A DNA stretch of 64,000 bases, taken from positions 1-64,000 of the IMG/VR virus record IMGVR_UViG_3300013426_000016. The stretch is one strand, 5' to 3'. The DNA comes from a virus. Lineage: Duplodnaviria > Caudoviricetes. The translations under genes were made by a program, and so were the position numbers. Below, one piece after another: positions 1 through 64,000 of this stretch. Below the pieces are notes generated by a model that saw nothing but the letters and a program-made list of their open reading frames with translations, did not search any database and was not told the origin of the DNA. Numbering within the stretch: position 1 is the first letter of the stretch; every line of letters starts with the position of its first letter.

Positions 1-1500
1 CGCAGTCGCGCCATCAGACGCACCGCCGCCGACGCTCGCACCGTAGGTGACACCAGAATCATGGTTCTCGTAGCTATGGTCGCAGAAGTAGGTGGAAGCA
101 CTGCCTGTAACGTCTCTTGCAAGGATGTCGCCGTAGTTCCTCTGCGCCTGCGCCATGGACTGTGCGCTGCCGATAATGGCCTTCATATATCCGTTTGCAC
201 CTGTCGATTCCCCTACCTTGACATAGGAATCATTGAGGGCACTTGCATATTGTGCCCGTGTCCTTGACATGTAATAAGCCTGCTTCGTGCCGTCTCCCAC
301 TCCAATAAATCCGTCAGACCATTTCCAGATGTGTCCGAAAGGATTCTCGATACCGCGATAAGACGGCACACTCTCTGAATGCTCGCTGCCGTAAGCCGCC
401 GCCTGCGCTTCAGATAGAGTGAATGTCTTGACCCCCGTCTGATTCCCGAGGGAGTTGGTGAATCCGCACGGGACAATCGGGTTAAAAGAATTGTATTTAT
501 TCCAATTCGAGAAGTTCACGACTCCGCTTCCAAGGCCGCCCTGGTGATACCCCGAGGCATCGAGCGTTCCGTTGAACGCTTTCTGCGAGTTCAGCGTGGC
601 ATACTCAATTGCGAACAGCCAGAAGATGTCCGTGTGTATATTGAAGTCGTAGCATCCCCAGTTTGTGCCCCTGTTGCGCCCGTAGGTACGGAAATTCGTC
701 AAGGATATGGCCGTGGCCGGCAAGCCGAGGAGCGAGCGGTAAGTGCCGTCCCAATCCGCCGTGTTGTTGCCGCCACGGTACTTTGCCGATGCGTTCACCA
801 CGGAAGACAGGATGTTGTTGTCGCGGTCGAGAGTGGCCTCGTAAGCGGACACGAGATAGCGCGGCACGAGGAACGCCCCCTCAAACGGATAGAGGGAAAT
901 CTCCACGTCCATATAGCCTTGGGCCGCATTGAGCGTTGTCCTGCGGTAATGGGCTGGCACTTCCACCATCACCTGCCCGTCTGTTCCGTCAAGGCGCGCC
1001 GCCGAGCCGTCCGCTTTCTTGGTGGAATCGTATGCCCCGAGATAATACTTCACGTTGCCGGCATCGTCAGCCACGCACCTGCGCATGAGGCTCTGCACCG
1101 GCAAGTCCCTGTGGAGCGAATTTTCCCCGATTCTTGAGAGGTCGGGGGAAGCGTCATTGTAATGGTGACGCACGCCGTAGATGTCCGTGTTCTTGTAGTA
1201 GGACACCACCTGCTTGCGCCATGCGCCGTCCCACACGAAAAGCGCGAACTCCCCGTCCATGATGGAGAAGCCCCCGAAGCTCTGGTAGACCCCGGCCTCG
1301 CTCGCCATGAAGATTATCTTCTCATCACCCGGGGTGTACGTGTCACCGGGGGACACAAGTCCCCCGAACTGATAGCCTTTGCCCAACTCCGCCACCATTC
1401 GATTCAGCGTGTTGTTCATCGCCGTTCCCGTGATTTTCTGTTCCGTGTTCTCGTAGACGTTGGAGTTTATGTACTCCACAAGTCCTGAATACTCTGCCAT
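1..1500 (-). CDS. Tail fibre / receptor-binding protein, C-terminus runs off the window; C-terminal part resembles a C-type-lectin (Mtd/FGE-like) fold
   Basis: Absent from the ORF track because it is truncated. ATG at 1500; no in-frame stop seen in the stretches I translated. MAEYSGLVEYINSNVYENTEQKITGTAM...GYQFGG N-terminus typical of Bacteroidales phage fibres; C-terminal YRGIENPFGHIWKW...STYFCD...VGGGASDG motifs. Confidence 0.75.
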   Translation of the reverse strand, partial: MAEYSGLVEYINSNVYENTEQKITGTAMNNTLNRMVAELGKGYQFGGLVSPGDTYTPGDEKIIFMASEAGVYQSFGGFSIMDGEFALFVWDGAWRKQVVSYYKNTDIYGVRHHYNDASPDLSRIGENSLHRDLPVQSLMRRCVADDAGNVKYYLGAYDSTKKADGSAARLDGTDGQVMVEVPAHYRRTTLNAAQGYMDVEISLYPFEGAFLVPRYLVSAYEATLDRDNNILSSVVNASAKYRGGNNTADWDGTYRSLLGLPATAISLTNFRTYGRNRGTNWGCYDFNIHTDIFWLFAIEYATLNSQKAFNGTLDASGYHQGGLGSGVVNFSNWNKYNSFNPIVPCGFTNSLGNQTGVKTFTLSEAQAAAYGSEHSESVPSYRGIENPFGHIWKWSDGFIGVGDGTKQAYYMSRTRAQYASALNDSYVKVGESTGANGYMKAIIGSAQSMAQAQRNYGDILARDVTGSASTYFCDHSYENHDSGVTYGASVGGGASDGATA

Positions 1501-1504
1501 AATC

Positions 1505-1765
1505 CTATGAGTTTTTATTGTTGTTGTCTATGATTACTTCCAGTTCCCCTTTCTTGATTCGCGCATCATATCCCTCGCGTACGGCGTTGGCCACCACCGC
1601 AAGTGTGGCGAATCCGAGGAGTTCCCCCACCGCGGTGAGGATGCTCGGCTCGATGTTGCCTATCGGGGGCACGATGAACCCCAAAACCAGAAGCACGATG
1701 CTCGTGCAAAGGCATACCCAGAACGATACGTTCCCGAGAAGCCGTTCCTTGATTATCTCGCTCAT
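1505..1765 (-). CDS. Putative holin (2 TM)
   Basis: 86 aa, two hydrophobic helices, charged C-terminus, at the end of the tail operon. Confidence 0.5.
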   Translation of the reverse strand: MSEIIKERLLGNVSFWVCLCTSIVLLVLGFIVPPIGNIEPSILTAVGELLGFATLAVVANAVREGYDARIKKGELEVIIDNNNKNS

Positions 1766-2370
1766 TTCTCCGCAGTATTTGTGAGGTTGGTCACATGGTA
1801 GCTGACGCTGCCGTTGATGTTCACGGAGAGTATCGCCTTGAGCAATTCGCCTCCGCCCGTGGTGGTATGCACTATCACCGTTGACAGGTTGACGAGTTCG
1901 TGGCTTATCACGTCCACCGTGTTGAACGTCACGCTCATGTCGCTGAAGTGTATGGTCGGGTTCGTGGCCATGAAAAGCGAGTTCACCGCAAGCGTGGTGA
2001 ATCCTGCCGCCGCCGCCTGCTCCGCCGTCAAGTCGGCCGCCTCCAATGCCGAGATGGTGGTGGTGACCGTTATGGGCATCATGTCATACAGCAGGTTGAA
2101 CACCGTTGTCGCCTCCACCTTGGTCGCGTCCCACGGGCCTGCATCCTTGTCTTCGGTGAAGACGTAGAGTTTGCCCTCGTAGCGTACGATGTCCCCCTGC
2201 GCATAGGCCGTGGCCGCGTGGAAATCCTCGAAGTCATCGACTTCCGATGTCTCCGACATCCCGTCAATTATGCCATAGAGAATGGCCGGCAGGGTACTCC
2301 CTGCATCGACCTGCGTCCCTTGCCCCTCTATGGTCTTATGGACAAGTTCTCTGATTTGTTGTTTCGTCAT
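1762..2370 (-). CDS. Virion-associated protein with small carbohydrate-binding-like module
   Basis: FHAATAYAQGDIVRYEGKLYVF...GPWD resembles CBM5/12-type repeats; ends in TGA overlapping the holin ATG (ATGA). Confidence 0.5.
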   Translation of the reverse strand: MTKQQIRELVHKTIEGQGTQVDAGSTLPAILYGIIDGMSETSEVDDFEDFHAATAYAQGDIVRYEGKLYVFTEDKDAGPWDATKVEATTVFNLLYDMMPITVTTTISALEAADLTAEQAAAAGFTTLAVNSLFMATNPTIHFSDMSVTFNTVDVISHELVNLSTVIVHTTTGGGELLKAILSVNINGSVSYHVTNLTNTAEK

Positions 2371-2371
2371 A

Positions 2372-3313
2372 TCATCTATCCGTTATGTTGGTATAAGCTT
2401 TTCCGATTTTCTTCACCACGGTGTCCGTCTGGAACGTGCAGGACACTTCGGCATAATGGCCCTGCTCAAGCCACTCCACCTCCATCTCGAACTGCTCCAC
2501 GCCGTATGTCCTGCCGACGCCGTCCGTAATCTTCACCACATCTGACATCCGAATCAAGCGCATCACATCACAGAGGTATTCTGGCGCGATGAACTTCATG
2601 CTGAACACCTTTTCGCTTATCTGCTTCGTTGGGAAGAAATATCCGTTCCGTTCCTCGCCCTCCTCCGTGAACGTGTATTCGGGCATTCCGATTTCCGTGT
2701 CAAGGTACAGGACATTCTTGTAGTAGACGTTCCCCTCATGTTCCTCATACGGAATCACTCCGCCCTCGTAGGCTTGGTTCTCCATGCTGTACCATTCCAC
2801 CTTGACGTGGCGCGCGATGTCTTCGCGGCTTTCGGCAAGGAACACATCTGAATACACCTCGTAGTACCGTGTGCTTTCTCCTTGCGTGGCGAATTTCAGA
2901 TGCAGGTAGTACAATCCGCGCGGCAAGTGGAATGACGATTGTGGGGTGGACGTGTCCGCAAGATAGGTGCATACGGATTTCGTGCCCGACCTCGTAATCT
3001 TCAGCCCGTTCAAGACAAGCAGGCCCTCCACGGGGAGTTCCGTGACGGCGAAAGCATTGCTGAACGCGCCCATATCATAAGAGGCGTTGTACGCCACTTC
3101 CTCCTCGTCACAACAAAGGCGGAATAATTGAGCTGATAACAGTTCCCATTCCCGGGAAGCCGTAGTGGGGGGCAAGGGGAAGAAAAAAGGCAGGAGGTAG
3201 TCGTTGGGGACGCGGTTTATGTACTTGTCTCCGTAGGCATACCACTTGCGGAAATCCTGTTCCTCAAGATTTTCGTAGAAAGGTATACAAGAAAGGTTGC
3301 TGTTCGTCTGCAT
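2372..3313 (-). CDS. Tail/baseplate structural protein (hypothetical)
   Basis: 313 aa ORF co-oriented in the tail cluster. Confidence 0.55.
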   Translation of the reverse strand: MQTNSNLSCIPFYENLEEQDFRKWYAYGDKYINRVPNDYLLPFFFPLPPTTASREWELLSAQLFRLCCDEEEVAYNASYDMGAFSNAFAVTELPVEGLLVLNGLKITRSGTKSVCTYLADTSTPQSSFHLPRGLYYLHLKFATQGESTRYYEVYSDVFLAESREDIARHVKVEWYSMENQAYEGGVIPYEEHEGNVYYKNVLYLDTEIGMPEYTFTEEGEERNGYFFPTKQISEKVFSMKFIAPEYLCDVMRLIRMSDVVKITDGVGRTYGVEQFEMEVEWLEQGHYAEVSCTFQTDTVVKKIGKAYTNITDR

Positions 3314-3329
3314 AAATATATCTTCTAAT

Positions 3330-3359
3330 CAGAGTAACCCTTTCTCTGCCACAAATATA
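3330..3359 (-). promoter_or_regulatory. Bacteroidota -7 promoter box (TATATTTG, 3352-3359) followed by hairpin CAGAG-AAAGGGTTA-CTCTG
   Basis: Matches TAnnTTTG consensus; hairpin loop shared with leaders at 13913 and 17687. Confidence 0.55.
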
Positions 3360-3369
3360 ACCATTTTTT

Positions 3370-5550
3370 CTAATCCAAGATTATGTCAGCACTTATCATC
3401 CCATCTTCGGGCGTGTATTCCGCGCTCACCCATTCTCCGCTCCCCAACGCCGTCTTGTACAGCCCCAGCTTGCCCACCTTTGATGCTTCGATAGGGAAAC
3501 GGACGCTCTGCTTCCTTATCCGTTGCGTCCCGTGAACGTTCACCACGCCGCCGGACACGCTACCTGCGGTCGGGCCGTTGATATAGGCGTTGTCTCCGCC
3601 CATGTCGTAAGTCCAATACGCGAGTTCGAGGAAATAGAAAGACAGATAGGCATTCTGGAGCAGGAACTGCGTGGCCGGAATCGAGGGCGTGTCCAGGTTG
3701 TCTATCACCGCCAGTTGGCAATTCCCTTGGGCATCTGTCCCAATCAAGGCGAAACAGTCATCGCTCACGTTGTCGGGCGTGCTTATTATCAAATCTACGT
3801 CAGACATGAAATTGGCCGCCGTGGACTTCTGTGTCTTTCCGTTCTGCGCATGCCTGTTCTTGATGTCAATCGGCCACCCGTCAAAGACATCGCTGCTGTC
3901 GTCATCCCACCCGAACTCATATCTCTTATTGATGTCTTTTTTGTTGTAGGAAAACTCGTTGACACCGTAGTCCCACGTCTTCCGGGACATGGGGCTTCTG
4001 ATGGCGGTGAGGTCTACCAACGGTGTCGTGGATGTATATGCTCCCCCGTTCTTGAACCATGATATGTGCTCTATCCGCAGCCGCTTCTGACCATCGATGA
4101 ACCAATACAGCTGACAGGTGCTCTTGAGCATGTCGAATATCTGCCCCAAGGTTATCTTCCCTTTTCGCGCCGCTTGATTGTAGTAGGTCTTCTTCACGTT
4201 GGTGACTGGCGTGATGTAAAGTATGTTCTCTATCCAGTCGGGAATCGTCTCCACTGAACCGTACAGGAATTCACTATACTCGCTTGTTCCGGCAAAAGTG
4301 ATTGTCGGGTCTATCTTCTTCAGAAGCACGTCTATCGCGCTCCAAAGGGGATAGGCATCCTTAAGCGTCCACTTGTCGGATAATCCCTCCATGTGGAGGC
4401 TGAACATCGGGATGGCCTCATACCAGAAAGACTGCGGTATCCACTTGTCCCAGCCGATTGGAATCATGTTCGCCCCCGTCTCCGGCTCGGGCTGCACATA
4501 GTACTTGCCGTCGCCGTTCACGCCCCATTCTGTCGGGGTATCCTGCACCTTTAGGCTCTGAACCAGATGAGTCTCTATCGGCAGGGTGTCGGGCTTCATC
4601 GCATAATGGTAATTGAGGTTCGTGCCTGCGATGTCGTCACTTCCGATGTCCACGACATCTCCGTAATGCACATTCGGGGTGTCCTTGTCGAAGAGAATCC
4701 GGGCGAAACAGAACTTGCGGTCAACCGTGGCTTCCCCTACGGTAGTTCCGGCGGTTCCGGATGCGGGGTATTGAACAATGTTCAAGTCCCCCAAGTTAGT
4801 AAGGTCATATTGCCCTGCCTCAAGATAATAAGTCGGAACGGTAGTCCCGTCCTTGGCATGTATTTGTTGTTTTATTCCCGTGGCCGTATTCGGGAAGTAC
4901 TGGAACCAATATCCGTATTCATTCGTGAATTTCGTGGACGTGCCCTCATAGTTCGCCTGATAATCCCCGAGCCATGCCGTCAACATCCCCTCAATCTCCA
5001 GATGGAACGTAGCGAACTTGTTCTTTGCCACGAACCCCATGTTCCCGAGCGTGCCCCCGTCATTGACCTCCGAATTCGAATTGACCTCGTAGGACACGTT
5101 CCCTATGATGTTCGTGAGTTTGGAATCCCCTTGGAAATATATCTGGAGTATTGGACGCTTCAGCAGAGTGATGCTCTTTCTGACAGGAGCGAGGGCCACG
5201 AGGTCATATTCGTCATCCTTTCCGTTGATTATCTTGTCGTATTCGTCTGCGCTCGTCACCTTGACCTCACAGATGCCGTTGTCCGTGTCAAAGGTGCAGT
5301 CCGTCTTGTCAAATGTGCCAGTGGCAAGGAGCGTGCCGGAATCCGTCTTGACCTCAACCTTGAACTCCGCGTCAATCGAAGCGGCATATATCGCATCATA
5401 ATCATCCCCGAAGAACGTCAGCGAGAGGTCGAGTTTGGTGCGGTAATACATCTCACCGCTCTCCCTTTCCATGCTGATTTTGAAGTCCTCCGGATAGTTG
5501 GGGTGAGCATTGATGTCCACCCCGTTTATATAAACTATTATCTTACTCAT
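3370..5550 (-). CDS. Minor tail / tail-tip protein
   Basis: 726 aa directly downstream of the tape measure gene; LRIEH motif common in Bacteroidales phage tail proteins. Confidence 0.6.
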   Translation of the reverse strand: MSKIIVYINGVDINAHPNYPEDFKISMERESGEMYYRTKLDLSLTFFGDDYDAIYAASIDAEFKVEVKTDSGTLLATGTFDKTDCTFDTDNGICEVKVTSADEYDKIINGKDDEYDLVALAPVRKSITLLKRPILQIYFQGDSKLTNIIGNVSYEVNSNSEVNDGGTLGNMGFVAKNKFATFHLEIEGMLTAWLGDYQANYEGTSTKFTNEYGYWFQYFPNTATGIKQQIHAKDGTTVPTYYLEAGQYDLTNLGDLNIVQYPASGTAGTTVGEATVDRKFCFARILFDKDTPNVHYGDVVDIGSDDIAGTNLNYHYAMKPDTLPIETHLVQSLKVQDTPTEWGVNGDGKYYVQPEPETGANMIPIGWDKWIPQSFWYEAIPMFSLHMEGLSDKWTLKDAYPLWSAIDVLLKKIDPTITFAGTSEYSEFLYGSVETIPDWIENILYITPVTNVKKTYYNQAARKGKITLGQIFDMLKSTCQLYWFIDGQKRLRIEHISWFKNGGAYTSTTPLVDLTAIRSPMSRKTWDYGVNEFSYNKKDINKRYEFGWDDDSSDVFDGWPIDIKNRHAQNGKTQKSTAANFMSDVDLIISTPDNVSDDCFALIGTDAQGNCQLAVIDNLDTPSIPATQFLLQNAYLSFYFLELAYWTYDMGGDNAYINGPTAGSVSGGVVNVHGTQRIRKQSVRFPIEASKVGKLGLYKTALGSGEWVSAEYTPEDGMISADIILD

Positions 5551-7145
5551 TATGAGGTCTTTATGATACGTTTGTTATTTCCTTTGTATTCAATTCTTCC
5601 ATTCGGCGTGGAGACGACCCTTGTTTCTCCTTGTTCTATCAGTCTCCGTATGCCGCGTTCCACGGCGGTGAGGTCGGTGTCCCTCCCCTCGAAGCCGCTG
5701 AAAGCAAGGCCGTACTTGTCGCTGAAATGGCTCTGTTCAAGGCTTTCAATGACGTTTGACTGACGGTTCAATCCGATGGAACGCAGGATGCTTTCCTGCA
5801 ACAGGGACTGCCGGACGGAATCGTTGCGGATGACGTCCGTGACTTTGCTCACGCCGTACTTCTCCTCAAACGTACCCTTGTTCAATGACCGGATGACGTC
5901 CGTGACTTTGCTCACGCCGTACTTCTCCACGTTCCTCTTGTTGATGACACCGATTATCTCACCCCTCTCCACTCTGCGTGGCCGCCCGTCCTTGTCGCGC
6001 CCGAAGTCTATGTCGTTGCCGCTTGCGTGGCTGCCCCCGTAATTGAGGTATTCCACGCCGCCCTCTCCGTATTTCGTGGCGGTCATCTGCGCCGCCGTTA
6101 CCTTTGCTGCCGCGAAACTGCCCCACATGGTCGCAATGGCGGCCAAAGCCAGCACCTGTCCGATGACGGGGAGAGCGGAATAGGATGCCCACAGATTGGC
6201 CGTGGCCGTAAGCAACGAACTCACCTGTGTCGCGCTGTTTATGGCCTCCTGTATCTTCTCCAGACGTTCTTTCTCGGCTATCGCGTCCTGCTCCAGCTTC
6301 AGTTTCTCCTCGTATTCCCTGCGCGCCAAGTCCACGTTGTTCGCATAGCCGTTGGCCCTGGCCTCCATTTCATAATCAAGGGCTGTCTTTGCCGCTTCGC
6401 TCTCCTTTTCCGCCGCCTCTACAGCCACTTCGGCCATCTCTATGCGCTTGTCCATCCACTCATCCATGTAATCGAAAGCCTGCTTCATGGAGTTTTGGAA
6501 CGCGCTGATAAAGGTCTGCGCCTCGGCTGACAGCTCCTTATACACATTGCCGTAACCGTCTTTCTGGGTTTTTCCGAACAACAGTGTCCAGATGTCGAAC
6601 TTGCTCCTCCTGCCTTTCTGCACCTTGGCTATGTTCTTGTCAAGTGCGGTTTGCAGATTGGCAAGTTCCGTCTCATATTGCGTCTGCGTCAACTCCCCGG
6701 TATCGTAGCGCATCTTCAGTAAGGCCTCTTGCAACTGCTCCTCCAGTTGAAGTTTCTCTATCATCAGCTGCTTGTACGTCTGTCCCTCCGTCTTGGCTTC
6801 CTTATAGGTGCCGTCCTCCAACGCCTTGTTCAGACGGGTACGGGACGCGAGCAAGGCGTTAGCGTTCTCTGCAAGGCTCGGGGCAAACTGTGCGGAGACG
6901 CTGTAATCATCGATGCTTTCCTCCGGCACGGCCTCTTGATAGTATTCCCGTATAATCTCCCCCCGTTTTTGAGCGGATTCACGAGTTAGGTTCTCGATTA
7001 TGCCGTTGATGTACTTCTCATTATCTATCGTCAGCTGCCCCGTGGCCTTGTATTCCTCAAGGACTTTACGCATTTCAGCAATCTTCTGCTCATAGCTGAT
7101 GTTGCTCAACGTCGTCTTCAAGGAGACGCGCCTTGGATTCGACAT
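5550..7145 (-). CDS. Tape measure protein, C-terminal portion
   Basis: Coiled-coil/Ala-rich, TM-like segment, YGEGG...GGSHASG..VERGE C-terminal motif; continues the upstream ORF in a shifted frame. Confidence 0.7.
   Translation of the reverse strand: MSNPRRVSLKTTLSNISYEQKIAEMRKVLEEYKATGQLTIDNEKYINGIIENLTRESAQKRGEIIREYYQEAVPEESIDDYSVSAQFAPSLAENANALLASRTRLNKALEDGTYKEAKTEGQTYKQLMIEKLQLEEQLQEALLKMRYDTGELTQTQYETELANLQTALDKNIAKVQKGRRSKFDIWTLLFGKTQKDGYGNVYKELSAEAQTFISAFQNSMKQAFDYMDEWMDKRIEMAEVAVEAAEKESEAAKTALDYEMEARANGYANNVDLARREYEEKLKLEQDAIAEKERLEKIQEAINSATQVSSLLTATANLWASYSALPVIGQVLALAAIATMWGSFAAAKVTAAQMTATKYGEGGVEYLNYGGSHASGNDIDFGRDKDGRPRRVERGEIIGVINKRNVEKYGVSKVTDVIRSLNKGTFEEKYGVSKVTDVIRNDSVRQSLLQESILRSIGLNRQSNVIESLEQSHFSDKYGLAFSGFEGRDTDLTAVERGIRRLIEQGETRVVSTPNGRIEYKGNNKRIIKTS
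5827..5928. repeat. 39-bp perfect direct repeat (63-bp period) encoding EKYGVSKVTDVIR twice
   Basis: cggatgacgtccgtgactttgctcacgccgtacttctcc at 5827-5865 and 5890-5928. Confidence 0.9.
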
Positions 7146-8736
7146 ATTCCCAATAGTAGTCCTTGAGCTTGTCGAGCTTCTCTTTCTCTTTCCCGGTGTT
7201 TATGATTTCATAATCCAGCCCCTCCGCCGGAAGATAATTGCGTATCTCCTGTATCTTCTTGTTGGTGTCATCCAGAGCGGCGTCAGCCTCCGCGATTTGC
7301 TTCCGATAGGCGGCCATCTGCTCCTCCACGGCCTTGATGTTGGTCAAGTAGAAAGCGTTGGCCGCATCTGTTTTCCCCTCATGCAGCAACTCGTTGTAAA
7401 TCTTCAGTTGGGCGTTCCGCTTCTGCCCCGACTTGGTGAGTTCCTCATCCGCTTTCTGCCGCTCATGGTTCAAGTCGGCCATGGCCTGCTCCAGCTTCTC
7501 TATCTTGCTTATGTTCTCCTCGGCCTCGGAACGGGCCGCTAAGGTGTCTATGAGCTTCTGCACCGCCGCGTCAGCCTCCCCCGTCGCTATCTGTTCCGCC
7601 GTGATGTTCTTCAATTCCTCCGCATGCAGTTTCTTGAGCGCATTGGCCGCCTTGATGCGGTCTGCGAGTGTGCGGTTCTCCTCATCGCGCGCCACATTGT
7701 AAAGGGTGCGTGTCCGGGACAGGCTCTTCTCTATCGCCTTGTACGTCTCGAAATACTCCTCGGAAAGCTCCTTCTGGAGCTTTATGGCCTGTTTGGTGAC
7801 CTCGTTGTCCTCCTCTTGCGCCTTGCGCTTGTTGTGGATAGCCCGCGCCAACCCCGGCAATACTGTGAGCACGCCAATCAACGCCGTCTGCCAAGAGAAT
7901 ACGGATTTCAGCGTCCCAAACAATGCTGTCTTGAATGAGCCGGTCTCCTCCCTCACCCTCTTGAACGCATCGGTAAATATGGGGACATTGTTCGATATGG
8001 CTATGAAGAACTGCGATGCCGAATTGGCGAGCGATGGCAGTTCCCTTATGATTTGCTGCGTGGAGAGGCTCAGACCGTTGAATGCCTTGGTATAGTCACC
8101 GACTGAAAGGGTATGCTTTCCCGTAGCCTCCTGCATCTGTTTCATCGTGGCCATGAGGGATGCCGCCTGCGCCTCCCACTTGCCGCCTATGGCGGTGTTG
8201 TTGCGCATCTCCGCACCCATGGCGTTCAGCACGTTCTTGATGAGGTTGTATTGGGCGTAAAGTTTGTTGTACGACCCCTCAAGGGCGGAATTGGCCGTCA
8301 CCCCGTTCTTGTCGGCTATCGTCAACTGCCGTTGGGATGTCAACAAGGAGTTCACGTCCACCCCCGTCTCCCGTATCAGTTCGTCAAGGGACTGGTAGGC
8401 CTGCGACAAGCTTATGGATGACTGCGCGCCCGAAGCCTGTGTCTTTCTCAGCGAGGCCAATTGGGATTCCAACGTCGTCACGCTCTTTTGCAGCCGTTTG
8501 TTGGCCTCCGTCAACTGCTGTATCTGCGCCGCATACTGTGCCGTGGCATCTCGGTCGGGCTTCGATGAGCTTGATGTACCCGACAGCGCGTTCCCTACTG
8601 CGGCCGCCTCGGCTTTCACTTCCTGCAACATCGACAGCAGGCTTTTCTTCACCTGCTCGACCTGCGTTGTCAGACCGCTGAGACCGCTGCTTAAGTCGTC
8701 AGCGAATAAGTCTCTATAACTGATTGGATTGTCCAT
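7090..8736 (-). CDS. Tape measure protein, N-terminal portion
   Basis: Long helical protein with SVGDY..FNGL..STQQIIRELPSLA..FFIAISNN motif typical of Bacteroidota TMPs. Confidence 0.75.
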   Translation of the reverse strand: MDNPISYRDLFADDLSSGLSGLTTQVEQVKKSLLSMLQEVKAEAAAVGNALSGTSSSSKPDRDATAQYAAQIQQLTEANKRLQKSVTTLESQLASLRKTQASGAQSSISLSQAYQSLDELIRETGVDVNSLLTSQRQLTIADKNGVTANSALEGSYNKLYAQYNLIKNVLNAMGAEMRNNTAIGGKWEAQAASLMATMKQMQEATGKHTLSVGDYTKAFNGLSLSTQQIIRELPSLANSASQFFIAISNNVPIFTDAFKRVREETGSFKTALFGTLKSVFSWQTALIGVLTVLPGLARAIHNKRKAQEEDNEVTKQAIKLQKELSEEYFETYKAIEKSLSRTRTLYNVARDEENRTLADRIKAANALKKLHAEELKNITAEQIATGEADAAVQKLIDTLAARSEAEENISKIEKLEQAMADLNHERQKADEELTKSGQKRNAQLKIYNELLHEGKTDAANAFYLTNIKAVEEQMAAYRKQIAEADAALDDTNKKIQEIRNYLPAEGLDYEIINTGKEKEKLDKLKDYYWEYVESKARLLEDDVEQHQL

Positions 8737-9500
8737 TATTTAGCCCTCCGTCTTCTTAATTTTGTCGTTTCGTTGTACTGCCGCGTCAACCGCTCGAAAG
8801 CGGTGTAAAATTCTGTCGTGGTGTATTGCTTTATGCCTCCGCCGAACTCCTTGGCCATGAGCAGGCACATGTCCTCGAACTGCTTGTCGAACCGTATCTC
8901 CTCGCTCTCCGGGCCTGCGAACCCTTTCGGGTTCTGCATCGCGTACATCTTGGCCGTCACGTCTTTTATCTGTTCCTCGTTGTCATCGCCGTTGACAATC
9001 GCCCCTATCTGCAAGACCGCCCTCTTCCGGAGCAAATCCACATAGTTCTTCTGTGATGCATCCTCGAAGATTGACGGGAAATATTGCATCAGATTGGAAT
9101 CTATCCTGTCGCCCACCTCCTTTGCGATTGTGTCCAAGTCCTTTTTGGTGGCATCGTTTATCATCTGATAAAGTTCCTCAAGCCCGCTGTCGGAGTAGTC
9201 CGTCCACCGCTTCCCGTCCACGTTCTTCACGAGGCACAATGTGGCCTTGTTCCTCACATCCTGTTCCGTGGCCACGAGGTAGATGCACTGCCGCAGGTTG
9301 ATGAGTTCTTGGTAGGCTTTCTTCGGGTCGTTCAGAAAGTTGATGACACGGGTTATATGCCTGTCTATATCGGCAATGGAATCCCCCACACCACCGGCCA
9401 CAAGCAGGTGCTTGGAATAGCGGTGGAACTGCGTTATCGGCAAGTCCTCTATGGAATCATAGAAGACCAGTGTGTGCCCGTTGACCGTCTTGCTCACCAT
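8736..9500 (-). CDS. Putative tail assembly chaperone
   Basis: Immediately upstream of TMP; likely start MVSKTVNGH at 9500 rather than 9599. Confidence 0.45.
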   Translation of the reverse strand: MVSKTVNGHTLVFYDSIEDLPITQFHRYSKHLLVAGGVGDSIADIDRHITRVINFLNDPKKAYQELINLRQCIYLVATEQDVRNKATLCLVKNVDGKRWTDYSDSGLEELYQMINDATKKDLDTIAKEVGDRIDSNLMQYFPSIFEDASQKNYVDLLRKRAVLQIGAIVNGDDNEEQIKDVTAKMYAMQNPKGFAGPESEEIRFDKQFEDMCLLMAKEFGGGIKQYTTTEFYTAFERLTRQYNETTKLRRRRAK

Positions 9501-9742
9501 CTCACAACCGAACTGAAAAATGGCACAAATATCAGCCACCAATGAACACAAAACGCAAGCACCACGCAGATGGCCATGCCGAGCCAGAATGACTGGCAAA
9601 AGTCGCAGGTGAAGAGCTTGTGGAAGAACTCATTGGGTGCGCTCACTTGGAGTTTCTCAAGGATTCCCCACTTCACCGCAAGCGTGCGCAGGAACATCAC
9701 CGCGCACGCGACCGCGAATATGTAACAGACGAACTCTATCAT
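9494..9742 (-). CDS. Small membrane protein (CxxC-SFW, DUF1360-like)
   Basis: Two hydrophobic segments flanking CDFCQSFW. Confidence 0.5.
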   Translation of the reverse strand: MIEFVCYIFAVACAVMFLRTLAVKWGILEKLQVSAPNEFFHKLFTCDFCQSFWLGMAICVVLAFCVHWWLIFVPFFSSVVRW

Positions 9743-10392
9743 ATGTCGTAACTTGTATTGAATGCCTTGTTGAATGAGCCGTCACCTACTTGGACGTCGA
9801 TGTTCTCCAAGTCGTCAAGGGGATTGAAGTTCACCGCAACCACAGCGAGCTTGTCCGAATAGTTGGCCTTGAACGAGAATGACATCAAGTTCCGGTCGGG
9901 TTCGGACAGGCCGTTGAGAAGCAGGTCGCCCACGAAAAGGGAACGTATCGGAATCGGAGCATAGGCGTATCCGTCCCTCAAAGCGAGTATTTGGTTGTTG
10001 CTGTTGAAGAAATACACGCCCAAGTCCTTGATGCGTGTAAGGACTTTGAGGGCTTCTATTATCTCCTGCGGATAGCGTCTCAAGGCGAAAGACATCTTCA
10101 CGGGTTTTATCCCCATCACGAGTTCTATGCCGTCAAGGGTGTCGTTTCCTCCGCCAAAGGTGCGTTCGTCTCCGCCCTCCGAAGTCGGGGATTCCACGTA
10201 TGGGGTAATCGCGATTTTCGTGCTGTCAACAGCCGAAAGGAACTTCGTCCACGAAGCCTTGTCTGTTATGCAATTGTTTTTTTCGAACTTATTCCCGAGC
10301 CGTTGAAAGGCTATCTTCTGAACCTGCCCGTAGTTGACCTTACAATTGAGGTTCGGCAGGGACGGAATCACTTTTGGACAATCGAATACCAT
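9739..10392 (-). CDS. Tail tube-like protein, paralogue 2
   Basis: Aligns by eye along its length with 17022-17648 (GQVQKI.FQR, ITPYVE.PTS.GGD..T.GGGNDT). Confidence 0.55.
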   Translation of the reverse strand: MVFDCPKVIPSLPNLNCKVNYGQVQKIAFQRLGNKFEKNNCITDKASWTKFLSAVDSTKIAITPYVESPTSEGGDERTFGGGNDTLDGIELVMGIKPVKMSFALRRYPQEIIEALKVLTRIKDLGVYFFNSNNQILALRDGYAYAPIPIRSLFVGDLLLNGLSEPDRNLMSFSFKANYSDKLAVVAVNFNPLDDLENIDVQVGDGSFNKAFNTSYDI

Positions 10393-10404
10393 ATCTTTCT
10401 GTTT

Positions 10405-10956
10405 TTATTGTTCTATGCAAGGTATGTATGCTTCAATGTAGCCGTCAATCCTCAATCCTGCATACGGGGACATCAGATATTGGTTGTCGGTGTGCGCATA
10501 CGAATAATCCGAGAACACGTTCTGCGGTTTCTCATAAATCTTCGTTATGGCCATGTTCGAGAACCTCGTGGCCGCCAGAACGCCCAGAATTTGGCCCTTT
10601 ATCTCCTCTGTGTTGCGTTCATCGAGCGGCAGCGACACTTTCCTTGTGTCATACCATACAATGAGCGAAAAAGGGCTTTTAATGAGCATTTTGTTTTTTC
10701 CCATCTCCTGTGGGTCTCGAAGCGTGAAGAATGCGAAATTTCCCAGTTCCGCGCACGGCATTATCTGTTCGTATTTCCCCCGTCCACGATACAGGTTCGC
10801 AGAGGTGAACTTGCGCCCCTCCTTGATGTCGGTGAGGCTTTCGCATATCCCGAACACATGGTCGAGCCACGGCAGCGCGTCCGCCAAGGCTTTCTGTATC
10901 TTGTAGACCTCCTTGTCGAAGAGTTTCGGGTTTGTCCGTGTCACTATCCTATCCAT
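10405..10956 (-). CDS. Putative tail terminator/neck protein
   Basis: Size and position between head-closure genes and tail tube. Confidence 0.4.
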   Translation of the reverse strand: MDRIVTRTNPKLFDKEVYKIQKALADALPWLDHVFGICESLTDIKEGRKFTSANLYRGRGKYEQIMPCAELGNFAFFTLRDPQEMGKNKMLIKSPFSLIVWYDTRKVSLPLDERNTEEIKGQILGVLAATRFSNMAITKIYEKPQNVFSDYSYAHTDNQYLMSPYAGLRIDGYIEAYIPCIEQ

Positions 10957-11443
10957 AGATGTATGATTTCATCAATTCTACAATCTTTTCCGTCAGCAGG
11001 GGCTTGAGTTTTTCCATCGATGTCTCCGAAAGTCCGAATGCCGCCTCATATTTCCCCATAATCTGAACCGCATAGGCGGTGTCTCCTTTTATGAGCATGG
11101 AATCATCCGAGAACTCTACGCCTATCTCGGAATGGAAACGTCCATTGATGTACAGGTTCGGTGCGTCAGCGTTCCGCGATGCGCCGCTCGGATATGTCAG
11201 CCCGGCTTTCCACTGCGCATATCTCTGCGCCCCCTGCGGCGTGTTGAAATAACCGCCTCTCGACTTCAAATCCTCCGAATAGTAGGGGCGTATGTCCTGC
11301 CCGTTCCTGTCCGTGCCCGAGAACAACTGCTCCCGTTGCAGCGTGAGGACATCATCCCTGCGTTCTTCAAGAGAGACCCTTGCAAAGGCGTTCATCTGCC
11401 CCTGCAAGGATTCCATTTTGTCTATGAGGCCGTCAAGTGTCAT
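10949..11443 (-). CDS. Putative neck / tail-completion protein
   Basis: Likely start MTLDGL at 11443 (ATGA overlap with upstream gene); PNLYINGRFHS motif. Confidence 0.45.
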   Translation of the reverse strand: MTLDGLIDKMESLQGQMNAFARVSLEERRDDVLTLQREQLFSGTDRNGQDIRPYYSEDLKSRGGYFNTPQGAQRYAQWKAGLTYPSGASRNADAPNLYINGRFHSEIGVEFSDDSMLIKGDTAYAVQIMGKYEAAFGLSETSMEKLKPLLTEKIVELMKSYIYG

Positions 11444-12702
11444 ATCGACTTGTATCTCACCCCTTTGTTGTGGCATCCCATGCACACCGGGTCAAGGCCC
11501 TTGGTGTCCACGGCTATCGCCTTATATGCACGGTCGAGTTCCCCTTGAAGCCCCCGTATGCCTTGCCCGTTGCCGCTCACCTCGAAGAGGATGTCGTTGC
11601 GGTCTGCGTTGTACTGCACACGGTTCACCGCCACTTCGGGGTTCAGAGCCAAGGCCCTCAACGCGTCCGTGGCCACCTGCAACTGCACCACGTTTGCGAA
11701 GATGTCACTCTCCGCAAGTATCGTGTCCGTGATGTCGCAGGCCATGGTGACCATGAAGTTTAACCCGTAGTTATTGCAGTTCGTGTAGATGTTGTCCTCG
11801 ATGTCCCATAACTGGCCGTCCCAATCGCTGACCGCGACATAGAACGGGGAAATGGTCAGATACTGAAGCATAAGACGGTACAGCATCGCGTCCCCCTTGT
11901 TGCAAGTGCCGCACGGCTCGCGGCTCCAGTCGCGCCCGAAATTGATGCTCTGCATGTAGTCGGGCAGTTCCGCCTCGTTGTACACCACATACCAGCTGCC
12001 CCCGGCGTTTATCTTTTCGCTCACATAAGGCATCACCCAGCCCTCAAGGTCGAACCACATGAACGCGCCCTTTTCTGACGTGTATTCCACTTCTTTCACG
12101 GCTATCGGCTCGGGCTGAGAGGAATGGAAAAGATAGAGTTTGACCTTTCCGATGTTCCCCGTGAACTGCAATCCCACCTTGTTCAGCGTGGTCGTGATTC
12201 CGTTGGAGCGGAGAGGCACGAACTCGAATCCCACAAGACGGCCCTCGTTGGAGTTCCGTGCTTCAAGACGACCTGCACCGTCAAAGAGAGTGCGTCTGTC
12301 CACGAGGTTCTTCGTTTCCATGTCCGACATCTTGTCCCCCACGAAACGTGCGAGCAGCCGCTTGATTCCGCCCTCCGTGATGCTTTTCAGATAGTCATCG
12401 AGCAAGTCGTAGTCCGCCCACGCGGAATTGTCCGTCAAAGGGGCTGTATTCGCGTCCGAAAGGCTCTCGTAGGCCAATCCTCCGTGGGAAACCTTGTCGC
12501 CCTTGGAATAGGTCTTTTCCGCGTCATATTCGGGGTATTTCGAAGCGAGGTTCTCCGGCATGATGCCGCGCATGGCCCTGCATGTTAGCATCGGGTGCGC
12601 TTCCTCGAAATAGAGGCCGCTGTCGGAACGGGTGAGCGTGGCACTGTCCCTCCATCCGACGAGGGTGGAGAAACGGTCAAGTATGTCCTTAAGTCTGTAC
12701 AT
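11440..12702 (-). CDS. Head-tail adaptor / structural protein with CBM-like insert
   Basis: First gene after the capsid; insert YDAEKTYSKGDKVSHGGLAYES. Confidence 0.5.
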   Translation of the reverse strand: MYRLKDILDRFSTLVGWRDSATLTRSDSGLYFEEAHPMLTCRAMRGIMPENLASKYPEYDAEKTYSKGDKVSHGGLAYESLSDANTAPLTDNSAWADYDLLDDYLKSITEGGIKRLLARFVGDKMSDMETKNLVDRRTLFDGAGRLEARNSNEGRLVGFEFVPLRSNGITTTLNKVGLQFTGNIGKVKLYLFHSSQPEPIAVKEVEYTSEKGAFMWFDLEGWVMPYVSEKINAGGSWYVVYNEAELPDYMQSINFGRDWSREPCGTCNKGDAMLYRLMLQYLTISPFYVAVSDWDGQLWDIEDNIYTNCNNYGLNFMVTMACDITDTILAESDIFANVVQLQVATDALRALALNPEVAVNRVQYNADRNDILFEVSGNGQGIRGLQGELDRAYKAIAVDTKGLDPVCMGCHNKGVRYKSI

Positions 12703-12716
12703 GTGACAAAGATAAT

Positions 12717-12750
12717 AAAAAGGGGGTGAAAGAAAATCCCTCCACCCCCT
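12717..12750 (-). terminator. Intrinsic terminator after the major capsid gene
   Basis: agggggtg/caccccct stem with A-run (U-tract on the minus strand). Confidence 0.6.
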
Positions 12751-12771
12751 AATCTTTATATTCTTAACCGA

Positions 12772-13878
12772 TTAGGCCACTGCCTTGGTGTTCACCGGAT
12801 TCTCCGCAGAGTTGACTACGACAACAGGGTTCGCATAGGTGTCACCCTTGGCCACTGCCACGGCGGCGACAGGGTTCGCCCTTGTGGCGAGGTCGGAGTT
12901 GTATGCGGTCACGAACGCCACATCGACGCTGAACCCGTAGTACTCTTTCTTGGTGCAGGTGAGGTCTGCGGTAGCGTCTCCGCCGATGGCCTTGAAGTCA
13001 CCCACGGCCTCGTAGTAGTGGAGACCCACCGGAATGTCGATATACGGCATGGTCACGATGTCCCACTCATGGCCGACCTTGGAAGTCGTGCCCATGGCGG
13101 CATCGCGGTCATAACGGAAGAGGATGTCCACATTTCCGTCCTCGACAGCGTAGAATGTCGCGTACTTGCCTGCCTCGTTGGTCACGCGGTTGGAGAAATG
13201 GAACTCCTTTCCGGCCCATTCGAGACGCTTGTCCACGATGTTGGCCTCGCCTTTCTCCATGAGTTTGTTCAGAAGAGAACGGACGCCGTTGTTGCCGATG
13301 ATGTGGACGCGACCGTAGAAGTCGTTTGCGTTCATAATCGGCTCGATGTCGGAGAGGATGTCCTCCCTTGAATCCCATGGCACGCCGATTACGTCATCCG
13401 CCTCGGTATAGATGAGGGTGTCGGCAAACACCTGCGACTTGGCTGCGGAAAGCGCGGTCACGGCTGCGCTGTCAAGTGCAGCACCAAGCACACGGGCACA
13501 CTTCAGATACTTCTTGGTGATGTCCGTCTGCTTGTCAATCTCGTTGTTGGAGTACATCGCAGGGACTACGGTGAAACCTACGGAGTAGGTCACGAAAGTG
13601 ACGGTGGCGAGAGCGGAAGTGTTCTCCGCGTCAGCCACGGTGCAGGAACGGGCGTTGGACACTGCAATGGTTCCGTCATACTTGATGACGGGCATCTTGA
13701 GGGTCTTGCCCATGGAATCGATGGCGGCTTTCTTCATTGATTCAGTCAGAAGCGGATTGGACTTGCTCTGCTGGAGGAAGAAATCGAGTGCGCCATACTC
13801 GCTCAGACGGCTCTCGTTCTTGTCGTAACGGTCGTTCCTGATGCGAATGTCGTTAAGTACGGTTGCTGCTAAACTCAT
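12772..13878 (-). CDS. Major capsid protein
   Basis: 368 aa, follows portal and scaffold, followed by a terminator; MSL.AT... N-terminus like Bacteroides siphovirus head proteins. Confidence 0.75.
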   Translation of the reverse strand: MSLAATVLNDIRIRNDRYDKNESRLSEYGALDFFLQQSKSNPLLTESMKKAAIDSMGKTLKMPVIKYDGTIAVSNARSCTVADAENTSALATVTFVTYSVGFTVVPAMYSNNEIDKQTDITKKYLKCARVLGAALDSAAVTALSAAKSQVFADTLIYTEADDVIGVPWDSREDILSDIEPIMNANDFYGRVHIIGNNGVRSLLNKLMEKGEANIVDKRLEWAGKEFHFSNRVTNEAGKYATFYAVEDGNVDILFRYDRDAAMGTTSKVGHEWDIVTMPYIDIPVGLHYYEAVGDFKAIGGDATADLTCTKKEYYGFSVDVAFVTAYNSDLATRANPVAAVAVAKGDTYANPVVVVNSAENPVNTKAVA

Positions 13879-13912
13879 AACTTTTTGGTTTTTTATTGTT
13901 TATGGTTCGTAT

Positions 13913-13927
13913 GGCTTACCCTTTGCC
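13913..13927 (-). promoter_or_regulatory. Leader hairpin GGC-AAAGGGTAA-GCC upstream of capsid gene
   Basis: Same loop as at 3330 and 17687. Confidence 0.5.
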
Positions 13928-14829
13928 TACTTGGTCAGTGGGAGTTCATCAATGTTGTTGTCCGCCCAAAGTTTGTCATATTCATCCTTGAAGCGTAAAT
14001 CGGTCTTGGATATGCCCTTGTCGAAAAGCATCTTGTTGATTATCTCGGTCGCCTCGGCCTTGGTGGTCGCTCCAAGATGAGTGCCGTTGTCAATCTTCGC
14101 CTGCTTTCCGCCTGCGCCCTTTGCATTGGGCATCTCCAAGATGTCCATTGATGCGAACTCCTTGGTCAGAAGTTCCCGTGCGGTGTAAGGGTTGAGAGCG
14201 TTCTCCGCATTGTTCAGCGGCGCGCCGTTCTCGTCATGGAAAATTAGCCTTTCTTTTCCGTCCCTTTCCTCGAAAACGGGGTTCTTGGCCTTTATGTTCG
14301 CTATCGCCTGCGCCTTGAGGGTGGATAGAACCGCATCGTTGTATCCCGATTTCAGTTTCACCCCGTCAAGAGCACGGGCAATCTCGTTGTCTATCTTATA
14401 GTCGTTCAAGGCCTTTGTGTATTTGGCCTTTTCAGTGTCAAACGCGTCCTTGAGTGCGGAGAACTGCGTCTTGGTCGAAGCAAGCTCCTTTGTGGCATTC
14501 TCCAGCTGCGTCTTCAACGCGCCGTCTCCGCCCTTGGCTATCTGAGCCTCAAGTTCGGTGACCTTGTTCTTCAACTCATCATGGTCGGCATATCTGCCTG
14601 CGAACTCTTTCGCCGCCCTTTCAAGATACAGATAGGTCTTCTCGTCACCCTGCCGCTTGATGCCCGTGGCTTTCTCGATGGTCGCATCCATCTGGCGGTA
14701 GACTTCCCCGAACTTTGAACCAATCACCGCCGCCTCATCGTTTTCCGACAATGTAGTTATGGCGGTTATCTGCTCATCGGTCAATCCTTTGAGGGATTCA
14801 TTGGCGACTATGGTCTCTCTGCTCAGCAT
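13927..14829 (-). CDS. Capsid scaffolding protein
   Basis: Coiled-coil, Lys/Glu-rich, Gly linker near C-terminus, directly upstream of capsid. Confidence 0.65.
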   Translation of the reverse strand: MLSRETIVANESLKGLTDEQITAITTLSENDEAAVIGSKFGEVYRQMDATIEKATGIKRQGDEKTYLYLERAAKEFAGRYADHDELKNKVTELEAQIAKGGDGALKTQLENATKELASTKTQFSALKDAFDTEKAKYTKALNDYKIDNEIARALDGVKLKSGYNDAVLSTLKAQAIANIKAKNPVFEERDGKERLIFHDENGAPLNNAENALNPYTARELLTKEFASMDILEMPNAKGAGGKQAKIDNGTHLGATTKAEATEIINKMLFDKGISKTDLRFKDEYDKLWADNNIDELPLTK

Positions 14830-14830
14830 G

Positions 14831-15193
14831 CTATGCCTCCTTTTTTGGGCGTCCGACTTTCACCTCCGGCTTTGTCGCCTCCGCAAGTTCCTGCTTCAGA
14901 CGCGCAATCTCCGCGTCTTTCGCCGCGAGGTCTTCCTCCCTGCTCGTGATGCGCACGTTGGTGTAACGCCCGTTGGGATGATAGAGGATTTCAACCGAAT
15001 ACCCCATCGCCTCAAGGTTCACCTTGTCCATCGTGTCAAACGACTTCACCCCGAAATGGAGAAGCCTCGGCTTCTCATAGAAGTTGCCGTTCTCATCCAA
15101 CTTGGCCACCTTGCAATGGACGCTTTGTTCCTGCCCCTTTGGAACTTCGTAGTTTTCTCTATGTAAGAGAAGGGACTGTCCGTTGTTTTGCAT
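14831..15193 (-). CDS. Hypothetical head-module protein
   Basis: 120 aa, coiled-coil C-terminus ending GRPKK. Confidence 0.5.
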   Translation of the reverse strand: MQNNGQSLLLHRENYEVPKGQEQSVHCKVAKLDENGNFYEKPRLLHFGVKSFDTMDKVNLEAMGYSVEILYHPNGRYTNVRITSREEDLAAKDAEIARLKQELAEATKPEVKVGRPKKEA

Positions 15194-16877
15194 AACTCAA
15201 TAACGTATTATAGATGTTCTTTATCTTCTCCGAATACGGGATGCTTGTCCCGAACTCAAGAATGTTGTCGTTCTCCCGTTCGAACCTGTCGATAAAACTC
15301 ATGAAGTCTGTCTTCAGTACTGCCACCTCGTCCGGCACAAGACCGTCAGCCCTCATCCTCTGCACTTGGTCGAAAGTCTTGTGACGCAACGGCTCCAAAT
15401 CGTCAAGGATTATCATCCTCTGCAACATGGTAGGGTTGTGCCGGTACTGCGTCTCAATCAACTGCTGTCGGATGGCATCCAGTTCGGCTTCGCTCGCGCC
15501 GTTCTGCTTCGCATTGGCGTAACGGGCTTGCAGCACCTCGGGCGTGAGGGTGTAGAACTCGTTTCCGTAGTTCACATTCGCGCTTATGAATGCGCTGCCA
15601 TAGCGGAGACGGCAACAAGTGGCATCATGCCACTCCTGTATCTCCTCGAACCCTTTCTTGATGCGGTTAAGGACCGAATCCTTGCTCTCGAAAGTCGCGT
15701 CCACCTGCTTGTCGGCAAGAGAGGTCTCGTTGAGTATGGTGTTGTCCACGCCCACACATCCGTTGATGATGTTGACTTCAAGCCTTTCAAGTTCCCCGAT
15801 GTTGTAATCGAGACTTTTCCTGTCTATCGTGGTTATGTCCACGGGGTTGCGCAGGTCGGGTTGCCCCTCGGCAGGGATAGGGACGCTTATGAATGAGCCT
15901 GCGCCTGCAAGCTGCTTCTTGCCGTGGCACAACGGGCACGGCACAAGATTCCCCATGGAATCCGTAAGGTACGTCCCGTCCGGCTTCTGAAGATGTCCCT
16001 TGTGGCACACGTCCCCGTCCTTGTCCATGTAGTCACATTCCTCCTCGTATGCGCTGTATATAGGATAACTTGCATACGTGTCAAGATGCTTCACGCCAAG
16101 GCTCTTGAACAGATACCAATCAAGGTCAGACAGTTTCTTGCTCAAAGGACTTTCCTTGACATCCGGGCATCCGAGGGACAACGGCTCGTTCCAAAGGAAT
16201 TTCGCAGGGCAGTAGCCCAGCCCGTGCGCATTGTCCGACAGCATCATCCCCAAGCGTCCGTCTTCCGATGCAAACGTGCGGTATGAGAAGTCGTCTATGA
16301 CGATTATCCTGCCGCCGTTCCGGTAGATAATCCAGTCCATGCATTTGTTCCTGTCGTTGACCGCATAAGAAATGACATCCCCTATCGGTACGAAATAGGA
16401 ATAAGGCTGCGGATATTTGTCTGTCGGGTCGGGATTCGCAGGCATGTCCACGACAAGGACGGAATTGATTTCAGTCTGGAAGAACCTCCAAGCCTTTTGC
16501 GACCACAAATTAGGCTCGTCAAGAACTTCCTGCCTATACCACTCCCAGTCGTCTCTTTCCCCCGTATTGTGGAACTGATAGTTGAATGCCGGGTTCCGTC
16601 CGTCAAACAACTTCGACAGCTTCACGAATATCGACTTCGTTATCGAGTTTGTCGGCAAAGGGAACTTGAGGTTGTTCATCGTGGTGAGGAACTTGTCTTC
16701 CGGCAACTGGCTGCGGACAAAAAGGACAAACTTGCGGAAAGGGACGCTGTTTATCACATCAAGATTGGTGTCCGCATGGAGTTTTATCCAATCTTGATGC
16801 GCTATCGCTTTCTGTATCTCCGGCCGCTTACTCGGCTGAAGTACCTCCCTTTCTATTTCTGATTGTCCTAAAGCCAT
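15159..16877 (-). CDS. Portal protein
   Basis: 572 aa upstream of scaffold/capsid; HGLGYCPA motif and a Cys-rich insert (C..G...CPLC) as in Bacteroidota phage portals. Confidence 0.75.
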   Translation of the reverse strand: MALGQSEIEREVLQPSKRPEIQKAIAHQDWIKLHADTNLDVINSVPFRKFVLFVRSQLPEDKFLTTMNNLKFPLPTNSITKSIFVKLSKLFDGRNPAFNYQFHNTGERDDWEWYRQEVLDEPNLWSQKAWRFFQTEINSVLVVDMPANPDPTDKYPQPYSYFVPIGDVISYAVNDRNKCMDWIIYRNGGRIIVIDDFSYRTFASEDGRLGMMLSDNAHGLGYCPAKFLWNEPLSLGCPDVKESPLSKKLSDLDWYLFKSLGVKHLDTYASYPIYSAYEEECDYMDKDGDVCHKGHLQKPDGTYLTDSMGNLVPCPLCHGKKQLAGAGSFISVPIPAEGQPDLRNPVDITTIDRKSLDYNIGELERLEVNIINGCVGVDNTILNETSLADKQVDATFESKDSVLNRIKKGFEEIQEWHDATCCRLRYGSAFISANVNYGNEFYTLTPEVLQARYANAKQNGASEAELDAIRQQLIETQYRHNPTMLQRMIILDDLEPLRHKTFDQVQRMRADGLVPDEVAVLKTDFMSFIDRFERENDNILEFGTSIPYSEKIKNIYNTLLSYAKQRTVPSLT

Positions 16878-17022
16878 TTTCCGTCAGTTCCTTATTCTCG
16901 TCATCCGCTATGCGCCAACCCCCGTTGTTCGGCATCCTCAACAGCCTTTCAGCGTGTTCCACTCCGAAGACTTCGATGCGGTCGCCCACTTGCAGCCGCA
17001 CCGTGGACACCTTTGCGCCCAT
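16828..17022 (-). CDS. Small hypothetical protein
   Basis: 64 aa, HAERLLRMPNNGGW; coupled to both neighbours. Confidence 0.55.
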   Translation of the reverse strand: MGAKVSTVRLQVGDRIEVFGVEHAERLLRMPNNGGWRIADDENKELTENGFRTIRNRKGGTSAE

Positions 17023-17648
17023 TATGCGTTGGCAAGGTCGGTGAGTGGGTTGAACTCCGGTGTCACGATTTCAGCGTCATCGCTCCAGTTCGGCTTGAAC
17101 GCGAATGAAAGGGCATTCTCATCCGGTGATTCAAGTCCCATGAGCTTGAGGTCTCCCACGAAGAGGTTGTCTATCGGAATCGGCATGTATGCGCCGGACG
17201 CGCTGCCCTTGATGGCCATGATTTGGCCGTCACCGTTCACGAGGTATACGCCCAAGGTCTCGCACATGAGGCTCTTGAGGGCCTTGATGACATCCTGCGT
17301 CACCTGCCGGAGCGAGAATGTCATGGTGACGGGGTTGCGCCCTATGGTCTTGGTCACGCCGCCTACAGTGTCGTTGCCGCCTCCATAGGTGATGGCATCT
17401 CCGCCATCGGAGGTAGGGGCTTCAACATAAGGGGTGATGACGGCCTTTGTGCCGTCATTCGCGGACATGAGGGGTGTCCATGACGCAAGTTTGGTAATCG
17501 CTGCGACTGAGGTGAACTGGTTCTTGGTAGTTCCGGACTTGAACACGCGCTGGAAGATAATCTTCTGCACCTGACCGAAGTCTGACGGGCAGGTGGAGTT
17601 CGGTACACTTGGCAAAGAAGTTCCGACCGGACAAGTACAAATGCTCAT
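17022..17648 (-). CDS. Major tail tube-like protein, paralogue 1
   Basis: Start MSICTCP at 17648 with an A-rich leader matching the capsid leader; paralogous to 9739-10392. Confidence 0.6.
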   Translation of the reverse strand: MSICTCPVGTSLPSVPNSTCPSDFGQVQKIIFQRVFKSGTTKNQFTSVAAITKLASWTPLMSANDGTKAVITPYVEAPTSDGGDAITYGGGNDTVGGVTKTIGRNPVTMTFSLRQVTQDVIKALKSLMCETLGVYLVNGDGQIMAIKGSASGAYMPIPIDNLFVGDLKLMGLESPDENALSFAFKPNWSDDAEIVTPEFNPLTDLANA

Positions 17649-17686
17649 AACTTTTTCTTTTTTGTTAGTTTTCTTTTGCTGTCTAC

Positions 17687-17721
17687 GGCTAACCCTTTGC
17701 CCAGATGACAATGCAAATATA
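17687..17721 (-). promoter_or_regulatory. Late-operon promoter (TATATTTG 17714-17721) plus leader hairpin GGC-AAAGGGTTA-GCC
   Basis: TAnnTTTG consensus at the head of the minus-strand operon; conserved loop. Confidence 0.6.
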
Positions 17722-17803
17722 AAACTTTTTCAACAAAACAAACACCATAACGTATTTTTATTCTTTTTTTTAGCCCCTACCTTTGTCGAAAAACATTGAA
17801 GAC

Positions 17804-17926
17804 ATGGAACTGCTGTTGACTATCCTTTATTACATCGTCGGCCTCGTGCTGACTTTCGCCTGCATAATATGGGAGGCATACAAAAAGTGCGAAAAAGACG
17901 GAAAAAATTTGCGGAAAAGAAAATAA
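17804..17926 (+). CDS. 40-aa single-TM peptide
   Basis: MELLLTILYYIVGLVLTFACIIWEAYKKCEKDGKNLRKRK, downstream of a TACCTTTG box. Confidence 0.4.
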   Translation: MELLLTILYYIVGLVLTFACIIWEAYKKCEKDGKNLRKRK

Positions 17927-18033
17927 TTACTATCTTTGTGTTCGGGAAATGCGGAACGTTCCAGAAATATAACGCTCTTTCGGGAGTGCCAATAAGCCCT
18001 GGGAAAGTTCCGCTTCCCGGGACTTATTTTTTT

Positions 18034-18759
18034 ATGTACATTAAGGTAGACATACAGCTTGCACAGAAGCATATCCGGAACAAGGACGCGTTTGACGCTT
18101 TCTGTTTGGCCGTGCTTTTCAAGGCCCGATATGGCAACTCCTTAATCTACAAGCACACCGCCCGGGAGATGAAATCCATCACCCATCTCGGGACGGACAA
18201 AATCAAACGGTGCATCAGAAACGGCTTCAAACTGAACCTCTACTCCGAAGAGCGCGGACGTATCCGTGTGCGGAAAGTGCATTTCGGGAACTACCGTTTC
18301 ATCCGCATAAGGAAAGATTCCACGTTCAAGGAAATTGTGGCCGCCCTCCGCGAGGGGCTGATTCTCAATAGGGCAAGCCAAGCCCGGTTCGTCAAAGATA
18401 TAATTGATAAGGCAAGCATTCCTGACAGGCCTCTCTCCAAGAAGGAGATGAAAGCCTATAAGGAGTGTCGCAGTTATGTGTACGGAGACAAAACCGGACT
18501 CGGGACTATGACGAAGAAGTCAATAGCGAAAATGGTCAGTATGTCGAAATCCTCCGCAGACAACATCATCCGGAGGATGAAGTCGAAACGGCTCATAACA
18601 GTCCGCCCGTGTATCGTCCCTTTGGAGGGGGAATACGCCGGGCGCGTGTCTCTCGCCGATTTGAACCTCTATGAGGATGCGTGGTATGTCACAAGGTGCG
18701 GCCACTCACTCTTCCGCCAATTGGGGAATTATTATTTGCCTACTTTCGATGTCAAATAG
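18034..18759 (+). CDS. Basic, putative DNA-binding (winged-HTH/initiator-like) protein
   Basis: Likely start MYIKVD at 18034, after a TATCTTTG box (17931) and an inverted-repeat leader; HTH-like KSIAKMVSMSKSSADNIIRRMK. Confidence 0.5.
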   Translation: MYIKVDIQLAQKHIRNKDAFDAFCLAVLFKARYGNSLIYKHTAREMKSITHLGTDKIKRCIRNGFKLNLYSEERGRIRVRKVHFGNYRFIRIRKDSTFKEIVAALREGLILNRASQARFVKDIIDKASIPDRPLSKKEMKAYKECRSYVYGDKTGLGTMTKKSIAKMVSMSKSSADNIIRRMKSKRLITVRPCIVPLEGEYAGRVSLADLNLYEDAWYVTRCGHSLFRQLGNYYLPTFDVK

Positions 18760-18812
18760 TGTGTTCCCAAAATTGTACCCTTAATTTATAAGGCTGACTA
18801 AGCACAAATATT

Positions 18813-19415
18813 ATGGCTAATAAGCATCATTCAACCCCGAAAATCCAAGATTTCGTCAAAAGCGACTACGAAATCTACACTGACGGCGGCTATTCCATGT
18901 CTCACGACAGAGGGGGATACGCCTATGTCATCTTGAAAGACGGGGAAATATGGAAAAAGGCCGCTTTCCCTATCGAGCATGAGACAAATAATCGGGGAGA
19001 GCTGAAAGCTATACTCGCGGCTGTGCAGGAACTGCCGGAAAATTCTTCCGCCGACATCTGCTCCGACAGCCAATATGCCTTGGGTGTCCTCGGGAATAAA
19101 AATTGGACACCGAAAGCCAATCTCGACATCATAGACGACTTCAAGTATGTAGTCTTCGAGAAACGCATCAAAGTACATTTCACATGGGTGCGTGGCCATA
19201 GCGGCAACCAATGGAATGAAATGTGCGACAGGATGTGCGATGAAGTGGCAGGCATGGACTTGAACGCGGAATACAGGAAGAAAGAGAGGCCTATGGAGAA
19301 GCACCGCAAGCCGTTGAGGAAGTACGATGACTTGGAACTCGTTGGACTATACTATGCGGTGACGCGGGAAATGAGGAACAGGGGGATATGCACCGAGGAG
19401 AATGATAAGGATTAG
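18813..19415 (+). CDS. rnhA: Ribonuclease HI
   Basis: IYTDGG, TNNRGEL, SDSQY, WVRGHSG, NEMCD catalytic motifs; Trp encoded by TGG. Confidence 0.92.
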   Translation: MANKHHSTPKIQDFVKSDYEIYTDGGYSMSHDRGGYAYVILKDGEIWKKAAFPIEHETNNRGELKAILAAVQELPENSSADICSDSQYALGVLGNKNWTPKANLDIIDDFKYVVFEKRIKVHFTWVRGHSGNQWNEMCDRMCDEVAGMDLNAEYRKKERPMEKHRKPLRKYDDLELVGLYYAVTREMRNRGICTEENDKD

Positions 19416-19579
19416 CTAAATCAAGTCGATATGGTCAATGAAAAGGTTTTTGCGGCCAAAATAGCCGCTTTCTTCAACTCTCTAACCCCGGAGGAGGCCA
19501 TTGCCCTGCGGAGGTTCACGATGTCGCGGAAATGGGCCGCGTTCTTCGAATCAAGGATAAACAACAAAAAGATAGAGTT

Positions 19580-19858
19580 ATGAGCGAAATGAAAATCAGT
19601 CCCGAGGAACTCCAGAAGATGCTCAAGGGAAGCCGGAAGAAGATTCTGAAGTTGCATCTGCACCCCGAGCAGATAAAGCAGTCCATAAGGGATTTGGCCG
19701 AATGGGCGGATGAGGAGTATCTGAAGTCCCTTTTCGAGGACATAGGCGTGCTTGTGGAATGGGCTTTGGCGCGTCTGCCGCTGATTCCGCCACAGAAAAA
19801 GGACACGCCCTTGACGGACGTGCCCCGAGACACACAAGAAACACAAGAGAATCAATAA
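19580..19858 (+). CDS. Hypothetical protein
   Basis: ORF MSEMKISPEEL..., co-oriented with RNase H. Confidence 0.4.
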   Translation: MSEMKISPEELQKMLKGSRKKILKLHLHPEQIKQSIRDLAEWADEEYLKSLFEDIGVLVEWALARLPLIPPQKKDTPLTDVPRDTQETQENQ

Positions 19859-19937
19859 TCCTGCACAAAGGTAACGAAATTCCGGAGAAAAGGGTATCTT
19901 TGTTGAACTTTTAGTTTCAGACATTACTTCTTTAGCG

Positions 19938-19967
19938 AAAAAGGGCTGCGGTGACGCACCCCTTTTT
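19938..19967. terminator. Bidirectional intrinsic terminator
   Basis: aaaaagggctgcg-gtga-cgcaccccttttt between convergent genes, abutting the TerL TGA stop. Confidence 0.75.
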
Positions 19968-21505
19968 CAGTTCCTGCGGCTCACTCCACGTCTCTGATGG
20001 CCGTACGGGCGTGTGTTGCCCCCGGCTATCTCTTTCTCCCATACCATGGTGAGTGCATCGGCTGCGTCATCATGCGAATTGGCCTTGAACATCCGCACGA
20101 AGTGGTCTACTTGATTGAAGAACTTCTCCCACCGCGTCTCCCATCCCATCGGGAATACGATGCTTTGCATCACGCCGTTAGCACCGGATATGATTCGCGC
20201 CTCCTTGTTGCCGTGGGAGAAGAACGTCTCCACTTGGCAGCGCACTTTCTTGGCCACCTCGCGCGCGAACAGCTCTCCACCGTTATTGGATTCGATGTAG
20301 GCTTTCTGCACCCCGTTTGTTGACAGCTGCATGGGGAGCGTGGAAGATGTTATCTCCGTACCCTCTTGCGTGAACAGGATGTCCGTGACCAGTGCGTAGA
20401 GTATCGGCTCATAACGGTGCGTCTTCTCGTTGAACACCATGTTCGGCGACTTGTATATGTCGTAGCAGATGGAGCATAGGTAGTCCGTGCCCTTGTCGGC
20501 CACGTCCACGCACGCGCCGCGCCTTATGAACGTCCCGTAGTCGCTCTCCTGGACATACGTCTTGAACGTCCCGTACAGCTTGCTCTCCTCACTCATCGGA
20601 TTGCCTTGGTACAGGCATTGGAACTGCACGGGGTCGAGGGCCTGCGCCTCAAGGAGTTGCGTCTTGGAATGCCTGCGCGGCCACAACACGTCCCCCTCGT
20701 GCCGGGGGTCGAACTCCGTTGGCTTCCCGACCTTGAACGCAGGGAAGTTGATGCGCACCCATGCGTTGCCCGGCACGTCCTCTATGTCCTGCCACGAGTT
20801 CGCCTCTATTATCTTCTCCCCGGACTTCTCTATACGCCCGATGATGTCATCCTCATGCCATCGCGTGAACACTATGATTTCCTGCGAATCGTTGTGGAGA
20901 CGGGTGCGCACGACTGTGGTATACCACTTCCACGCCTGCTCACGTATGAGCACGGAATTGGCCTCATTGAAGTCCTTGTACACGTCATCGAGTATGGATA
21001 TGTCCACGGCCTTGCCCGTGAGCGCTCCGCTGCGTCCTATGCCCCGGATGAATCCGTTATGCCCCACGGGTTCGCTCACCTCGGAGTTGCACTGGTACAC
21101 GTTGTCCATCCTCACCTTGCCCGAGTTGAAGTAGGTGTCGGGGAACACGGCCTTGTATGCGAGGGAGTTCACTATCCTCTGCACGTCCCTGTTGAAGCTC
21201 TTCGCTTGGTCTGCGTTGTACGAGCCGATGATTATCTTGTCGTCGGGGTTCATCCCGAGCAGGAATGCCGGGAGAAGCCTTGAACTCGCTTCGGACTTGC
21301 CTATCTGCGGTTGGCAGGATATGATGAGTTTCTTTATCTTCTTGTGTGCGAAGCGGTCGAGAATCTCGTAATACACCTTGTGGAACTCCGTCATCTCCAG
21401 CTGCGGCTTCATGTAGCGCGCGAATGTCGGAAACCGCTGCGAGGCCACATACCGGACGAGGGCTTCCGGATTGGCCTTTATCTGATTCATCACTTCTTCT
21501 GTCAT
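19967..21505 (-). CDS. terL: Terminase large subunit
   Basis: Walker A QPQIGKS, Walker B ILDDVYKD, TRWHEDD, LYQGNP, nuclease DVADKGTD and HDDAADAL. Confidence 0.93.
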   Translation of the reverse strand: MTEEVMNQIKANPEALVRYVASQRFPTFARYMKPQLEMTEFHKVYYEILDRFAHKKIKKLIISCQPQIGKSEASSRLLPAFLLGMNPDDKIIIGSYNADQAKSFNRDVQRIVNSLAYKAVFPDTYFNSGKVRMDNVYQCNSEVSEPVGHNGFIRGIGRSGALTGKAVDISILDDVYKDFNEANSVLIREQAWKWYTTVVRTRLHNDSQEIIVFTRWHEDDIIGRIEKSGEKIIEANSWQDIEDVPGNAWVRINFPAFKVGKPTEFDPRHEGDVLWPRRHSKTQLLEAQALDPVQFQCLYQGNPMSEESKLYGTFKTYVQESDYGTFIRRGACVDVADKGTDYLCSICYDIYKSPNMVFNEKTHRYEPILYALVTDILFTQEGTEITSSTLPMQLSTNGVQKAYIESNNGGELFAREVAKKVRCQVETFFSHGNKEARIISGANGVMQSIVFPMGWETRWEKFFNQVDHFVRMFKANSHDDAADALTMVWEKEIAGGNTRPYGHQRRGVSRRN

Positions 21506-22122
21506 TGTGCTTCAATCTCTATGCGTTTGTTGTCTTGTAGCGTGTCTGCCACTCTCGCCAAGTCATCGAGGCTCGTATCCCCGAAGTTGTAGTTCACGAT
21601 GGTCTGTTGTGGCACGTCATTGCCGTTGCGGATGCCGAGCAGGTCGAGACGCTGCCGTTGCAGGTGCAGGAGCGTTTCCAGATATGCCGGATTGCCGGCG
21701 AGGCCGCCCCTTTCCTCGTACATCTGGTCTATCTCCTCGGGGGTCATGCCGCGCTTGATGAGGGCGGCATACTCTATCGGGCGCGGCAGCTTGCTCTTCT
21801 CGAAGTTGCGCATCACGATAGCCTCTATCTCTTCCAGACGTGCCAACTCCTTTGCTATGAACGCGTCTATGTTGGCCATATTCTCGCGCTTCCACTCCAC
21901 GAGCACGTCCTCTATGTCGTGCCACACTTGCACGTGGGAGAGCGAATATCCGTTCTTCGCGTTCAGTTCTTCGGCGATTTCCCGGTACGTCTTGCCCCTC
22001 GCCAGTTCGGAGACCGCGAACCACGCGTCTTTCTCCCTGTCCAGCATGTTCCTCTTCCGGAAGTTGCCTTTCGCCACCACAAGCTTGCTGCGGCAGGCCT
22101 TTTTCGGTACACTGTATCCCAT
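21502..22122 (-). CDS. terS: Terminase small subunit
   Basis: HTH (GKTYREIAEELN...SHVQVWHDI), upstream of and coupled to TerL by ATGA overlap. Confidence 0.7.
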   Translation of the reverse strand: MGYSVPKKACRSKLVVAKGNFRKRNMLDREKDAWFAVSELARGKTYREIAEELNAKNGYSLSHVQVWHDIEDVLVEWKRENMANIDAFIAKELARLEEIEAIVMRNFEKSKLPRPIEYAALIKRGMTPEEIDQMYEERGGLAGNPAYLETLLHLQRQRLDLLGIRNGNDVPQQTIVNYNFGDTSLDDLARVADTLQDNKRIEIEAQ

Positions 22123-22240
22123 ATATCTGTCTTTTTGCGCAAAGATAACAAGAAACGGTTAACAAAAACATAAAATAAATTTGCAAATGTGGAAAAATAT
22201 GCTTTACTTTGCACTCGGAAACACAAAAATGATTCATGTA

Positions 22241-22492
22241 ATGCTATTTCAAGTAGAAAACACAGACCACGGCTATGTTGTCAGCGCATACGACCCCGTA
22301 CGGCGTGACGGTTGGAAGCCGTTGCGTAACTTCGGGGACAGGCAGGGCGATGCTCGGGGATTCATGCTTTATGATGCTCCCTTTCTTCCATACGATAAGA
22401 CGATGCTCTTGGCGAAAAATTACAATCCGAAAGTCAAATATATCAGAATCTGCCGGGACAGATACAATAGGCAACAGATAACGGAGCCGTGA
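22241..22492 (+). CDS. Hypothetical early protein
   Basis: First gene after the divergent promoter region 22130-22215. Confidence 0.5.
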   Translation: MLFQVENTDHGYVVSAYDPVRRDGWKPLRNFGDRQGDARGFMLYDAPFLPYDKTMLLAKNYNPKVKYIRICRDRYNRQQITEP

Positions 22493-22501
22493 CGGTTCCC
22501 C

Positions 22502-22628
22502 GGGCAGGAATGGCCGCAGGGTGCGGCAAAGGATTAATTGCTTCTTTTCATAGCAATCCATTGGGCCGTAGGAGACCGCGATGGAGATTGGTTATAGTGT
22601 CATAGGAGTTCGACTCTCCGCCTGCCCA
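22502..22628 (+). ncRNA. tRNA-like structure 1 (acceptor + T-arm, non-canonical interior)
   Basis: GGGCAGG/CCTGCCC-A stem; GGAG-TTCGACT-CTCC arm. Confidence 0.45.
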
Positions 22629-22672
22629 CGATAGCGTCCACGAGGGCGACACTCAAGAATTTTGGCAAACAA

Positions 22673-22764
22673 GCGGCCCGTCCGGATGACGGGGACACGG
22701 CGTCAATCTGTATGCAAGCGGATGCCGGACAATCCTCCGGGGGTTCGATTCCCCCGTGGCCGCC
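22673..22764 (+). ncRNA. tRNA-like structure 2
   Basis: GCGGCC/GGCCGC stem; CGGGGG-TTCGATT-CCCCCG arm; no canonical 7-nt anticodon loop. Confidence 0.45.
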
Positions 22765-22829
22765 CACCGCTGTGAAGCGCAATCGACATTGTAAGTATGT
22801 TATTAGTTGGCAGCCCGGAAAGACGGGCA

Positions 22830-22874
22830 GGGCGTGCAGGTGCACTGAGGCAGGTTCGATTCCTGCCACGCCCA
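22830..22874 (+). ncRNA. tRNA-like minihelix 3
   Basis: GGGCGT/ACGCCC-A stem; GGCAGG-TTCGATT-CCTGCC arm; preceded by GCCCG-GAAAGA-CGGGC hairpin. Confidence 0.45.
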
Positions 22875-23199
22875 CTGCGGCCTGCCACGCAGCCGGGGAT
22901 ACATGAAAGCCCGGCAGGGGGCAAAGCACACTATCATTCGTTGAGAAACGCCGGAGTGCTGCGTTGTTATATGTCTTCGGGATGAGGCAGGGTGATACCG
23001 CCTCATCTCACCAACCTCCGGAAACGGAGAGGGCCGTAGGAAGCCAAGCAAGCTTGCGCCGTGAGGTGCGTGTTGACCCGAACGCCGGATTTGCGGCAGT
23101 CAGTCATAAGGATTGCATCAATTTGCATTATGTGGGTTATTTGAGTAAAGGAGGGTTGAAGTCCCCCGCGGGTCACTGACATACAAACATTTTTGTTAC

Positions 23200-23559
23200 A
23201 TGGAAGAGAGAATCAACGATTTGCATCTCTGCGAGAAGCTCGCAGGATGCCCGGAGGGGACGAAGCACTATTACATCTCGCCCAACGGCGCACGGAGCGG
23301 ACTGAGGGCGATGGAGCGGAAACTCGCCAGGATAGCGGACGATCTTGACGGCTGGGTGGTTTCGGAAGAAAGACTGAACAGTCTTGTGGAATGCATGAAG
23401 CAGGACCAGGAATTCATGCTGAAAAAGAACCCGAGGCTTTCGCCGGTGGACATCCGGTTCTCGCAGGCGTCCACTGAGTACCCCGCATTCTTGCACATAG
23501 GACAGCACTGCATAGTTTGCCATCCCGTAAAGGGGTGGGACAAGGAGGACGGGGTATGA
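23200..23559 (+). CDS. Hypothetical protein
   Basis: 119 aa; TGA stop overlaps the next ATG. Confidence 0.6.
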   Translation: MEERINDLHLCEKLAGCPEGTKHYYISPNGARSGLRAMERKLARIADDLDGWVVSEERLNSLVECMKQDQEFMLKKNPRLSPVDIRFSQASTEYPAFLHIGQHCIVCHPVKGWDKEDGV

Positions 23560-23668
23560 TCTGTTTTGCGGTGATAATGCTCCTTGTGGCGGTGGCCACG
23601 GTGTCCGCCCTGTTACGCTACAGCGCACGGGTGGATGCGGATGAAAGTGATGACAAAAAGAACAAATT

Positions 23669-24061
23669 ATGAAACAATTCAGTTTAGAAGAATACCTAAA
23701 GAACCCCTCAAGGCAGGTAGTGACGAGAAATGGCCGTCCGGTGCGAATCCTTTGTACCGATAGGATTGATAAGGAAAATGGATACGTTATTGTTGGATTA
23801 GTACCCAATAGCGACACTGTCCCGTCTCAAGGTGTTTCCATATGGAAAGCGACCGGGGAATCAGTTATAACAAAGGCAAATGACCTTTTCTTCGCTCCCG
23901 TGAAGCAAGAAGGCTATGTCAATGTCTTCGACTTCGCCTCCTCGGGAGCGAGGACGGACGAATGCGTCTACGACACTTTTGAGGAAGCGGTCAGATTCGC
24001 GAAAAAGAATCCGGATTCGAAGTACTACAAGGCCACGGTGAGAATCGAATGGGAGGAATAA
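23669..24061 (+). CDS. Bacteroidales phage small protein, 'FSLEEYLKNP..VVTRNGRPVRI.CTD' family, copy 1
   Basis: Paralogous to 27680, 29607, 30640. Confidence 0.75.
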   Translation: MKQFSLEEYLKNPSRQVVTRNGRPVRILCTDRIDKENGYVIVGLVPNSDTVPSQGVSIWKATGESVITKANDLFFAPVKQEGYVNVFDFASSGARTDECVYDTFEEAVRFAKKNPDSKYYKATVRIEWEE

Positions 24062-24063
24062 TC

Positions 24064-24609
24064 ATGGAATACAAGGAATTTGCAAAAAGATTGTCGGACA
24101 AGATTGCGGAGCTGATCGTGTCCGAACTGGAAAAGGAAAATGTGAAAACGGACACCCGTCCGATCACGGAACGTGTGAAGACATTTGAAGACGCATGTGA
24201 TGTTCTTGGACCGAAACATCCACTTGTCATGTCATGGGTCAGGTTCGGATGCGATTCCGGACCGAAAGATGACAATCTGAATGCATATCTCAAGCTCCGT
24301 ATCATCTGCGCCGCCTTAAATGAGGGTTGGGAACCGAACTACACAAGGGACGAACTGAAATACTCTCCGTGGTTTCTGTTGTTTACAGACGAGGAGGTCG
24401 CGAATATGGATAATGACGAAGTGGTAGACAGGCGGCTGTTGGTCATCGCAGACCGCTATAAAACGGAATATGTGGGCTTCGGCTTTTCGCCCCGACGTAC
24501 TCCTACGACTGCCGGGTGTAGCCTATGCTTGAAAAGTGCTGAACTGTCTGCCTACTGTGGCAGGAATTTCATCGGCATCTGGGCCGACTACCTCTTAATC
24601 AGAAAATGA
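24064..24609 (+). CDS. Conserved Bacteroidales phage protein (KTFEDAC...ALNEGW.P family)
   Basis: Recognisable motif; ATG at 24064; last apparent TGA stop in the window. Confidence 0.7.
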   Translation: MEYKEFAKRLSDKIAELIVSELEKENVKTDTRPITERVKTFEDACDVLGPKHPLVMSWVRFGCDSGPKDDNLNAYLKLRIICAALNEGWEPNYTRDELKYSPWFLLFTDEEVANMDNDEVVDRRLLVIADRYKTEYVGFGFSPRRTPTTAGCSLCLKSAELSAYCGRNFIGIWADYLLIRK

Positions 24610-24613
24610 AATC

Positions 24614-24787
24614 ATGGAATACAGGAAAGTATGTGAAATCACCCCGTGGGGCTGCCCTCCGGGCGGCCCGGGGAGCTGCCTCGGATGCGAGTATTTCCAC
24701 GGGATAGAGGTTGACCCAGAAGACTGCGAATACATGGAAGTGCTCTGCGGCTTGGAAGAGAATCAAGATGAAACGGAGGAAGAATAA
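24614..24787 (+). CDS. Small Cys-rich acidic protein
   Basis: MEYRKVCEITPWGCPPGGPGSCLGCEYF... 57 aa, fills the gap between neighbours. Confidence 0.45.
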   Translation: MEYRKVCEITPWGCPPGGPGSCLGCEYFHGIEVDPEDCEYMEVLCGLEENQDETEEE

Positions 24788-24802
24788 ATCTGTAAAAGAG
24801 TT

Positions 24803-25012
24803 ATGACACAGCTTGAGCAAAACTTTTTCGAGGCGGCCACGAAATATTGCCGCAAACGAATTGACTGGGAACAACGCAGATATGAAATTGCAAAGGACAC
24901 AATGTGTGCATTGATTATAAGTGACAGCATTCCAAAAACGACTCCAGTTTTAAAAGTAGAGGAATTAGCGGTTGCTTATGCAGATGGGCTTATTAAAGAA
25001 TTGAAGAAATAA
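24803..25012 (+). CDS. Hypothetical protein (IDWEQRRYEIAKD family)
   Basis: Widely shared Bacteroides phage motif; GC content drops across this gene. Confidence 0.7.
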   Translation: MTQLEQNFFEAATKYCRKRIDWEQRRYEIAKDTMCALIISDSIPKTTPVLKVEELAVAYADGLIKELKK

Positions 25013-25015
25013 GTT

Positions 25016-25414
25016 ATGAAAGCAAATGAGTTAATGTTGAACGATTGGGTGGAATTTGAGGCCTCAACAACGGAATTTCTTTACGGTAAGGTTATAGAAA
25101 TTTCTGAACGTTATGTTACAGTAGATACAATAAACGACAGTATCTGCATAGAAATAGACAAGGTGGGTCAAATACCTGTTACTCCAAAGATTCTTAAAAA
25201 GAACGGATTTGAAAGGTACTTTGAAGGATATTATGAGAACCCCAAAGAGCTGCATATTTCATATAATGACAATCTGGGATGTTGGTATATTAGTGACAGC
25301 CACGACCAGTATATGCATAGTGATTACATAACTTCATTTTCCGCAGTTCATGAATTGCAGAATATTTTAAGAACTCTTGGATTTAATGATTTAGCAGACA
25401 ATTTTAAGATATAG
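25016..25414 (+). CDS. Hypothetical protein (MKANELM..DWV family)
   Basis: Paralogous to 31552-31872. Confidence 0.65.
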   Translation: MKANELMLNDWVEFEASTTEFLYGKVIEISERYVTVDTINDSICIEIDKVGQIPVTPKILKKNGFERYFEGYYENPKELHISYNDNLGCWYISDSHDQYMHSDYITSFSAVHELQNILRTLGFNDLADNFKI

Positions 25415-25436
25415 AAACAATCGAAGAAATAGCATT

Positions 25437-25736
25437 ATGAACTTTGAAATACCACAATTCTTCTCAGTCGGAGGGCTTGACTACAAAATCCTTCACGAAG
25501 AATCTATGAGATATGGTGAAGAATACGGGCATTGGAATGGCACAACCTGTACCATACACATAGCTGAAACCGCAGGTGGAGAAAAGCTGACAGAGGAAAG
25601 AAAACAACAGACATTCTTTCACGAACTCATACACGCTGTTCTTGATGCTATCGGCGAGGATGATCTGAATGACAATGAGCGATTTGTGGATGCCCTTTCA
25701 AGTGCTCTTTATCAAACAATAAAAACAATGAAATAG
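25437..25736 (+). CDS. Small HExxH metallopeptidase-like protein
   Basis: TFFHELIHAVL...NERFVD motif. Confidence 0.7.
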   Translation: MNFEIPQFFSVGGLDYKILHEESMRYGEEYGHWNGTTCTIHIAETAGGEKLTEERKQQTFFHELIHAVLDAIGEDDLNDNERFVDALSSALYQTIKTMK

Positions 25737-25738
25737 TT

Positions 25739-26311
25739 ATGAAAACAAAAAAACAAATACTCGAATGGCTTGACAAACAGTCATGGAAGAATGAGTTTTA
25801 TGAAGAGTTTTTCAAGAATGACAGTAAGGCAATCTGTTATAATGAAAATTTTATCAGATATGCCTTTAATTGGTTTTCAACCGATAAATATAATTTGTGG
25901 AAGTTACGCAATGCTTATTATAGAGATTGGTACAACTCTAACGACAAACCAATGTCTTGGGAAGATTACTGCGAACAGAATCCTATAAAAGAAAATGAAT
26001 ATTTTATTAATGGGAACTGTGAGTTTAAAGAAGTGTTGACTCGTAAAAGAGAACCTCAGAAAGATGCAAATGTTCTGTCAAAAGAACTTTGTGAAGCATT
26101 CATGGCATATATGAAACTCGTTCAGTTAAGAAATGCTTGGGTAAAAGATGCTGCTTGTGTTTGTAAAATTTTATCAGGTACTAATAAAGAGCTTACTATA
26201 TCTACAGATTATAAAAATTCAAGTGGACTATCTTTTCCTACATATGATATGGCAGAAGAATTTATCACTACTTTCGAAGATTTGTTAGAAACTGCTAAAC
26301 CATTACTGTAA
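25739..26311 (+). CDS. Hypothetical protein
   Basis: 190 aa; C-terminal LSFPT...AEEF...FEDLLETAKPLL motif common in Bacteroidales phages. Confidence 0.65.
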   Translation: MKTKKQILEWLDKQSWKNEFYEEFFKNDSKAICYNENFIRYAFNWFSTDKYNLWKLRNAYYRDWYNSNDKPMSWEDYCEQNPIKENEYFINGNCEFKEVLTRKREPQKDANVLSKELCEAFMAYMKLVQLRNAWVKDAACVCKILSGTNKELTISTDYKNSSGLSFPTYDMAEEFITTFEDLLETAKPLL

Positions 26312-26602
26312 TACGACACTTAAAGAAAAAGCAAAAGAATATGTATCTACTACATGTAATATAAATTACACAATAGTAGATACATAAACTGATTTTATAG
26401 CTGGAGCCAAGTAGATGTTTGACAAAACATTACACGTACTCAAAAATCAAGGGATTAAAAAATAATAAAAAATATTATTACGTTTCAATTGATGATTTTA
26501 AAAAAACAATAATAGAGTAAGGTTAATATATAATAAATCCATTTTCATTTAATTACTACTCTTTTTTTATTATAATACAATATAATTTACTTTCTTTTTT
26601 TG

Positions 26603-26610
26603 TATCTTTG
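26603..26610 (+). promoter_or_regulatory. Bacteroidota -7 promoter box TATCTTTG
   Basis: Consensus match in an AT-rich intergenic region, 7 bp before the left inverted repeat. Confidence 0.6.
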
Positions 26611-26617
26611 TTATAAA

Positions 26618-26639
26618 AATATTTGTTTAAGTACTTTAA
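26618..26639 (+). repeat. Left 22-bp inverted repeat AATATTTGTTTAAGTACTTTAA
   Basis: Exact reverse complement at 27639-27660. Confidence 0.95.
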
Positions 26640-26654
26640 TAAAATAAGTTTATA

Positions 26655-27035
26655 ATGACAGTATCAAAAATTACTCAAACAGATAAAGGAACATACGGAT
26701 TTCAAGTTAATGTAACTGGAGATTATGTCGATGTTCATCTTTGTCGAACTGTAGATGCTGATATATTTGTTAGCATGAGTATAGGAGATCTTTCTCCTGC
26801 ACAGAAATTTATTGATGATCCATGTCTTTATAATGCAGTCACTCTTTTTCGAATTACAGGAACAAAAGGAAAAACTGTATTTATAGAAAGTGCAAGTCCA
26901 ATTATTTCTTGTAGTATCATAACAGAGGATGGTTCTATAACAGATGTTGAAATTGATGATTATATTCGTGTGTTAGGAGAAGACAATATAGAGTTACTCA
27001 CAGAAGATGAGTGTCCTATATGTCTTGAAAATTAG
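26655..27035 (+). CDS. Hypothetical protein inside the IR-flanked cassette
   Basis: 126 aa beta-rich; C-terminal LLTEDE..I.LE motif seen in phage fibre-associated proteins. Confidence 0.65.
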   Translation: MTVSKITQTDKGTYGFQVNVTGDYVDVHLCRTVDADIFVSMSIGDLSPAQKFIDDPCLYNAVTLFRITGTKGKTVFIESASPIISCSIITEDGSITDVEIDDYIRVLGEDNIELLTEDECPICLEN

Positions 27036-27059
27036 TTAGTTTAAATTATTATAATAAAA

Positions 27060-27626
27060 ATGGAAGGAAAAAAAATAAGTGAATTAGTCGAAAAAACCAC
27101 TTTAGCGGGTACAGAATATGTGCTTGTAGTTGATGGTAATACCAATAAAAAGATAAAATCTTCCTTATTCAAAGGTTTAAAAGGAGATACAGGTTCAGTA
27201 GGTCCACAAGGTCTTAAAGGAGATAAAGGTGATAAAGGAGATAAAGGAGATACTGGGGCACAAGGAGAAAAAGGTGCTACGGGAGCAACAGGAGCTGCTT
27301 TTACATATAGTATGTTTACAGCAGAACAACTTGCGGGCCTCAAAGGACCTAAAGGTGATAAAGGGGATACTGGAGCAACAGGTCCTCAAGGAGAAAAGGG
27401 AGCTACTGGTGCAACAGGATCTCAAGGACCTAAAGGAGATGCTGGTGAAAAGGGAGCTACGGGAGCTACTGGACCAAAGGGAGAAAAAGGTGACACTGGG
27501 ACTGCTGGAAAAGGAGTTAAATCCATTTCTTTAACAAAAGATGCTACTGGTGCTGTTACTGGAGGAACAGTAACTTTTACAGATAATACAACTAGTGCTA
27601 TTACAGTTACTACTGTAACGGCTTAG
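27060..27626 (+). CDS. Collagen-like (Gly-X-Y) fibre protein
   Basis: KKISEL N-terminus, two Gly-X-Y tracts separated by FTYSMFTAEQLAGL, C-terminal KGVKSISL...VTFTD. Confidence 0.9.
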   Translation: MEGKKISELVEKTTLAGTEYVLVVDGNTNKKIKSSLFKGLKGDTGSVGPQGLKGDKGDKGDKGDTGAQGEKGATGATGAAFTYSMFTAEQLAGLKGPKGDKGDTGATGPQGEKGATGATGSQGPKGDAGEKGATGATGPKGEKGDTGTAGKGVKSISLTKDATGAVTGGTVTFTDNTTSAITVTTVTA

Positions 27627-27638
27627 TTTTTAAATACT

Positions 27639-27660
27639 TTAAAGTACTTAAACAAATATT
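27639..27660 (-). repeat. Right 22-bp inverted repeat TTAAAGTACTTAAACAAATATT
   Basis: Exact reverse complement of 26618-26639. Confidence 0.95.
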
Positions 27661-27679
27661 ATTTTATACAAATAAAACC

Positions 27680-28072
27680 ATGAAACAATTTAGTTTAGAA
27701 GAATACCTCAAAAATCCATCGAGAAGGGTAGTGACCGCAGACGGGGATGAAGTCCGGATCATCTGCACCGACAGGAAATCCGATGGAGGTTTCTGTATTG
27801 TAGGTCTGCTGTCTTTCAACACCTATGGAGAACAGCCGGTCAGGTGCTGGAAAGAGGACGGCAAATTCAGCAACAGCAACACGGACGACTGCAATCTCTG
27901 GTTCGACACCACAAAGTACACAGGATGGGTGAATGTATATGATGATGGACATGGACAGACGACATCTGATGAAGTAATCTTCTGTTCCAAAGAGCATGCG
28001 GAGGAATATGCGAGAAGTCATGACAAGTCCAAACACTACAGGACCACGGTGAAAATAGAATGGGAGGAATAG
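27680..28072 (+). CDS. 'FSLEEYLKNP' family, copy 2 (GC-richer than its flanks)
   Basis: Identical first 15 aa to copy 1 and a shared TV.IEWEE end. Confidence 0.75.
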   Translation: MKQFSLEEYLKNPSRRVVTADGDEVRIICTDRKSDGGFCIVGLLSFNTYGEQPVRCWKEDGKFSNSNTDDCNLWFDTTKYTGWVNVYDDGHGQTTSDEVIFCSKEHAEEYARSHDKSKHYRTTVKIEWEE

Positions 28073-28073
28073 C

Positions 28074-28298
28074 ATGGTATCTAAAAAAGAACGAGAAGAG
28101 GTTTGGCAAAAGCTTAAACCTTATATGGATAATAAGGATACTATAGAAGATTTACTTCCCATTTGTTATAGGTGTGAAGGTTGGAGTATAGATAACAACT
28201 CAAAAGAATGGTGTGAAGATAGAAAAACATGCCCTGTATTTCAACTATGGTTATCAAATAAGTATTTAGAATGGTACAAAAATAGTCTAGAATTTTAA
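28074..28298 (+). CDS. Hypothetical Cys-containing protein
   Basis: ORF in a tightly packed plus-strand array. Confidence 0.55.
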   Translation: MVSKKEREEVWQKLKPYMDNKDTIEDLLPICYRCEGWSIDNNSKEWCEDRKTCPVFQLWLSNKYLEWYKNSLEF

Positions 28299-28345
28299 GA
28301 GAAAGAAATTTACTTATTATTTATCAAATAAATTTATTTTTTATC

Positions 28346-28618
28346 ATGAAAACAGAAATAATAGATAAAGTTTTATCTCTTTCTTATAACATAAAACTTT
28401 TAACTTCTATTTTAGAAGAATTAAAGTTTAAACCCAATCCTAATTTTTATTTAAAATTAGATTGGTGTAAAGATACATCTAACGGCTGGAAATCTGTGTT
28501 TCTAGAAAGTGAATATTCTAAAATACTAGATCCTATTATGGATAAATATAGTAAACTCATTAAAGAGGATTTATTAAACCTCTTGGAAAAGAAAAAAGAA
28601 GAACTTAAAAATTTATAA
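28346..28618 (+). CDS. Hypothetical protein
   Basis: Packed ORF. Confidence 0.55.
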   Translation: MKTEIIDKVLSLSYNIKLLTSILEELKFKPNPNFYLKLDWCKDTSNGWKSVFLESEYSKILDPIMDKYSKLIKEDLLNLLEKKKEELKNL

Positions 28619-28620
28619 TT

Positions 28621-28842
28621 ATGGCAGATATAGATCTGCAAGAACCTTATAAAAGTATGTTGGAAGAAGCTTATGAAAAAGAAGCTGAACTTTCAGATGA
28701 AGTTAGAATTCGCTTACTTTGTGTAGCTCTCCCTTATTATATAGAAAAATATGTTTCTCATTTTAAAGCCGCAGAAAAAGCCATTAAATGTGCTGATATA
28801 ATAAAAGAAAAAAGTAATGAGGAAAAATACTTTCCTCTATAG
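28621..28842 (+). CDS. Hypothetical protein
   Basis: Packed ORF. Confidence 0.55.
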   Translation: MADIDLQEPYKSMLEEAYEKEAELSDEVRIRLLCVALPYYIEKYVSHFKAAEKAIKCADIIKEKSNEEKYFPL

Positions 28843-28918
28843 CACATGATATTGTTATATCTATGGGTATAGAAGGTATAATCTTTTTAGCTAAACTTTT
28901 AATAGAAAATAAATAATT

Positions 28919-29200
28919 ATGTCTCTTACACAAATAATTATATTATTAATATGTGTGAGCTTACTTACCCTTCTATTAGGACGGGTTTGGGTATTACTAA
29001 AAGATGATGATGATCCTCTGGGGTTAATTGTGATAGGTTTAACTTTCGTTTGTATAATTTTAATTACTATAAAAACTGTAATTAATTATCCAAAAACTAA
29101 AGTAGAAGAAGAATTTCCTGCTTCAGAATATGAATTAATAACAAAAATAACAATTGTTGATAATCAAACAGATACAACGTATGTTTTAAAACATAAATAG
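28919..29200 (+). CDS. Membrane protein
   Basis: Two TM segments; DTTYV C-terminus. Confidence 0.6.
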   Translation: MSLTQIIILLICVSLLTLLLGRVWVLLKDDDDPLGLIVIGLTFVCIILITIKTVINYPKTKVEEEFPASEYELITKITIVDNQTDTTYVLKHK

Positions 29201-29202
29201 TT

Positions 29203-29394
29203 ATGGCCTGGATTGCAAGAGATTTGGAAAATAATGTTCTTTGTGTTTATGAAGAAAAACCAATACGGAAGGGTATTTCATGGATGCCTGATTTGGATAA
29301 ACTCTGTATCGATATGGTAGAAATGCCTTATAATGCGGATGAAAAACTTATAGGAAAACATCTCACTTGGGAAAATGAACCGGTAGAAATATAG
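29203..29394 (+). CDS. Hypothetical protein (MAWIARD...LTWENEPVE family)
   Basis: Recognisable Bacteroidales phage motif. Confidence 0.65.
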   Translation: MAWIARDLENNVLCVYEEKPIRKGISWMPDLDKLCIDMVEMPYNADEKLIGKHLTWENEPVEI

Positions 29395-29398
29395 TTTT

Positions 29399-29605
29399 AT
29401 GACAGATTGGAAAGCAAAAGACTCACTTATAGAAAAATACTCATCTGCACTTATGGAAGCTGCAAATGATAGTATTGATTGGAATAATGTAAATGAGAAC
29501 TTTGAAGTAAATTTTGATTTTACTGAATATTTAATCAGTTTTGCGGAAGAAATAGAAGCCTTGATTAAAGAAGATATAAAGGAATGTATAAATAATATAA
29601 TTTAA
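29399..29605 (+). CDS. Hypothetical acidic protein
   Basis: Packed ORF. Confidence 0.5.
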   Translation: MTDWKAKDSLIEKYSSALMEAANDSIDWNNVNENFEVNFDFTEYLISFAEEIEALIKEDIKECINNII

Positions 29606-29606
29606 T

Positions 29607-29972
29607 ATGGAACCTTTTAATATTAAAGAATTTACTGAAAATCCTACAAGAAAAGTTGTAACTAGAAATGGTGAGCCCGTGCGTATACAATGTACTAATA
29701 TAGGATTGGAACAAGGTATAGCCGGAGTAATCCAAACTGAAGATGTAAACATTGTAACATCTTGGTATAAAAACGGAAAATGGAAAATAGCAATGGAATC
29801 TGGATATGATCTTTTCTTTGCTCCAACCGGAACTGATATCGGGTATATTAACATATTTAACTTTGGCAATGGAATGGAAGTTTATGGTAAAATATACACT
29901 TCAAAAGAAGAGGCTAAAAATAGTGCATATCCCGATAGCTTCTATATAAAAACAATAAAAATAAAATATTAA
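29607..29972 (+). CDS. 'FSLEEYLKNP' family, copy 3
   Basis: FNIKEFTENPTRKVVTRNGEPVRIQCT...DLFFAP. Confidence 0.7.
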   Translation: MEPFNIKEFTENPTRKVVTRNGEPVRIQCTNIGLEQGIAGVIQTEDVNIVTSWYKNGKWKIAMESGYDLFFAPTGTDIGYINIFNFGNGMEVYGKIYTSKEEAKNSAYPDSFYIKTIKIKY

Positions 29973-29976
29973 AATT

Positions 29977-30234
29977 ATGAAAGTAATATTATGCATATTT
30001 CTGTATTTTATTATAGGAATCTGTATTTTCTGTATCTTTGAAAAGATAGATAGGCATTTAAACTCTTTGGGAAGAGAACCCCGATTTTTTACAATAGAAA
30101 GTAGAGAATATAATATTTGGTATGTAAATAGTTTAAGTCTTTCCATATATGTGATATTTTGGCCAGGAGTAACATTTGTTGCATTAATTTATATGAGTTA
30201 TTTACTTCTAAGAAAACTCTTTAAATTACCATAA
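29977..30234 (+). CDS. Membrane protein
   Basis: Two TM segments, FWP motif. Confidence 0.55.
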   Translation: MKVILCIFLYFIIGICIFCIFEKIDRHLNSLGREPRFFTIESREYNIWYVNSLSLSIYVIFWPGVTFVALIYMSYLLLRKLFKLP

Positions 30235-30579
30235 ATGGAAAAATATATTACAAATGGACCTTTTGGTCATCAACCTGTTTATGTGCTTAAGAATCTTAAT
30301 GATTTTAAAGAATATGAGGAGTATTTAGGAGAAGAGGCTATTAAATGCTTTAATCCTAATTTTTATAGTATCAAAAAGGACTTTAAAGAATACCTTGGTA
30401 CTATCCGAAAACAAGCAAGTTATGACGAAAATGACAAAGAAATAATTACAGAATATCTTGTTATTGGAATAGAGGATAATTATGCTTATGGGGATTGGTA
30501 TTGGATCTTACAAGAAATAAATAACCCAAAAATCATTACCTATGTAAATATTAATGACCAAGAGTTTTATGATAAATAA
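30235..30579 (+). CDS. Hypothetical protein
   Basis: Packed ORF. Confidence 0.55.
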   Translation: MEKYITNGPFGHQPVYVLKNLNDFKEYEEYLGEEAIKCFNPNFYSIKKDFKEYLGTIRKQASYDENDKEIITEYLVIGIEDNYAYGDWYWILQEINNPKIITYVNINDQEFYDK

Positions 30580-30639
30580 TCGATCATTATGAAGATGATG
30601 ATGGATATGATGTGTTCGTGCCAATTAAAAAAATAAGTT

Positions 30640-31032
30640 ATGAAAAAGTTTAGTTTAAAAGAATATCTAGAACATCCCACTTGGAAAATAGTTACAAAAT
30701 CAGGAAAACCTGTACGTATAATTTGCACAGATAGAAAATCTTCAACAGGAGAATGTGTAATAGGGCTAGTAGATGACGCATATACTTGGGAAAAAGAGAT
30801 TGTACTTGGTTGGAAAGAAGATGGTACTTGCGGAAATATCTTTCCTGATTTTGAGTTGTATTTTCTACCAGAGAAACGTGAGGGTTATGTAAATTTTTAT
30901 AAAACTCCAGAGGGAGTAGTTACTGACACTTATGTTTATACAACAGAAGAAAATGCTAAATCTCGTGCTTCAAAGCCTTTTTATTCTTCTAATTATATAG
31001 GTACATATAAAGTAGAGTGGGATGAATATTAA
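30640..31032 (+). CDS. 'FSLEEYLKNP' family, copy 4
   Basis: FSLKEYLEHP..IVTKSGKPVRIICTDRKS...VEWDE. Confidence 0.75.
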   Translation: MKKFSLKEYLEHPTWKIVTKSGKPVRIICTDRKSSTGECVIGLVDDAYTWEKEIVLGWKEDGTCGNIFPDFELYFLPEKREGYVNFYKTPEGVVTDTYVYTTEENAKSRASKPFYSSNYIGTYKVEWDEY

Positions 31033-31273
31033 TGCAGAAAATGCCTGGGCAGACTGGGTAAATAAAGAAAGAAAGAATCTTACTTTACAAAATTATGAAG
31101 ATGAAACTCTTTCACATTGTTCTTTTGAAGCTGGAGTTGAATATATGAGACAAAAAGCTGGAATTAATTTTGAATTAAGTTTACGAAAGCTTAAATCTCG
31201 TTTACCAAAGGAAGCTTGGCAATATTTCTCAGTTACAGAAGAAATGATAAATTTTAATCGAAGTTTAAAATAA
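31022..31273 (+). CDS. Hypothetical protein
   Basis: Packed ORF. Confidence 0.55.
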   Translation: MNINAENAWADWVNKERKNLTLQNYEDETLSHCSFEAGVEYMRQKAGINFELSLRKLKSRLPKEAWQYFSVTEEMINFNRSLK

Positions 31274-31274
31274 T

Positions 31275-31559
31275 ATGTTTACTTTAAAATTTTATTTTAC
31301 TCCTACATATAAAGTAAGATTAACTGAAACAAAATCTCCTACTTTTGAAGAAGTAATGACATTTACTAATACTAATGTTACTCCAGAAGTAACAGGTATT
31401 CGTGCTTCTGGTAAAACTCCAGAAGATGCTTTAAATAAAATTTTTAATTCTTTCTTAAATAGAATAGAAACTCTACAAAAAGAAGAAAATACTCTTAAAG
31501 AAAGAATAGCATATTTAAACTCTATAGATTTTTCTAAAATAGATCTAGAAAATGAGTAG
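31275..31559 (+). CDS. Hypothetical protein
   Basis: Packed ORF with coiled-coil end. Confidence 0.55.
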   Translation: MFTLKFYFTPTYKVRLTETKSPTFEEVMTFTNTNVTPEVTGIRASGKTPEDALNKIFNSFLNRIETLQKEENTLKERIAYLNSIDFSKIDLENE

Positions 31560-31872
31560 ACCATTTAAATGCAAAGAATTTATGGTGGGAGATTGGATTA
31601 CAGATTCCCATTATTATCCTATGCAAGTAGTTACTGTAGGAGAGGATTGGTTAAATGCAGATTTTCCTGGAAATGAAGGTGATGTATGGGAATTTGATGA
31701 TAAAATCAATCCTCCTGCTGCTATTTGGATAACAAAAAATTCACATCTTAGAAATAAATTAAAACCTTATCTTACAATAGATGAATTAGATAAACTAGAA
31801 TATCTACATAGAGCACAACAGCTATTAAGAATTAGAGGTTTATTTAATGTTGCTGATAATTTAAAACTTTAA
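31552..31872 (+). CDS. Hypothetical protein (paralogue of 25016)
   Basis: EFMVGDWI...LH..QQLLR..G...ADNLKL. Confidence 0.6.
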   Translation: MSRPFKCKEFMVGDWITDSHYYPMQVVTVGEDWLNADFPGNEGDVWEFDDKINPPAAIWITKNSHLRNKLKPYLTIDELDKLEYLHRAQQLLRIRGLFNVADNLKL

Positions 31873-31875
31873 AAA

Positions 31876-32196
31876 ATGAAACGCCCAGAGTATTTTGTTT
31901 ATTGCAAATCTTTTCAAGGAAAATTAGAAAAATATGAAGTTCTAAAAGGCTTGTTAACTAAAATAACAGAGGAACATAAGTCTTTTAAAGAAAAAGAACT
32001 TCTTGCTGAGTACATGAAAAGTTATTTTATGTATCGTTATTGGTCTAAGTGTGAATGGGAGTTTATAATTGTAGATTGGCCATATAAAGATAAAGTAGAA
32101 GACTCAAATCCTATAAAAATCGATGTTTGGGATCAAATACAACTGAATTTTTTAGTAATTATCGATTTAGTTTGGAACTATTTAAAAAATAAATAA
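31876..32196 (+). CDS. Hypothetical protein (YWSKCEWE..KIDV..Q family)
   Basis: Conserved-looking phage motif. Confidence 0.6.
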   Translation: MKRPEYFVYCKSFQGKLEKYEVLKGLLTKITEEHKSFKEKELLAEYMKSYFMYRYWSKCEWEFIIVDWPYKDKVEDSNPIKIDVWDQIQLNFLVIIDLVWNYLKNK

Positions 32197-32198
32197 AA

Positions 32199-32513
32199 AT
32201 GAAAAAAGAGACTATAATTGGACTTTTTGTAGCTTCTATTCTTTGTATAAGTCTTGCTATATACTCAGTAATAATAGACGAAAAACAACATAGCTACCAA
32301 CGTCAACAAATAGAACAAAGAGATGCATTTATACAAGAGTATTTAGATTCTCTTTATGTGCTTAAAGACGAGTTTGTTCTTACACCAAGTAATGAAAAAA
32401 CAATTCATGCTTTAGATTCTCTTGGATTAGAGTTTGCCACTAAAACAAGTAAACTAAATTATTATAAGTACGCCCTCGATATAAATTATCTACAAGAAAA
32501 ATTACACAAATAA
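32199..32513 (+). CDS. Membrane-anchored protein
   Basis: N-terminal TM/signal segment. Confidence 0.55.
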   Translation: MKKETIIGLFVASILCISLAIYSVIIDEKQHSYQRQQIEQRDAFIQEYLDSLYVLKDEFVLTPSNEKTIHALDSLGLEFATKTSKLNYYKYALDINYLQEKLHK

Positions 32514-33271
32514 TGGATAAAATTATTATTATTCCAGATGTACATGGAAGAAACTTTTGGAAATCTACACCAAAAGATGCTAACTTAATTTTTCTAGGAG
32601 ATTATTTAGATCCTTACTTAGATGAAGAAGAATTTCAAGAATATGATTCTTATTCAGATCCTAATTTATTTAAAAAGCTTAAAGAAAATCTTTTGGAAAT
32701 AATTCAAGTAAAGAAGGAAAGACCAAATGATGTAATACTTCTTTTAGGAAACCACGATCTTCCGTATATGGACATTGGGGAATTTTGTTGTCGGTATACT
32801 ACAGATTTACAACAAATAAAAGAATACAAATCCATTTTTAATGAGAATAGAGATTTATTTCAACTTTGTTATACTCTGAATACAGAAAAAGAAAAATATC
32901 TTTTTTCTCATGCAGGGATTACAGAGCCTTGGATAAATGAACACCCAGAATTATTTAGTGACATAAAGGAAGAAGATTTGCCTCAATATATTAATAAACT
33001 TTTTAAAGAAAAGGATATCTATCTTTATAGAGCTTTAAATGAAGCTTCTTTTTATAGAGGAGGTTGGACTATAGCAGGTTCTTTAGTTTGGGCAGATCTT
33101 CAAGAAATGGGTAATTTTAATATCTTAAAAGGCTATTATCAAATTATTGGTCACAGTCAACTTAAAAAAGATCCTTATATAGGAGAAGATTTTTGTTGTA
33201 TAGATACAAGAACTTGGTATGATTTAAATGATTTAGAACAACGTATAAATGGAAGAAATAGAAGTAATTAA
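32513..33271 (+). CDS. Calcineurin-like metallophosphoesterase
   Basis: DVHG, GDYLD, GNHD, SHAG, GHS motifs. Confidence 0.9.
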   Translation: MDKIIIIPDVHGRNFWKSTPKDANLIFLGDYLDPYLDEEEFQEYDSYSDPNLFKKLKENLLEIIQVKKERPNDVILLLGNHDLPYMDIGEFCCRYTTDLQQIKEYKSIFNENRDLFQLCYTLNTEKEKYLFSHAGITEPWINEHPELFSDIKEEDLPQYINKLFKEKDIYLYRALNEASFYRGGWTIAGSLVWADLQEMGNFNILKGYYQIIGHSQLKKDPYIGEDFCCIDTRTWYDLNDLEQRINGRNRSN

Positions 33272-33587
33272 AACTCCAAGACAATATCAACTTTATTACG
33301 GAGGTTATACTTATAAATATATAGAAGATAAGTACTTCGAATCTTATACAGGAATTAAACTAAACCCAGGAGAAGTTACAAAAATTCCATTTAAAAAAGG
33401 GTATTGGCTTGTTGACAGAAATGAAAACTGTTTTTTAAGCACTTCTCCTTGGGTGGATGGATGGTTTTATCCAAACCCTATATGCAAAAACATAATTTCA
33501 TATAAACAGAATCTAACTCTTATTAACATTCCTGAAGAAGGTAAGTTGCTCTCTGAGAAAGAACTGGAAAATTTATTTAAATTTTAA
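33249..33587 (+). CDS. Hypothetical protein (tandem paralogue A)
   Basis: Ends E.ELENLFKF like the next gene. Confidence 0.6.
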   Translation: MEEIEVIKTPRQYQLYYGGYTYKYIEDKYFESYTGIKLNPGEVTKIPFKKGYWLVDRNENCFLSTSPWVDGWFYPNPICKNIISYKQNLTLINIPEEGKLLSEKELENLFKF

Positions 33588-33588
33588 A

Positions 33589-33939
33589 ATGGAAGAATAT
33601 TACATCGCTAAAAGAACAACCGGGGATGTATATTTATATACAGAAGGACGTTGTTATGCAGTGCTCAGTGTACGGGAGTTTAAAATTCTTACAAATGTAG
33701 TACTAAAAGAAAATACAGAATATAAATTTCCTATTATAAGAAATAAATATTATGTGGTACATTCTGGAGGTAGTTATTTTATAACAAATACCCCTTATTT
33801 GAATTATATATACTTATATCCACATTCTACAATAACAAGGATCCCATGCAAGTTAATGACAAACCTAAATCTTCCAGAAGCTGTATCTGGTATTACACCA
33901 TTAACAGAAGAAGAAATAGAAAATTTGTTTAAGTTTTAA
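33589..33939 (+). CDS. Hypothetical protein (tandem paralogue B)
   Basis: Ends EEEIENLFKF. Confidence 0.6.
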   Translation: MEEYYIAKRTTGDVYLYTEGRCYAVLSVREFKILTNVVLKENTEYKFPIIRNKYYVVHSGGSYFITNTPYLNYIYLYPHSTITRIPCKLMTNLNLPEAVSGITPLTEEEIENLFKF

Positions 33940-34249
33940 ATAAATCACAAATAAATTTGTTTTTAACAAAACAAACATATATCTTTACGTATAAATTTTA
34001 ATTTATATGTCTAAAAATCTCATGAATGATCTTGATAAATATCAAGACTCTAAGACTTCAGAACAGTTTAAACGTAAACCAAAGAATCCAAAAAACAAGC
34101 ACGTTAAAACTAAAAAACGTAAAGAGGAAACTTTGGAATACATTGAAGACTGAGAAGACTAACCATTAACTATTTTGAGAGTATAGATTAAAGCGCCTCC
34201 ACGTGGTTATACTTGGGTAACGCTAAACGCTTTTTTAAAAATATTACTT

Positions 34250-34552
34250 ATGAACATATTTAGTAAACTTTTTAAAAAACCTACGCCCAAAGTAGAAACT
34301 CCTCAAAAAGATTTGTCTACACTCAAACAGTTCGATGATGTCTGAATACAAATAAATGATGAAATATATGAGGGATGGGTAGTAAATATAGTTAATGGAG
34401 AAATACAAATAGTTTTTTCAGACAGAGATAATAAATTACAAGATATTTCTTTTATGAAAGACAGACCTTTAAATAGAACTTTCATTAAAGAAAAATATAG
34501 AACCTTATATTTAAATAATCCTAATTATGGAATCGGTTCAAGAAACAGCTAA
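34250..34552 (+). CDS. Hypothetical 100-aa protein, needs TGA=Trp
   Basis: Single in-frame TGA at 34343; frame stays open to TAA 34552. Confidence 0.5.
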
Positions 34553-34739
34553 ACTTTTAATTAAAGTTATAGATAATTACTTTCTTTGTAGAGCAACTAG
34601 AACTCAACTTATAAATGCAAAGAATGCTTTAGAAAATTTATTAAAATAACACACTTTTTACGGTCTTATAGGTTAAAAATGTATTGCGTATCATCTTTAC
34701 TCTATAAGGCCGTATTTTTGTCCTTTAAAATATGTTAAA

Positions 34740-35108
34740 ATGAAAAAGTTTTTTATTATTCTTTTTGCCATAATTCCATTTTTAGGAAATGCACAAACTG
34801 TTTTTTATAAAACCACCGAAGTATCAGTTGCATTAAATGGAAGATGGCAAGAGTGGCAAGAAACAAATGATGTCACTGTAATGATTAATTTCGATGATTG
34901 GATTGTTAAAATTCAAACAGTTGTTCCACAGCAGTATATTTTCTCTTCAGAACCTGTAAATATAGATAAAGAAACCATAGGAAACAAAGCCTTAGATCAA
35001 GATGGCGATCCATGTGTTGTTAAATTAAGAGCAGCAGATGGAGAACCTTTACAGATTTATGTGCTATATGGAAATAATGGTTGGGTATATAATTTAAGAA
35101 AACTATAA
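34740..35108 (+). CDS. Secreted/periplasmic protein
   Basis: Sec signal peptide MKKFFIILFAIIPFLGNA-Q. Confidence 0.7.
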   Translation: MKKFFIILFAIIPFLGNAQTVFYKTTEVSVALNGRWQEWQETNDVTVMINFDDWIVKIQTVVPQQYIFSSEPVNIDKETIGNKALDQDGDPCVVKLRAADGEPLQIYVLYGNNGWVYNLRKL

Positions 35109-35659
35109 TGAATCCTTTTAAATACATTTATAGAGTAATAAAAACTACTTATCTGAATTTAAGATTTCCTTTTCTTTGTTATAGAAATAAAAATGGGAAA
35201 CGTATATGGATTTATCCATATAATTGGTATTGTTGGATTCCCACAGGCTGGAAAAAAGCTTTTGGCATACAAATGTGCAAAGAGATTAAACAGTATCTTA
35301 AAAAGAGTCCTTTTACTATAAATGATATAAAAGAAAAGTTTGGTCGATTGGATATTAATTATACTGGAGGAAATCGAGACATAGATAAAATTCTTATGAA
35401 GTATGAATATATTTCAGAAAGAACATGTATTATTTGTGGAAAACTTGCTACAGGATATACTCCTATAGAAAGTTGGCAGTGTCCTTATTGTGATAATTGT
35501 AAGCCAGAAAATAAACTCTTAATTGAATATGGTATTTCTATAGAAATTAATGAGAAAAAGTATACTTCACAAGATTGGTATGGGTATACAGGAAATATTA
35601 ATCATAGAAACGATAACGCTTATATAAATGAATTTAAACAATATTGTGAACACTTTTAA
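35108..35659 (+). CDS. Hypothetical phage protein (IKEKFG.L...TCIICG family)
   Basis: Conserved motif with CxxC pairs. Confidence 0.7.
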   Translation: MNPFKYIYRVIKTTYLNLRFPFLCYRNKNGKRIWIYPYNWYCWIPTGWKKAFGIQMCKEIKQYLKKSPFTINDIKEKFGRLDINYTGGNRDIDKILMKYEYISERTCIICGKLATGYTPIESWQCPYCDNCKPENKLLIEYGISIEINEKKYTSQDWYGYTGNINHRNDNAYINEFKQYCEHF

Positions 35660-36182
35660 GCATATAAAGAGGATTATTATCCATAAACATTGGGTTCTTT
35701 ATTATGCAAATAAATGTGGAATAACTTGGCAAGGAATTACTCATGATTTAAGTAAGTTTTCTCCAATAGAGTTTTTTGAGAGTATTAAATACTTTGTAGA
35801 AGGAAAGTCTCCAATAGAAGTTGCTAAAGATATAAATGGTTATAGTCTAGCGTGGCAACATCATAAAGGACATAATCCTCATCATTATGAGTATTGGGTG
35901 GACAACCTTGATAAAGGAGGAACTGCGATAAAAATGCCATATAAATACGTTATAGAGCTTATATGTGACTATTTAGCCGCAGGGAAAACATATAATGGAA
36001 AAGATTTTACTTTTGAAAAAGAGTATAATTGGTTCTGTAGAAAGATTTTACTTTCTTCTCCAAAAATGCATCCTAAAACGCTTGTTTACTTGTGTGCAGT
36101 ATTTGAAACTATTGCCAAAGAAAATAGAGTAGATAGAATACTTTTAGATAAAGTTAAAAAAGAAATTGAATATGATGTATAG
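35628..36182 (+). CDS. HD-like phosphohydrolase (DUF5662-like)
   Basis: HDLSKFSP.EF, AWQHHKGHNPHH.EYW, ELICD motifs. Confidence 0.75.
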   Translation: MNLNNIVNTFKHIKRIIIHKHWVLYYANKCGITWQGITHDLSKFSPIEFFESIKYFVEGKSPIEVAKDINGYSLAWQHHKGHNPHHYEYWVDNLDKGGTAIKMPYKYVIELICDYLAAGKTYNGKDFTFEKEYNWFCRKILLSSPKMHPKTLVYLCAVFETIAKENRVDRILLDKVKKEIEYDV

Positions 36183-37167
36183 TTTTGATGAAATAGGACT
36201 TTTACCAAAAACTATTTCTACTATAACTTCTAGAAAAGAAGTAAATCCTTATAAAAATGGAAAACTCCCCATTTTTGTAGCTCCTATGACTTGTTTAATT
36301 GATGCAAATAATATAGGAGTTTTTCAAAATAGTGCTTTTATTCCTATTTATCCCATTTTCTTTACTGAGAATGTAGAAAGAAGATTTGAAATTGCAAATG
36401 GTTCCTGGGTAGCTGTTTCTCTGAAAGAATTTAAAGAATATTTTGTAGAAAACCCTCTTCCAAAAAATAGATTACCCTACAGAATACTAATTGATTGCGC
36501 ACAAGGCCATATGAAAAGTATTTTTACTCTAGCACGTAAAGCAAAGGAATATTATGGTACTAATCTTATTATTATGGCTGGAAATATTGCAAACCCAAAT
36601 GCTTATGATGAGTATTGTAAAGCAGGAATTGATTATGTTCGTGTGGGAATTGGAGGAGGAAGTGGTTGTCTAAGTTCCGTTTTAACAGGAATACACGCAT
36701 CTTTGCCTTATTTGCTCACCGAAATAATTAAAAGAAAAATAGATATTTTGACACAAATTTCTTTGCTTACTGAAAAGAGTAAAGAGTATCTATGTCTTAC
36801 TAGGATTGTAGCAGATGGTGGAGTAAATAATATTTCTAAAATTATGAAATCTCTTGCTTTAGGTGCAGATTATGTAATGATGGGAAGTATGTTTGCTAAT
36901 TGTGAAGAAATACGTCTTAAAGGTTTGTATTATGGACAAGCTTCAGAATCAGGACAAATAGATCGTTTTGGAAAGATTGTTAATGAACCAGAAGGATGTA
37001 GTCGAAACTATATACCAACTACAGATTTAGCAACTCTTGCAAAGAAAATAGAAGATATTTTACGCTCTACTATGTCTTATGCTGGAGCTAAAACTCTTAA
37101 TGATTTTATAGGAAAAGTTAGATATGAAATACAAACTATAAATGAGTTTAATAGTTATAATAAATAA
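36166..37167 (+). CDS. IMP dehydrogenase / GMP reductase family protein
   Basis: IDCAQGH, MAGNIA, VRVGIGGGSGC, IVADGG, ALGADYVMMGS, YYGQAS, LRSTMSY.GA. Confidence 0.85.
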   Translation: MNMMYSFDEIGLLPKTISTITSRKEVNPYKNGKLPIFVAPMTCLIDANNIGVFQNSAFIPIYPIFFTENVERRFEIANGSWVAVSLKEFKEYFVENPLPKNRLPYRILIDCAQGHMKSIFTLARKAKEYYGTNLIIMAGNIANPNAYDEYCKAGIDYVRVGIGGGSGCLSSVLTGIHASLPYLLTEIIKRKIDILTQISLLTEKSKEYLCLTRIVADGGVNNISKIMKSLALGADYVMMGSMFANCEEIRLKGLYYGQASESGQIDRFGKIVNEPEGCSRNYIPTTDLATLAKKIEDILRSTMSYAGAKTLNDFIGKVRYEIQTINEFNSYNK

Positions 37168-37179
37168 TCTTAGGTAATA

Positions 37180-38466
37180 ATGACTGAATCTGAATATCTT
37201 TTACTTAGAGAAAAATATTTTTGTCCAGAGTATTATGAAAAACTCATTATCGATACAAGAGAATTTCCTAAAAAGATTATAGTTATAGATGCAACGAGAA
37301 TTACATCGAAATTCGATTACCACTTTTATATTACAGAAATTACAAAAGAGGCTCTTATTAATTATATATATACTGATGAACTTAAAATTTGTACGGAATG
37401 GCTTGGATCTGTTCTTTTGAAAGAATCAAATATTGTTTTCTTAGGAGATACATATTCTAATATATTTCAGTTTTTTATTAGTTATAGCCAATGCTTTTCG
37501 AAGATATGGGTTTATGTCCAATATATGAACTATGTCTATGATCCTGTATTTTTCGATTTGTTAGCAGCACTTAAACAATATAATATACCAATAAGAGGTC
37601 TTATTGAAATATTATTAACTTCAAATCACAGAAAACTTGTTTCTTCTAATAGATTAATACAAGACAATTTTGGTGTTAAAATCCCAACATTACGTGTATT
37701 AATTTCATTATTAGAAAAAAATCTTGCCGGTGATTTAGTAGGTAGTTTTACTGCGGTAAAATCTTTATTTAGTTGTTCAGATAAACAAGCTTGCGAATAC
37801 ATAGACCTCATTAAATGGGAGGATAAAGAAAGAATTAATAAAAATCTCCTTTCTAAGGAAAGTAAAAAGGAATTGCGAAGATATTATAATTATTTACATA
37901 CAATAAAAACTTTTAAACCTGAACTTGTGAGTATGTATCTCGATTACATCATGTTTAGAGATAGTATTGTAAATCACAATATTTCAAATTTTCCTAAGTA
38001 TCCAAAGGACGTAAATAAGTTAGCCTCTTTGCATGATAAAGTTTTTGAAATTTTTAGAGAAGAGAAAGTTTATAGAGAAAAGAATTTATTATCTACAATG
38101 CAAATATCTTATGAAGCTTTTTACAAAAAGGCAAAAATGTTTGAATTTTCTGATTCAGAATATAGTATAATTGCTGTAAAAGATTTAAAAGATTTAATAA
38201 CAGAAGGAAAAGAGTTACATCATTGTGTAAGTTCTTATATTGAATCTGTAGGAAAAGGGAAGGAATATATTTTATTTTTAAGACAAACTCCAAATTTGGA
38301 AACACCTTATTTTACTATCGACATTACCCCAAACGGAAAAGTGAGACAAATACATGGATATTGTAATTGTGATATTACAGATGAAATACTTCCGTTTGTA
38401 AAAAAATGGGCAACTAAGTTTAATTTGGACATTTCAAACTTTTCTAAAGTTTGTATCCATCTTTAA
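37180..38466 (+). CDS. PcfJ-like domain protein
   Basis: L..LHD, L..EGKELHHCVSSY, ILFLR...PYFTI...QIHG..N. Confidence 0.75.
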   Translation: MTESEYLLLREKYFCPEYYEKLIIDTREFPKKIIVIDATRITSKFDYHFYITEITKEALINYIYTDELKICTEWLGSVLLKESNIVFLGDTYSNIFQFFISYSQCFSKIWVYVQYMNYVYDPVFFDLLAALKQYNIPIRGLIEILLTSNHRKLVSSNRLIQDNFGVKIPTLRVLISLLEKNLAGDLVGSFTAVKSLFSCSDKQACEYIDLIKWEDKERINKNLLSKESKKELRRYYNYLHTIKTFKPELVSMYLDYIMFRDSIVNHNISNFPKYPKDVNKLASLHDKVFEIFREEKVYREKNLLSTMQISYEAFYKKAKMFEFSDSEYSIIAVKDLKDLITEGKELHHCVSSYIESVGKGKEYILFLRQTPNLETPYFTIDITPNGKVRQIHGYCNCDITDEILPFVKKWATKFNLDISNFSKVCIHL

Positions 38467-38493
38467 TAGCTATTTTATATAGCTATTTTATAA

Positions 38494-38567
38494 GGACATT
38501 TAGTTTAATGGTTAAAAAACAAAGATCTTCAAAATCTTAGATAACTGTTCGATTCGGTTAATGTCCG
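38494..38567 (+). tRNA. Opal suppressor tRNA, anticodon TCA (inferred tRNA-Trp(UCA))
   Basis: Full cloverleaf: GGACATT/AATGTCC acceptor, GTTT/AAAC D-arm, AAGAT-CTTCAAA-ATCTT anticodon arm, short variable loop, AACTG-TTCGATT-CGGTT T-arm, G discriminator; no encoded CCA. Confidence 0.92.
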
Positions 38568-38827
38568 CTTAATATTTATATATTATGATTAAAAACTTTA
38601 ATATTATTTATTCCTACAAGGAAAATTTATACAACAATGAAACATTCAACTAAAAAATCCACAATTTTAACTAAAGACTATTCTCATTTAGACAACAATA
38701 CTTCAGTTTCTAAAGAAGAAAATAATTCTTCACAAGCTACAGAAATTACCTATCTTTCAATGGCCGATTTGACTATAGAAAAATATCTAGAAATATTGAA
38801 AGCAGCTTTTTTGGGTGAAAAAATAGA

Positions 38828-39286
38828 ATGTGGGAAGAACATCTAAAACGTGCAGAATTTTCTTTTGGAAAATATAAAGGAGAAGAAAATTTATCCCCTT
38901 TAGAAAAATGCGTTATATTAATGAAAGAACATAACTGTTCTTATAAACAAATTAGTTTACACCTCGGTTGCTTAAATAAAAAGTACATTAGAGAAATTTT
39001 ATTAAAATATAGACCCGATTTACTTAATATAAAAACTCCTCCAGTAAAAAAAGATTATATTGAAAAACGAGTTATAGGAATTATTTCTAAATATAAACAA
39101 ATTTCCTTTGACTTAGAAGAATTTGATAACTGTGATTTTTATATAGAAAACGGGGAATTGAAGTTTAAAACTGAAACTGATGATATTTATATTTTTAATG
39201 AATTTGACGAAAGGACTAAATTATCTATATTATATAATATAGCAAGACTTTTAAACATAGACATAAAAACAACAGAGTTTACATAA
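38828..39286 (+). CDS. Hypothetical protein with HTH-like segment
   Basis: SYKQISLHLG..NKKYIREIL. Confidence 0.55.
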   Translation: MWEEHLKRAEFSFGKYKGEENLSPLEKCVILMKEHNCSYKQISLHLGCLNKKYIREILLKYRPDLLNIKTPPVKKDYIEKRVIGIISKYKQISFDLEEFDNCDFYIENGELKFKTETDDIYIFNEFDERTKLSILYNIARLLNIDIKTTEFT

Positions 39287-39666
39287 TGAGAAAAACAAAA
39301 AAGTATTACAGAGATCTAATTAATAAAGATAAAAATTCTGCTTTTTCCATTGCAGAAGAAGTCATTACCAAATATGGAACCCACACCAAAACTCGTGGAG
39401 AAAGAACTGTTCTTGCAGAGTCTAGTTTTCCATGGAATTGTCAGGTACATGGATTTAGTATTTATAAAAAGAAATTTTATGTAGATATTTATTGGCAAGG
39501 AGATTCTACAGATGGTATAGCAGCCGTTCTTTTTAAAGATGCTATTAAGGGTACTACTATATATAGAGAAGTAGATGGTCCATATGAAATACATGGTAAT
39601 TTACAAATTACTTCAGAAATGGTATATGAAGCACTAAAAGATTTCGCTAAAAGATATTTAAATTAA
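39286..39666 (+). CDS. Hypothetical protein
   Basis: Coupled ORF. Confidence 0.55.
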   Translation: MRKTKKYYRDLINKDKNSAFSIAEEVITKYGTHTKTRGERTVLAESSFPWNCQVHGFSIYKKKFYVDIYWQGDSTDGIAAVLFKDAIKGTTIYREVDGPYEIHGNLQITSEMVYEALKDFAKRYLN

Positions 39667-39675
39667 TTTAATTTT

Positions 39676-40737
39676 ATGGATTTTAAAAAAGGTTATGAAT
39701 CTGGTAGATTTTCTGAGACTAAACTTTTTTTGGAAGAATATGGTGTACTTCCAAATAAAGTTGTGTTTAATTTAGAAGAGGACTCTTTTAATTTGGAAGA
39801 AATTACTCCAGAATTTATTAAAGAAAAGTTTCCCGAAGCTATTTACGCTAAAGTAGAAACTTTGGGAGAGGCAAATAATAACTCTGATGTAGAATTTTTC
39901 GATATAGAAACACTTACAACTCCATTCGATGAAAATTCTATTTCTTTATTCGAGGAAAAGTGTTTCACCTTTATATGTCCAGATAAACTTATTATTTGGT
40001 ATTGTGATCCTATAGATGTTGGCGCTAAATTAGAAGCTTCTCTTTCTATTTTGCCACGAACAAGAGAAGCATGTAAAGCAACAGAAGTTAAACTTGTAGC
40101 ATTTAATCAAGATTATTACACTATTTCTTCTAATATCAATCCTATGGAAATAGATATAAATGAAAATTATAATGACGATTTCTTTCCAGTTTATAAGGAT
40201 ATAGAAGAATTCCTTTTTAATAGAGAGAGTGGTTTAATTGTACTAAGAGGTAAAGTAGGCAGCGGTAAGACCTCTTTTATACGTCATTTAATTACAACTC
40301 ATCCAAATAATTATATTTTGGTAACAAATACTCTTGCAGAACATATAGCATCGCCAGAGTTTATTTCCTTTATGCTTGATAATAAGGATAGTGTATTTAT
40401 TTTGGAGGATTGTGAACAAATTTTGATGGATAGAAGTACTAACTTTAATGGTGCTATAGCTAATATATTGAACATGTCAGATGGGTTGCTGTCAGATATT
40501 TTTAATATAAAGTTTATTTGTACTTTTAATGCCGATATTAACAAAATTGATCCAGCTCTTTTAAGAAAAGGTCGTTGTTTTGCTAATTATGAATTTAAGC
40601 CATTGTGTTTAAAGAAAACAAATGCTCTTTTGAAAAAATTGAATCATCCAGAGAGTACAGTTCCTATGACCTTGGCAGAAATTTATAATTATAATGATAC
40701 TGATTGTAATGTGAAAACACAAAAAATGGGTTTCTAA
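39676..40737 (+). CDS. AAA+ ATPase (BCS1-like/classic AAA)
   Basis: GKVGSGKT, FILEDCE, LNMSDGL, IDPALLRKGR, KMGF end. Confidence 0.88.
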   Translation: MDFKKGYESGRFSETKLFLEEYGVLPNKVVFNLEEDSFNLEEITPEFIKEKFPEAIYAKVETLGEANNNSDVEFFDIETLTTPFDENSISLFEEKCFTFICPDKLIIWYCDPIDVGAKLEASLSILPRTREACKATEVKLVAFNQDYYTISSNINPMEIDINENYNDDFFPVYKDIEEFLFNRESGLIVLRGKVGSGKTSFIRHLITTHPNNYILVTNTLAEHIASPEFISFMLDNKDSVFILEDCEQILMDRSTNFNGAIANILNMSDGLLSDIFNIKFICTFNADINKIDPALLRKGRCFANYEFKPLCLKKTNALLKKLNHPESTVPMTLAEIYNYNDTDCNVKTQKMGF

Positions 40738-42323
40738 TGATTAATGAATTATTGTTTGAACAAGATGCACGAAAAAAGATTAAAGCTGGTATAAATACTG
40801 TGGCTGAAGCAGTTAAATCCACTTTAGGGCCTAAAGGAAAGTGTGTTGTGATTAAAGATCTTAATGGAAAAATAAAACTCACTAAAGATGGGGTTTCTGT
40901 AGCAAAAGAAATTAATTTGAGTGATTCCTTTGAAGATACTGGAGCACAACTTATAAAACAAGCAGCCATTAAAACTTTAACTGCTGTAGGAGATGCTACA
41001 ACCACAAGTACCATACTCGCACAAGATCTTATAAATAGAGGAGATGAAGTTCTTACAGACTCTAATTTTCCTAAATTGCAGCAAGGTATTTCTCTTGGTC
41101 TAGAACGAGCACTTGAATATATAAAGAAAGAAGCACGATCTATAAAGCAAAATGATTTGCAAAGCGTTGCTACTGTTTCAGCAAATAATGATTATGAAAT
41201 TGGAGAAATCATTGCTAGAGCGTTTAAGAAAATTGGTAAAGATGGAGTAATTTCTGTAGACGAATCTACTAATTATCAGACTTATGTGGATGTAACTACT
41301 GGAATGCAATTTGATAAAGGATATATTTCTAATCATTTTGTAACCGATGTAATTAAAGATACCTGTATTCTTGAAAATCCTTATATTCTTATTACAGAGG
41401 AAAAGATTACAAAGATGTCTAGTATAGCTCCTCTTTTAAATGAAGTTGCTTCTGAAAATAAAGCTATTCTTTTAATTGCTTCTGATTATAGTGAAAATGT
41501 TCTAGAAGCTCTTCGTTTAAATGTATTAAATGGAGTAATTAAACTTTGTGCAGTTAAAACTCCAACGTTTGGAGAATATAGAAAAGCGTTTTTGCAAGAT
41601 ATTGCCATTCTTACTAAAGGTAGAAGTATTAATTATGATATGGGATTGGAAATAGAAGATATAACTATTTCTGATTTAGGTCAGTGTAAAAAAGTAATCG
41701 TAAATAAGGATACTACTACTATTATAGGAGGAGAAGGTGATATTGATAATAGAGTAAAAGAACTTAAAGAAGATCTTGCTCGAATTAAGGCAGATGCCAC
41801 TATGGATGGCAGTTTTATGATTGATTTTCTTAATCAGAGAATTGCTAAACTTACTGGAGGTATTGCTAGAATTTATGTAGGAGGAACTACAGAACTCGAA
41901 CTTAAAGAAAGGAAGGATAGAGTTGAAGATGCAGTTGCTGCTACTAAAGCTGCTATAGAAGAAGGAATTGTAGTAGGAGGAGGATTAACTTATTATAACA
42001 TTTATAATTATCTGGACCAAAATTATCCAAGTGATTTAGATGTTAAACTTGGTTATGAAATCTTTAGAAATGCTTTACTTGCCCCACTTCACCAACTGTT
42101 TAAGAATAACGGCATTGTTACAGAAAAAGAGATTGAGAAATATACTTCTCAATTTACTGATAAAATTGGATATGATGCCAAAAATAACCTCATTACAGAC
42201 CTTTATAGAAGTGGGATAATAGATCCTGCCAAAGCAGCCAAACATGCTCTTAAAAATGCCGTTTCTGTGGCAAATTTATACCTTTCTATTTCTTGTGTAA
42301 TCAGCCCAATTATTGTTCAGTAA
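40737..42323 (+). CDS. groEL: Phage chaperonin (GroEL/Cpn60 family)
   Basis: TLGPKG, TKDGVSVAKEI, GDATTT, GMQFDKGY.S, RIAKLTGG, DRVEDAV.ATKAAIEEGIV.GGG, GIIDP.K. Confidence 0.95.
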   Translation: MINELLFEQDARKKIKAGINTVAEAVKSTLGPKGKCVVIKDLNGKIKLTKDGVSVAKEINLSDSFEDTGAQLIKQAAIKTLTAVGDATTTSTILAQDLINRGDEVLTDSNFPKLQQGISLGLERALEYIKKEARSIKQNDLQSVATVSANNDYEIGEIIARAFKKIGKDGVISVDESTNYQTYVDVTTGMQFDKGYISNHFVTDVIKDTCILENPYILITEEKITKMSSIAPLLNEVASENKAILLIASDYSENVLEALRLNVLNGVIKLCAVKTPTFGEYRKAFLQDIAILTKGRSINYDMGLEIEDITISDLGQCKKVIVNKDTTTIIGGEGDIDNRVKELKEDLARIKADATMDGSFMIDFLNQRIAKLTGGIARIYVGGTTELELKERKDRVEDAVAATKAAIEEGIVVGGGLTYYNIYNYLDQNYPSDLDVKLGYEIFRNALLAPLHQLFKNNGIVTEKEIEKYTSQFTDKIGYDAKNNLITDLYRSGIIDPAKAAKHALKNAVSVANLYLSISCVISPIIVQ

Positions 42324-42610
42324 TGTTACAATTTCCAGAAAAAATATATCTTCATAATTTAGGTCACGCCTATAGTTCATTTAAAAGAGAACTTATTTAT
42401 AAAGATATTAAAGGTGATGTAGCAAGATACGTAGCTACAGAAGTTTCTCGTATTATAGGAAATCTTGATGATATACAAGCAATTGACTTCGATGGGGGCC
42501 CTTTCTTAGGAGTAGGAGATTCTCTTTTTAATTCTTTTGTAATTACAGGCTTTGTAAGAGATAAGAAAACTAAAGAGATTTTAGTACTTTTGACAAAATG
42601 TTCTATTTAA
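42323..42610 (+). CDS. Hypothetical protein
   Basis: TAATG-coupled start MLQFPEK; IDFDGGP motif. Confidence 0.55.
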   Translation: MLQFPEKIYLHNLGHAYSSFKRELIYKDIKGDVARYVATEVSRIIGNLDDIQAIDFDGGPFLGVGDSLFNSFVITGFVRDKKTKEILVLLTKCSI

Positions 42611-42975
42611 ACTTAATTTTAATACTTGCTATTTCTTGGTTTTTAGGACAGGATAGAGCAAAGGCAGGTAAAGCAATAGGTTTCCGCTCATTATGTATAG
42701 TAATGTTAGGAGCTTATTGTTTTACATATTCAGCTTATATGCCTTCTGGAGGAATTGATTACCATGTTATTGCACAAATAGTTTCTGGTATTTCTTTCGT
42801 AGGAGCTGGATTAATTTTTAAGGACAAAAGTGTCCATAATTTAACTACTGCAATTCTAGTCTGGGCCTCTGCAAGTATAGCAGTATTATTAGGTTTAAAT
42901 AAGATTTTAGAAGCAGTAACTATAACTATTATAATTCGATTAGTTTTACTTTATAAAAAGAAAGAAAAATGTTGA
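42598..42975 (+). CDS. MgtC/SapB-family membrane protein
   Basis: G.DR....K..GFRS..IV.LGA, IAQIVSGISFVGAG.I, LTTA..VW. Confidence 0.85.
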   Translation: MFYLNLILILAISWFLGQDRAKAGKAIGFRSLCIVMLGAYCFTYSAYMPSGGIDYHVIAQIVSGISFVGAGLIFKDKSVHNLTTAILVWASASIAVLLGLNKILEAVTITIIIRLVLLYKKKEKC

Positions 42976-43340
42976 AAGAACGATTTTATTATGGCAGAGA
43001 GTATAAGCTAGCAAATATACCTTGCCTTATTTCTGACAGAGGAGAACTGCTTGCTACTGGCGAACCTCTACAAGTTAAGAGTCTTCCAAGGATTACTATT
43101 TGTGGCATTTGGGATACTAATACTAATATTATGTATTTTGGAGTTTCTAGATGTAGTGCAAGAGACCATTTTGATAAAAGAATTGGTAGAGATATTGCTT
43201 ATTCTCGTGCTCTAAATAAACCATTTAAAGTGGTTAAGATTCCTCCTACTTTGCATGTAAGTGATACTTTTATGTCTACTGCCAAGCTTATAGAGGAAGA
43301 AGTTATGAGTATGGTATATCCTATTAACCTTAATGGATAG
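42969..43340 (+). CDS. Hypothetical phage protein (CS..D.F.K.IGR.IA family)
   Basis: Conserved motif. Confidence 0.65.
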   Translation: MLKERFYYGREYKLANIPCLISDRGELLATGEPLQVKSLPRITICGIWDTNTNIMYFGVSRCSARDHFDKRIGRDIAYSRALNKPFKVVKIPPTLHVSDTFMSTAKLIEEEVMSMVYPINLNG

Positions 43341-43785
43341 CTATACCATTTATTGTGATGGTTCTTACCAAGCTTCTATAGAATGTGGTGGCTGAAGTGC
43401 TATTATTATAAAAGACGATACTATTATAAAGAAACTTTATTGTGGTTGTAAACATACTACAAATAATAGAATGGAACTAAAGGGAGTTTTAGAAGCTTTA
43501 AAATATTTTAAAACTCCCTCTATTCTCACCATTTATTCAGATTCTCAGTATGTAGTTAATTCTATTAATGCAAAACAAGTATATAAATGATTTGAAGAGC
43601 ATGATTATTCTAAGAAAAACTTAGACTTGTGATTTGAGATCATTGATTTACTTGACTTTCATACAGTTAACTTTATATGAGTAAAGGGGCATAATAAAAA
43701 CAAATATAATGAGTTAGCTGATTTATTAGCAGTTCATGCCGCACAGTGTCTTAATTTAGAAGAAGATGTTCCAATTAGTATTTAA
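43333..43785 (+). CDS. rnhA: Ribonuclease HI (TGA=Trp; 150 aa)
   Basis: IYCDGS, GG*SA, TNNRMEL, SDSQY, NLDL*, *VKGH, NELAD; all four Trp positions are TGA. Confidence 0.93.
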
Positions 43786-44131
43786 AAAAGTAGGAAATCA
43801 TTGGTATTTAGATATTCCTCATGAAAATCCATCTGACTTAAAACTAGATAGAAGAATTGAGTTCCTATTAACAAAAGCAGATAAATATAACGATAAAATA
43901 GTTACTGTTTATTTGCATGAGTTAACAGATGTTATTATAGAAGAAGGTTTAATCCAGTTTCAGGAAAGTGATTTTCAGAGGTATTTCTTAACTAACGATG
44001 ACTTTCAAATGAAAATGTGGATAAATAATAGAAAATTTACTATTTCTAGTAGTTTATACACATTAATCGAGAATTATTATCACTTAGATTTACACTTAGT
44101 TGCTTATAGAATAAGTTTATATGGAATTTAA
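43766..44131 (+). CDS. Hypothetical protein
   Basis: F.K...HWYLDIP motif. Confidence 0.6.
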   Translation: MFQLVFKKVGNHWYLDIPHENPSDLKLDRRIEFLLTKADKYNDKIVTVYLHELTDVIIEEGLIQFQESDFQRYFLTNDDFQMKMWINNRKFTISSSLYTLIENYYHLDLHLVAYRISLYGI

Positions 44132-44253
44132 AAAAATTGATGAAGTAGAAGCTTCTATTAAGGAGAGTTATATTAAAATCCTTAAGGAAAGAATTAGTCT
44201 TATGAAACAGTCCATTGTTGCTATTGAGGACGCTTTAGATTATCTTATAGAAG

Positions 44254-44571
44254 ATGCTACAAAAGAGAGTCATTAAAGCTAAAGTAATGGCAATTAGAAA
44301 GGACCTTTACTCCAAATATGTATTTCAGAATATTGATGAGGCAGAAAACAGTTTATATAGATATTTAACTGTTACAAGATGTCCAAATTGAAAAGAACCA
44401 GAAGATTTACGTGTGGGAGATGAAGGTTTTTTAGAATACGAAGATGTTAAAAAAGGAGATATTTATAAAGATAAAATAACAGGTGAAGATAAACAAATCC
44501 AGTATGATAACCTTTATTTTATGAACTTTGTAAAACAAATAAAAGATAATGTAAAAGAATATAGTTTTTAA
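44254..44571 (+). CDS. Hypothetical protein (TGA=Trp; 105 aa)
   Basis: One in-frame TGA (CPN*K); fills the intergenic gap exactly. Confidence 0.6.
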
Positions 44572-44572
44572 T

Positions 44573-45424
44573 ATGAAAGATATAAAGAAGATGACAGAAT
44601 TTGGAGAAACACTTAATACAGCACTTAACTCAGTTAATATGTATGTATGAAAGACATATAATGGTACAGAAGTAAAGCTTATAGAAATGACACCAAAAGC
44701 TCTACAAAAAGCTTATAATCATGTAAATGAAATGCTTTATAATAAGAGTAAACTTACACCAGGTAAGTACCAAGTAAAGAAGAATATACAGAATTATATG
44801 GCTAGTTGTAATGCAGAGTTGTTCATGCGTTATTTGCTTTACGAATGTAACATTGATTGTCTTAAAACAAATATCCAAATTATCGATTTTCTTAGAGAGA
44901 GTAAACGAGCTAATAATTTGAGTTCTACAGATTCAGTTACTACCGTATTTTCTAATGCACCGAGAGAATTTGAAACTGTCACCATTGGGCAACTTTTAGA
45001 TGCCTGTTTAGATAGATTGGGAGTATTTAATCGCAAAATGCTTACTGATAGTTTTATCCTTGCACAAGGTATTTGGCTAACAGATGCTGAAAAGAAAGAT
45101 CTTACGGAGTACGATGATAATGGAAACAAAAAACCATGAATTAATGTAATTAAGGAAAGACTTATGCTCCCAGTAGGAACTAAACTGAAACTTAATTCTC
45201 ATGGACTTTCTTACAAGGAATTTAGAGCTATTATACATCTTACAGAACTTCCAAAGTTCTCGAGCCTTCCAACAGATACTCTTCTTTTACTTAGAGACAA
45301 GATATTTGTACTTCTTGATTACGATACTGATTTCTTTATTGAGAAATGGTTGAAACTGAAATCACAAATAGAAGAAGTAGCTAAGGAAAGAGAAATTTCA
45401 CTATACTCTTCAGAACAAAAGTAA
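44573..45424 (+). CDS. Conserved hypothetical protein (TGA=Trp; ~283 aa)
   Basis: Joins track ORFs 44687 and 45164 in one frame; TAATG overlap with PolA. Confidence 0.7.
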
Positions 45425-47448
45425 TGATTTTATATTTAAGTAATCAGACACCTTTAATAGAAGACAGTAGATATAGACTTACTACAGTCGAAGAGGTCTT
45501 AGATTTATTTAAAGATATAAAATTAGTACAATTTGACACTGAAACAGATGGATTAAATCCTCATTTAAAACAGTTAATGACTCTTCAGATAGGTTCTGAT
45601 AAAATAGATACTAGAGTGGTTATAGATTGTACTACTGTAGATATACACCTATTTAAAGAGTTCTTGGAAAGCAAAATGCTTGTTTGTCATAATGGTAAAT
45701 TTGATTTACAGTTTCTTTATAAACAAGGAATTGTTCCAAGAAAAATTTACGATACTATGATTGCAGAACAACTTTTATATTTAGGTTATAGACCTGGTTA
45801 TATAAGTTATAGTTTAAAAGCTTGTGCTGAACGATATCTTGGTATAGATATAGATAAAACTGTTAGAGGGCAAATACGTTGAAGAGGAATAGATGCAGAA
45901 GTAATTGTTTATGGAGCAGGAGATGTAACTTATTTAGAGCAAATAATGTGAAAACAGTATGCTGAAGCAAAACGACAAAATTGCCTTAAAGGCGTACAAA
46001 TAGAATGTGAAGCCGTTCCTGCCATTGCCTATTTAGAATATTGCGGTATTTGTCTTGATGCTAAGAAATGGGAAGAAAAAATTATTAAAAATAAAAAATT
46101 AGTTGTAGAGTATAAAGAGCAATTAAATAATTTTGTAGTTTCTTTAAATGAAGGAAATAATCCTTTTTGTTATTTAGATCCACAAGGAGATCTTTTTTCT
46201 GGTTTTTCTGATAAACCTTCTTGTATAATAGATTGAAATAGTCCAGCACAAGTAACAGCTTTGGCTAAGTATTTAGGTTTTGATACTTCCACTCAGGATA
46301 AGAAAACAGGAAAAGATAAAGACTCTGTAATGGAAAAAGCATTAAAACCTCAGAAGGGAATTAATGACGAATTTTTAAAATTATATTTTGCATATAAAGA
46401 AGCTGCAAAGGAAGTCTCTTCATTTGGATATGGGCATATAAATGCAGTAAATCCTCTTACTAATTGTATACATACTACTTGAAGACAAATAGGAACTGCC
46501 TCAGGAAGAATGTCCTGTGGTGAAGGTACACATCCAGATGAAGAACTCGCTCAGTATAAGCATTTACCTAAGGGTGCTTGTCCTAAAGTTAATTTACAAC
46601 AATTACCTGCGGACGAAGAAACTAGAAGTTGTTTTATCTCTCCTCCTGGGCATTTAATGGTAAGTGCAGATTTCAGCGCTGAGGAAAGTCGTTTGGCAGC
46701 AGAAATTTATAATGAACCTGTTCTACTTGAGGAGTTTTTACATGGAAGTGGAGATGTGCATAGTGTATTTGCAAAGACTTTTTTTGCTAAAGAGCTAGAA
46801 GGAGTTCCGGTAAAAGACATTAAAGAAAAGTATCCAGAGTGAAGAAAGTTAGCAAAAGGTCCAGAATTTGCACTTTCTTTTGGTGGAGGCACAGGCCCTA
46901 TAAAATCTATTGTTCAGTGTTCGGAAGAAAGAGCACAAGAAATTTATAATAATTACCAAAAAAACATGAAGGCAACTTGTGATTTTGCAAGAAAAGGAGC
47001 TTTATTTGTTAAATCTCATGGTTATATTATTATAGATCCATATTCGGGAAATCGAATGCACTGAGCAGATTGAAAGGACTGATATAAAGAAGAACAACTA
47101 ATGAAATATGGAGGATATAACTCATTTTCTAAAGAACAACAAAATGAGCATCGAAAAACAGGTGCCTATTGGGAAAGAATGGCTAGAAATGCAGTAACAC
47201 AAGGTTCTGGAGCTGTAATATTAAAAATAGCCTTAAAGAATTTATTTGACTATATAATAGATAATAATTATTTTAATAAAATTAAAATTGTTGCCGCAGT
47301 ACACGATGAAATTGTTTGTACTTTTCCAGAAGAAAATAAAGATTTTCCAAAAATATTAGAACAAACTATGGAAAATGCAGCAGCAGTTTTAGTACATAAA
47401 TTACCTATACCAGCTGAAGCTAGTGTAGGAAATCATTGAATACATTAA
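45424..47448 (+). CDS. polA: Family A DNA polymerase with 3'-5' exonuclease (TGA=Trp; 674 aa)
   Basis: FDTETDG, HNGKFD, DTMIAE, D*NSPAQV, TASGRMS, NLQQLP, SADFSAEESR, R..AKGPEFA, N...QG, VHDE; four track fragments in one frame separated only by TGA (9 counted). Confidence 0.93.
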
Positions 47449-48356
47449 TGAAAATAAATTTACACCTTTTAAGAACTCTTTATTTGATTAATAGAGGGTC
47501 TAAAACAGAAGCTCCTATGCTTAATTTTATTTTAAATTATTGTAGGAATCTGAAAAATGTAGACATAGAAATAGATAATGAAAAAAATCTGTTTATAACT
47601 AAGAATACTACAAATCCTCTTTATATGCCTTGTATCATAGCGCATATGGACACTGTATTTGATTATGATTTTGAAAGAGAGCTTGTACAGAAAGGAAATT
47701 TTATTACAGCCAGAGATGCTAAAACAAAGGCTCCTTGTGGTTTAATGGCAGATGATTCTAATGGTATTTATTGTGCTTTGAGATTACTCGATATTATGCC
47801 AAATATTAAAATCTGTTTTACAACACAAGAAGAAATAGGAGGAATTGGAGCTGTAGTAGCTACTGAAAACACAGAGTTCTTTAATAATGTAAATTTCTTT
47901 TTACAGGCAGACAGAAGAGGGAACTCTAACATAATCACTTTTACAAATGGAAGAAAAATTGTTTCAGATAAATTTGTAGAAGATATAACACCTATAATTA
48001 AAAGGTATAATTATTCTACTACAAATGGTATTTTTACCGATATAGGAGAAATTGCCTTTTGGTGTGGTATTTCTGGAATTAATATTTCTTGTGGGTATTA
48101 TAATGAGCATACGGTAAATGAAACTTGTAATACAGTTGAATTACATAATTGTCTTTATCTTATGAGAGAATTAATAAATACTCTTAAAGATAAAGAACCA
48201 TATAAAGTAGAATTTGCTCCAAATAAAGATCTTGATAGATCTCTGTTGAAGTATAATGACTATTTCTCATATAATACACATGATTATCTGTTTGAACCTC
48301 TTCCTTGTGACACCTGTTCAGATATGGACTGTATGAATTGTACCAAAACATTTTAA
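47448..48356 (+). CDS. Zn-dependent peptidase (M20/M28/M42-like)
   Basis: AHMDTV, ADD.NG, EEIGG.G, DRRG, GYYNEHT; ATG overlaps the PolA TAA. Confidence 0.8.
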   Translation: MKINLHLLRTLYLINRGSKTEAPMLNFILNYCRNLKNVDIEIDNEKNLFITKNTTNPLYMPCIIAHMDTVFDYDFERELVQKGNFITARDAKTKAPCGLMADDSNGIYCALRLLDIMPNIKICFTTQEEIGGIGAVVATENTEFFNNVNFFLQADRRGNSNIITFTNGRKIVSDKFVEDITPIIKRYNYSTTNGIFTDIGEIAFWCGISGINISCGYYNEHTVNETCNTVELHNCLYLMRELINTLKDKEPYKVEFAPNKDLDRSLLKYNDYFSYNTHDYLFEPLPCDTCSDMDCMNCTKTF

Positions 48357-51300
48357 TGGACAGAACAGAAAGACAGAAATTAGGAATTAAACGCTGATTA
48401 GAAGCCGGAGCTATCGGAACGCTCGAATACGGTACGGGCGTAGGTATCGAAATAATAAAAGCCTAGCTTCTTAGGAATAAGAAGTTTTTATTGGGCAAAA
48501 TCGGTAAAACTCCAAAAGGACAATACCGAGGTAATTTAACTAGTAATATAGTTAAACACCGTAGAGCGTAGGGAATGAACCTAAAAATAGAATATAATTT
48601 CCCCAAGAGTGTCCAATACCCCAACTGAAATAAGTGGGTAAAAATGTACGCCGAGCTATAAGGTAACTTATAGAACTAAAGGATAAAAAACCTTTAGGAT
48701 AACATTACTGAAGACCCGCACTGCTATAATGGCTATACAGCTATTATTAAGAAAGAATCCAGAAGCTTCTATTTTAATCAGCGTTCCAACCAACTATCTG
48801 AAAAACCAATGAATAGAAAATCTCCAAAAGTTTAATATAGAAAATTGTGAAGTTGTAGTGATAAATACAATAGTTAGGCATACATATACTGTTGATTTGC
48901 TAATAGTCGATAAATAGGCTTTGTTGACTTTAAATTTACTTAATTGTCGGGAACTTCCTTAGAGTTCTTTCTACTAAATTATAATAGAAATATATATAAT
49001 GGTGAGAATAATTACCTCAGTATAGTAAAAAAGAAAGAAATTGGATAATCCGCAGCCAAGCTTCTAATTTAGAAGAAGGTTCATCGACTATCCCAAATGG
49101 GAGTACAGAATAAAATTCTGGAAACAGTAAAATTTATAATTTTTAATTAAAAAATGAAAAAACTTTATTATTTTTATACTTTATCTACAACAAAAGATAT
49201 ATCTAATATTAGATACGTAGGCGTTACTACTCGTACTTTAAAACAAAGATTAAGTGGGCATAAATATTGTGCTCTGCATAAAAATAAGAGATCTACCGCA
49301 GTTCATAAATGAATGTATTCGGAATATTTAGCTGGAAATGATATAATTATTTCTCAAATAGATTGTTGTGAAGAAGCTGTCTGAGAGGAAACAGAAAAGT
49401 ATTGAATTAAAGAATATCAAAACAAAGGGTTTAAATTATTAAATATCCAAAAAGGCGGCTCCGGAATAGTAACAAAAGAAATGAGAAATAAAGAAGGGTT
49501 GCAAAGAAGTATAGATGCTCATAAAATTCCAGTATATGCTTTAGATGATAATTTAAATGTAGTTTTAGAATTTTCTTCAGCTGTAGAAGCAATTCGATTT
49601 TTTGGAGGAAAAAGTAAAACTGCTATATCAAATGCTATTTCTAAAAACGTTAGTACTAAAAAATCATTTGGTTATTACTGAGTAAAACAAAATGATTATA
49701 AAAATGGAAATTTTTATGTTAATACCACTCCTAACTTTGAAAGTTTTAAAAAGAAAGTGTATCAGTTTGATAAGAACGGTACGTTTGTAAAAATGCATGA
49801 AAGTATAAAGAGTATAGAAAGGTATTATAATATACAAAATTCTTCTCCTTTAAGACACGCTATAAGAAAGAAAAGATTATATAAAAATTCATTTTGATCT
49901 TTTGAAAAAGAAGCCGACTTTGATTTAAATTCTCCATTTAGATTTTTTGAAATAGATAAAAATGAAAATATAATAGATAGGTATTTAAAAGTTGAAGATA
50001 TTTTGAAAAAATATAACTGCTCTTCTAATTTTTTATACAAAAAGGATAAAAATACTAAAGGTATATTACCCAATGGTAATAAAATTATAAAAAATAAAAA
50101 TTATAAATAAGATATAGTCAGACTTTATATGAAAGTATAAAGAGTTTTGGAAGCACATGGTGCGGCCGCTACAACCCTCCTTTCTATCTTTACTACAGTT
50201 AGTTATAGAATGCTTTTATGCTTAACTGCCACTATAGATAGATTAGATGGTAGAGGAGAAATCCTTAAACAATATGCACCAGTATGTGATCAGATAACCT
50301 TAACAGAAGCAACTAAAGAAGGTTGAGTAGCTCCAGTTAAAAACTATTTAGTTCTCTTAGATGTTGATTTACAGCCATATAAAGAATTAGATAGAAAATT
50401 TAATAGCTATTTTGCGTTCTTTGGCTTTCAGTTTGATACAGCTATGAACTGCTTGCAAAACTGACGCTTTCGCAACAAATATGCTAAAGAAATAGGTTCT
50501 GATCCAAAAACTGTTTTACAAATGAGTTCCTGTTGAATGAAGGCTTTACATGCAAGGAAATCCTTTATAGAAAACCATCCTAAGAAAATAGAAATTTGTA
50601 GAAGAATAATAGATGCAAAACCGAATACTAAAGGTATTTTATTTTGTCCTACTATAAAATTTGCAAAAGAAATTAAAAGGGGAAAGGTTTTATACTCTGC
50701 ACAAAAAACTTCTGAAAATAAAAAAATTATAGAAGAATTTAATGTTGCGGAGAAAGGATGAATCGCTTCGAGTCGTATGTTGAATGAAGGTAAACCAAAA
50801 AATCTAATTTAAAAGACATTTAATGAAAAAATTTTATTTATACACACTTAATGATCCTAGAACAAATGTTCCTAAATATGTGGGAATTACTTGTAATTTA
50901 CAACAAAGATTAATGTACCATCTAAAAGACACCGCAGATACAAAAAAGACACGTTGAATACATACTTTAAAAGAAGAAGGTATTACTCCTATAATCACTA
51001 AATTAGAAGAATCTGAAGATATTTATAAAATAATTAATCTAGAAATAGAGTATATTAAAAAGTATAAAGAAACTTTAGATTTAGCAAATACAACTATCGG
51101 TGGTGAATATTATGCAATTGGTACTCCAATAGATTGCTATGATTTACAAGGTAATTATATAGAAACTTTTTCATCTATGGTGGAAGCTCTGCCTGGGATA
51201 AAACACTATAGTGGTATTTCTGCTGTATGTAATCATAAACGAAATTATGCTTATGGTAAAATCTGAAGATATCAGGGAGAGCCTGTTACTAAAGAAGATT

Positions 51301-52219
51301 TAGAAAAAGTTAAAAAATCTCTTAATAAAGCTAAATATAAAGAAGTTTTAATAATAGATTTAGAAGGAAATATCTTAGATAGATTTCCTTCTTTAACTAA
51401 AGCCGGTCAAAGTAAAAAGTGGGGATCTATCAGTAATTTACGTTGTGCGATGAAAGGGCATAATGCCCATGGAAATTCTTTTCTTGCTAAGAATCATTTT
51501 ATTTGTTCTTCCATGGAAGATTTTTATGAAAAACGTAAAAAATATGAAGATTTTTTAAAATCTAAAATTGTTCTTCAATATACTTTAGATGATGAATTTA
51601 TAGCAGAATATCCTTCAGTAATGGAAGCAAGTCGTGTATTAAATAAAAGTTGGGCTTCAATTTTTAGATGTTGTAAAGGACAACAACAAGAAGCTCATGG
51701 TTTTAAATGGAAACTTAAGTTTTAAATATAAATACGCCGTGTAATAAAGTAATTTATTATAGTATAATACCTGGATATCGTTGAAAGCTAAACTTTTTAA
51801 AAGCATGCTAACTTAACGAGGCAAAGAGCTAAAGACTCAGCCCTAGAGACTAGATACAGGTACCCCTATTTTAGGGTGAAGATATAGTCCAGACTGTAAA
51901 CAATTTTTTGGAAAGCGAAAGCTTTTAGCAGTAGGTAGATATTCAAGGACTTACAACAGGAATCATAATGAATGTGAATAGTTCTAAAATTTCTAGTGTC
52001 CAAAAAACTGGTCGTTGTTGTAGATTTGCACCTAATAAAGTTGCAGAAATATTTACATTGGCCATTAAAGGAACTCAGGAAGTAAAATGGTTTAATAACA
52101 GTAGCACAACAGAGTATATAACTATAAATGACTCTACAGACTTAGACAAAGTATTAAATGGAGAAGAAATAAACTCTCGACAAAGAGAGTGAACAGAAGA
52201 TAAAACTTATAGATTTTAA
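48356..52219 (+). CDS. SF2 (DEAH) helicase, spliced: exons 48356-48445, 48711-48911, 50150-50791, 51935-52219 (~405 aa, TGA=Trp)
   Basis: Exon joining restores GTGVG|KT (Walker A), LIVD|EAH (Walker B), LTAT, NEG|VDI (motif V), QKTGRCCR (motif VI); every exon length is a multiple of 3. Confidence 0.9.
48446..48710 (+). ncRNA. Group I intron, ORF-less (265 nt), in helicase Walker A
   Basis: Exon ends in U, intron ends in G; P1 taggt/gccta with U.G pair; core resembles the intron at 55561. Confidence 0.85.
48912..50149 (+). mobile_element. Group I intron with homing endonuclease, in helicase DEAH motif
   Basis: P1 agtcgat/gttgact; AATCCGCAGCCAAG, GACTA...AAGATATAGTC (P7) elements; terminal G. 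Confidence 0.88.
49154..50110 (+). CDS. GIY-YIG/NUMOD1-type homing endonuclease (TGA=Trp; 318 aa)
   Basis: YFYTL...IRYVGVT..LKQRL..H, E.Y*I, LLN...GG; NUMOD1-like repeats; five in-frame TGA. Confidence 0.8.
50792..51934 (+). mobile_element. Group I intron with homing endonuclease, in helicase motif V
   Basis: GGT| 5' junction, terminal G, GAGACTA...GAAGATATAGTCC core downstream of the ORF. Confidence 0.85.
50823..51725 (+). CDS. GIY-YIG/NUMOD1-type homing endonuclease (TGA=Trp; 300 aa)
   Basis: YLYTLNDP...KYVGIT.NLQQRL..H, LE..YI, N.T.GG; C-terminal VLQYTLD.EFIAEYPS..EA...GFKW. Confidence 0.82.
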
Positions 52220-52266
52220 AATGACTTAAATAGTAATTTTTGGAACTAAATACGATTTTAAATTTA

Positions 52267-52833
52267 ATGTCAGCTTACAATCTCACAGCAGATGAGCTGC
52301 TTTTAATTTATATAACCCTCTTAGCAAGAGACGAAGAGGGTAATGCTACTTATTTTTCACAGTGATTTAATAATGGAGGAAGAGAAAGACTTAGAGACTT
52401 ATTTTCTTCTTTAAAGGAAAAAGGAGTAATCCTTAAATCTTATAATCCAGAATCTTATATACCTAATGATATAGAGTTTAATAAAAATTTTTTAAAAAAG
52501 TGATATAAATTTTCTGGAGAGATGGGCCAAGAATTACTTAATGCTTATCCTTCATTTTTAAATATACAGGGAAAATATGTTCCACTGAAAGATGTTTCTA
52601 AAAGATTTGCTTCTTTAGATGACTTTTTTAATTTTTATGCTACACAAATAGGTAGTAATCCGGAAAAACATAAAGAAGTAATGGGAATTCTTAATTGAGC
52701 TAAAGAAAATAATTTACTTAATTTTGGAATTTTAAATTTTGTAATTTCTAATCAGTGGAATAATTTGAAAGAACTTAGAGATAATCCAGAAATGGTGCCT
52801 ATATACCAAGATAGTATTTTAACAGATGACTAA
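52267..52833 (+). CDS. Hypothetical protein preceding DnaB-like helicase (TGA=Trp)
   Basis: Open to TAA 52833 apart from TGA codons; overlaps the helicase start. Confidence 0.65.
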
Positions 52834-53932
52834 TGTAGATTTACTTTTTAAGAAAATTGATGAAGGTAGAGCTGGAAAAAATATTGGATTGAGTACAGGT
52901 ATACCTAAATTAGATAAATATACAGGAGGAATCCAAAAAGGTGTTTATACACTTATTTTTGGACTTTCGGGTTCCGGAAAGACTTCCGTAGCTTTATATA
53001 ATTATATTTATCGCCCATTAAAAGATAATCCCGAAAAAGATCTTAAATATATTTATTTTTCTTTGGAATTAGGAGCAGATGTTTTGCTCAGCAAACTCCT
53101 CTGTTTATGGGTTTATGAGGAATTTGGAGTAATAATACCTTACTCCTCTATAATGTCTTGAAAAGAGCCTTTAAATGACGAATTTTACAATTATATATGT
53201 AAGGGAAGAAAATGACTAGAATCTATTTCTGAAAAACTTATAATAATAGATACTAATCTTTCTTCAAAAAACTTTTATTCTAAAATAATGACATTTTTAG
53301 AAGAATGAGGGACATTTAAAGAATCTGAAGATGGAAGAAGAAAAATATATATTAAAAACAATCCAGAGCAGTTTGTAACAGTTGTTCTGGATCATATAGG
53401 TCTATTACTTTGTTGTGATGGACATACTAAAAAACAGGAAATAGATTTAGTTTCCCAGTATGCAGTATCTTTAAGAGAGAGATGTGGTGTTTCTTTTGTA
53501 ATTTTACAACAAGAAAATAGAAATTCTGCATCCTCCGATAAAATTAAAATGGATATGACAGACTGTAGTCTAGACGGCCTTAAAGATAGTGGCAATACTG
53601 GAAATGATGCAGAATTATGTATAGGAGTCTATAATCCTATAAAATTTAAATTAAAAACTAAATCTGGTTATCCAATAATTTCAGAAGACAACGGTTTTGG
53701 TTTTACGGGCTTTAGAAATCGAATTAGATTTTTGCAGATCATAAAGAACCGTACAGGCCCTTCTGATAAGTCTATTCCAGTAAACTTTTTTGGAGAAATC
53801 GGTCTCTTCAGAGAATTACCAAAACCAGAAGAAATTAAAAATCCATTGGACTATATGTCCTTAAACCCAAATAAACAAGAGATCGTAGAACCAGACAGTT
53901 CTACAAAAAAATTTATTTCATATGAATTTTAA
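52826..53932 (+). CDS. DnaB-like (SF4) replicative helicase (TGA=Trp; 368 aa)
   Basis: STGIPKLD...GG, GLSGSGKT, FSLEL, VLDHIG, QQENR, LKDSG, IIKNR.G. Confidence 0.88.
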
Positions 53933-53935
53933 AAA

Positions 53936-56900
53936 ATGGCTATAACATTACCTACGACAAAAATTCCTGCTACTACTCAAGATCCTAAATACTTAATCCT
54001 TTTTGGATTACCAAAGGTTGGAAAAACAACAATTCTTTCTACTCTTGAAGGAAATTTAATTTTGGATTTGTAATAAAGTCCCTATAATCAGTAATGATTA
54101 TAGCAAACCCCTTGAATTTTTGGAAAAACTGTTATATTTATTCCCATTTTCAAAAATATTTTTTTGTATATTTGTAAATGGTTTTAAGTATGTTTAACAG
54201 TTAATCAAAAGCTAAGTATGAATGATATAGAAAAATTATGTTTATATAAAGGAAAAGAAGTAGAAACTAAAATTGAAGATGTTGATTATCAATCTAATAA
54301 AGAATTTCAATCTGATTTTTACAATGTTATAAAAAGCATTTCGCAAAAAGTAAATGGCAAATATATGTATTTTTACATAGTAGAGTGTAAAAAATGTGGA
54401 TCTCTAAAAAAGATATATAGGTCAGATTGAAAAAACCAAAAACTTAGAATGTGCAAAAGGTGCCTCTCTATTACAAAAAGAGAATCTCACATTGGTTATG
54501 AAAATAAAACATATAAAGTTGTTGGTATTAATTTTGAGAGAAGTAATCAAAATAAAAGACGTGTTTATTATGATGTTGTATGTAAAAATTGTGGCGCAAA
54601 ACTAGTGTTACGTTGAGATGCAATTTATTCTGACACTAAAAATACGCGCTGTTCAAAGTGCTGTGGAAATAATATTATTCCATCAGAAAATGCCGTATAT
54701 AATGTTTTATACAACTCATATAAACAAAACGCAATTATGCGTAATTTTGGTTTTGAATTAACAAGACAAGAATTTAATAATTTAATTTTACAAGATTGTT
54801 TTTATTGCGGAAATCCTCCTCACGAAGTACAGTCATTAAAACGTTATAATAAAACAGGAGTTCCTATTTTTACAAATGGAATAGATAGAAAAAATTCAAA
54901 TTCTGGATATACTATTGAAAATTGTGTCCCATGTTGTGAAATGTGCAATAGAATGAAATTAAATTATGATATAAATACTTTTTATAAACATATATATAAA
55001 ATATATCATCATAAAAGTTTAACGACTATCTCGCAAGAGAGTACATCACAAGCTAATGGTGATGGAAGTGGGGGGTCTCCAGAAATGGAGAATGATATAG
55101 TCTAATCTGCATGGCGACATGCAGCTGCCAAAAGCGCATGTAATGTTGCGAATTACATGGAATATAAATGTTTGAAAACGGTTCTGATTATGTTTCTGCA
55201 CTTAAAATGAAAGTTAATTCTATTAAAGAACTTAATGAAATCTGTACAGCTATAAAAGAGGCCAAATGTCCATACAAATATATTACAATAGATACTATTA
55301 CAGCAGTAGAGGAAATGGCTAAACCTCTAGCAATTAAACTCTACCAAGATTCCCCAATGTTTTCTGAGAAATATGCAAATGTTAAAGATCCCGCAGCTCT
55401 TCCTAATGGTTCGGGATTTTCATTTTGGAGATCCTCAATAGAACTCATTATTAACAAAATTGCTTCTTGTGCCCCAAATATTATAATTTGTGGACACGTT
55501 AAAGATGCTGCACTTTCAGAAAGCACAAATGGTAATTTAAAAACTCTCGATTTAACAGGTAAAATTTTTGCATAAAATAAAAAGTATTTTTATATTTGTA
55601 TTTATAAAATAATCGAATATGGAAAATACTATTAGTACACTTTATTTAGAAGGTTTGTCAAGTAGACAAATTTCAGATTTTTTAAAAATAGATAAAAAAG
55701 AAGTAGATTTATATATAATAGATAATTATTTTACAGAAAAGAAAAATTCTAAACAAAAAATAACAAAAGAGATTTTAAAGGAAGCTTTAAGTTTAAAATA
55801 TAAAGGAGAAACTTTTGAAAATATAGCTAAAAAATATAACCTTTCAAGTAGTCTTTTTACACAGAAATTTAAAAAACTTAGAATAGATTATAATTCAAGA
55901 AAATATGATTATTCTTTATTAAATAAAGAAACTGTTACTGACATAGTTAAAAAATTTAATGATGGGTATACCGTTAACGATTTAATTAAAATCTACGGTT
56001 TTAATAAAACTGTTTTGGCAAACGTTATTAATGAAAACGGAGGAAATACAACTCCATGTTCTTTTTGTTCTACTATATTTGATAATATAGATACTGAAGA
56101 AAAGGCATACTGGTTAGGGTTTTTATATGCAGATGGTTGTGTTGGAAGTAGAGATAATTCTCTAGAATTATCTTTACAACTTTTAGATGCAAAACATTTG
56201 TATAAGTTTAAAAGTTTTTTAAATGCAGAAAACAAAATTGCTTTAGACTTTAAAATAGGTACATTTGGAAGGTGTAGATTTTCTATTTCTAATAAACATT
56301 TTAAAGAAACTTTAATTTCTTTAGGTTGTTTTCCGCAAAAGTCTTTAAGGTTAGAATTTCCAAAAGAAAACCAAGTTCCAACAGAATTTTTAATCCCTTT
56401 TATTAGAGGTTATTTTGATGGAGATGGTTGTTTATCCCACACTTTTAGTGATACTATTAAATCTCGTTTCACAGTTAAAACTAGTTTTATTGGAACAAAA
56501 GAGTTTATATTTTCTTTACTGAAGTTCCTCAAAACACAAGAAATTTTTGGATCTATTTATAAAAATAAAACTTATAAAGATAATACTTTAGAAGTAAAAT
56601 TCAATAAAACTAATTCTGTTAAATTACTAAATCTTATATATAATGATGCTTCTATTTATTTAGATCGAAAATTTGAAAAATACAAATTTTATGCTAAGCA
56701 TCATAATTTTGCCGTCTCTGTAAGTGATTACAGAGATTATGAACGAACAATATCGGAGAAGGCTAAACACTGAATAAATAAATATTTTAATATAGATTTT
56801 GATACAGTGCACGCTAACACCGAGATAACTAAAAAACGTAACGGGTTTTTAGCATCGTAACGCATAGAGGTTGAAACTATATATTTTATAGAATAAAATA

Positions 56901-57226
56901 CCTCCACGAGTGTTCGTTATCTTTTTAAAAAGATAAATATATATGCTGATCTTATGAGAAATTATAAGAATTAAGAGATAAAAAACTCTTAAGATAACAA
57001 AATGAAAACTTCGAGAATTTTAGCTGCAAAGTCAGACGCAATCGGTTTCGTGCACCGAAATGAAAATAGTGATCTTTGTATACAGTTTGGAACTGATGGA
57101 GAAGTACTTACTGGAGCAAGACCCCAACATCTCGCAAATAAAGATATTATAGTAGCAGAACGTAAAGAGGATGGTTCTTTTGTTCCACATTGGGAAAGAA
57201 TCTATCCATCTCTTAATAGCAAGTAA
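53936..57226 (+). CDS. AAA_24 / Sak4-like phage NTPase, spliced: exons 53936-54067, 55171-55560, 57005-57226 (~247 aa)
   Basis: FGLPKVGKTT, LILD|FENG, ITIDTIT, ICGH.KD, DLTG|KT, DAIG; exon lengths multiples of 3. Confidence 0.87.
54068..55170 (+). mobile_element. Group I intron with HNH endonuclease
   Basis: P1 ggat/gtcc with U.G pair, GACTA...ATATAGTC P7, terminal G. Confidence 0.85.
54218..55105 (+). CDS. HNH (His-Me finger) homing endonuclease (TGA=Trp; 295 aa)
   Basis: CxxC ribbons, CFYCG...NGIDRKNS..GY...NCVPCCEMCNRMK; joins track ORFs 54218 and 54737. Confidence 0.82.
55561..57004 (+). mobile_element. Group I intron with LAGLIDADG endonuclease
   Basis: GGT| junction, terminal G; core at ~56710-57004 resembles intron 48446. 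Confidence 0.85.
55619..56860 (+). CDS. LAGLIDADG homing endonuclease with N-terminal HTH repeats (ends 56773 if TGA stops, 56860 if Trp)
   Basis: AYWLGFLYADGC and FIRGYFDGDGC double motif. Confidence 0.9.
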
Positions 57227-57582
57227 TGGAAGCAACTATTAAAGTGCAGAATAATAAATTAGTTTTAAACAAAGAGGCTACACAACTTCTTGGTGTTAAA
57301 GCTAATGATCGAATTGCAGTAAATTATTGATCACAGAATGCAGAAGAGACTTTTCCAGTAATTGGAAGAGCCTCTTTATTTGCTTGTGACGGAAACAGAT
57401 TAACGAAATCTAACACGGTTTCCTATAGAGGAGCACAAAGAGACATTTTGCTCCAATATGGAAATTATTTTAAACTAGAACCATTTAAACATTATTTTAA
57501 AATGGTTAAAATAGAGGAACCCGAAATTACCTCTGAAGAAACATTTGAAGAAGAAGAAGAATATCTTAACAATTTAATTTAA
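57226..57582 (+). CDS. Hypothetical protein (TGA=Trp; 118 aa)
   Basis: TAATG coupling; one in-frame TGA. Confidence 0.6.
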
Positions 57583-57589
57583 AACAAGT

Positions 57590-58258
57590 ATGAATTTTAA
57601 TTTTGATGAGGCCCTTAAGGCAAAAGAGACAGGTAAATTTCTTTCATTTGGTATAAAGGACGCTACTTTTAAGGGCGTTGAATATGGCCAGCAGACAACT
57701 CAGAGTGGTGAGGATCTTGCTTATATGGCTATGAAGTTTGATATTGATGGTTATGGAGACTATGAGGCTAAGATTTTTGAGCCTCGTTCTAATGAGCGCC
57801 AAGAAATGCAGTGGGGACTTACACCTTCTCCTCTCGATCATTTTCTTATTATAGTACGAGAGTTGCTTGAGGCAATTGCTCCAACAGCTTTTGAAGAGCT
57901 TAATGAAGGCAAAAAGAAGCTTTCTGGTAGCTTTAAACAAGTAGTAGCTGCGGTTGCTAGTATGACTGCTCCGGGCATTGGAACAAAGACACAAATTAAG
58001 CTTGTTCCTAATAGTAAGGGTTACGCAAATCTTCCTGCATTTCCGGCTCGTCTTACTAAAGATGGACAGCTTGGAATTTCCACTCGTATTATTGGAAAGG
58101 ATCTTACTCTTACAGCACGTGAGCTTAAGCAAATTGAGACAGCACAGGCAGCTAAGCCAACGCAGATGTCTACTTCTACCACTACAGATACAGTAAACTC
58201 TATGCTTGATGATCTTAACGGTTCGGATTCTTCTTCAGATTCAGATTTACCGTTCTAA
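57590..58258 (+). CDS. Putative single-stranded DNA-binding protein
   Basis: Acidic tail ending DLPF; follows the Sak4-like ATPase. Confidence 0.6.
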   Translation: MNFNFDEALKAKETGKFLSFGIKDATFKGVEYGQQTTQSGEDLAYMAMKFDIDGYGDYEAKIFEPRSNERQEMQWGLTPSPLDHFLIIVRELLEAIAPTAFEELNEGKKKLSGSFKQVVAAVASMTAPGIGTKTQIKLVPNSKGYANLPAFPARLTKDGQLGISTRIIGKDLTLTARELKQIETAQAAKPTQMSTSTTTDTVNSMLDDLNGSDSSSDSDLPF

Positions 58259-58261
58259 GAG

Positions 58262-59266
58262 ATGGAAATAACTTTTCCAGTTATTCTTTCTAAAGAGCTT
58301 ATTTATAATAAAGTTCGTGAAGAGGAAATCTTGGAGTATTATTTAGGTATTCCAGTAAAAAAAGGTTTATTTAAAAGTCCATTAAGAAATGATAATTCTC
58401 CCACTTGTGCTTTTTATAGAGCGCGTAATGGAAGGATTATTTTTAAGGACTTTTCTGGAGCATTTTCTGGAGATGCTATATCTGTAGTTATGGAGAAATT
58501 CCAATGCAGTTATATGAAAGCTCTTCAGATTATAGCGAATGACTTTGGGATTGTAAAAAATGAAAATCTTAAAGTAAATAAACCTAAAATGGAATACTCA
58601 GGTAGTATATTGGAAGAAAATAAAACCAGTATTATACAAGTAGAAATACGAGATTTCCAAGATTACGAACTCGCTTGATGGAAAACATATGGGATTACAG
58701 AAAAGACTCTAAAACACTTTAGGGTCTTTTCTTGTAAGAACATATGATTAAATGGTACTTTATTTCATTTAGAAACAAGTAAGCAAAAGATTTTTGGTTA
58801 TTTTGGAGGAACAAAAGATGGAGTAGAAAATTGAAAAATCTACTTTCCTGGGAAAAAGAAATATAAATTTATTTCTAATTGGAAAGCAACTAAAATACAA
58901 GGAGCCGCCCAATTACCAAAAGAAGGTGGAGAGTATTTAGTAATTACAAAATCTCTTAAAGATTGTATGACTTTATATGAATTTGGAATTACAGCAATCG
59001 CTCCTAACTCAGAAAATTTATTTGTTACTCCTGCTCAGTATGAGAAATTAAAAACTAAATTTAAAAATATTTTAATTGTTTATGATAATGATTTAGCTGG
59101 TATCCACGGATTAAATAAGATTAGAAAAGAATTTCCTGGAACAAAAGTAGCTTTTATACCAAGAAAGTATGAAGCAAAAGATATTTCTGATTTCTATAAA
59201 AAATACGGAAGAGAAGAAACTCAGAAATTGATAACCACAGCTAAAAATTTTTATTTTAATGGCTAA
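58262..59266 (+). CDS. DNA primase (DnaG-like TOPRIM; TGA=Trp; 334 aa)
   Basis: SPLRNDNSPTC...FKDF, ITKSLKD, SE, YDND.AG, KDISD; fragments 58262 and 58967 share a frame. Confidence 0.87.
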
Positions 59267-59648
59267 AAAACGATCCGCAAACTATTGTCGTACAAAAGGA
59301 AATACTTTTGAGCGTAAAATAGTAAAAGAGCTGAAAGAACTTGGATTTAACGTAGGTACTACAAGAAATAACTCTAGAACAGAAGATGCAGATAAGGTAG
59401 ATATATATGATGTAGATAATACACTACCTTGTAAGATACAATTAAAAGCCACACAACAAACTCCACAATATTTTAAAATACGTTCAGAATCTTCTGTTAA
59501 AGCAGAAGACTTTGTAGTACTTTGATCGAAACAAGAAAAAAGAACTACAAATATAGTCTCAGTTGGAGAAGTTGTAATTATGGATAAACAATTATTTTAT
59601 AAACTTATAAAACCTTATGCAAATGGAAAAAGTACAAGTGACATTTAA
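59259..59648 (+). CDS. Holliday junction resolvase-like PD-(D/E)XK nuclease (TGA=Trp)
   Basis: KGNTFER.I..EL..LGF, D..KVDI, IQLK. Confidence 0.7.
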
Positions 59649-59823
59649 GAACGAAGAGAAGGAAATTAAGATTGACCTTAATTATGATCACAGTTCAGGA
59701 ACTCTGCATTATGATGTAGATCTCGGAGAGTATAAGAAGGACTCTTCTATAGATCTTACTGTATTTCTCGCTACTATGTTCTTAAATAGTCTTAATTCAG
59801 ATGAAACAGTAGATATAGAATAA
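59617..59823 (+). CDS. Hypothetical protein
   Basis: Packed ORF. Confidence 0.5.
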   Translation: MQMEKVQVTFKNEEKEIKIDLNYDHSSGTLHYDVDLGEYKKDSSIDLTVFLATMFLNSLNSDETVDIE

Positions 59824-59827
59824 AAAA

Positions 59828-61048
59828 ATGTTACCATTACTTTCAGATAGTTTAAAAAATCTTCTTTTGTCTATTTCTGAAGAAAATGACAGTGATATAA
59901 TTAATGATCTTCTTGTTGCTAATGAGTTAGTCGAAATAGCAAGAAGTTTTAATGATCCAAATTTCGATAAAAGTTTTTCTAAAAACATTTCACAACTAAT
60001 TAATGATAATTACAGAATGCTCACTTTTCGTCAAAATGAATTATTAATTTCATTTTTGCCTAAAGGAAAAGATCCTATTTATACAAGTGAAAATAAATGG
60101 GGAAGAACAAATCGTCAATTTGGTAAACCTGCACGAATAATCCAAAATCTTTTAGTAAAGAAATATTCTTGCAAAGAATTCGAGGATTTTCAGAATTTTT
60201 TTAAGGCTAAAGTATCTGAAATAGATTTTCGTATTGTAGAAGGATCTGATATTACAAAGTATTATAACAAAGAGAATTACTACCAAGAAACAGGAACTTT
60301 AGGAAATAGTTGCATGCGTTATAGTACTTGTGAGTCTTTCTTTACTATTTATGAGGATTATGCAAAAATGCTTGTAGCCTTTAAAGATGATAAAGTTGCA
60401 GGGCGTGCTCTTATATGGGAAATAAATGGAGAAACATATATGGATAGAGTATATACTTATGTAGATTATTTGTATAATGCTTTTATCATGTATGCAGAAG
60501 ATCATCATTGGTACCATAGAGAAGATAATTCTCTTCTTAGCGATGGGGAGGATCAAAATTTTGTAGGACCTAAAGATGATTATGAAAGATCTTTTTATCC
60601 AAGTTTGGAATTAAAAATTAATCCTGGATATGAAATATTTCCTTATATGGATAGTTTTAGATACTATTGTCGAGATACAAATACTCTTTGTACCTCTTGT
60701 TGTGATGATTGTATATATCTTTCTAATACAGACGGCCGTATTGGGGAATCTTATTATTGTGCAGATTGTGGAAGAGAATTTATTAGTAACGAATATCCGG
60801 AAGAGTTACATTACTCAGAATATGCCGATAGAGATCTTTGTAATGATTGTTGTTGGTATTGTGAATATTTAAGGGACTATATTCCAGATACTGATCCTGT
60901 GGTGGAAATGAAATGTGGTGATATTACTGCATGGGATGTTCCAGTATCTTATGTAGAAGACCCAGACGAGTATGAGGAAATTAATGATATTTATTATAAA
61001 TTATCTGCCTATACAGAAGAAGAACTCGAAGCTATAAGAAATGAATAA
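59828..61048 (+). CDS. Hypothetical phage protein (GNSCMRY domain + CxxC repeats)
   Basis: GTLGNSCMRY, GRALIW, MDRVY, PYMDSF motifs. Confidence 0.7.
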   Translation: MLPLLSDSLKNLLLSISEENDSDIINDLLVANELVEIARSFNDPNFDKSFSKNISQLINDNYRMLTFRQNELLISFLPKGKDPIYTSENKWGRTNRQFGKPARIIQNLLVKKYSCKEFEDFQNFFKAKVSEIDFRIVEGSDITKYYNKENYYQETGTLGNSCMRYSTCESFFTIYEDYAKMLVAFKDDKVAGRALIWEINGETYMDRVYTYVDYLYNAFIMYAEDHHWYHREDNSLLSDGEDQNFVGPKDDYERSFYPSLELKINPGYEIFPYMDSFRYYCRDTNTLCTSCCDDCIYLSNTDGRIGESYYCADCGREFISNEYPEELHYSEYADRDLCNDCCWYCEYLRDYIPDTDPVVEMKCGDITAWDVPVSYVEDPDEYEEINDIYYKLSAYTEEELEAIRNE

Positions 61049-61808
61049 AATACGTTATGATTTACTCCCTGTAGAAGGAATTACAGAAGTAAACAAAGTG
61101 CTTACAAATAAATTAAAGGAGCACGATAAAAATGAATGGAAGTACGGAATTTCCTGGACTGAAGTTTTATCCTCTCTTAAGAAACATTTAACAGAATTTG
61201 AATTGGGAAATGACTATACAGAAGAAGGTTTGCTTCAGATAGCAGAGGTTGCAGCAAATGCTCTTATCCTTGCAGAATATTACTCTATATATCCACAAGG
61301 TGATGATAGACAAATAACTCCTCTTACTAAAAATATAGTAGCAGTTGATTTAGATGACTGTATATTTGACTTTACCGGGAGTTATGAAAAAAGATTTGGT
61401 GTACAACTATCTGATTATTGGAATGGAGACTATAATATGTCTGATAATTTAAAGGAACTTCAGAAAGATAAAGATTTTTGGGTAAATATGCCTGTCATTT
61501 CTGAAGTTCCTTTTGAGGTAGATTATTATGTAACAGCTCGTAGTATACCTGTGGAATGGACACAAGAGGCTATACAAAAGAATAATTTACCAAAAGCTCC
61601 TATATACAGTTTACCTTGGAATGTATCTAAAATAGATACTTTAAAGAAACTAGGAGCTACTATCATGATCGATGATAAATTTAGTACTTTTAAAGAATGT
61701 AAAGACAACGGAATTTTTTGCTATTTAGTAACTACAAGAGCAAATAAACGTTATAATGTCGGACACCATAGGATTAACAGTGTTTCCGAACTCACAAAGA
61801 TAAAATAA
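61041..61808 (+). CDS. dATP/dGTP diphosphohydrolase-like (DUF5664) domain fused to HAD 5'-nucleotidase-like domain
   Basis: K.RYDLLP...V..VLT...W..GI.W....SL.KHL; then DLDDCIFDF, VTAR, K, IDDK. Confidence 0.75.
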   Translation: MNKIRYDLLPVEGITEVNKVLTNKLKEHDKNEWKYGISWTEVLSSLKKHLTEFELGNDYTEEGLLQIAEVAANALILAEYYSIYPQGDDRQITPLTKNIVAVDLDDCIFDFTGSYEKRFGVQLSDYWNGDYNMSDNLKELQKDKDFWVNMPVISEVPFEVDYYVTARSIPVEWTQEAIQKNNLPKAPIYSLPWNVSKIDTLKKLGATIMIDDKFSTFKECKDNGIFCYLVTTRANKRYNVGHHRINSVSELTKIK

Positions 61809-62845
61809 TGCAAATTAAACTTTCAGAATTTAACATTTTTCCAATTGCAGACTCTGCAAGAAGGGCAGATATTAGTGATGAAATATATTTTGGAGAAAAA
61901 TATAAACACTATATTAGCAATTCCAAACTTGCCTCTATATGCCCTTCACAAGGTGGTAGTATGGAAAAGTATTATGGTCCAGCAGAACGTATAGAGACTT
62001 CTAGTCTATCTTTAGGAACAGTTATACATACCCAAACTCTTCAGCCAGGAGAGTTTGAGTTAGCTCCTAAAATAGATAAACCAACAGCAAAGCTGGGACT
62101 AGCTTGCGATAAATATGTTAAGCATATAAAGAAAGGTCTCTCTAAAGAAGAAGCTGCGAGAAAAGCTTGTTTAGAAGCTAGTTATTATGTTAACCAAATA
62201 GAAAAGTATTTTCCAGCGGTAATTGAGAAAGGGGATATATTTTATGAAAAAGTAAAAGATTATGCAGATAATGTATTTACTTTGGATAATAAAGCTTGGG
62301 ATACAGCAATGATTTGTATAGAGAATCTAAAGAAAGATAGACTTATACAACAGAAACTCCACCCTCTTTCCGATTTTTTAGAAGAACTTCCTTCTTTTAA
62401 TGAAGACACTTTATTTCTTGATTTTCTTGTTACATATAAAGATAGATACGTAAAGCTCTCTTTTAAAGGAAAACTCGATAATTGGACTATTGACACAGAA
62501 AATAAAATCTTAACCTTAAATGATTTAAAGACTACTGGACATTGTGTTACTTGGTTTACAAATAAAGAATACGGTTCCTTCTATAAATATCACTATGCAA
62601 GACAATTGGCTCTTTATAAGATTATGTTAGAGGAACTTTGTAAGAATGAGTACGGATATACTACAAAACAGTGGCAATTTAAAACAAATATTCTTGCCGT
62701 AGAAACAGTACTAGAAAATAACACAAGATGCATTCCTATAACAAATACAGCACTTAAAGAAGGAAAAGCTGAATTATATGATTGCATAAAAAGAGTGGCT
62801 TATTACGAAATGTTTGGCCACAAGAAAGAAGTAAAATTTGTATAG
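61808..62845 (+). CDS. PD-(D/E)XK exonuclease (RecE/ExoVIII-like)
   Basis: ISNSKL, LGT.IH...L.P, KGKLD, DLKTT, Y.RQLA.Y. Confidence 0.8.
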   Translation: MQIKLSEFNIFPIADSARRADISDEIYFGEKYKHYISNSKLASICPSQGGSMEKYYGPAERIETSSLSLGTVIHTQTLQPGEFELAPKIDKPTAKLGLACDKYVKHIKKGLSKEEAARKACLEASYYVNQIEKYFPAVIEKGDIFYEKVKDYADNVFTLDNKAWDTAMICIENLKKDRLIQQKLHPLSDFLEELPSFNEDTLFLDFLVTYKDRYVKLSFKGKLDNWTIDTENKILTLNDLKTTGHCVTWFTNKEYGSFYKYHYARQLALYKIMLEELCKNEYGYTTKQWQFKTNILAVETVLENNTRCIPITNTALKEGKAELYDCIKRVAYYEMFGHKKEVKFV

Positions 62846-62919
62846 TTTTACTTTGAAAAAAGAAAAAGTTTTTCTACCTTTGTAGAAAAGATGTTTAATT
62901 TAAAAAATGTAAATGAATT

Positions 62920-63417
62920 ATGAGAATTGAAACTATTAATGCTTTCTCTTATGAGGAGGCCAAGTCTAAGGCTCGTGAGATGGGTCTTAATGTAATTAAG
63001 AATGTAACTTCGACTTTTAAGAAGAATCCAACTGATGATTATACCGATTTTGCTCAGAAGATCTTTGAGCGAGATAAGATTACCAATGTTAATGGTATTG
63101 CTTACATGATCGTAGTAGAGCCTGGTTGCCCAGACACTCGTACACGTCCTTATGAAATAAATAATATTGTTCCTAAGGGAAGTCTTACTAAGAAGCGTGT
63201 ATTTGAGGTACGTACTTCTACAGATAAATATGTAGGAGAGGCACCTAATAAGGCTGCTGCTATAAAGATTGCTAAGGAGCGTATGTCTGAGTTTAAGGAG
63301 GATCTTTTTTGTCGTCAGATATATAAGGTGGATCGAGACCATGAGATTGCTTTTGTTGTAAATTATGTTCCTGGGATTCACACCAAGTTGGGTACTTACG
63401 TTGTATTTGGAAATTAA
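62920..63417 (+). CDS. Hypothetical protein
   Basis: Own TACCTTTG promoter box at ~62875; followed by a terminator. Confidence 0.65.
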   Translation: MRIETINAFSYEEAKSKAREMGLNVIKNVTSTFKKNPTDDYTDFAQKIFERDKITNVNGIAYMIVVEPGCPDTRTRPYEINNIVPKGSLTKKRVFEVRTSTDKYVGEAPNKAAAIKIAKERMSEFKEDLFCRQIYKVDRDHEIAFVVNYVPGIHTKLGTYVVFGN

Positions 63418-63445
63418 TTTCTTGCCATAATATTTTTATTTTTAT

Positions 63446-63482
63446 AGAGTCCGTAGAGTCTTTTTCTACGGGCTCTTTTTTT
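63446..63482 (+). terminator. Intrinsic terminator
   Basis: agagtccgtaga/tctacgggctct stem + T-tract. Confidence 0.75.
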
Positions 63483-63492
63483 AACTATAGAG

Positions 63493-63879
63493 ATGTACGA
63501 TTTAGTAGATTTATTTTTTAGTACGTCTTTTAAGAAAATAGAAAAAGGGCATTGTAAAGTATATCTAGATATAGATCCAACGTATAATTCTGTCTATATA
63601 GGATTTGCAGGAGAAAAAGATTGGAAACGCCCTTATTCACACAAAAAAGACCTACTAACAGAAGCCCATAAACAGAACCCTAATCGAAGAGTATTTAGTA
63701 TCGAAGGGCTGTCTTATAAAAATGCTAGAGTATTAGAAGCATTTCTTATAAAATATGGACAAGAAAAATATGGTTTAACAAAACCAAAAGGCGAAATTAA
63801 AGAAAACATTCTCCTAAATAAAAGAAGAGAAAGAGTATGAGAGAAGTATATAGAAGAAACGTTAGTAATTTCTTCTTAA
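63493..63879 (+). CDS. GIY-YIG-like small protein (extends past TGA 63838)
   Basis: VY...VYIG...R...H...A..LE..LI..N pattern. Confidence 0.5.
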
Positions 63880-63920
63880 TAAATTAAACACTTTTATGTT
63901 TAACTTTAAATTTTTTAAAA

Positions 63921-64000
63921 ATGCAAGTAATTAAAAGAGACAAAACTATCCAAGAGTTTGATTTTAATAAAATTGTTACAGCTTTAAATAAAGCTTTTGG
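63921..64000 (+). CDS. ATP-cone N-terminus, probable ribonucleotide reductase (partial)
   Basis: MQVIKRDKTIQEFDFNKIVTALNKAF. Confidence 0.75.
   Translation, partial: MQVIKRDKTIQEFDFNKIVTALNKAF

Follow-up and report, generated by a model that had tools for sequence, protein, structure and literature searches.

The window analyzed here, i.e., positions 1 to 64,000 of the IMG/VR virus record IMGVR_UViG_3300013426_000016, contains parts of two phages (Table 1). Its left part has a GC content of 52% and uses the standard code. At position 24866 a low-GC phage (~30% GC) begins, which makes up 157,187 bp of the 203,856-bp parent contig. Within the window it carries a block of genes with an opal suppressor tRNA, followed by a replication block rich in in-frame TGA codons. 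Besides the tRNA, the first of these blocks encodes a GMP-reductase/IMPDH-like protein, a PcfJ-like protein, an AAA ATPase and a GroEL-like chaperonin, all assigned with Pfam. We presume from its position that it is expressed early.

Table 1. Features of the window (TGA and TGG, in-frame codons; positions refer to the window unless marked as contig).
Feature	Position	Strand	Basis
Left part, belonging to a different phage, 52% GC, standard code	1–24865		GC profile
Terminase of the high-GC phage	19967–21502	-	Pfam
Left copy of the joining repeat	24866–25755	+	First 613 bp identical to contig 182053–182665; next ~280 bp ~88% identical
Presumed early block, near TGA-free, 23 + strand ORFs	28346–42610	+	Codon counts; Pfam
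Opal suppressor tRNA, anticodon UCA	38494–38568	+	ARAGORN; Rfam RF00005, full-length cloverleaf
RNase H, 150 aa, 4 TGA and 0 TGG	43333–43785	+	Pfam PF00075, E=1e-29
Family A DNA polymerase with 3'-5' exonuclease domain, 674 aa, 9 TGA and 2 TGG	45424–47448	+	Pfam
SF2 (DEAH) helicase, four pieces (48275–48463, 48687–48914, 50141–50809, 51935–52219)	48275–52219	+	phrog_16
GIY-YIG/NUMOD1 homing endonuclease within the SF2 helicase, 5 TGA	49154–50110	+	Pfam
Second GIY-YIG/NUMOD1 homing endonuclease within the SF2 helicase, 2 TGA	50823–51725	+	Pfam
DnaB-like replicative helicase, 368 aa, 3 TGA	52826–53932	+	Pfam PF03796; 54% identity to L001 orthologue
Endonuclease VII/HNH-like protein, 2 TGA	54218–55105	+	phrog_1035, phrog_3118
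AAA_24 ATPase, two pieces (55168–55575, 56992–57223)	55168–57223	+	Pfam
Free-standing LAGLIDADG endonuclease gene splitting the AAA_24 ATPase, 1 TGA	55619–56860		
Primase, CHC2 zinc ribbon and Toprim, 334 aa, 3 TGA	58262–59266	+	Pfam
RusA-like Holliday junction resolvase, 129 aa, 1 TGA	59259–59648	+	phrog_244, E=6e-8

ARAGORN called a single tRNA with the anticodon tca at this locus, and alignment to Rfam RF00005 covered the full model (64 bits, E=1e-13). According to this alignment the molecule has 74 nt and ends at 38567, with a 7-bp acceptor stem, a 5-bp T stem and a 4-nt variable region. Its anticodon loop, CUUCAAA, contains U33 and a purine at position 37; the discriminator is G73, and CCA is not encoded. 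Taken together, the two programs confirm the complete UCA tRNA with short variable arm and G73 that an earlier, sequence-only reading of this DNA had described. ARAGORN labels it 'SeC', as it does any tca anticodon. Selenocysteine tRNAs combine a long variable arm with 8/5 acceptor and T stems; we rejected this identity on account of the short variable region and the 7/5 stems found here. C35, A36 and G73 are bacterial Trp identity elements, and TrpRS reads C35 and A36 and tolerates U34. The three positions in the phage tRNA are compatible with charging by TrpRS, from which we infer that it carries Trp. Natural tRNA-Trp(UCA) is found in code-4 bacteria (Mycoplasma/Spiroplasma), and opal suppressors of E. 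coli tRNA-Trp exist as well; the phage tRNA has the UCA anticodon and G73 in common with these. Unlike natural tRNA-Trp(UCA), it is virus-borne and would act in a cell that itself still reads UGA as a stop, and no kinship with tRNA-Trp was found by sequence. Blastn against GenBank phages gave no close homologues, and scanning IMG/VR for an exact pattern gave no match. When compared pairwise with some 50 tRNAs taken from five related records, it was ~65% identical to many isotypes and scored highest with another UCA tRNA; a Trp origin was not singled out. A domain search across the contig found neither RF-1 nor TrpRS, which leaves the tRNA as the only recognisable code-change factor of the phage.

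Reading TGA as a sense codon strongly changed gene content. Between 42.6 and 59.6 kb, ORFs on the + strand covered 0.495 of the sequence under code 11 and 0.883 with TGA as sense, as the sequence-only reading would predict. ORFs in this region are broken up under code 11 and fused under code 4, and in 5-kb bins of the replication block cover rose from 0.27–0.52 to 0.84–0.88. Reassignment of TAG (code 15) was rejected, with a + strand cover of 0.475 and no gain in density. Frames are interrupted by TGA only, never by TAA or TAG, and the Trp content of the replication block is normal (1.27%) only when TGA is counted as W. TAA or TAG is reached without a prior TGA in 83 of the 149 phage ORFs, and at most three to four could terminate at TGA. 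As a terminator, TGA is essentially abandoned in the low-GC phage.

We aligned the TGA positions with homologous proteins. In the family A DNA polymerase (PolA), homology spans 100% of the length across all nine TGAs. Among 120 homologues, five of the nine TGA columns are an invariant W; at two further columns W is the most frequent residue, and at one other it ranks second. The contig of the closest full-length PolA homologue reads under table 11 and has a crAss marker gene. Each of the four RNase H TGAs stands opposite W in one or both of two alignments with PDB RNase HI structures. The sites W100 (DL-W) and W116 (W-VKGH) of RNase H and W271 (D-W-NSP) of PolA, named before as conserved Trp sites, were found as cited. 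Likewise present is the TAATG gene coupling described at 47446–47450: the final PolA TGA lies three codons ahead of a TAA that overlaps the next ATG.

The terminase was analyzed at the codon level in 80 related IMG/VR contigs, which were found with an alignment as query; single-protein queries (PcfJ-like gene, terminase) gave no related loci. Four invariant-W columns contain TGA or TGG only, bar three Phe codons in one column. In-frame TGA occurs in the terminase of 79 of the 80 contigs, with up to 13 in relatives vs five in this phage. Compared with its closest relative, L001, the phage has TGA opposite TGG 17 times, opposite TGA nine times and opposite another codon eight times; in RNase H and PolA, L001 has TGG where this phage has TGA. 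Homology also runs on across in-frame TGAs in the terminase, RNase H, the DnaB-like helicase and the primase. Three independent alignments, i.e., of PolA, RNase H and terminase codons, thus support a reading of TGA as Trp.

These alignments bear on two other readings of the codon. If TGA specified glycine (code 25), cysteine or selenocysteine, the 'SeC' label would be accounted for, given as it is to any tca anticodon. However, the 74-nt tRNA with its 7/5 stems and 4-nt variable region is not the long-arm Sec form, and residues other than W at TGA columns are mostly aromatic or hydrophobic, with G or C never predominant; we regard this assignment as hardly credible. Still less credence is due to the idea that the TGAs are true stops and the module a set of decaying pseudogenes, or one expressed by some undefined occasional read-through. 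Such stops would explain why genes are fragmented under code 11, and part of the fragmentation indeed has another cause, namely endonuclease-bearing inserts. Yet only TGA interrupts the frames, the interruptions fall on invariant Trp columns where TGA and TGG swap across 80 relatives, and near-identical copies of the phage occur in several assemblies; samples with the phage include those of ENA assemblies ERZ808287 and ERZ808290.

Reading TGA as Trp does not by itself restore the SF2 helicase or the AAA_24 ATPase, because both genes are also split by inserts. The SF2 helicase pieces align, in the same order, with a single uninterrupted frame of 413 codons in L001. Three inserts interrupt the gene, two of them with GIY-YIG genes, and the translations show that the DEAH motif is split. 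Both AAA_24 ATPase pieces match one L001 ORF. Two GIY-YIG, one LAGLIDADG and one HNH-like endonuclease gene lie within 9 kb; an Rfam search of the split genes found no group I or group II intron ribozyme. The claim that the recoding fuses fragments into full-length genes therefore held for RNase H, PolA, the DnaB-like helicase, the primase and the resolvase, but not for the second, SF2 helicase with its three inserts.

The high-GC phage has a terminase with 57–58% identity to those of 45-kb Bacteroidales siphophages, and it is also found alone as 47–48-kb contigs. Of its 57 ORFs, 32 (56%) stop at TGA, 14 at TAG and 11 at TAA. The repeat that joins it to the low-GC phage spans the end of a small gene and two genes of unknown function (132 and 99 aa). 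An exact scan of IMG/VR found no match to the right junction. The 203,856-bp contig is probably a misassembly, in which the recoded phage and a 47-kb standard-code siphophage were joined via the 613-bp repeat. A prophage in a bacterial chromosome, as suggested by the high-GC flanks, was rejected because these flanks have a terminase of their own and match the 45-kb Bacteroidales siphophages. A record rated 100% complete that consists of two joined phages matters for catalogues of jumbo phages.

Recoding is present at 38494–59648, where it was first noticed, but it is not confined to this region: in-frame TGAs extend to ~175 kb of the parent contig. The TGA share of Trp codons peaks at 67% in the replication block and is 10–41% in packaging, structural and lysis genes. 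The tRNA-bearing block contains one TGA vs 54 TGG, the replication block 43 vs 21 (p=3e-15). A further block at 176–182.6 kb has no TGA vs 39 TGG. Since the tRNA-bearing block avoids TGA, a standard-code host can translate it. The most recoded genes follow immediately downstream of the TGA-free tRNA block.

This distribution also bears on whether the host itself reads TGA as Trp, as Mollicutes do, so that the phage would follow its host and the tRNA would only add supply. Many hosts of low GC content resemble the phage with its ~30% GC. However, avoidance of TGA over ~14 kb around the tRNA, with TGG at normal frequency, is unexpected in a host that reads UGA as Trp. Moreover, the phage has 613 identical bp in common with a siphophage in which TGA is the main stop. 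The terminase relatives of this siphophage infect Bacteroidales, i.e., standard-code bacteria, and according to published surveys the hosts of recoded gut phages use the standard code (10.1101/2021.08.26.457843). We hence consider a recoded host very unlikely.

We propose, with high confidence, that the low-GC phage decodes UGA as Trp by means of one opal suppressor tRNA encoded in a near-TGA-free block. On infection, this block and its tRNA would be the first to be expressed, judging from gene position. The tRNA, which retains C35, A36 and G73, would then be charged by the host TrpRS and would outcompete RF2 at UGA. Only afterwards could full-length replication, packaging, structural and lysis proteins be made. 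A timing model for recoded gut phages has been published (bioRxiv 10.1101/2021.08.26.457843) and stresses late and lysis genes; in the present phage, the 'late switch' may act earlier, or recoding may lack a timing role.

The latter would apply if TGA=Trp were a neutral, constitutive change, with low-GC pressure converting TGG to TGA once the suppressor had been gained. The genome has 30% GC, and relatives as well as individual genes differ widely in their TGA share, e.g., in the terminases or at the TGG positions of L001, which looks like drift. On the other hand, the strict avoidance of TGA both in the tRNA-bearing block and at 176–182.6 kb implies selection on when genes are translatable, and we think a neutral origin improbable, though worth serious consideration. 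Somewhat more speculative is a use of the suppressor as a weapon, which would force read-through in co-infecting standard-code phages and in host defence genes, with the TGA-rich replication genes making genome replication dependent on the suppressor. In the siphophage, TGA terminates 56% of the genes, so the suppressor may act against such co-infecting phages. On this reading the 613 identical bp would reflect a recent meeting of both phages in one cell, and the 204-kb join might even be a real recombinant.

From its sequence, the low-GC phage, which we propose to decode UGA as Trp, is most likely a crAss-like phage of the Zeta group. The annotated or named GenBank matches of its terminase are Crassvirales (24–29% identity), and its PolA is 34–39% identical to crAss PolA. 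IMG/VR relatives with 50–70% terminase identity, among them L062 with 60%, lie on 160–178-kb records with direct terminal repeats. Opal reassignment with tRNA-Sup(UCA) has been described in Zeta crAss-like phages (Yutin 2021, PMC7886860; Lera phage 2025, PMC12386605). The recoding system is hence an already published pattern for Zeta-type crAss-like phages, and the sequence-only reading was correct in pointing to crAss-like gut phages. Shared features are the size (157 kb here vs 145–192 kb), the crAss-type terminase and PolA, TGA=Trp with tRNA-Sup(UCA), recoding in parts of the genome, and endonuclease-bearing inserts that break conserved genes and have TGA in their ORFs. The phage has three tRNAs vs 7–25 in five related records checked. 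Moreover, the Zeta papers (PMC7886860; PMC12386605) stress late and structural genes, whereas this phage is most recoded in its replication block.

Suppressor tRNAs, depletion of the reassigned codon as terminator and standard-code-compatible genes around the code-change machinery are also features of the Jade, Sapphire, Agate and Lak clades (10.1101/2021.08.26.457843). Jade phages additionally encode RF1 and TrpRS, neither of which was found in this contig. In Agate and in crAss-like examples, replication genes use the standard code (10.1101/2021.08.26.457843), in contrast to the present phage, where they are the most recoded. Lak resembles it in its recoded replication genes, but reassigns TAG and not TGA. 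The phage, with its tRNA in the TGA-free block next to these genes, is a clean example for asking whether recoding sets the timing of replication in addition to that of lysis. Proteomic validation in PMC9523058 covers TAG to Gln only, and it would be useful to extend this to phage peptides that show TGA read as Trp. As for annotation, gene calling under code 11 misses roughly half of the replication module and yields a truncated terminase; a truncated version of it, with 457 aa, is already present in public databases.

On the plus strand of the replication block (42.6–59.6 kb), open reading frames covered a fraction of 0.495 under table 11 and were short. Reading TGA as sense (code 4) raised coverage to 0.883 and lengthened the longest ORF, 384 aa under table 11, to 674 aa. 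Reassignment of TAG was rejected, as TAG as sense yielded a coverage of 0.475. The sequence-only reading had proposed that translating TGA as tryptophan fuses fragments into full-length genes, and we indeed recognized RNase H, a family A polymerase with proofreading domain (PolA), a DnaB-like helicase, a primase and a RusA-like resolvase. The TAATG gene overlap it described at 47446–47450 is present. Of the two helicases thought to be restored, however, only the DnaB-like one is; the SF2 helicase remains in four pieces, interrupted by three inserts, two of which bear endonuclease genes.

Features of the recoded phage
Feature	Position	Strand	Remarks
tRNA, anticodon tca	38494–38568	+	ARAGORN; sole tRNA call in window
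RNase H	43333–43785	+	4 TGA
PolA	45424–47448	+	9 TGA
SF2 helicase, four pieces	48275–48463, 48687–48914, 50141–50809, 51935–52219	+	
DnaB-like helicase	52826–53932	+	3 TGA
Primase	58262–59266	+	3 TGA
RusA-like resolvase	59259–59648	+	1 TGA
Terminase	150320–152527		5 TGA; outside window

The four SF2 helicase pieces match, in the same order, a single uninterrupted frame in L001, the closest relative used for comparison. An insert carrying a GIY-YIG endonuclease gene cuts the DEAH motif, a second GIY-YIG gene precedes the last piece, and a LAGLIDADG endonuclease gene divides an AAA_24 ATPase in two. The inserted genes contain TGA themselves, and Rfam found no intron core in the split genes. In L001, PolA is split by a GIY-YIG insert, whereas in the recoded phage it is whole.

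To assign the TGA codons, we examined an alignment of PolA with 120 database homologues (identity about 50%). At five of nine TGA positions, all or all but one of the aligned homologues have tryptophan; tryptophan is commonest at two others and second commonest at one, and the ninth corresponds to Phe or Tyr. The closest full-length homologue lies on a crAss-like contig that translates under table 11, the test is hence not circular. Of two solved RNase HI structures aligned, one or both have tryptophan opposite each of the four RNase H TGAs. For the terminase, the codons themselves were compared across 80 related IMG/VR contigs: TGA and TGG are the sole codons in columns 70, 135 and 255 (62/17, 55/24 and 56/24, respectively), column 260 holds these (60/17) and three Phe codons, and 79 of the 80 relatives carry in-frame TGA in this gene. 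In L001, whose PolA is 70% identical, TGAs of the recoded phage are matched by TGG (17), TGA (9) or other codons (8). Moreover, the tryptophan content of the replication block is 1.27% with TGA as Trp and 0.42% without, compared with 0.9–2.2% in other blocks. Together, these results rule out pseudogenes, and the alignments and tryptophan content likewise rule out decoding as Gly, Cys or Sec. The prediction that TGA aligns to Trp in homologues was thus borne out by PolA, RNase H and the terminase codons.

The Rfam general tRNA model spans the UCA tRNA end to end (64 bits, E=1e-13); otherwise the Rfam scan of the window gave zero matches at gathering score. The acceptor stem has 7 bp (GGACAUU/AAUGUCC), the discriminator base is G, the anticodon loop reads CUUCAAA, the variable region has 4 nt and the T loop reads UUCGAUU. 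Judged by these elements it is a standard elongator tRNA, in agreement with the short variable region and G discriminator noted initially. A selenocysteine tRNA was rejected on this structure; the ARAGORN label 'SeC' comes from the anticodon alone. At 38464–38493, between the stop of a PcfJ-like gene and the first tRNA base, there is an AT-rich sequence that is perfectly palindromic (TAGCTAT-TTTAT-ATAGCTA) and has TTTTAT behind it; this may be a terminator or processing signal. The whole contig has only three tRNAs (ARAGORN), i.e., Sup-UCA at 38494 and Met and Gln at 170178 and 176926, compared with 7–25 in each of five related 166–176-kb records.

Of the 149 ORFs of the recoded phage, 66 contain in-frame TGA, with 154 such codons in all; 83 ORFs run to TAA or TAG without any TGA, and at most 3–4 possibly end at TGA. 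The TGA share of Trp codons is 0.67 in the replication block, 0.41 at 158–176 kb, 0.25 in structural and packaging genes (p=1.4e-9, replication block versus structural genes), 0.14 at 59.8–78.6 kb, 0.10 in the giant genes and 0 at 176–182.6 kb. In the block surrounding the tRNA (28.3–42.6 kb), 23 plus-strand ORFs hold one TGA versus 54 TGG (p=3e-15 in comparison with the replication block). RF-1 and TrpRS domains were not found in the whole contig.

Upstream, a full-length GroEL-like chaperonin (PF00118, E=3e-59) and an AAA ATPase (39676–42323), both without TGA, adjoin the recoded block; in L001, a ClpP gene is also close by. A protein with a dATP/dGTP diphosphohydrolase N-terminal domain (PF18909) is encoded at 61041–61808, and the product of 36166–37167 is GMP-reductase/IMPDH-like; neither gene contains TGA. 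The pair may hint at chemistry of the nucleotide pool or at base modification; we recognized no PurZ-like gene beside either.

C35, A36 and G73 are tryptophan identity elements in bacteria, and U34 is tolerated. Given the code, tRNA and codon distribution observed in the recoded phage, we propose that the TGA-free block and the tRNA would be expressed first, in a standard-code cell. Host TrpRS would then charge the UCA tRNA, which keeps C35, A36 and G73, and TGA-bearing genes would become translatable afterwards. The same timing model has been published (10.1101/2021.08.26.457843). In contrast to that model, replication genes here depend most on the suppressor. This bias is unusual but precedented, since replication genes are recoded 'variably', and mostly recoded in Lak phages (10.1101/2021.08.26.457843).

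Zeta-group crAss-like phages have 145–192-kb genomes with dense introns and inteins, carry suppressor tRNAs, and read TGA as Trp or TAG as Gln over part of their length (Yutin et al. 2021, PMC7886860). The opal-recoded Zeta phage Lera carries tRNA-Sup-TCA, and further opal-recoded genomes are listed (2025, PMC12386605). Annotated and named GenBank matches of the recoded phage terminase are Crassvirales (24–29% identity), closer relatives lie on 160–178-kb records with terminal repeats, and PolA is 34–39% identical to that of cultured crAss phages. These features fit the Zeta-type crAss-like group. Observation and interpretation in the sequence-only reading are hence right and well supported, including its remark that opal recoding occurs in crAss-like phages; the phenomenon itself is already published for the Zeta-type group.

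The IMG/VR record, which opens with the 64-kb window, comprises 203,856 bp and consists of two phages joined, i.e., a ~47-kb siphophage (52% GC, standard code) and the 157-kb recoded phage. GC content is ~53% at 1–24.8 kb, ~30% on to 182.7 kb and ~51% up to the contig end; recoding and suppressor tRNA are located wholly within the low-GC part. The high-GC parts total 46,669 bp, which with 157,187 bp sums exactly to 203,856 bp; together with the two repeat copies they span window 1–25755 and contig 182053–203856. They encode their own terminase, with 57–58% identity to its counterparts in 45-kb siphophages of Alistipes, Parabacteroides and Bacteroides, and TGA accounts for 32 of 57 siphophage stops. 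Low- and high-GC parts are joined by a direct repeat, a three-gene module common to both phages, in which 24866–25478 and 182053–182665 are identical (613 bp) and the following ~280 bp share ~88% identity.

The join is probably a repeat-driven misassembly; we put the odds of this over a real recombinant at roughly three to one. The siphophage occurs alone on 47–48-kb contigs from several samples with the repeat module in place, and the recoded phage alone on contigs up to 155 kb, closed via the same module. A second assembly has the same junction (99.97% identity over 5.7 kb): ERZ808290 NODE_10 (L136, ENA, 159,685 bp) runs from recoded phage through repeat into siphophage and ends at a strain-variable siphophage site. 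One IMG/VR siphophage contig ends 77 bp into the repeat. Both of these contig ends are typical of assembly-graph branch points. Be it misassembly or recombinant, the identical 613 bp indicate recent exchange between the standard-code and the recoded phage, which argues for a common standard-code host, probably Bacteroidales.

The joined record carries a 100% completeness rating. In the shared module, the product of a 99-aa gene (25437–25736) contains an HExxH motif and hits phrog_1233, a family of unknown function. The two copies of this gene share ~90% identity, and the adjacent 132-aa gene is identical in both.

Follow-up and report, generated by a model that had tools for sequence, protein, structure and literature searches.

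In the textbook picture, as in automated annotation, recoded phages recode late genes only and keep their replication genes in the standard code. The window analyzed here, a 64,000-nucleotide stretch of viral DNA (IMGVR_UViG_3300013426_000016), raises the question of why in-frame TGA codons should be concentrated in a replication module, positions 43333 to 59648. The original prediction saw there a translational gate on DNA replication and the reverse of the late-gene bias.

We called ORFs under genetic code 4 across the entire 203,856-bp record using a heuristic of our own. The record holds a gut-type, crAss-like phage of ~157 kb (157,187 bp of unit length between direct repeats; low GC, 31%) in which the stop codon TGA specifies tryptophan. 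Coding density in the low-GC part of the record was 0.925 under code 4 versus 0.828 under code 11, and TAG recoding brought no gain in coding density there. Five to six of the nine TGAs of PolA align with TGG-encoded Trp in the standard-code relatives L001 and L003, which together with the higher density under code 4 indicates that TGA is read as Trp. All four Trp columns of RNase H encode Trp in four genomes, by TGA at 15 of 16 positions and otherwise by TGG. The flanks of the phage were considered as host DNA and rejected as such: they represent a second, co-assembled phage of 45 kb, which uses code 11 and resembles phages of Parabacteroides, Alistipes and Bacteroides.

TerL is 28-45% identical to proteins of crAss-like and uncultured gut phages, and PolA is 34-39% identical to those of Kolpuevirus, crAss001 and IAS virus, the closest annotated PolAs being crAss-like. 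Relatives of PolA in IMG/VR are at most 47% identical and encode Trp by TGG only; TerL retrieved no closer relatives from IMG/VR, and DNA-level similarity to GenBank phages was restricted to short patches. Zeta-group crAss-like phages have genomes of 145-192 kb that are rich in introns, inteins and homing endonucleases; they recode TGA or TAG by means of suppressor tRNAs and switch DNA polymerase type (PMC7886860). The present phage shares their size class (157 kb), recoding with a suppressor tRNA, polymerase switching and mobile elements (a split helicase, a split AAA_24 gene, an NrdD intein and at least eight homing-endonuclease ORFs). Its size, mobile-element density and distant TerL and portal similarity suggest that it is of the Zeta type.

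Features of the early array, the recoded block and the adjoining TGA-free island (all coordinates in nucleotides of the record)
Feature	Coordinates	Strand	TGA/TGG	Evidence
Phage tRNA, anticodon UCA, predicted opal suppressor, G73 discriminator	38494-38568	+		ARAGORN; Rfam tRNA 64 bits
End of TGA-free early array, last 7 kb	36166-43340	+	1/12	Pfam/PHROGs
RNase H, first recoded gene	43333-43785	+	4/0	PF00075 E=1e-29
121-aa ORF, TGA-free island	43766-44131	+	0/11 over five genomes	
Two conserved ORFs without assigned function, 105 aa and 283 aa	44254-45424	+	1/0; 2/2	
DNA polymerase A with 3'-5' exonuclease	45424-47448	+	9/2	PF00476, PF01612
M42-like peptidase	47436-48356	+	TGA-free in 5/5 genomes	phrog_4191 E=2e-43
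SF2 helicase, four exons (48305-48445, 48711-48914, 50150-50791, 51914-52216) and three inserts	48305-52216	+	8/1	tblastn with intact L027/L030 helicases; Pfam
GIY-YIG endonuclease ORFs in two of the three SF2 helicase inserts	49154-50110; 50823-51725	+	5/0; 2/3	Pfam
197-aa ORF and DnaB-like helicase	52240-53932	+	3/1; 3/1	PF03796
AAA_24 ATPase, three exons (53936-54067, 55174-55566, 57005-57223)	53936-57223	+	TGA-free	
HNH/EndoVII ORF interrupting AAA_24 ATPase	54218-55105	+	2/0	
LAGLIDADG ORF interrupting AAA_24 ATPase	55619-56860	+	1/1	
118-aa ORF and 222-aa ORF	within 57226-59648	+	1/0; 0/1	
Primase	58262-59266	+	3/2	Toprim_2 / Zn_ribbon_DnaG
RusA-like resolvase, end of recoded block	59259-59648	+	1/0	phrog_244
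TGA-free island past the block: 406-aa ORF, MazZ-like dATP/dGTP diphosphohydrolase, PDDEXK exonuclease	59828-62845	+	0/5; 0/6; 0/4	

Within the block, 45 Trp codons are TGA and 20 are TGG (45/65 = 0.69), and 17 of the 24 ORFs contain TGA. The remainder of the phage has 113 TGAs among 588 Trp codons (odds ratio 9.5, p=4e-16, Fisher), and the block also differs from the late genes (odds ratio 6.9, p=1e-11, Fisher). The predicted concentration is real as a contrast, not as an excess over the neutral level. The block is the core replisome (RNase H, PolA, SF2 helicase, DnaB-like helicase, primase and RusA) plus four homing-endonuclease ORFs. Codon counts reproduced the claim that TGA serves for all four Trp codons of RNase H (43393, 43588, 43630 and 43678) and nine of eleven in PolA, three of them clustered at 47062, 47071 and 47080. 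The 121-aa ORF had no Pfam or PHROG matches; in the 105-aa and 283-aa ORFs, conserved Trp columns have TGA/TGG states in common with relatives. No group I intron reached the Rfam gathering score between 24 and 64 kb, though tblastn shows split genes.

Upstream of the block lies an early array of ~24 kb, in which 176.2-182.05 kb joins 24.9-43.3 kb via the terminal repeat. Its last 7 kb encode an IMPDH-like dehydrogenase, a PcfJ-like protein, an AAA ATPase, GroEL, MgtC and a 123-aa ORF. Early genes had been described as nearly TGA-free with exceptions near 34.0-34.5 kb; indeed, 4 of 72 Trp codons between 28.0 and 43.3 kb are TGA, including those at 34151 and 34343, and none of 41 between 176.2 and 182.6 kb. 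The sole TGA of the last 7 kb, at 42973, is codon 126 of 137 in MgtC, where the MgtC of relatives ends. For at least two of the four TGAs, a genuine stop or an over-extended ORF is the probable reading (MgtC, and codon 49 of 51 in the ORF at 34007-34162). Early-like genes altogether have 3 TGAs among 128 Trp codons (p=8e-71 against 0.75); at third positions, their A/G bias is that of the recoded block. The array also holds the tRNA(UCA) gene, located as predicted upstream of the block on the same strand, at a distance of 4.8 kb. In the relative L023, the corresponding site is occupied by another tRNA(UCA) cassette, and tRNA genes occur there in L026 too. PF00472, PF03462 and PF00579, representing RF1/RF2 and TrpRS, had no matches in the whole record.

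Past the block, the Trp-rich genes at 59.8-62.8 kb proved to be TGG-only, as had been noted, with no TGA among 17 Trp codons in the 3.8 kb from 59.6 to 63.4 kb; the island is TGA-free in L027 and L030 as well. The TGA share is 0.16 in the nucleotide-metabolism block (63.4-78.5 kb); dUTPase, ThyX, RNA ligase and PNKP lack TGA, and NrdD has one. The share is 0.17 in the giant virion genes, nearly all of which have TGA, and 0.29 in other late genes; 39 of 65 late ORFs contain at least one (TerL 5 TGA/7 TGG, portal fragment 1/2, endolysin-domain protein 2/6). Late proteins of at least 1000 aa have a share of 0.14 versus 0.37 in shorter late genes (p=7e-7), and the latter value is in turn below that of the replisome block (p=1.6e-5), presumably due to expression level. 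Homing endonucleases have 18 TGA and 7 TGG regardless of location. As the major capsid gene was not found by PHROGs, tblastn with GenBank phages or PDB sequence search, the idea that abundant proteins avoid TGA draws on giant proteins and homing endonucleases only.

As a neutral yardstick for TGA we used the A-ending share at Lys, Glu and Gln (K/E/Q) codons. In the block, TGA stands at 0.69 versus 0.78 for K/E/Q (binomial p=0.10). At Trp positions conserved with L027, TGA accounts for 0.71 and 0.75 in the two genomes versus 0.73 for conserved K/E/Q. The K/E/Q third bases of this phage and L027 are statistically independent (odds ratio 1.5, p=0.17), indicating that synonymous sites are saturated. 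Plus-strand blocks are much alike, TGA-free or TGA-rich, in GC3 (0.18-0.23) and A-ending K/E/Q share (0.74-0.81). Because the TGA share of the block equals the K/E/Q A:G ratio (0.73-0.78), TGA is neutral in the block and purged elsewhere, rather than concentrated in the block.

The pattern is equally sharp in four relatives (L023, L026, L027 and L030), found with the M42-like peptidase as anchor, down to ~55% protein identity. Across the five genomes, TGA numbers 0-1 in the early part, makes up 0.66-0.75 in the replisome block and is missing from the post-primase genes; in the relatives, too, the switch coincides exactly with the start of RNase H, and the pattern ends past the primase and RusA genes. 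TGA usage is thus strongly non-uniform, with TGA-free blocks kept in all five. In the packaging genes of the relatives, TGA makes up 0.61-0.66 at conserved Trp, which is their K/E/Q A fraction. Late genes as TGA-saturated as the replisome contradict the proposed reversal of late-gene bias, even though the late-gene share of the present phage is 0.34-0.45.

The probable explanation is a genome-wide system of two classes, early and non-early, the second of which starts at the replisome, with TGA neutral there and purged elsewhere; temporal classes are assigned here from gene content and published models. In the block, TGA would be an unconstrained synonymous Trp codon whose share of ~0.7 mirrors the A:G ratio of other purine-ending two-fold codons, and selection against TGA outside the block would produce the contrast. 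Such selection would have removed TGA altogether from the ~24-kb early array, the 3.8-kb post-primase island and a few single genes within the block. It would have depleted TGA strongly in giant virion proteins and enzymes of nucleotide metabolism, and in part in the remaining late genes of this phage. A standard-code host could at first translate the TGA-free set only, and the replisome and most late proteins would follow once the charged suppressor tRNA outcompetes RF2. The idea of a translational gate survives in part. Full-length replisome enzymes are impossible without TGA decoding, and replication would depend on the phage tRNA(UCA). The system is neither a replication-specific gate, as TerL, portal and giant virion genes also contain TGA, nor a reversal of late-gene bias.

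An adaptive version of the gate holds that replisome TGAs are kept since delaying replication, or conditioning it on suppressor-tRNA accumulation, is advantageous as a timer, a checkpoint or a dormancy or carrier-state switch. We consider it unlikely. Every core replisome enzyme has several TGAs in all five genomes, but with 4-11 Trp codons per gene drift alone predicts at least one, and the block does not exceed the neutral expectation. A sharp boundary among overlapping genes, which persists down to about 55% identity, and three in-block genes that are TGA-free across genomes, implying gene-level selection on TGA status, speak for such a gate, as does the co-oriented upstream tRNA gene; yet that gene sits in the early array, so that a delay, if any, might be brief. 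The gating extends to late genes, which are equally saturated in the relatives, and the TGA-poor set includes the replication-precursor genes dUTPase, ThyX and NrdD, along with RNA ligase and PNKP. Nor are TGAs placed N-terminally for a 'cheap abort': overall, TGA shows no bias in position (Mann-Whitney U test, p=0.47), and where TGG-dominated genes have slightly more TGA within their first 35 codons (6/53 versus 6/237), the excess is confounded by code-4 ORF over-extension, which may account for some N-terminal TGAs. Neutral-level TGA may still leave room for the gating itself being useful.

Less probable still is a mosaic origin, with the replisome block from, or longer in, an older code-4 lineage and the TGG-only blocks as recent standard-code imports. 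The clade does exchange replication genes, its polymerase slot being occupied by PolA here and by an unrelated 630-aa polymerase in L023 and L026, between flanks 96-99% and about 75% identical to those of this phage; the tRNA cassette is swapped too, and late-gene TGA shares differ between this phage and the relatives. Against this origin, both polymerase alleles are TGA-rich, so that TGA status follows gene class and not residence time, and the uniform GC3 and K/E/Q values mean that TGG-only genes are compositionally ameliorated. The same genes stay TGA-free across lineages with saturated synonymous sites, and synteny with L027 and L030 suggests that they have been in the clade for as long as the replisome genes. 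Gene age only, the other reading of the pattern originally offered, thus fails. That the host natively reads UGA as Trp, leaving the pattern incidental, is very unlikely and has practically no claim on belief: nothing beyond the low GC, typical of code-4 organisms, favors it, whereas five genomes wholly avoid TGA across about 28 kb of genes, the phage has its own tRNA(UCA), its TerL, portal and PolA have their relatives among crAss-like phages of Bacteroides/Flavobacteriia, and the co-assembled phage uses code 11.

The code boundary falls at the start of RNase H, which shares 8 nt with the TGA-free gene before it, and the genes from 39286 to 48356 overlap or abut across it. There is no terminator-like site at the boundary, and a promoter/terminator scan of 36-56 kb gave the same counts as shuffled sequences. 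Because the boundary lies within one array of overlapping or abutting genes, the early/non-early switch of the two-class system would act at translation. A stricter proposal, which we regard as tentative and rather doubtful, is that in this crAss-like subclade the early-to-middle transition is enforced purely at translation: the array would change code at the RNase H start, the replisome would be conditional on charged tRNA(UCA), and embedded TGA-free genes would be translatable before the switch. The embedded genes in question are the 121-aa ORF, the M42-like peptidase and the AAA_24 ATPase.

Recoded phages usually possess a standard-code-compatible early block that includes replication genes, and their code switch follows the strand switch (bioRxiv 10.1101/2021.08.26.457843; bioRxiv 10.1101/2022.06.29.495998), although Borges et al. 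describe replication genes as 'variably' recoded (bioRxiv 10.1101/2021.08.26.457843). The present phage has in common with these dual-code model phages TGA as Trp, a suppressor tRNA(UCA), TGA essentially unused as a stop, a TGA-free early set with the code-change machinery, and structural and packaging genes with TGA. It differs in that the replisome, instead of being TGA-free, is its most TGA-dense part, as seen in RNase H, PolA and SF2 helicase, and in that the code switches at 43333, inside a plus-strand array, apart from the coding-strand switch at ~78.5 kb. Unlike the Jade-type code-change operon (RF1, TrpRS and tRNA), it has no release factor or TrpRS gene. Phage Lera has 41 TGA-containing ORFs, mostly structural or lysis genes (PMC12386605); here, in contrast, the replisome is at neutral saturation and early, post-primase and nucleotide-metabolism genes are purged. 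Recoded replication genes as such have already been reported, in Lak phages and in Zeta crAss PolB. Yutin et al. showed that a Zeta PolB contains multiple TGAs and that intron ORFs have TGA too (2021, Fig. 7c; PMC7886860). The Lak megaphages (TAG to Gln, per Borges et al.) differ from this phage in stop codon, amino acid, clade and genome size, and a per-codon neutrality analysis is unreported for them.

This phage and its four relatives thus represent a conserved counter-example to the picture of late-only recoding, with an explanation at the codon level: TGA would be at neutral frequency wherever translation comes after suppressor expression, and purged the more strongly the earlier a protein is needed and, apparently, the longer or more abundant it is. 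In uncultured recoded phages, the TGA share relative to the A-ending K/E/Q share could then indicate, in a simple way, the temporal or expression class of each gene. The TGA-free GroEL, AAA ATPase, MgtC, RNA ligase/PNKP, MazZ-like and exonuclease genes are candidates for the takeover set that acts before the switch. Were the purely translational transition proposed above real and under selection, it would amount to a conserved checkpoint, exerted at translation, on replication of the genome, and might be linked to the persistent, non-lytic way of life of crAss-like phages.

In-frame TGA codons set the core replisome genes at 43333-59648 (the block) apart from the rest of the low-GC phage contained in the record (odds ratio, 9.5; P = 4e-16). 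The original prediction held that TGA is concentrated in the replication module; the contrast is real, but the TGA share of the block is merely neutral, and TGA has been purged elsewhere. The underlying counts stood, i.e., those for RNase H and PolA (with TGAs at 47062, 47071, and 47080) and for the genes at 59.8 to 62.8 kb, which have 15 TGG and no TGA. The early genes are TGA-free except at 34151 and 34343. A further TGA, at 42973, is likely a genuine stop in an early gene; it is codon 126 of the 137-codon MgtC ORF, and in two relatives (L026 and L027) MgtC ends at this point.

Features of the two phages and their Trp codon usage. Positions are those of the whole record, the first 64,000 of which are the window.
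Feature	Position	Strand	TGA/TGG	TGA share	Remark
Large terminase, high-GC flank	19967-21505	minus			55-58% identical to Parabacteroides, Alistipes, and Bacteroides phages of ~45 kb
Early genes	28-43.3 kb			0.06
tRNA, anticodon UCA	38494-38568	plus			75 nt; G73 discriminator
GroEL, full length	40737-42323				zero Trp; TGA-free
Block	43.3-59.65 kb			0.69 (45 of 65)
RNase H			4/0
121-aa ORF	43766-44131		0/2		no family match
Two ORFs			1/0 and 2/2		no assigned function
PolA	45424-47448		9/2
M42-like peptidase	47436-48356		0/1
SF2 helicase	48305-52216		8/1		four exons; two GIY-YIG ORFs in inserts
197-aa ORF			3/1
DnaB-like helicase			3/1
AAA_24 ATPase	53936-57223				TGA-free; three exons, split by HNH and LAGLIDADG ORFs
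Primase			3/2
RusA-like resolvase			1/0
Homing-endonuclease ORFs	49154-50110, 50823-51725, 54218-55105, 55619-56860, 66972-67904, 68602-69360, 125892-127617		18/7
Downstream genes	59.6-63.4 kb			0
406-aa protein					TGA-free
MazZ-like dATP/dGTP diphosphohydrolase	61041-61808				TGA-free
PDDEXK exonuclease					TGA-free
Nucleotide metabolism	63.4-78.5 kb			0.16
NrdD			1/14		with intein
NrdG			2/2
dUTPase			0/4
RNA ligase	73296-76523 (with PNKP)		0/6		tRNA-repair type
PNKP			0/7		tRNA-repair type
ThyX			0/3
dNMP kinase			2/1
Giant virion genes				0.17
Other late genes				0.29
TerL, low-GC phage	150320-152527	minus	5/7
Distal region	176.2-182.6 kb			0 (0 of 41)

The A-ending share of Lys, Glu, and Gln codons (A fraction) served as the neutral expectation for the TGA share. 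Third bases at such codons conserved between the phage and its relative L027 are statistically independent (odds ratio, 1.5; P = 0.17), and synonymous sites are therefore saturated. At conserved Trp positions of the block, TGA makes up 0.71 and 0.75 in the two phages, with an A fraction of 0.73 at conserved Lys, Glu, and Gln; the whole-block comparison showed no difference either (0.69 versus 0.78; P = 0.10). Early-like genes hold 3 TGAs among 128 Trp codons (P = 8e-71) at the same third-position A/G bias as the block. Because the TGA share of the block matches the A fraction and the early genes are depleted at equal bias, the block appears to be at neutral equilibrium, and the signal seems to be purifying selection against TGA elsewhere. 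This depletion is graded, as late proteins of at least 1,000 aa have a TGA share of 0.14 versus 0.37 for shorter late genes (P = 7e-7).

Reading TGA as sense gives the low-GC part a coding density of 0.925, compared with 0.828 in the standard code (code 11) and 0.842 when TAG is read as sense instead, and 5 or 6 of the 9 PolA TGAs align with TGG-encoded Trp in standard-code relatives (L001 and L003). No release factor or TrpRS gene is encoded in the whole record. As originally noted, the suppressor tRNA gene lies upstream of the replisome genes on the same strand, 4.8 kb from the block and inside a TGA-free array. Its cassette is swapped between near-identical phages (1853-1947 in L023 and 1858-1934 in L026). 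The tRNAs of these relatives are 77 to 95 nt long, with UCA read in the anticodon arm of L023. That of L023 carries a long extra arm whose loop, CUCCAAA, is the normal Trp CCA anticodon loop, and the same arm occurs in L026; it is possibly a mimic for TrpRS recognition. Across the low-GC phage, 52% of in-frame TGAs are followed by A and 16% by T, versus 35% and 25% of TGGs (chi-square P = 0.002). T follows 47% of genuine TAA/TAG stops. One possible reason is that contexts favoring strong termination are avoided.

The low-GC phage has a GC content of 31% and is flanked by bases 1-24,865 and ~182,938-203,856, of ~52% GC, which read well in code 11. It is bracketed by a direct repeat of ~0.9 kb (24866-~25750 and 182053-~182937), identical over the first 614 bp and ~90% identical over the remainder, and its unit length is thus 157,187 bp. 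The flanks were considered as host DNA, which was rejected, as they form a second phage of ~45.8 kb with its own TerL. In the 203,856-bp IMG/VR record, the two are joined in a figure eight, which represents either a cointegrate or a chimera made during assembly. Logan contigs of four public runs enter the low-GC side exactly at 24866, and none in these runs bridges 24788-24866. Similarity of its TerL, portal, and PolA marks the low-GC phage as crAss-like, and it fits the Zeta group (Yutin et al. 2021; PMC7886860) in its size, its split genes, its intein, and the large number of homing endonucleases. Because of the terminal repeat, 176.2-182.05 kb continues into 24.9-43.3 kb as a single plus-strand TGA-free array of ~24 kb that includes the tRNA gene.

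Recoding is uniform for the core replisome and not for replication in the wide sense, because the downstream nucleotide metabolism genes largely use TGG. The homing-endonuclease ORFs use TGA at close to its neutral rate whether or not the gene that hosts them contains TGA, even within the TGG-dominated nucleotide metabolism genes, which suggests that they circulate within phages reading TGA as Trp and are under weak translational selection. No group I introns were called by Rfam in the split SF2 helicase and AAA_24 genes, both of which are unsplit in L027 and L030.

Relatives were found by using the TGA-free peptidase as an anchor, and syntenic loci were then compared. Neighboring genes are 96-99% identical in L023, ~75% in L026, and ~50-65% in L027 and L030, which are on contigs of 167-168 kb. 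In all four, early genes have 0 or 1 TGA, the first genes past primase have none, and the code switches exactly at RNase H, with a block TGA share of 0.66-0.75. Three genes within the block lack TGA in every genome compared: the 121-aa ORF (0 TGA and 11 TGG in five genomes together), the peptidase, and AAA_24. They may need translating before suppression starts. In L023 and L026, the polymerase slot holds an unrelated 630-aa polymerase (8109-10001; phrog_1252; no Pfam match) that shares 14% identity with PolA and is also TGA-rich (7/1 and 8/0, respectively). The allele has switched between phages with flanking genes of 96-99% identity, and both alleles are TGA-rich. That TGA usage follows gene age only is countered by this recent swap and by purging at equal third-position bias.

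Among orthologues in the packaging region of two relatives, TGA encodes 0.61-0.66 of the conserved Trp residues, equal to the A fraction there, versus 0.34-0.45 at the same positions of the low-GC phage, in which 39 of 65 late ORFs contain TGA. From these comparisons, late genes of the clade appear as saturated with TGA as the replisome, and the excess of replisome over late TGA is probably a peculiarity of this phage. The proposed reversal of the published late-gene bias is thus without support, TerL itself having five TGAs. Yutin et al. 2021 described reassignment mostly in late genes yet also showed several TGAs each in a Zeta PolB and in intron ORFs; TGA is mostly in structural genes in phage Lera (PMC12386605), and replication genes are "variably" recoded according to Borges et al. 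(bioRxiv 10.1101/2021.08.26.457843), and mostly recoded in Lak. In the Mgcod study (bioRxiv 10.1101/2022.06.29.495998), unrecoded genes include replication genes and the code switch tracks the strand switch, whereas both points fail for the low-GC phage. Recoded replication genes were already known; the present analysis adds a test for neutrality, a code boundary that is conserved in mid-array, and islands free of TGA.

The multiple in-frame TGAs of the core replisome genes uphold the view that replication depends on TGA decoding. Genes at 39286-48356 overlap or abut, with an 8-nt overlap at the code boundary, where no terminator-like site was found. In a standard-code Bacteroidota host, TGA-free genes alone would initially be translated; when charged suppressor has become abundant, a second class would become translatable, the replisome and then the virion genes. 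The two classes would be kept apart at the level of translation, because the boundary lies inside one gene array. A role as a timer or dormancy switch, for which the delay would have to be of sufficient length or under selection, is in our view rather unlikely. With the suppressor active, MgtC would gain 11 residues by read-through at its TGA.
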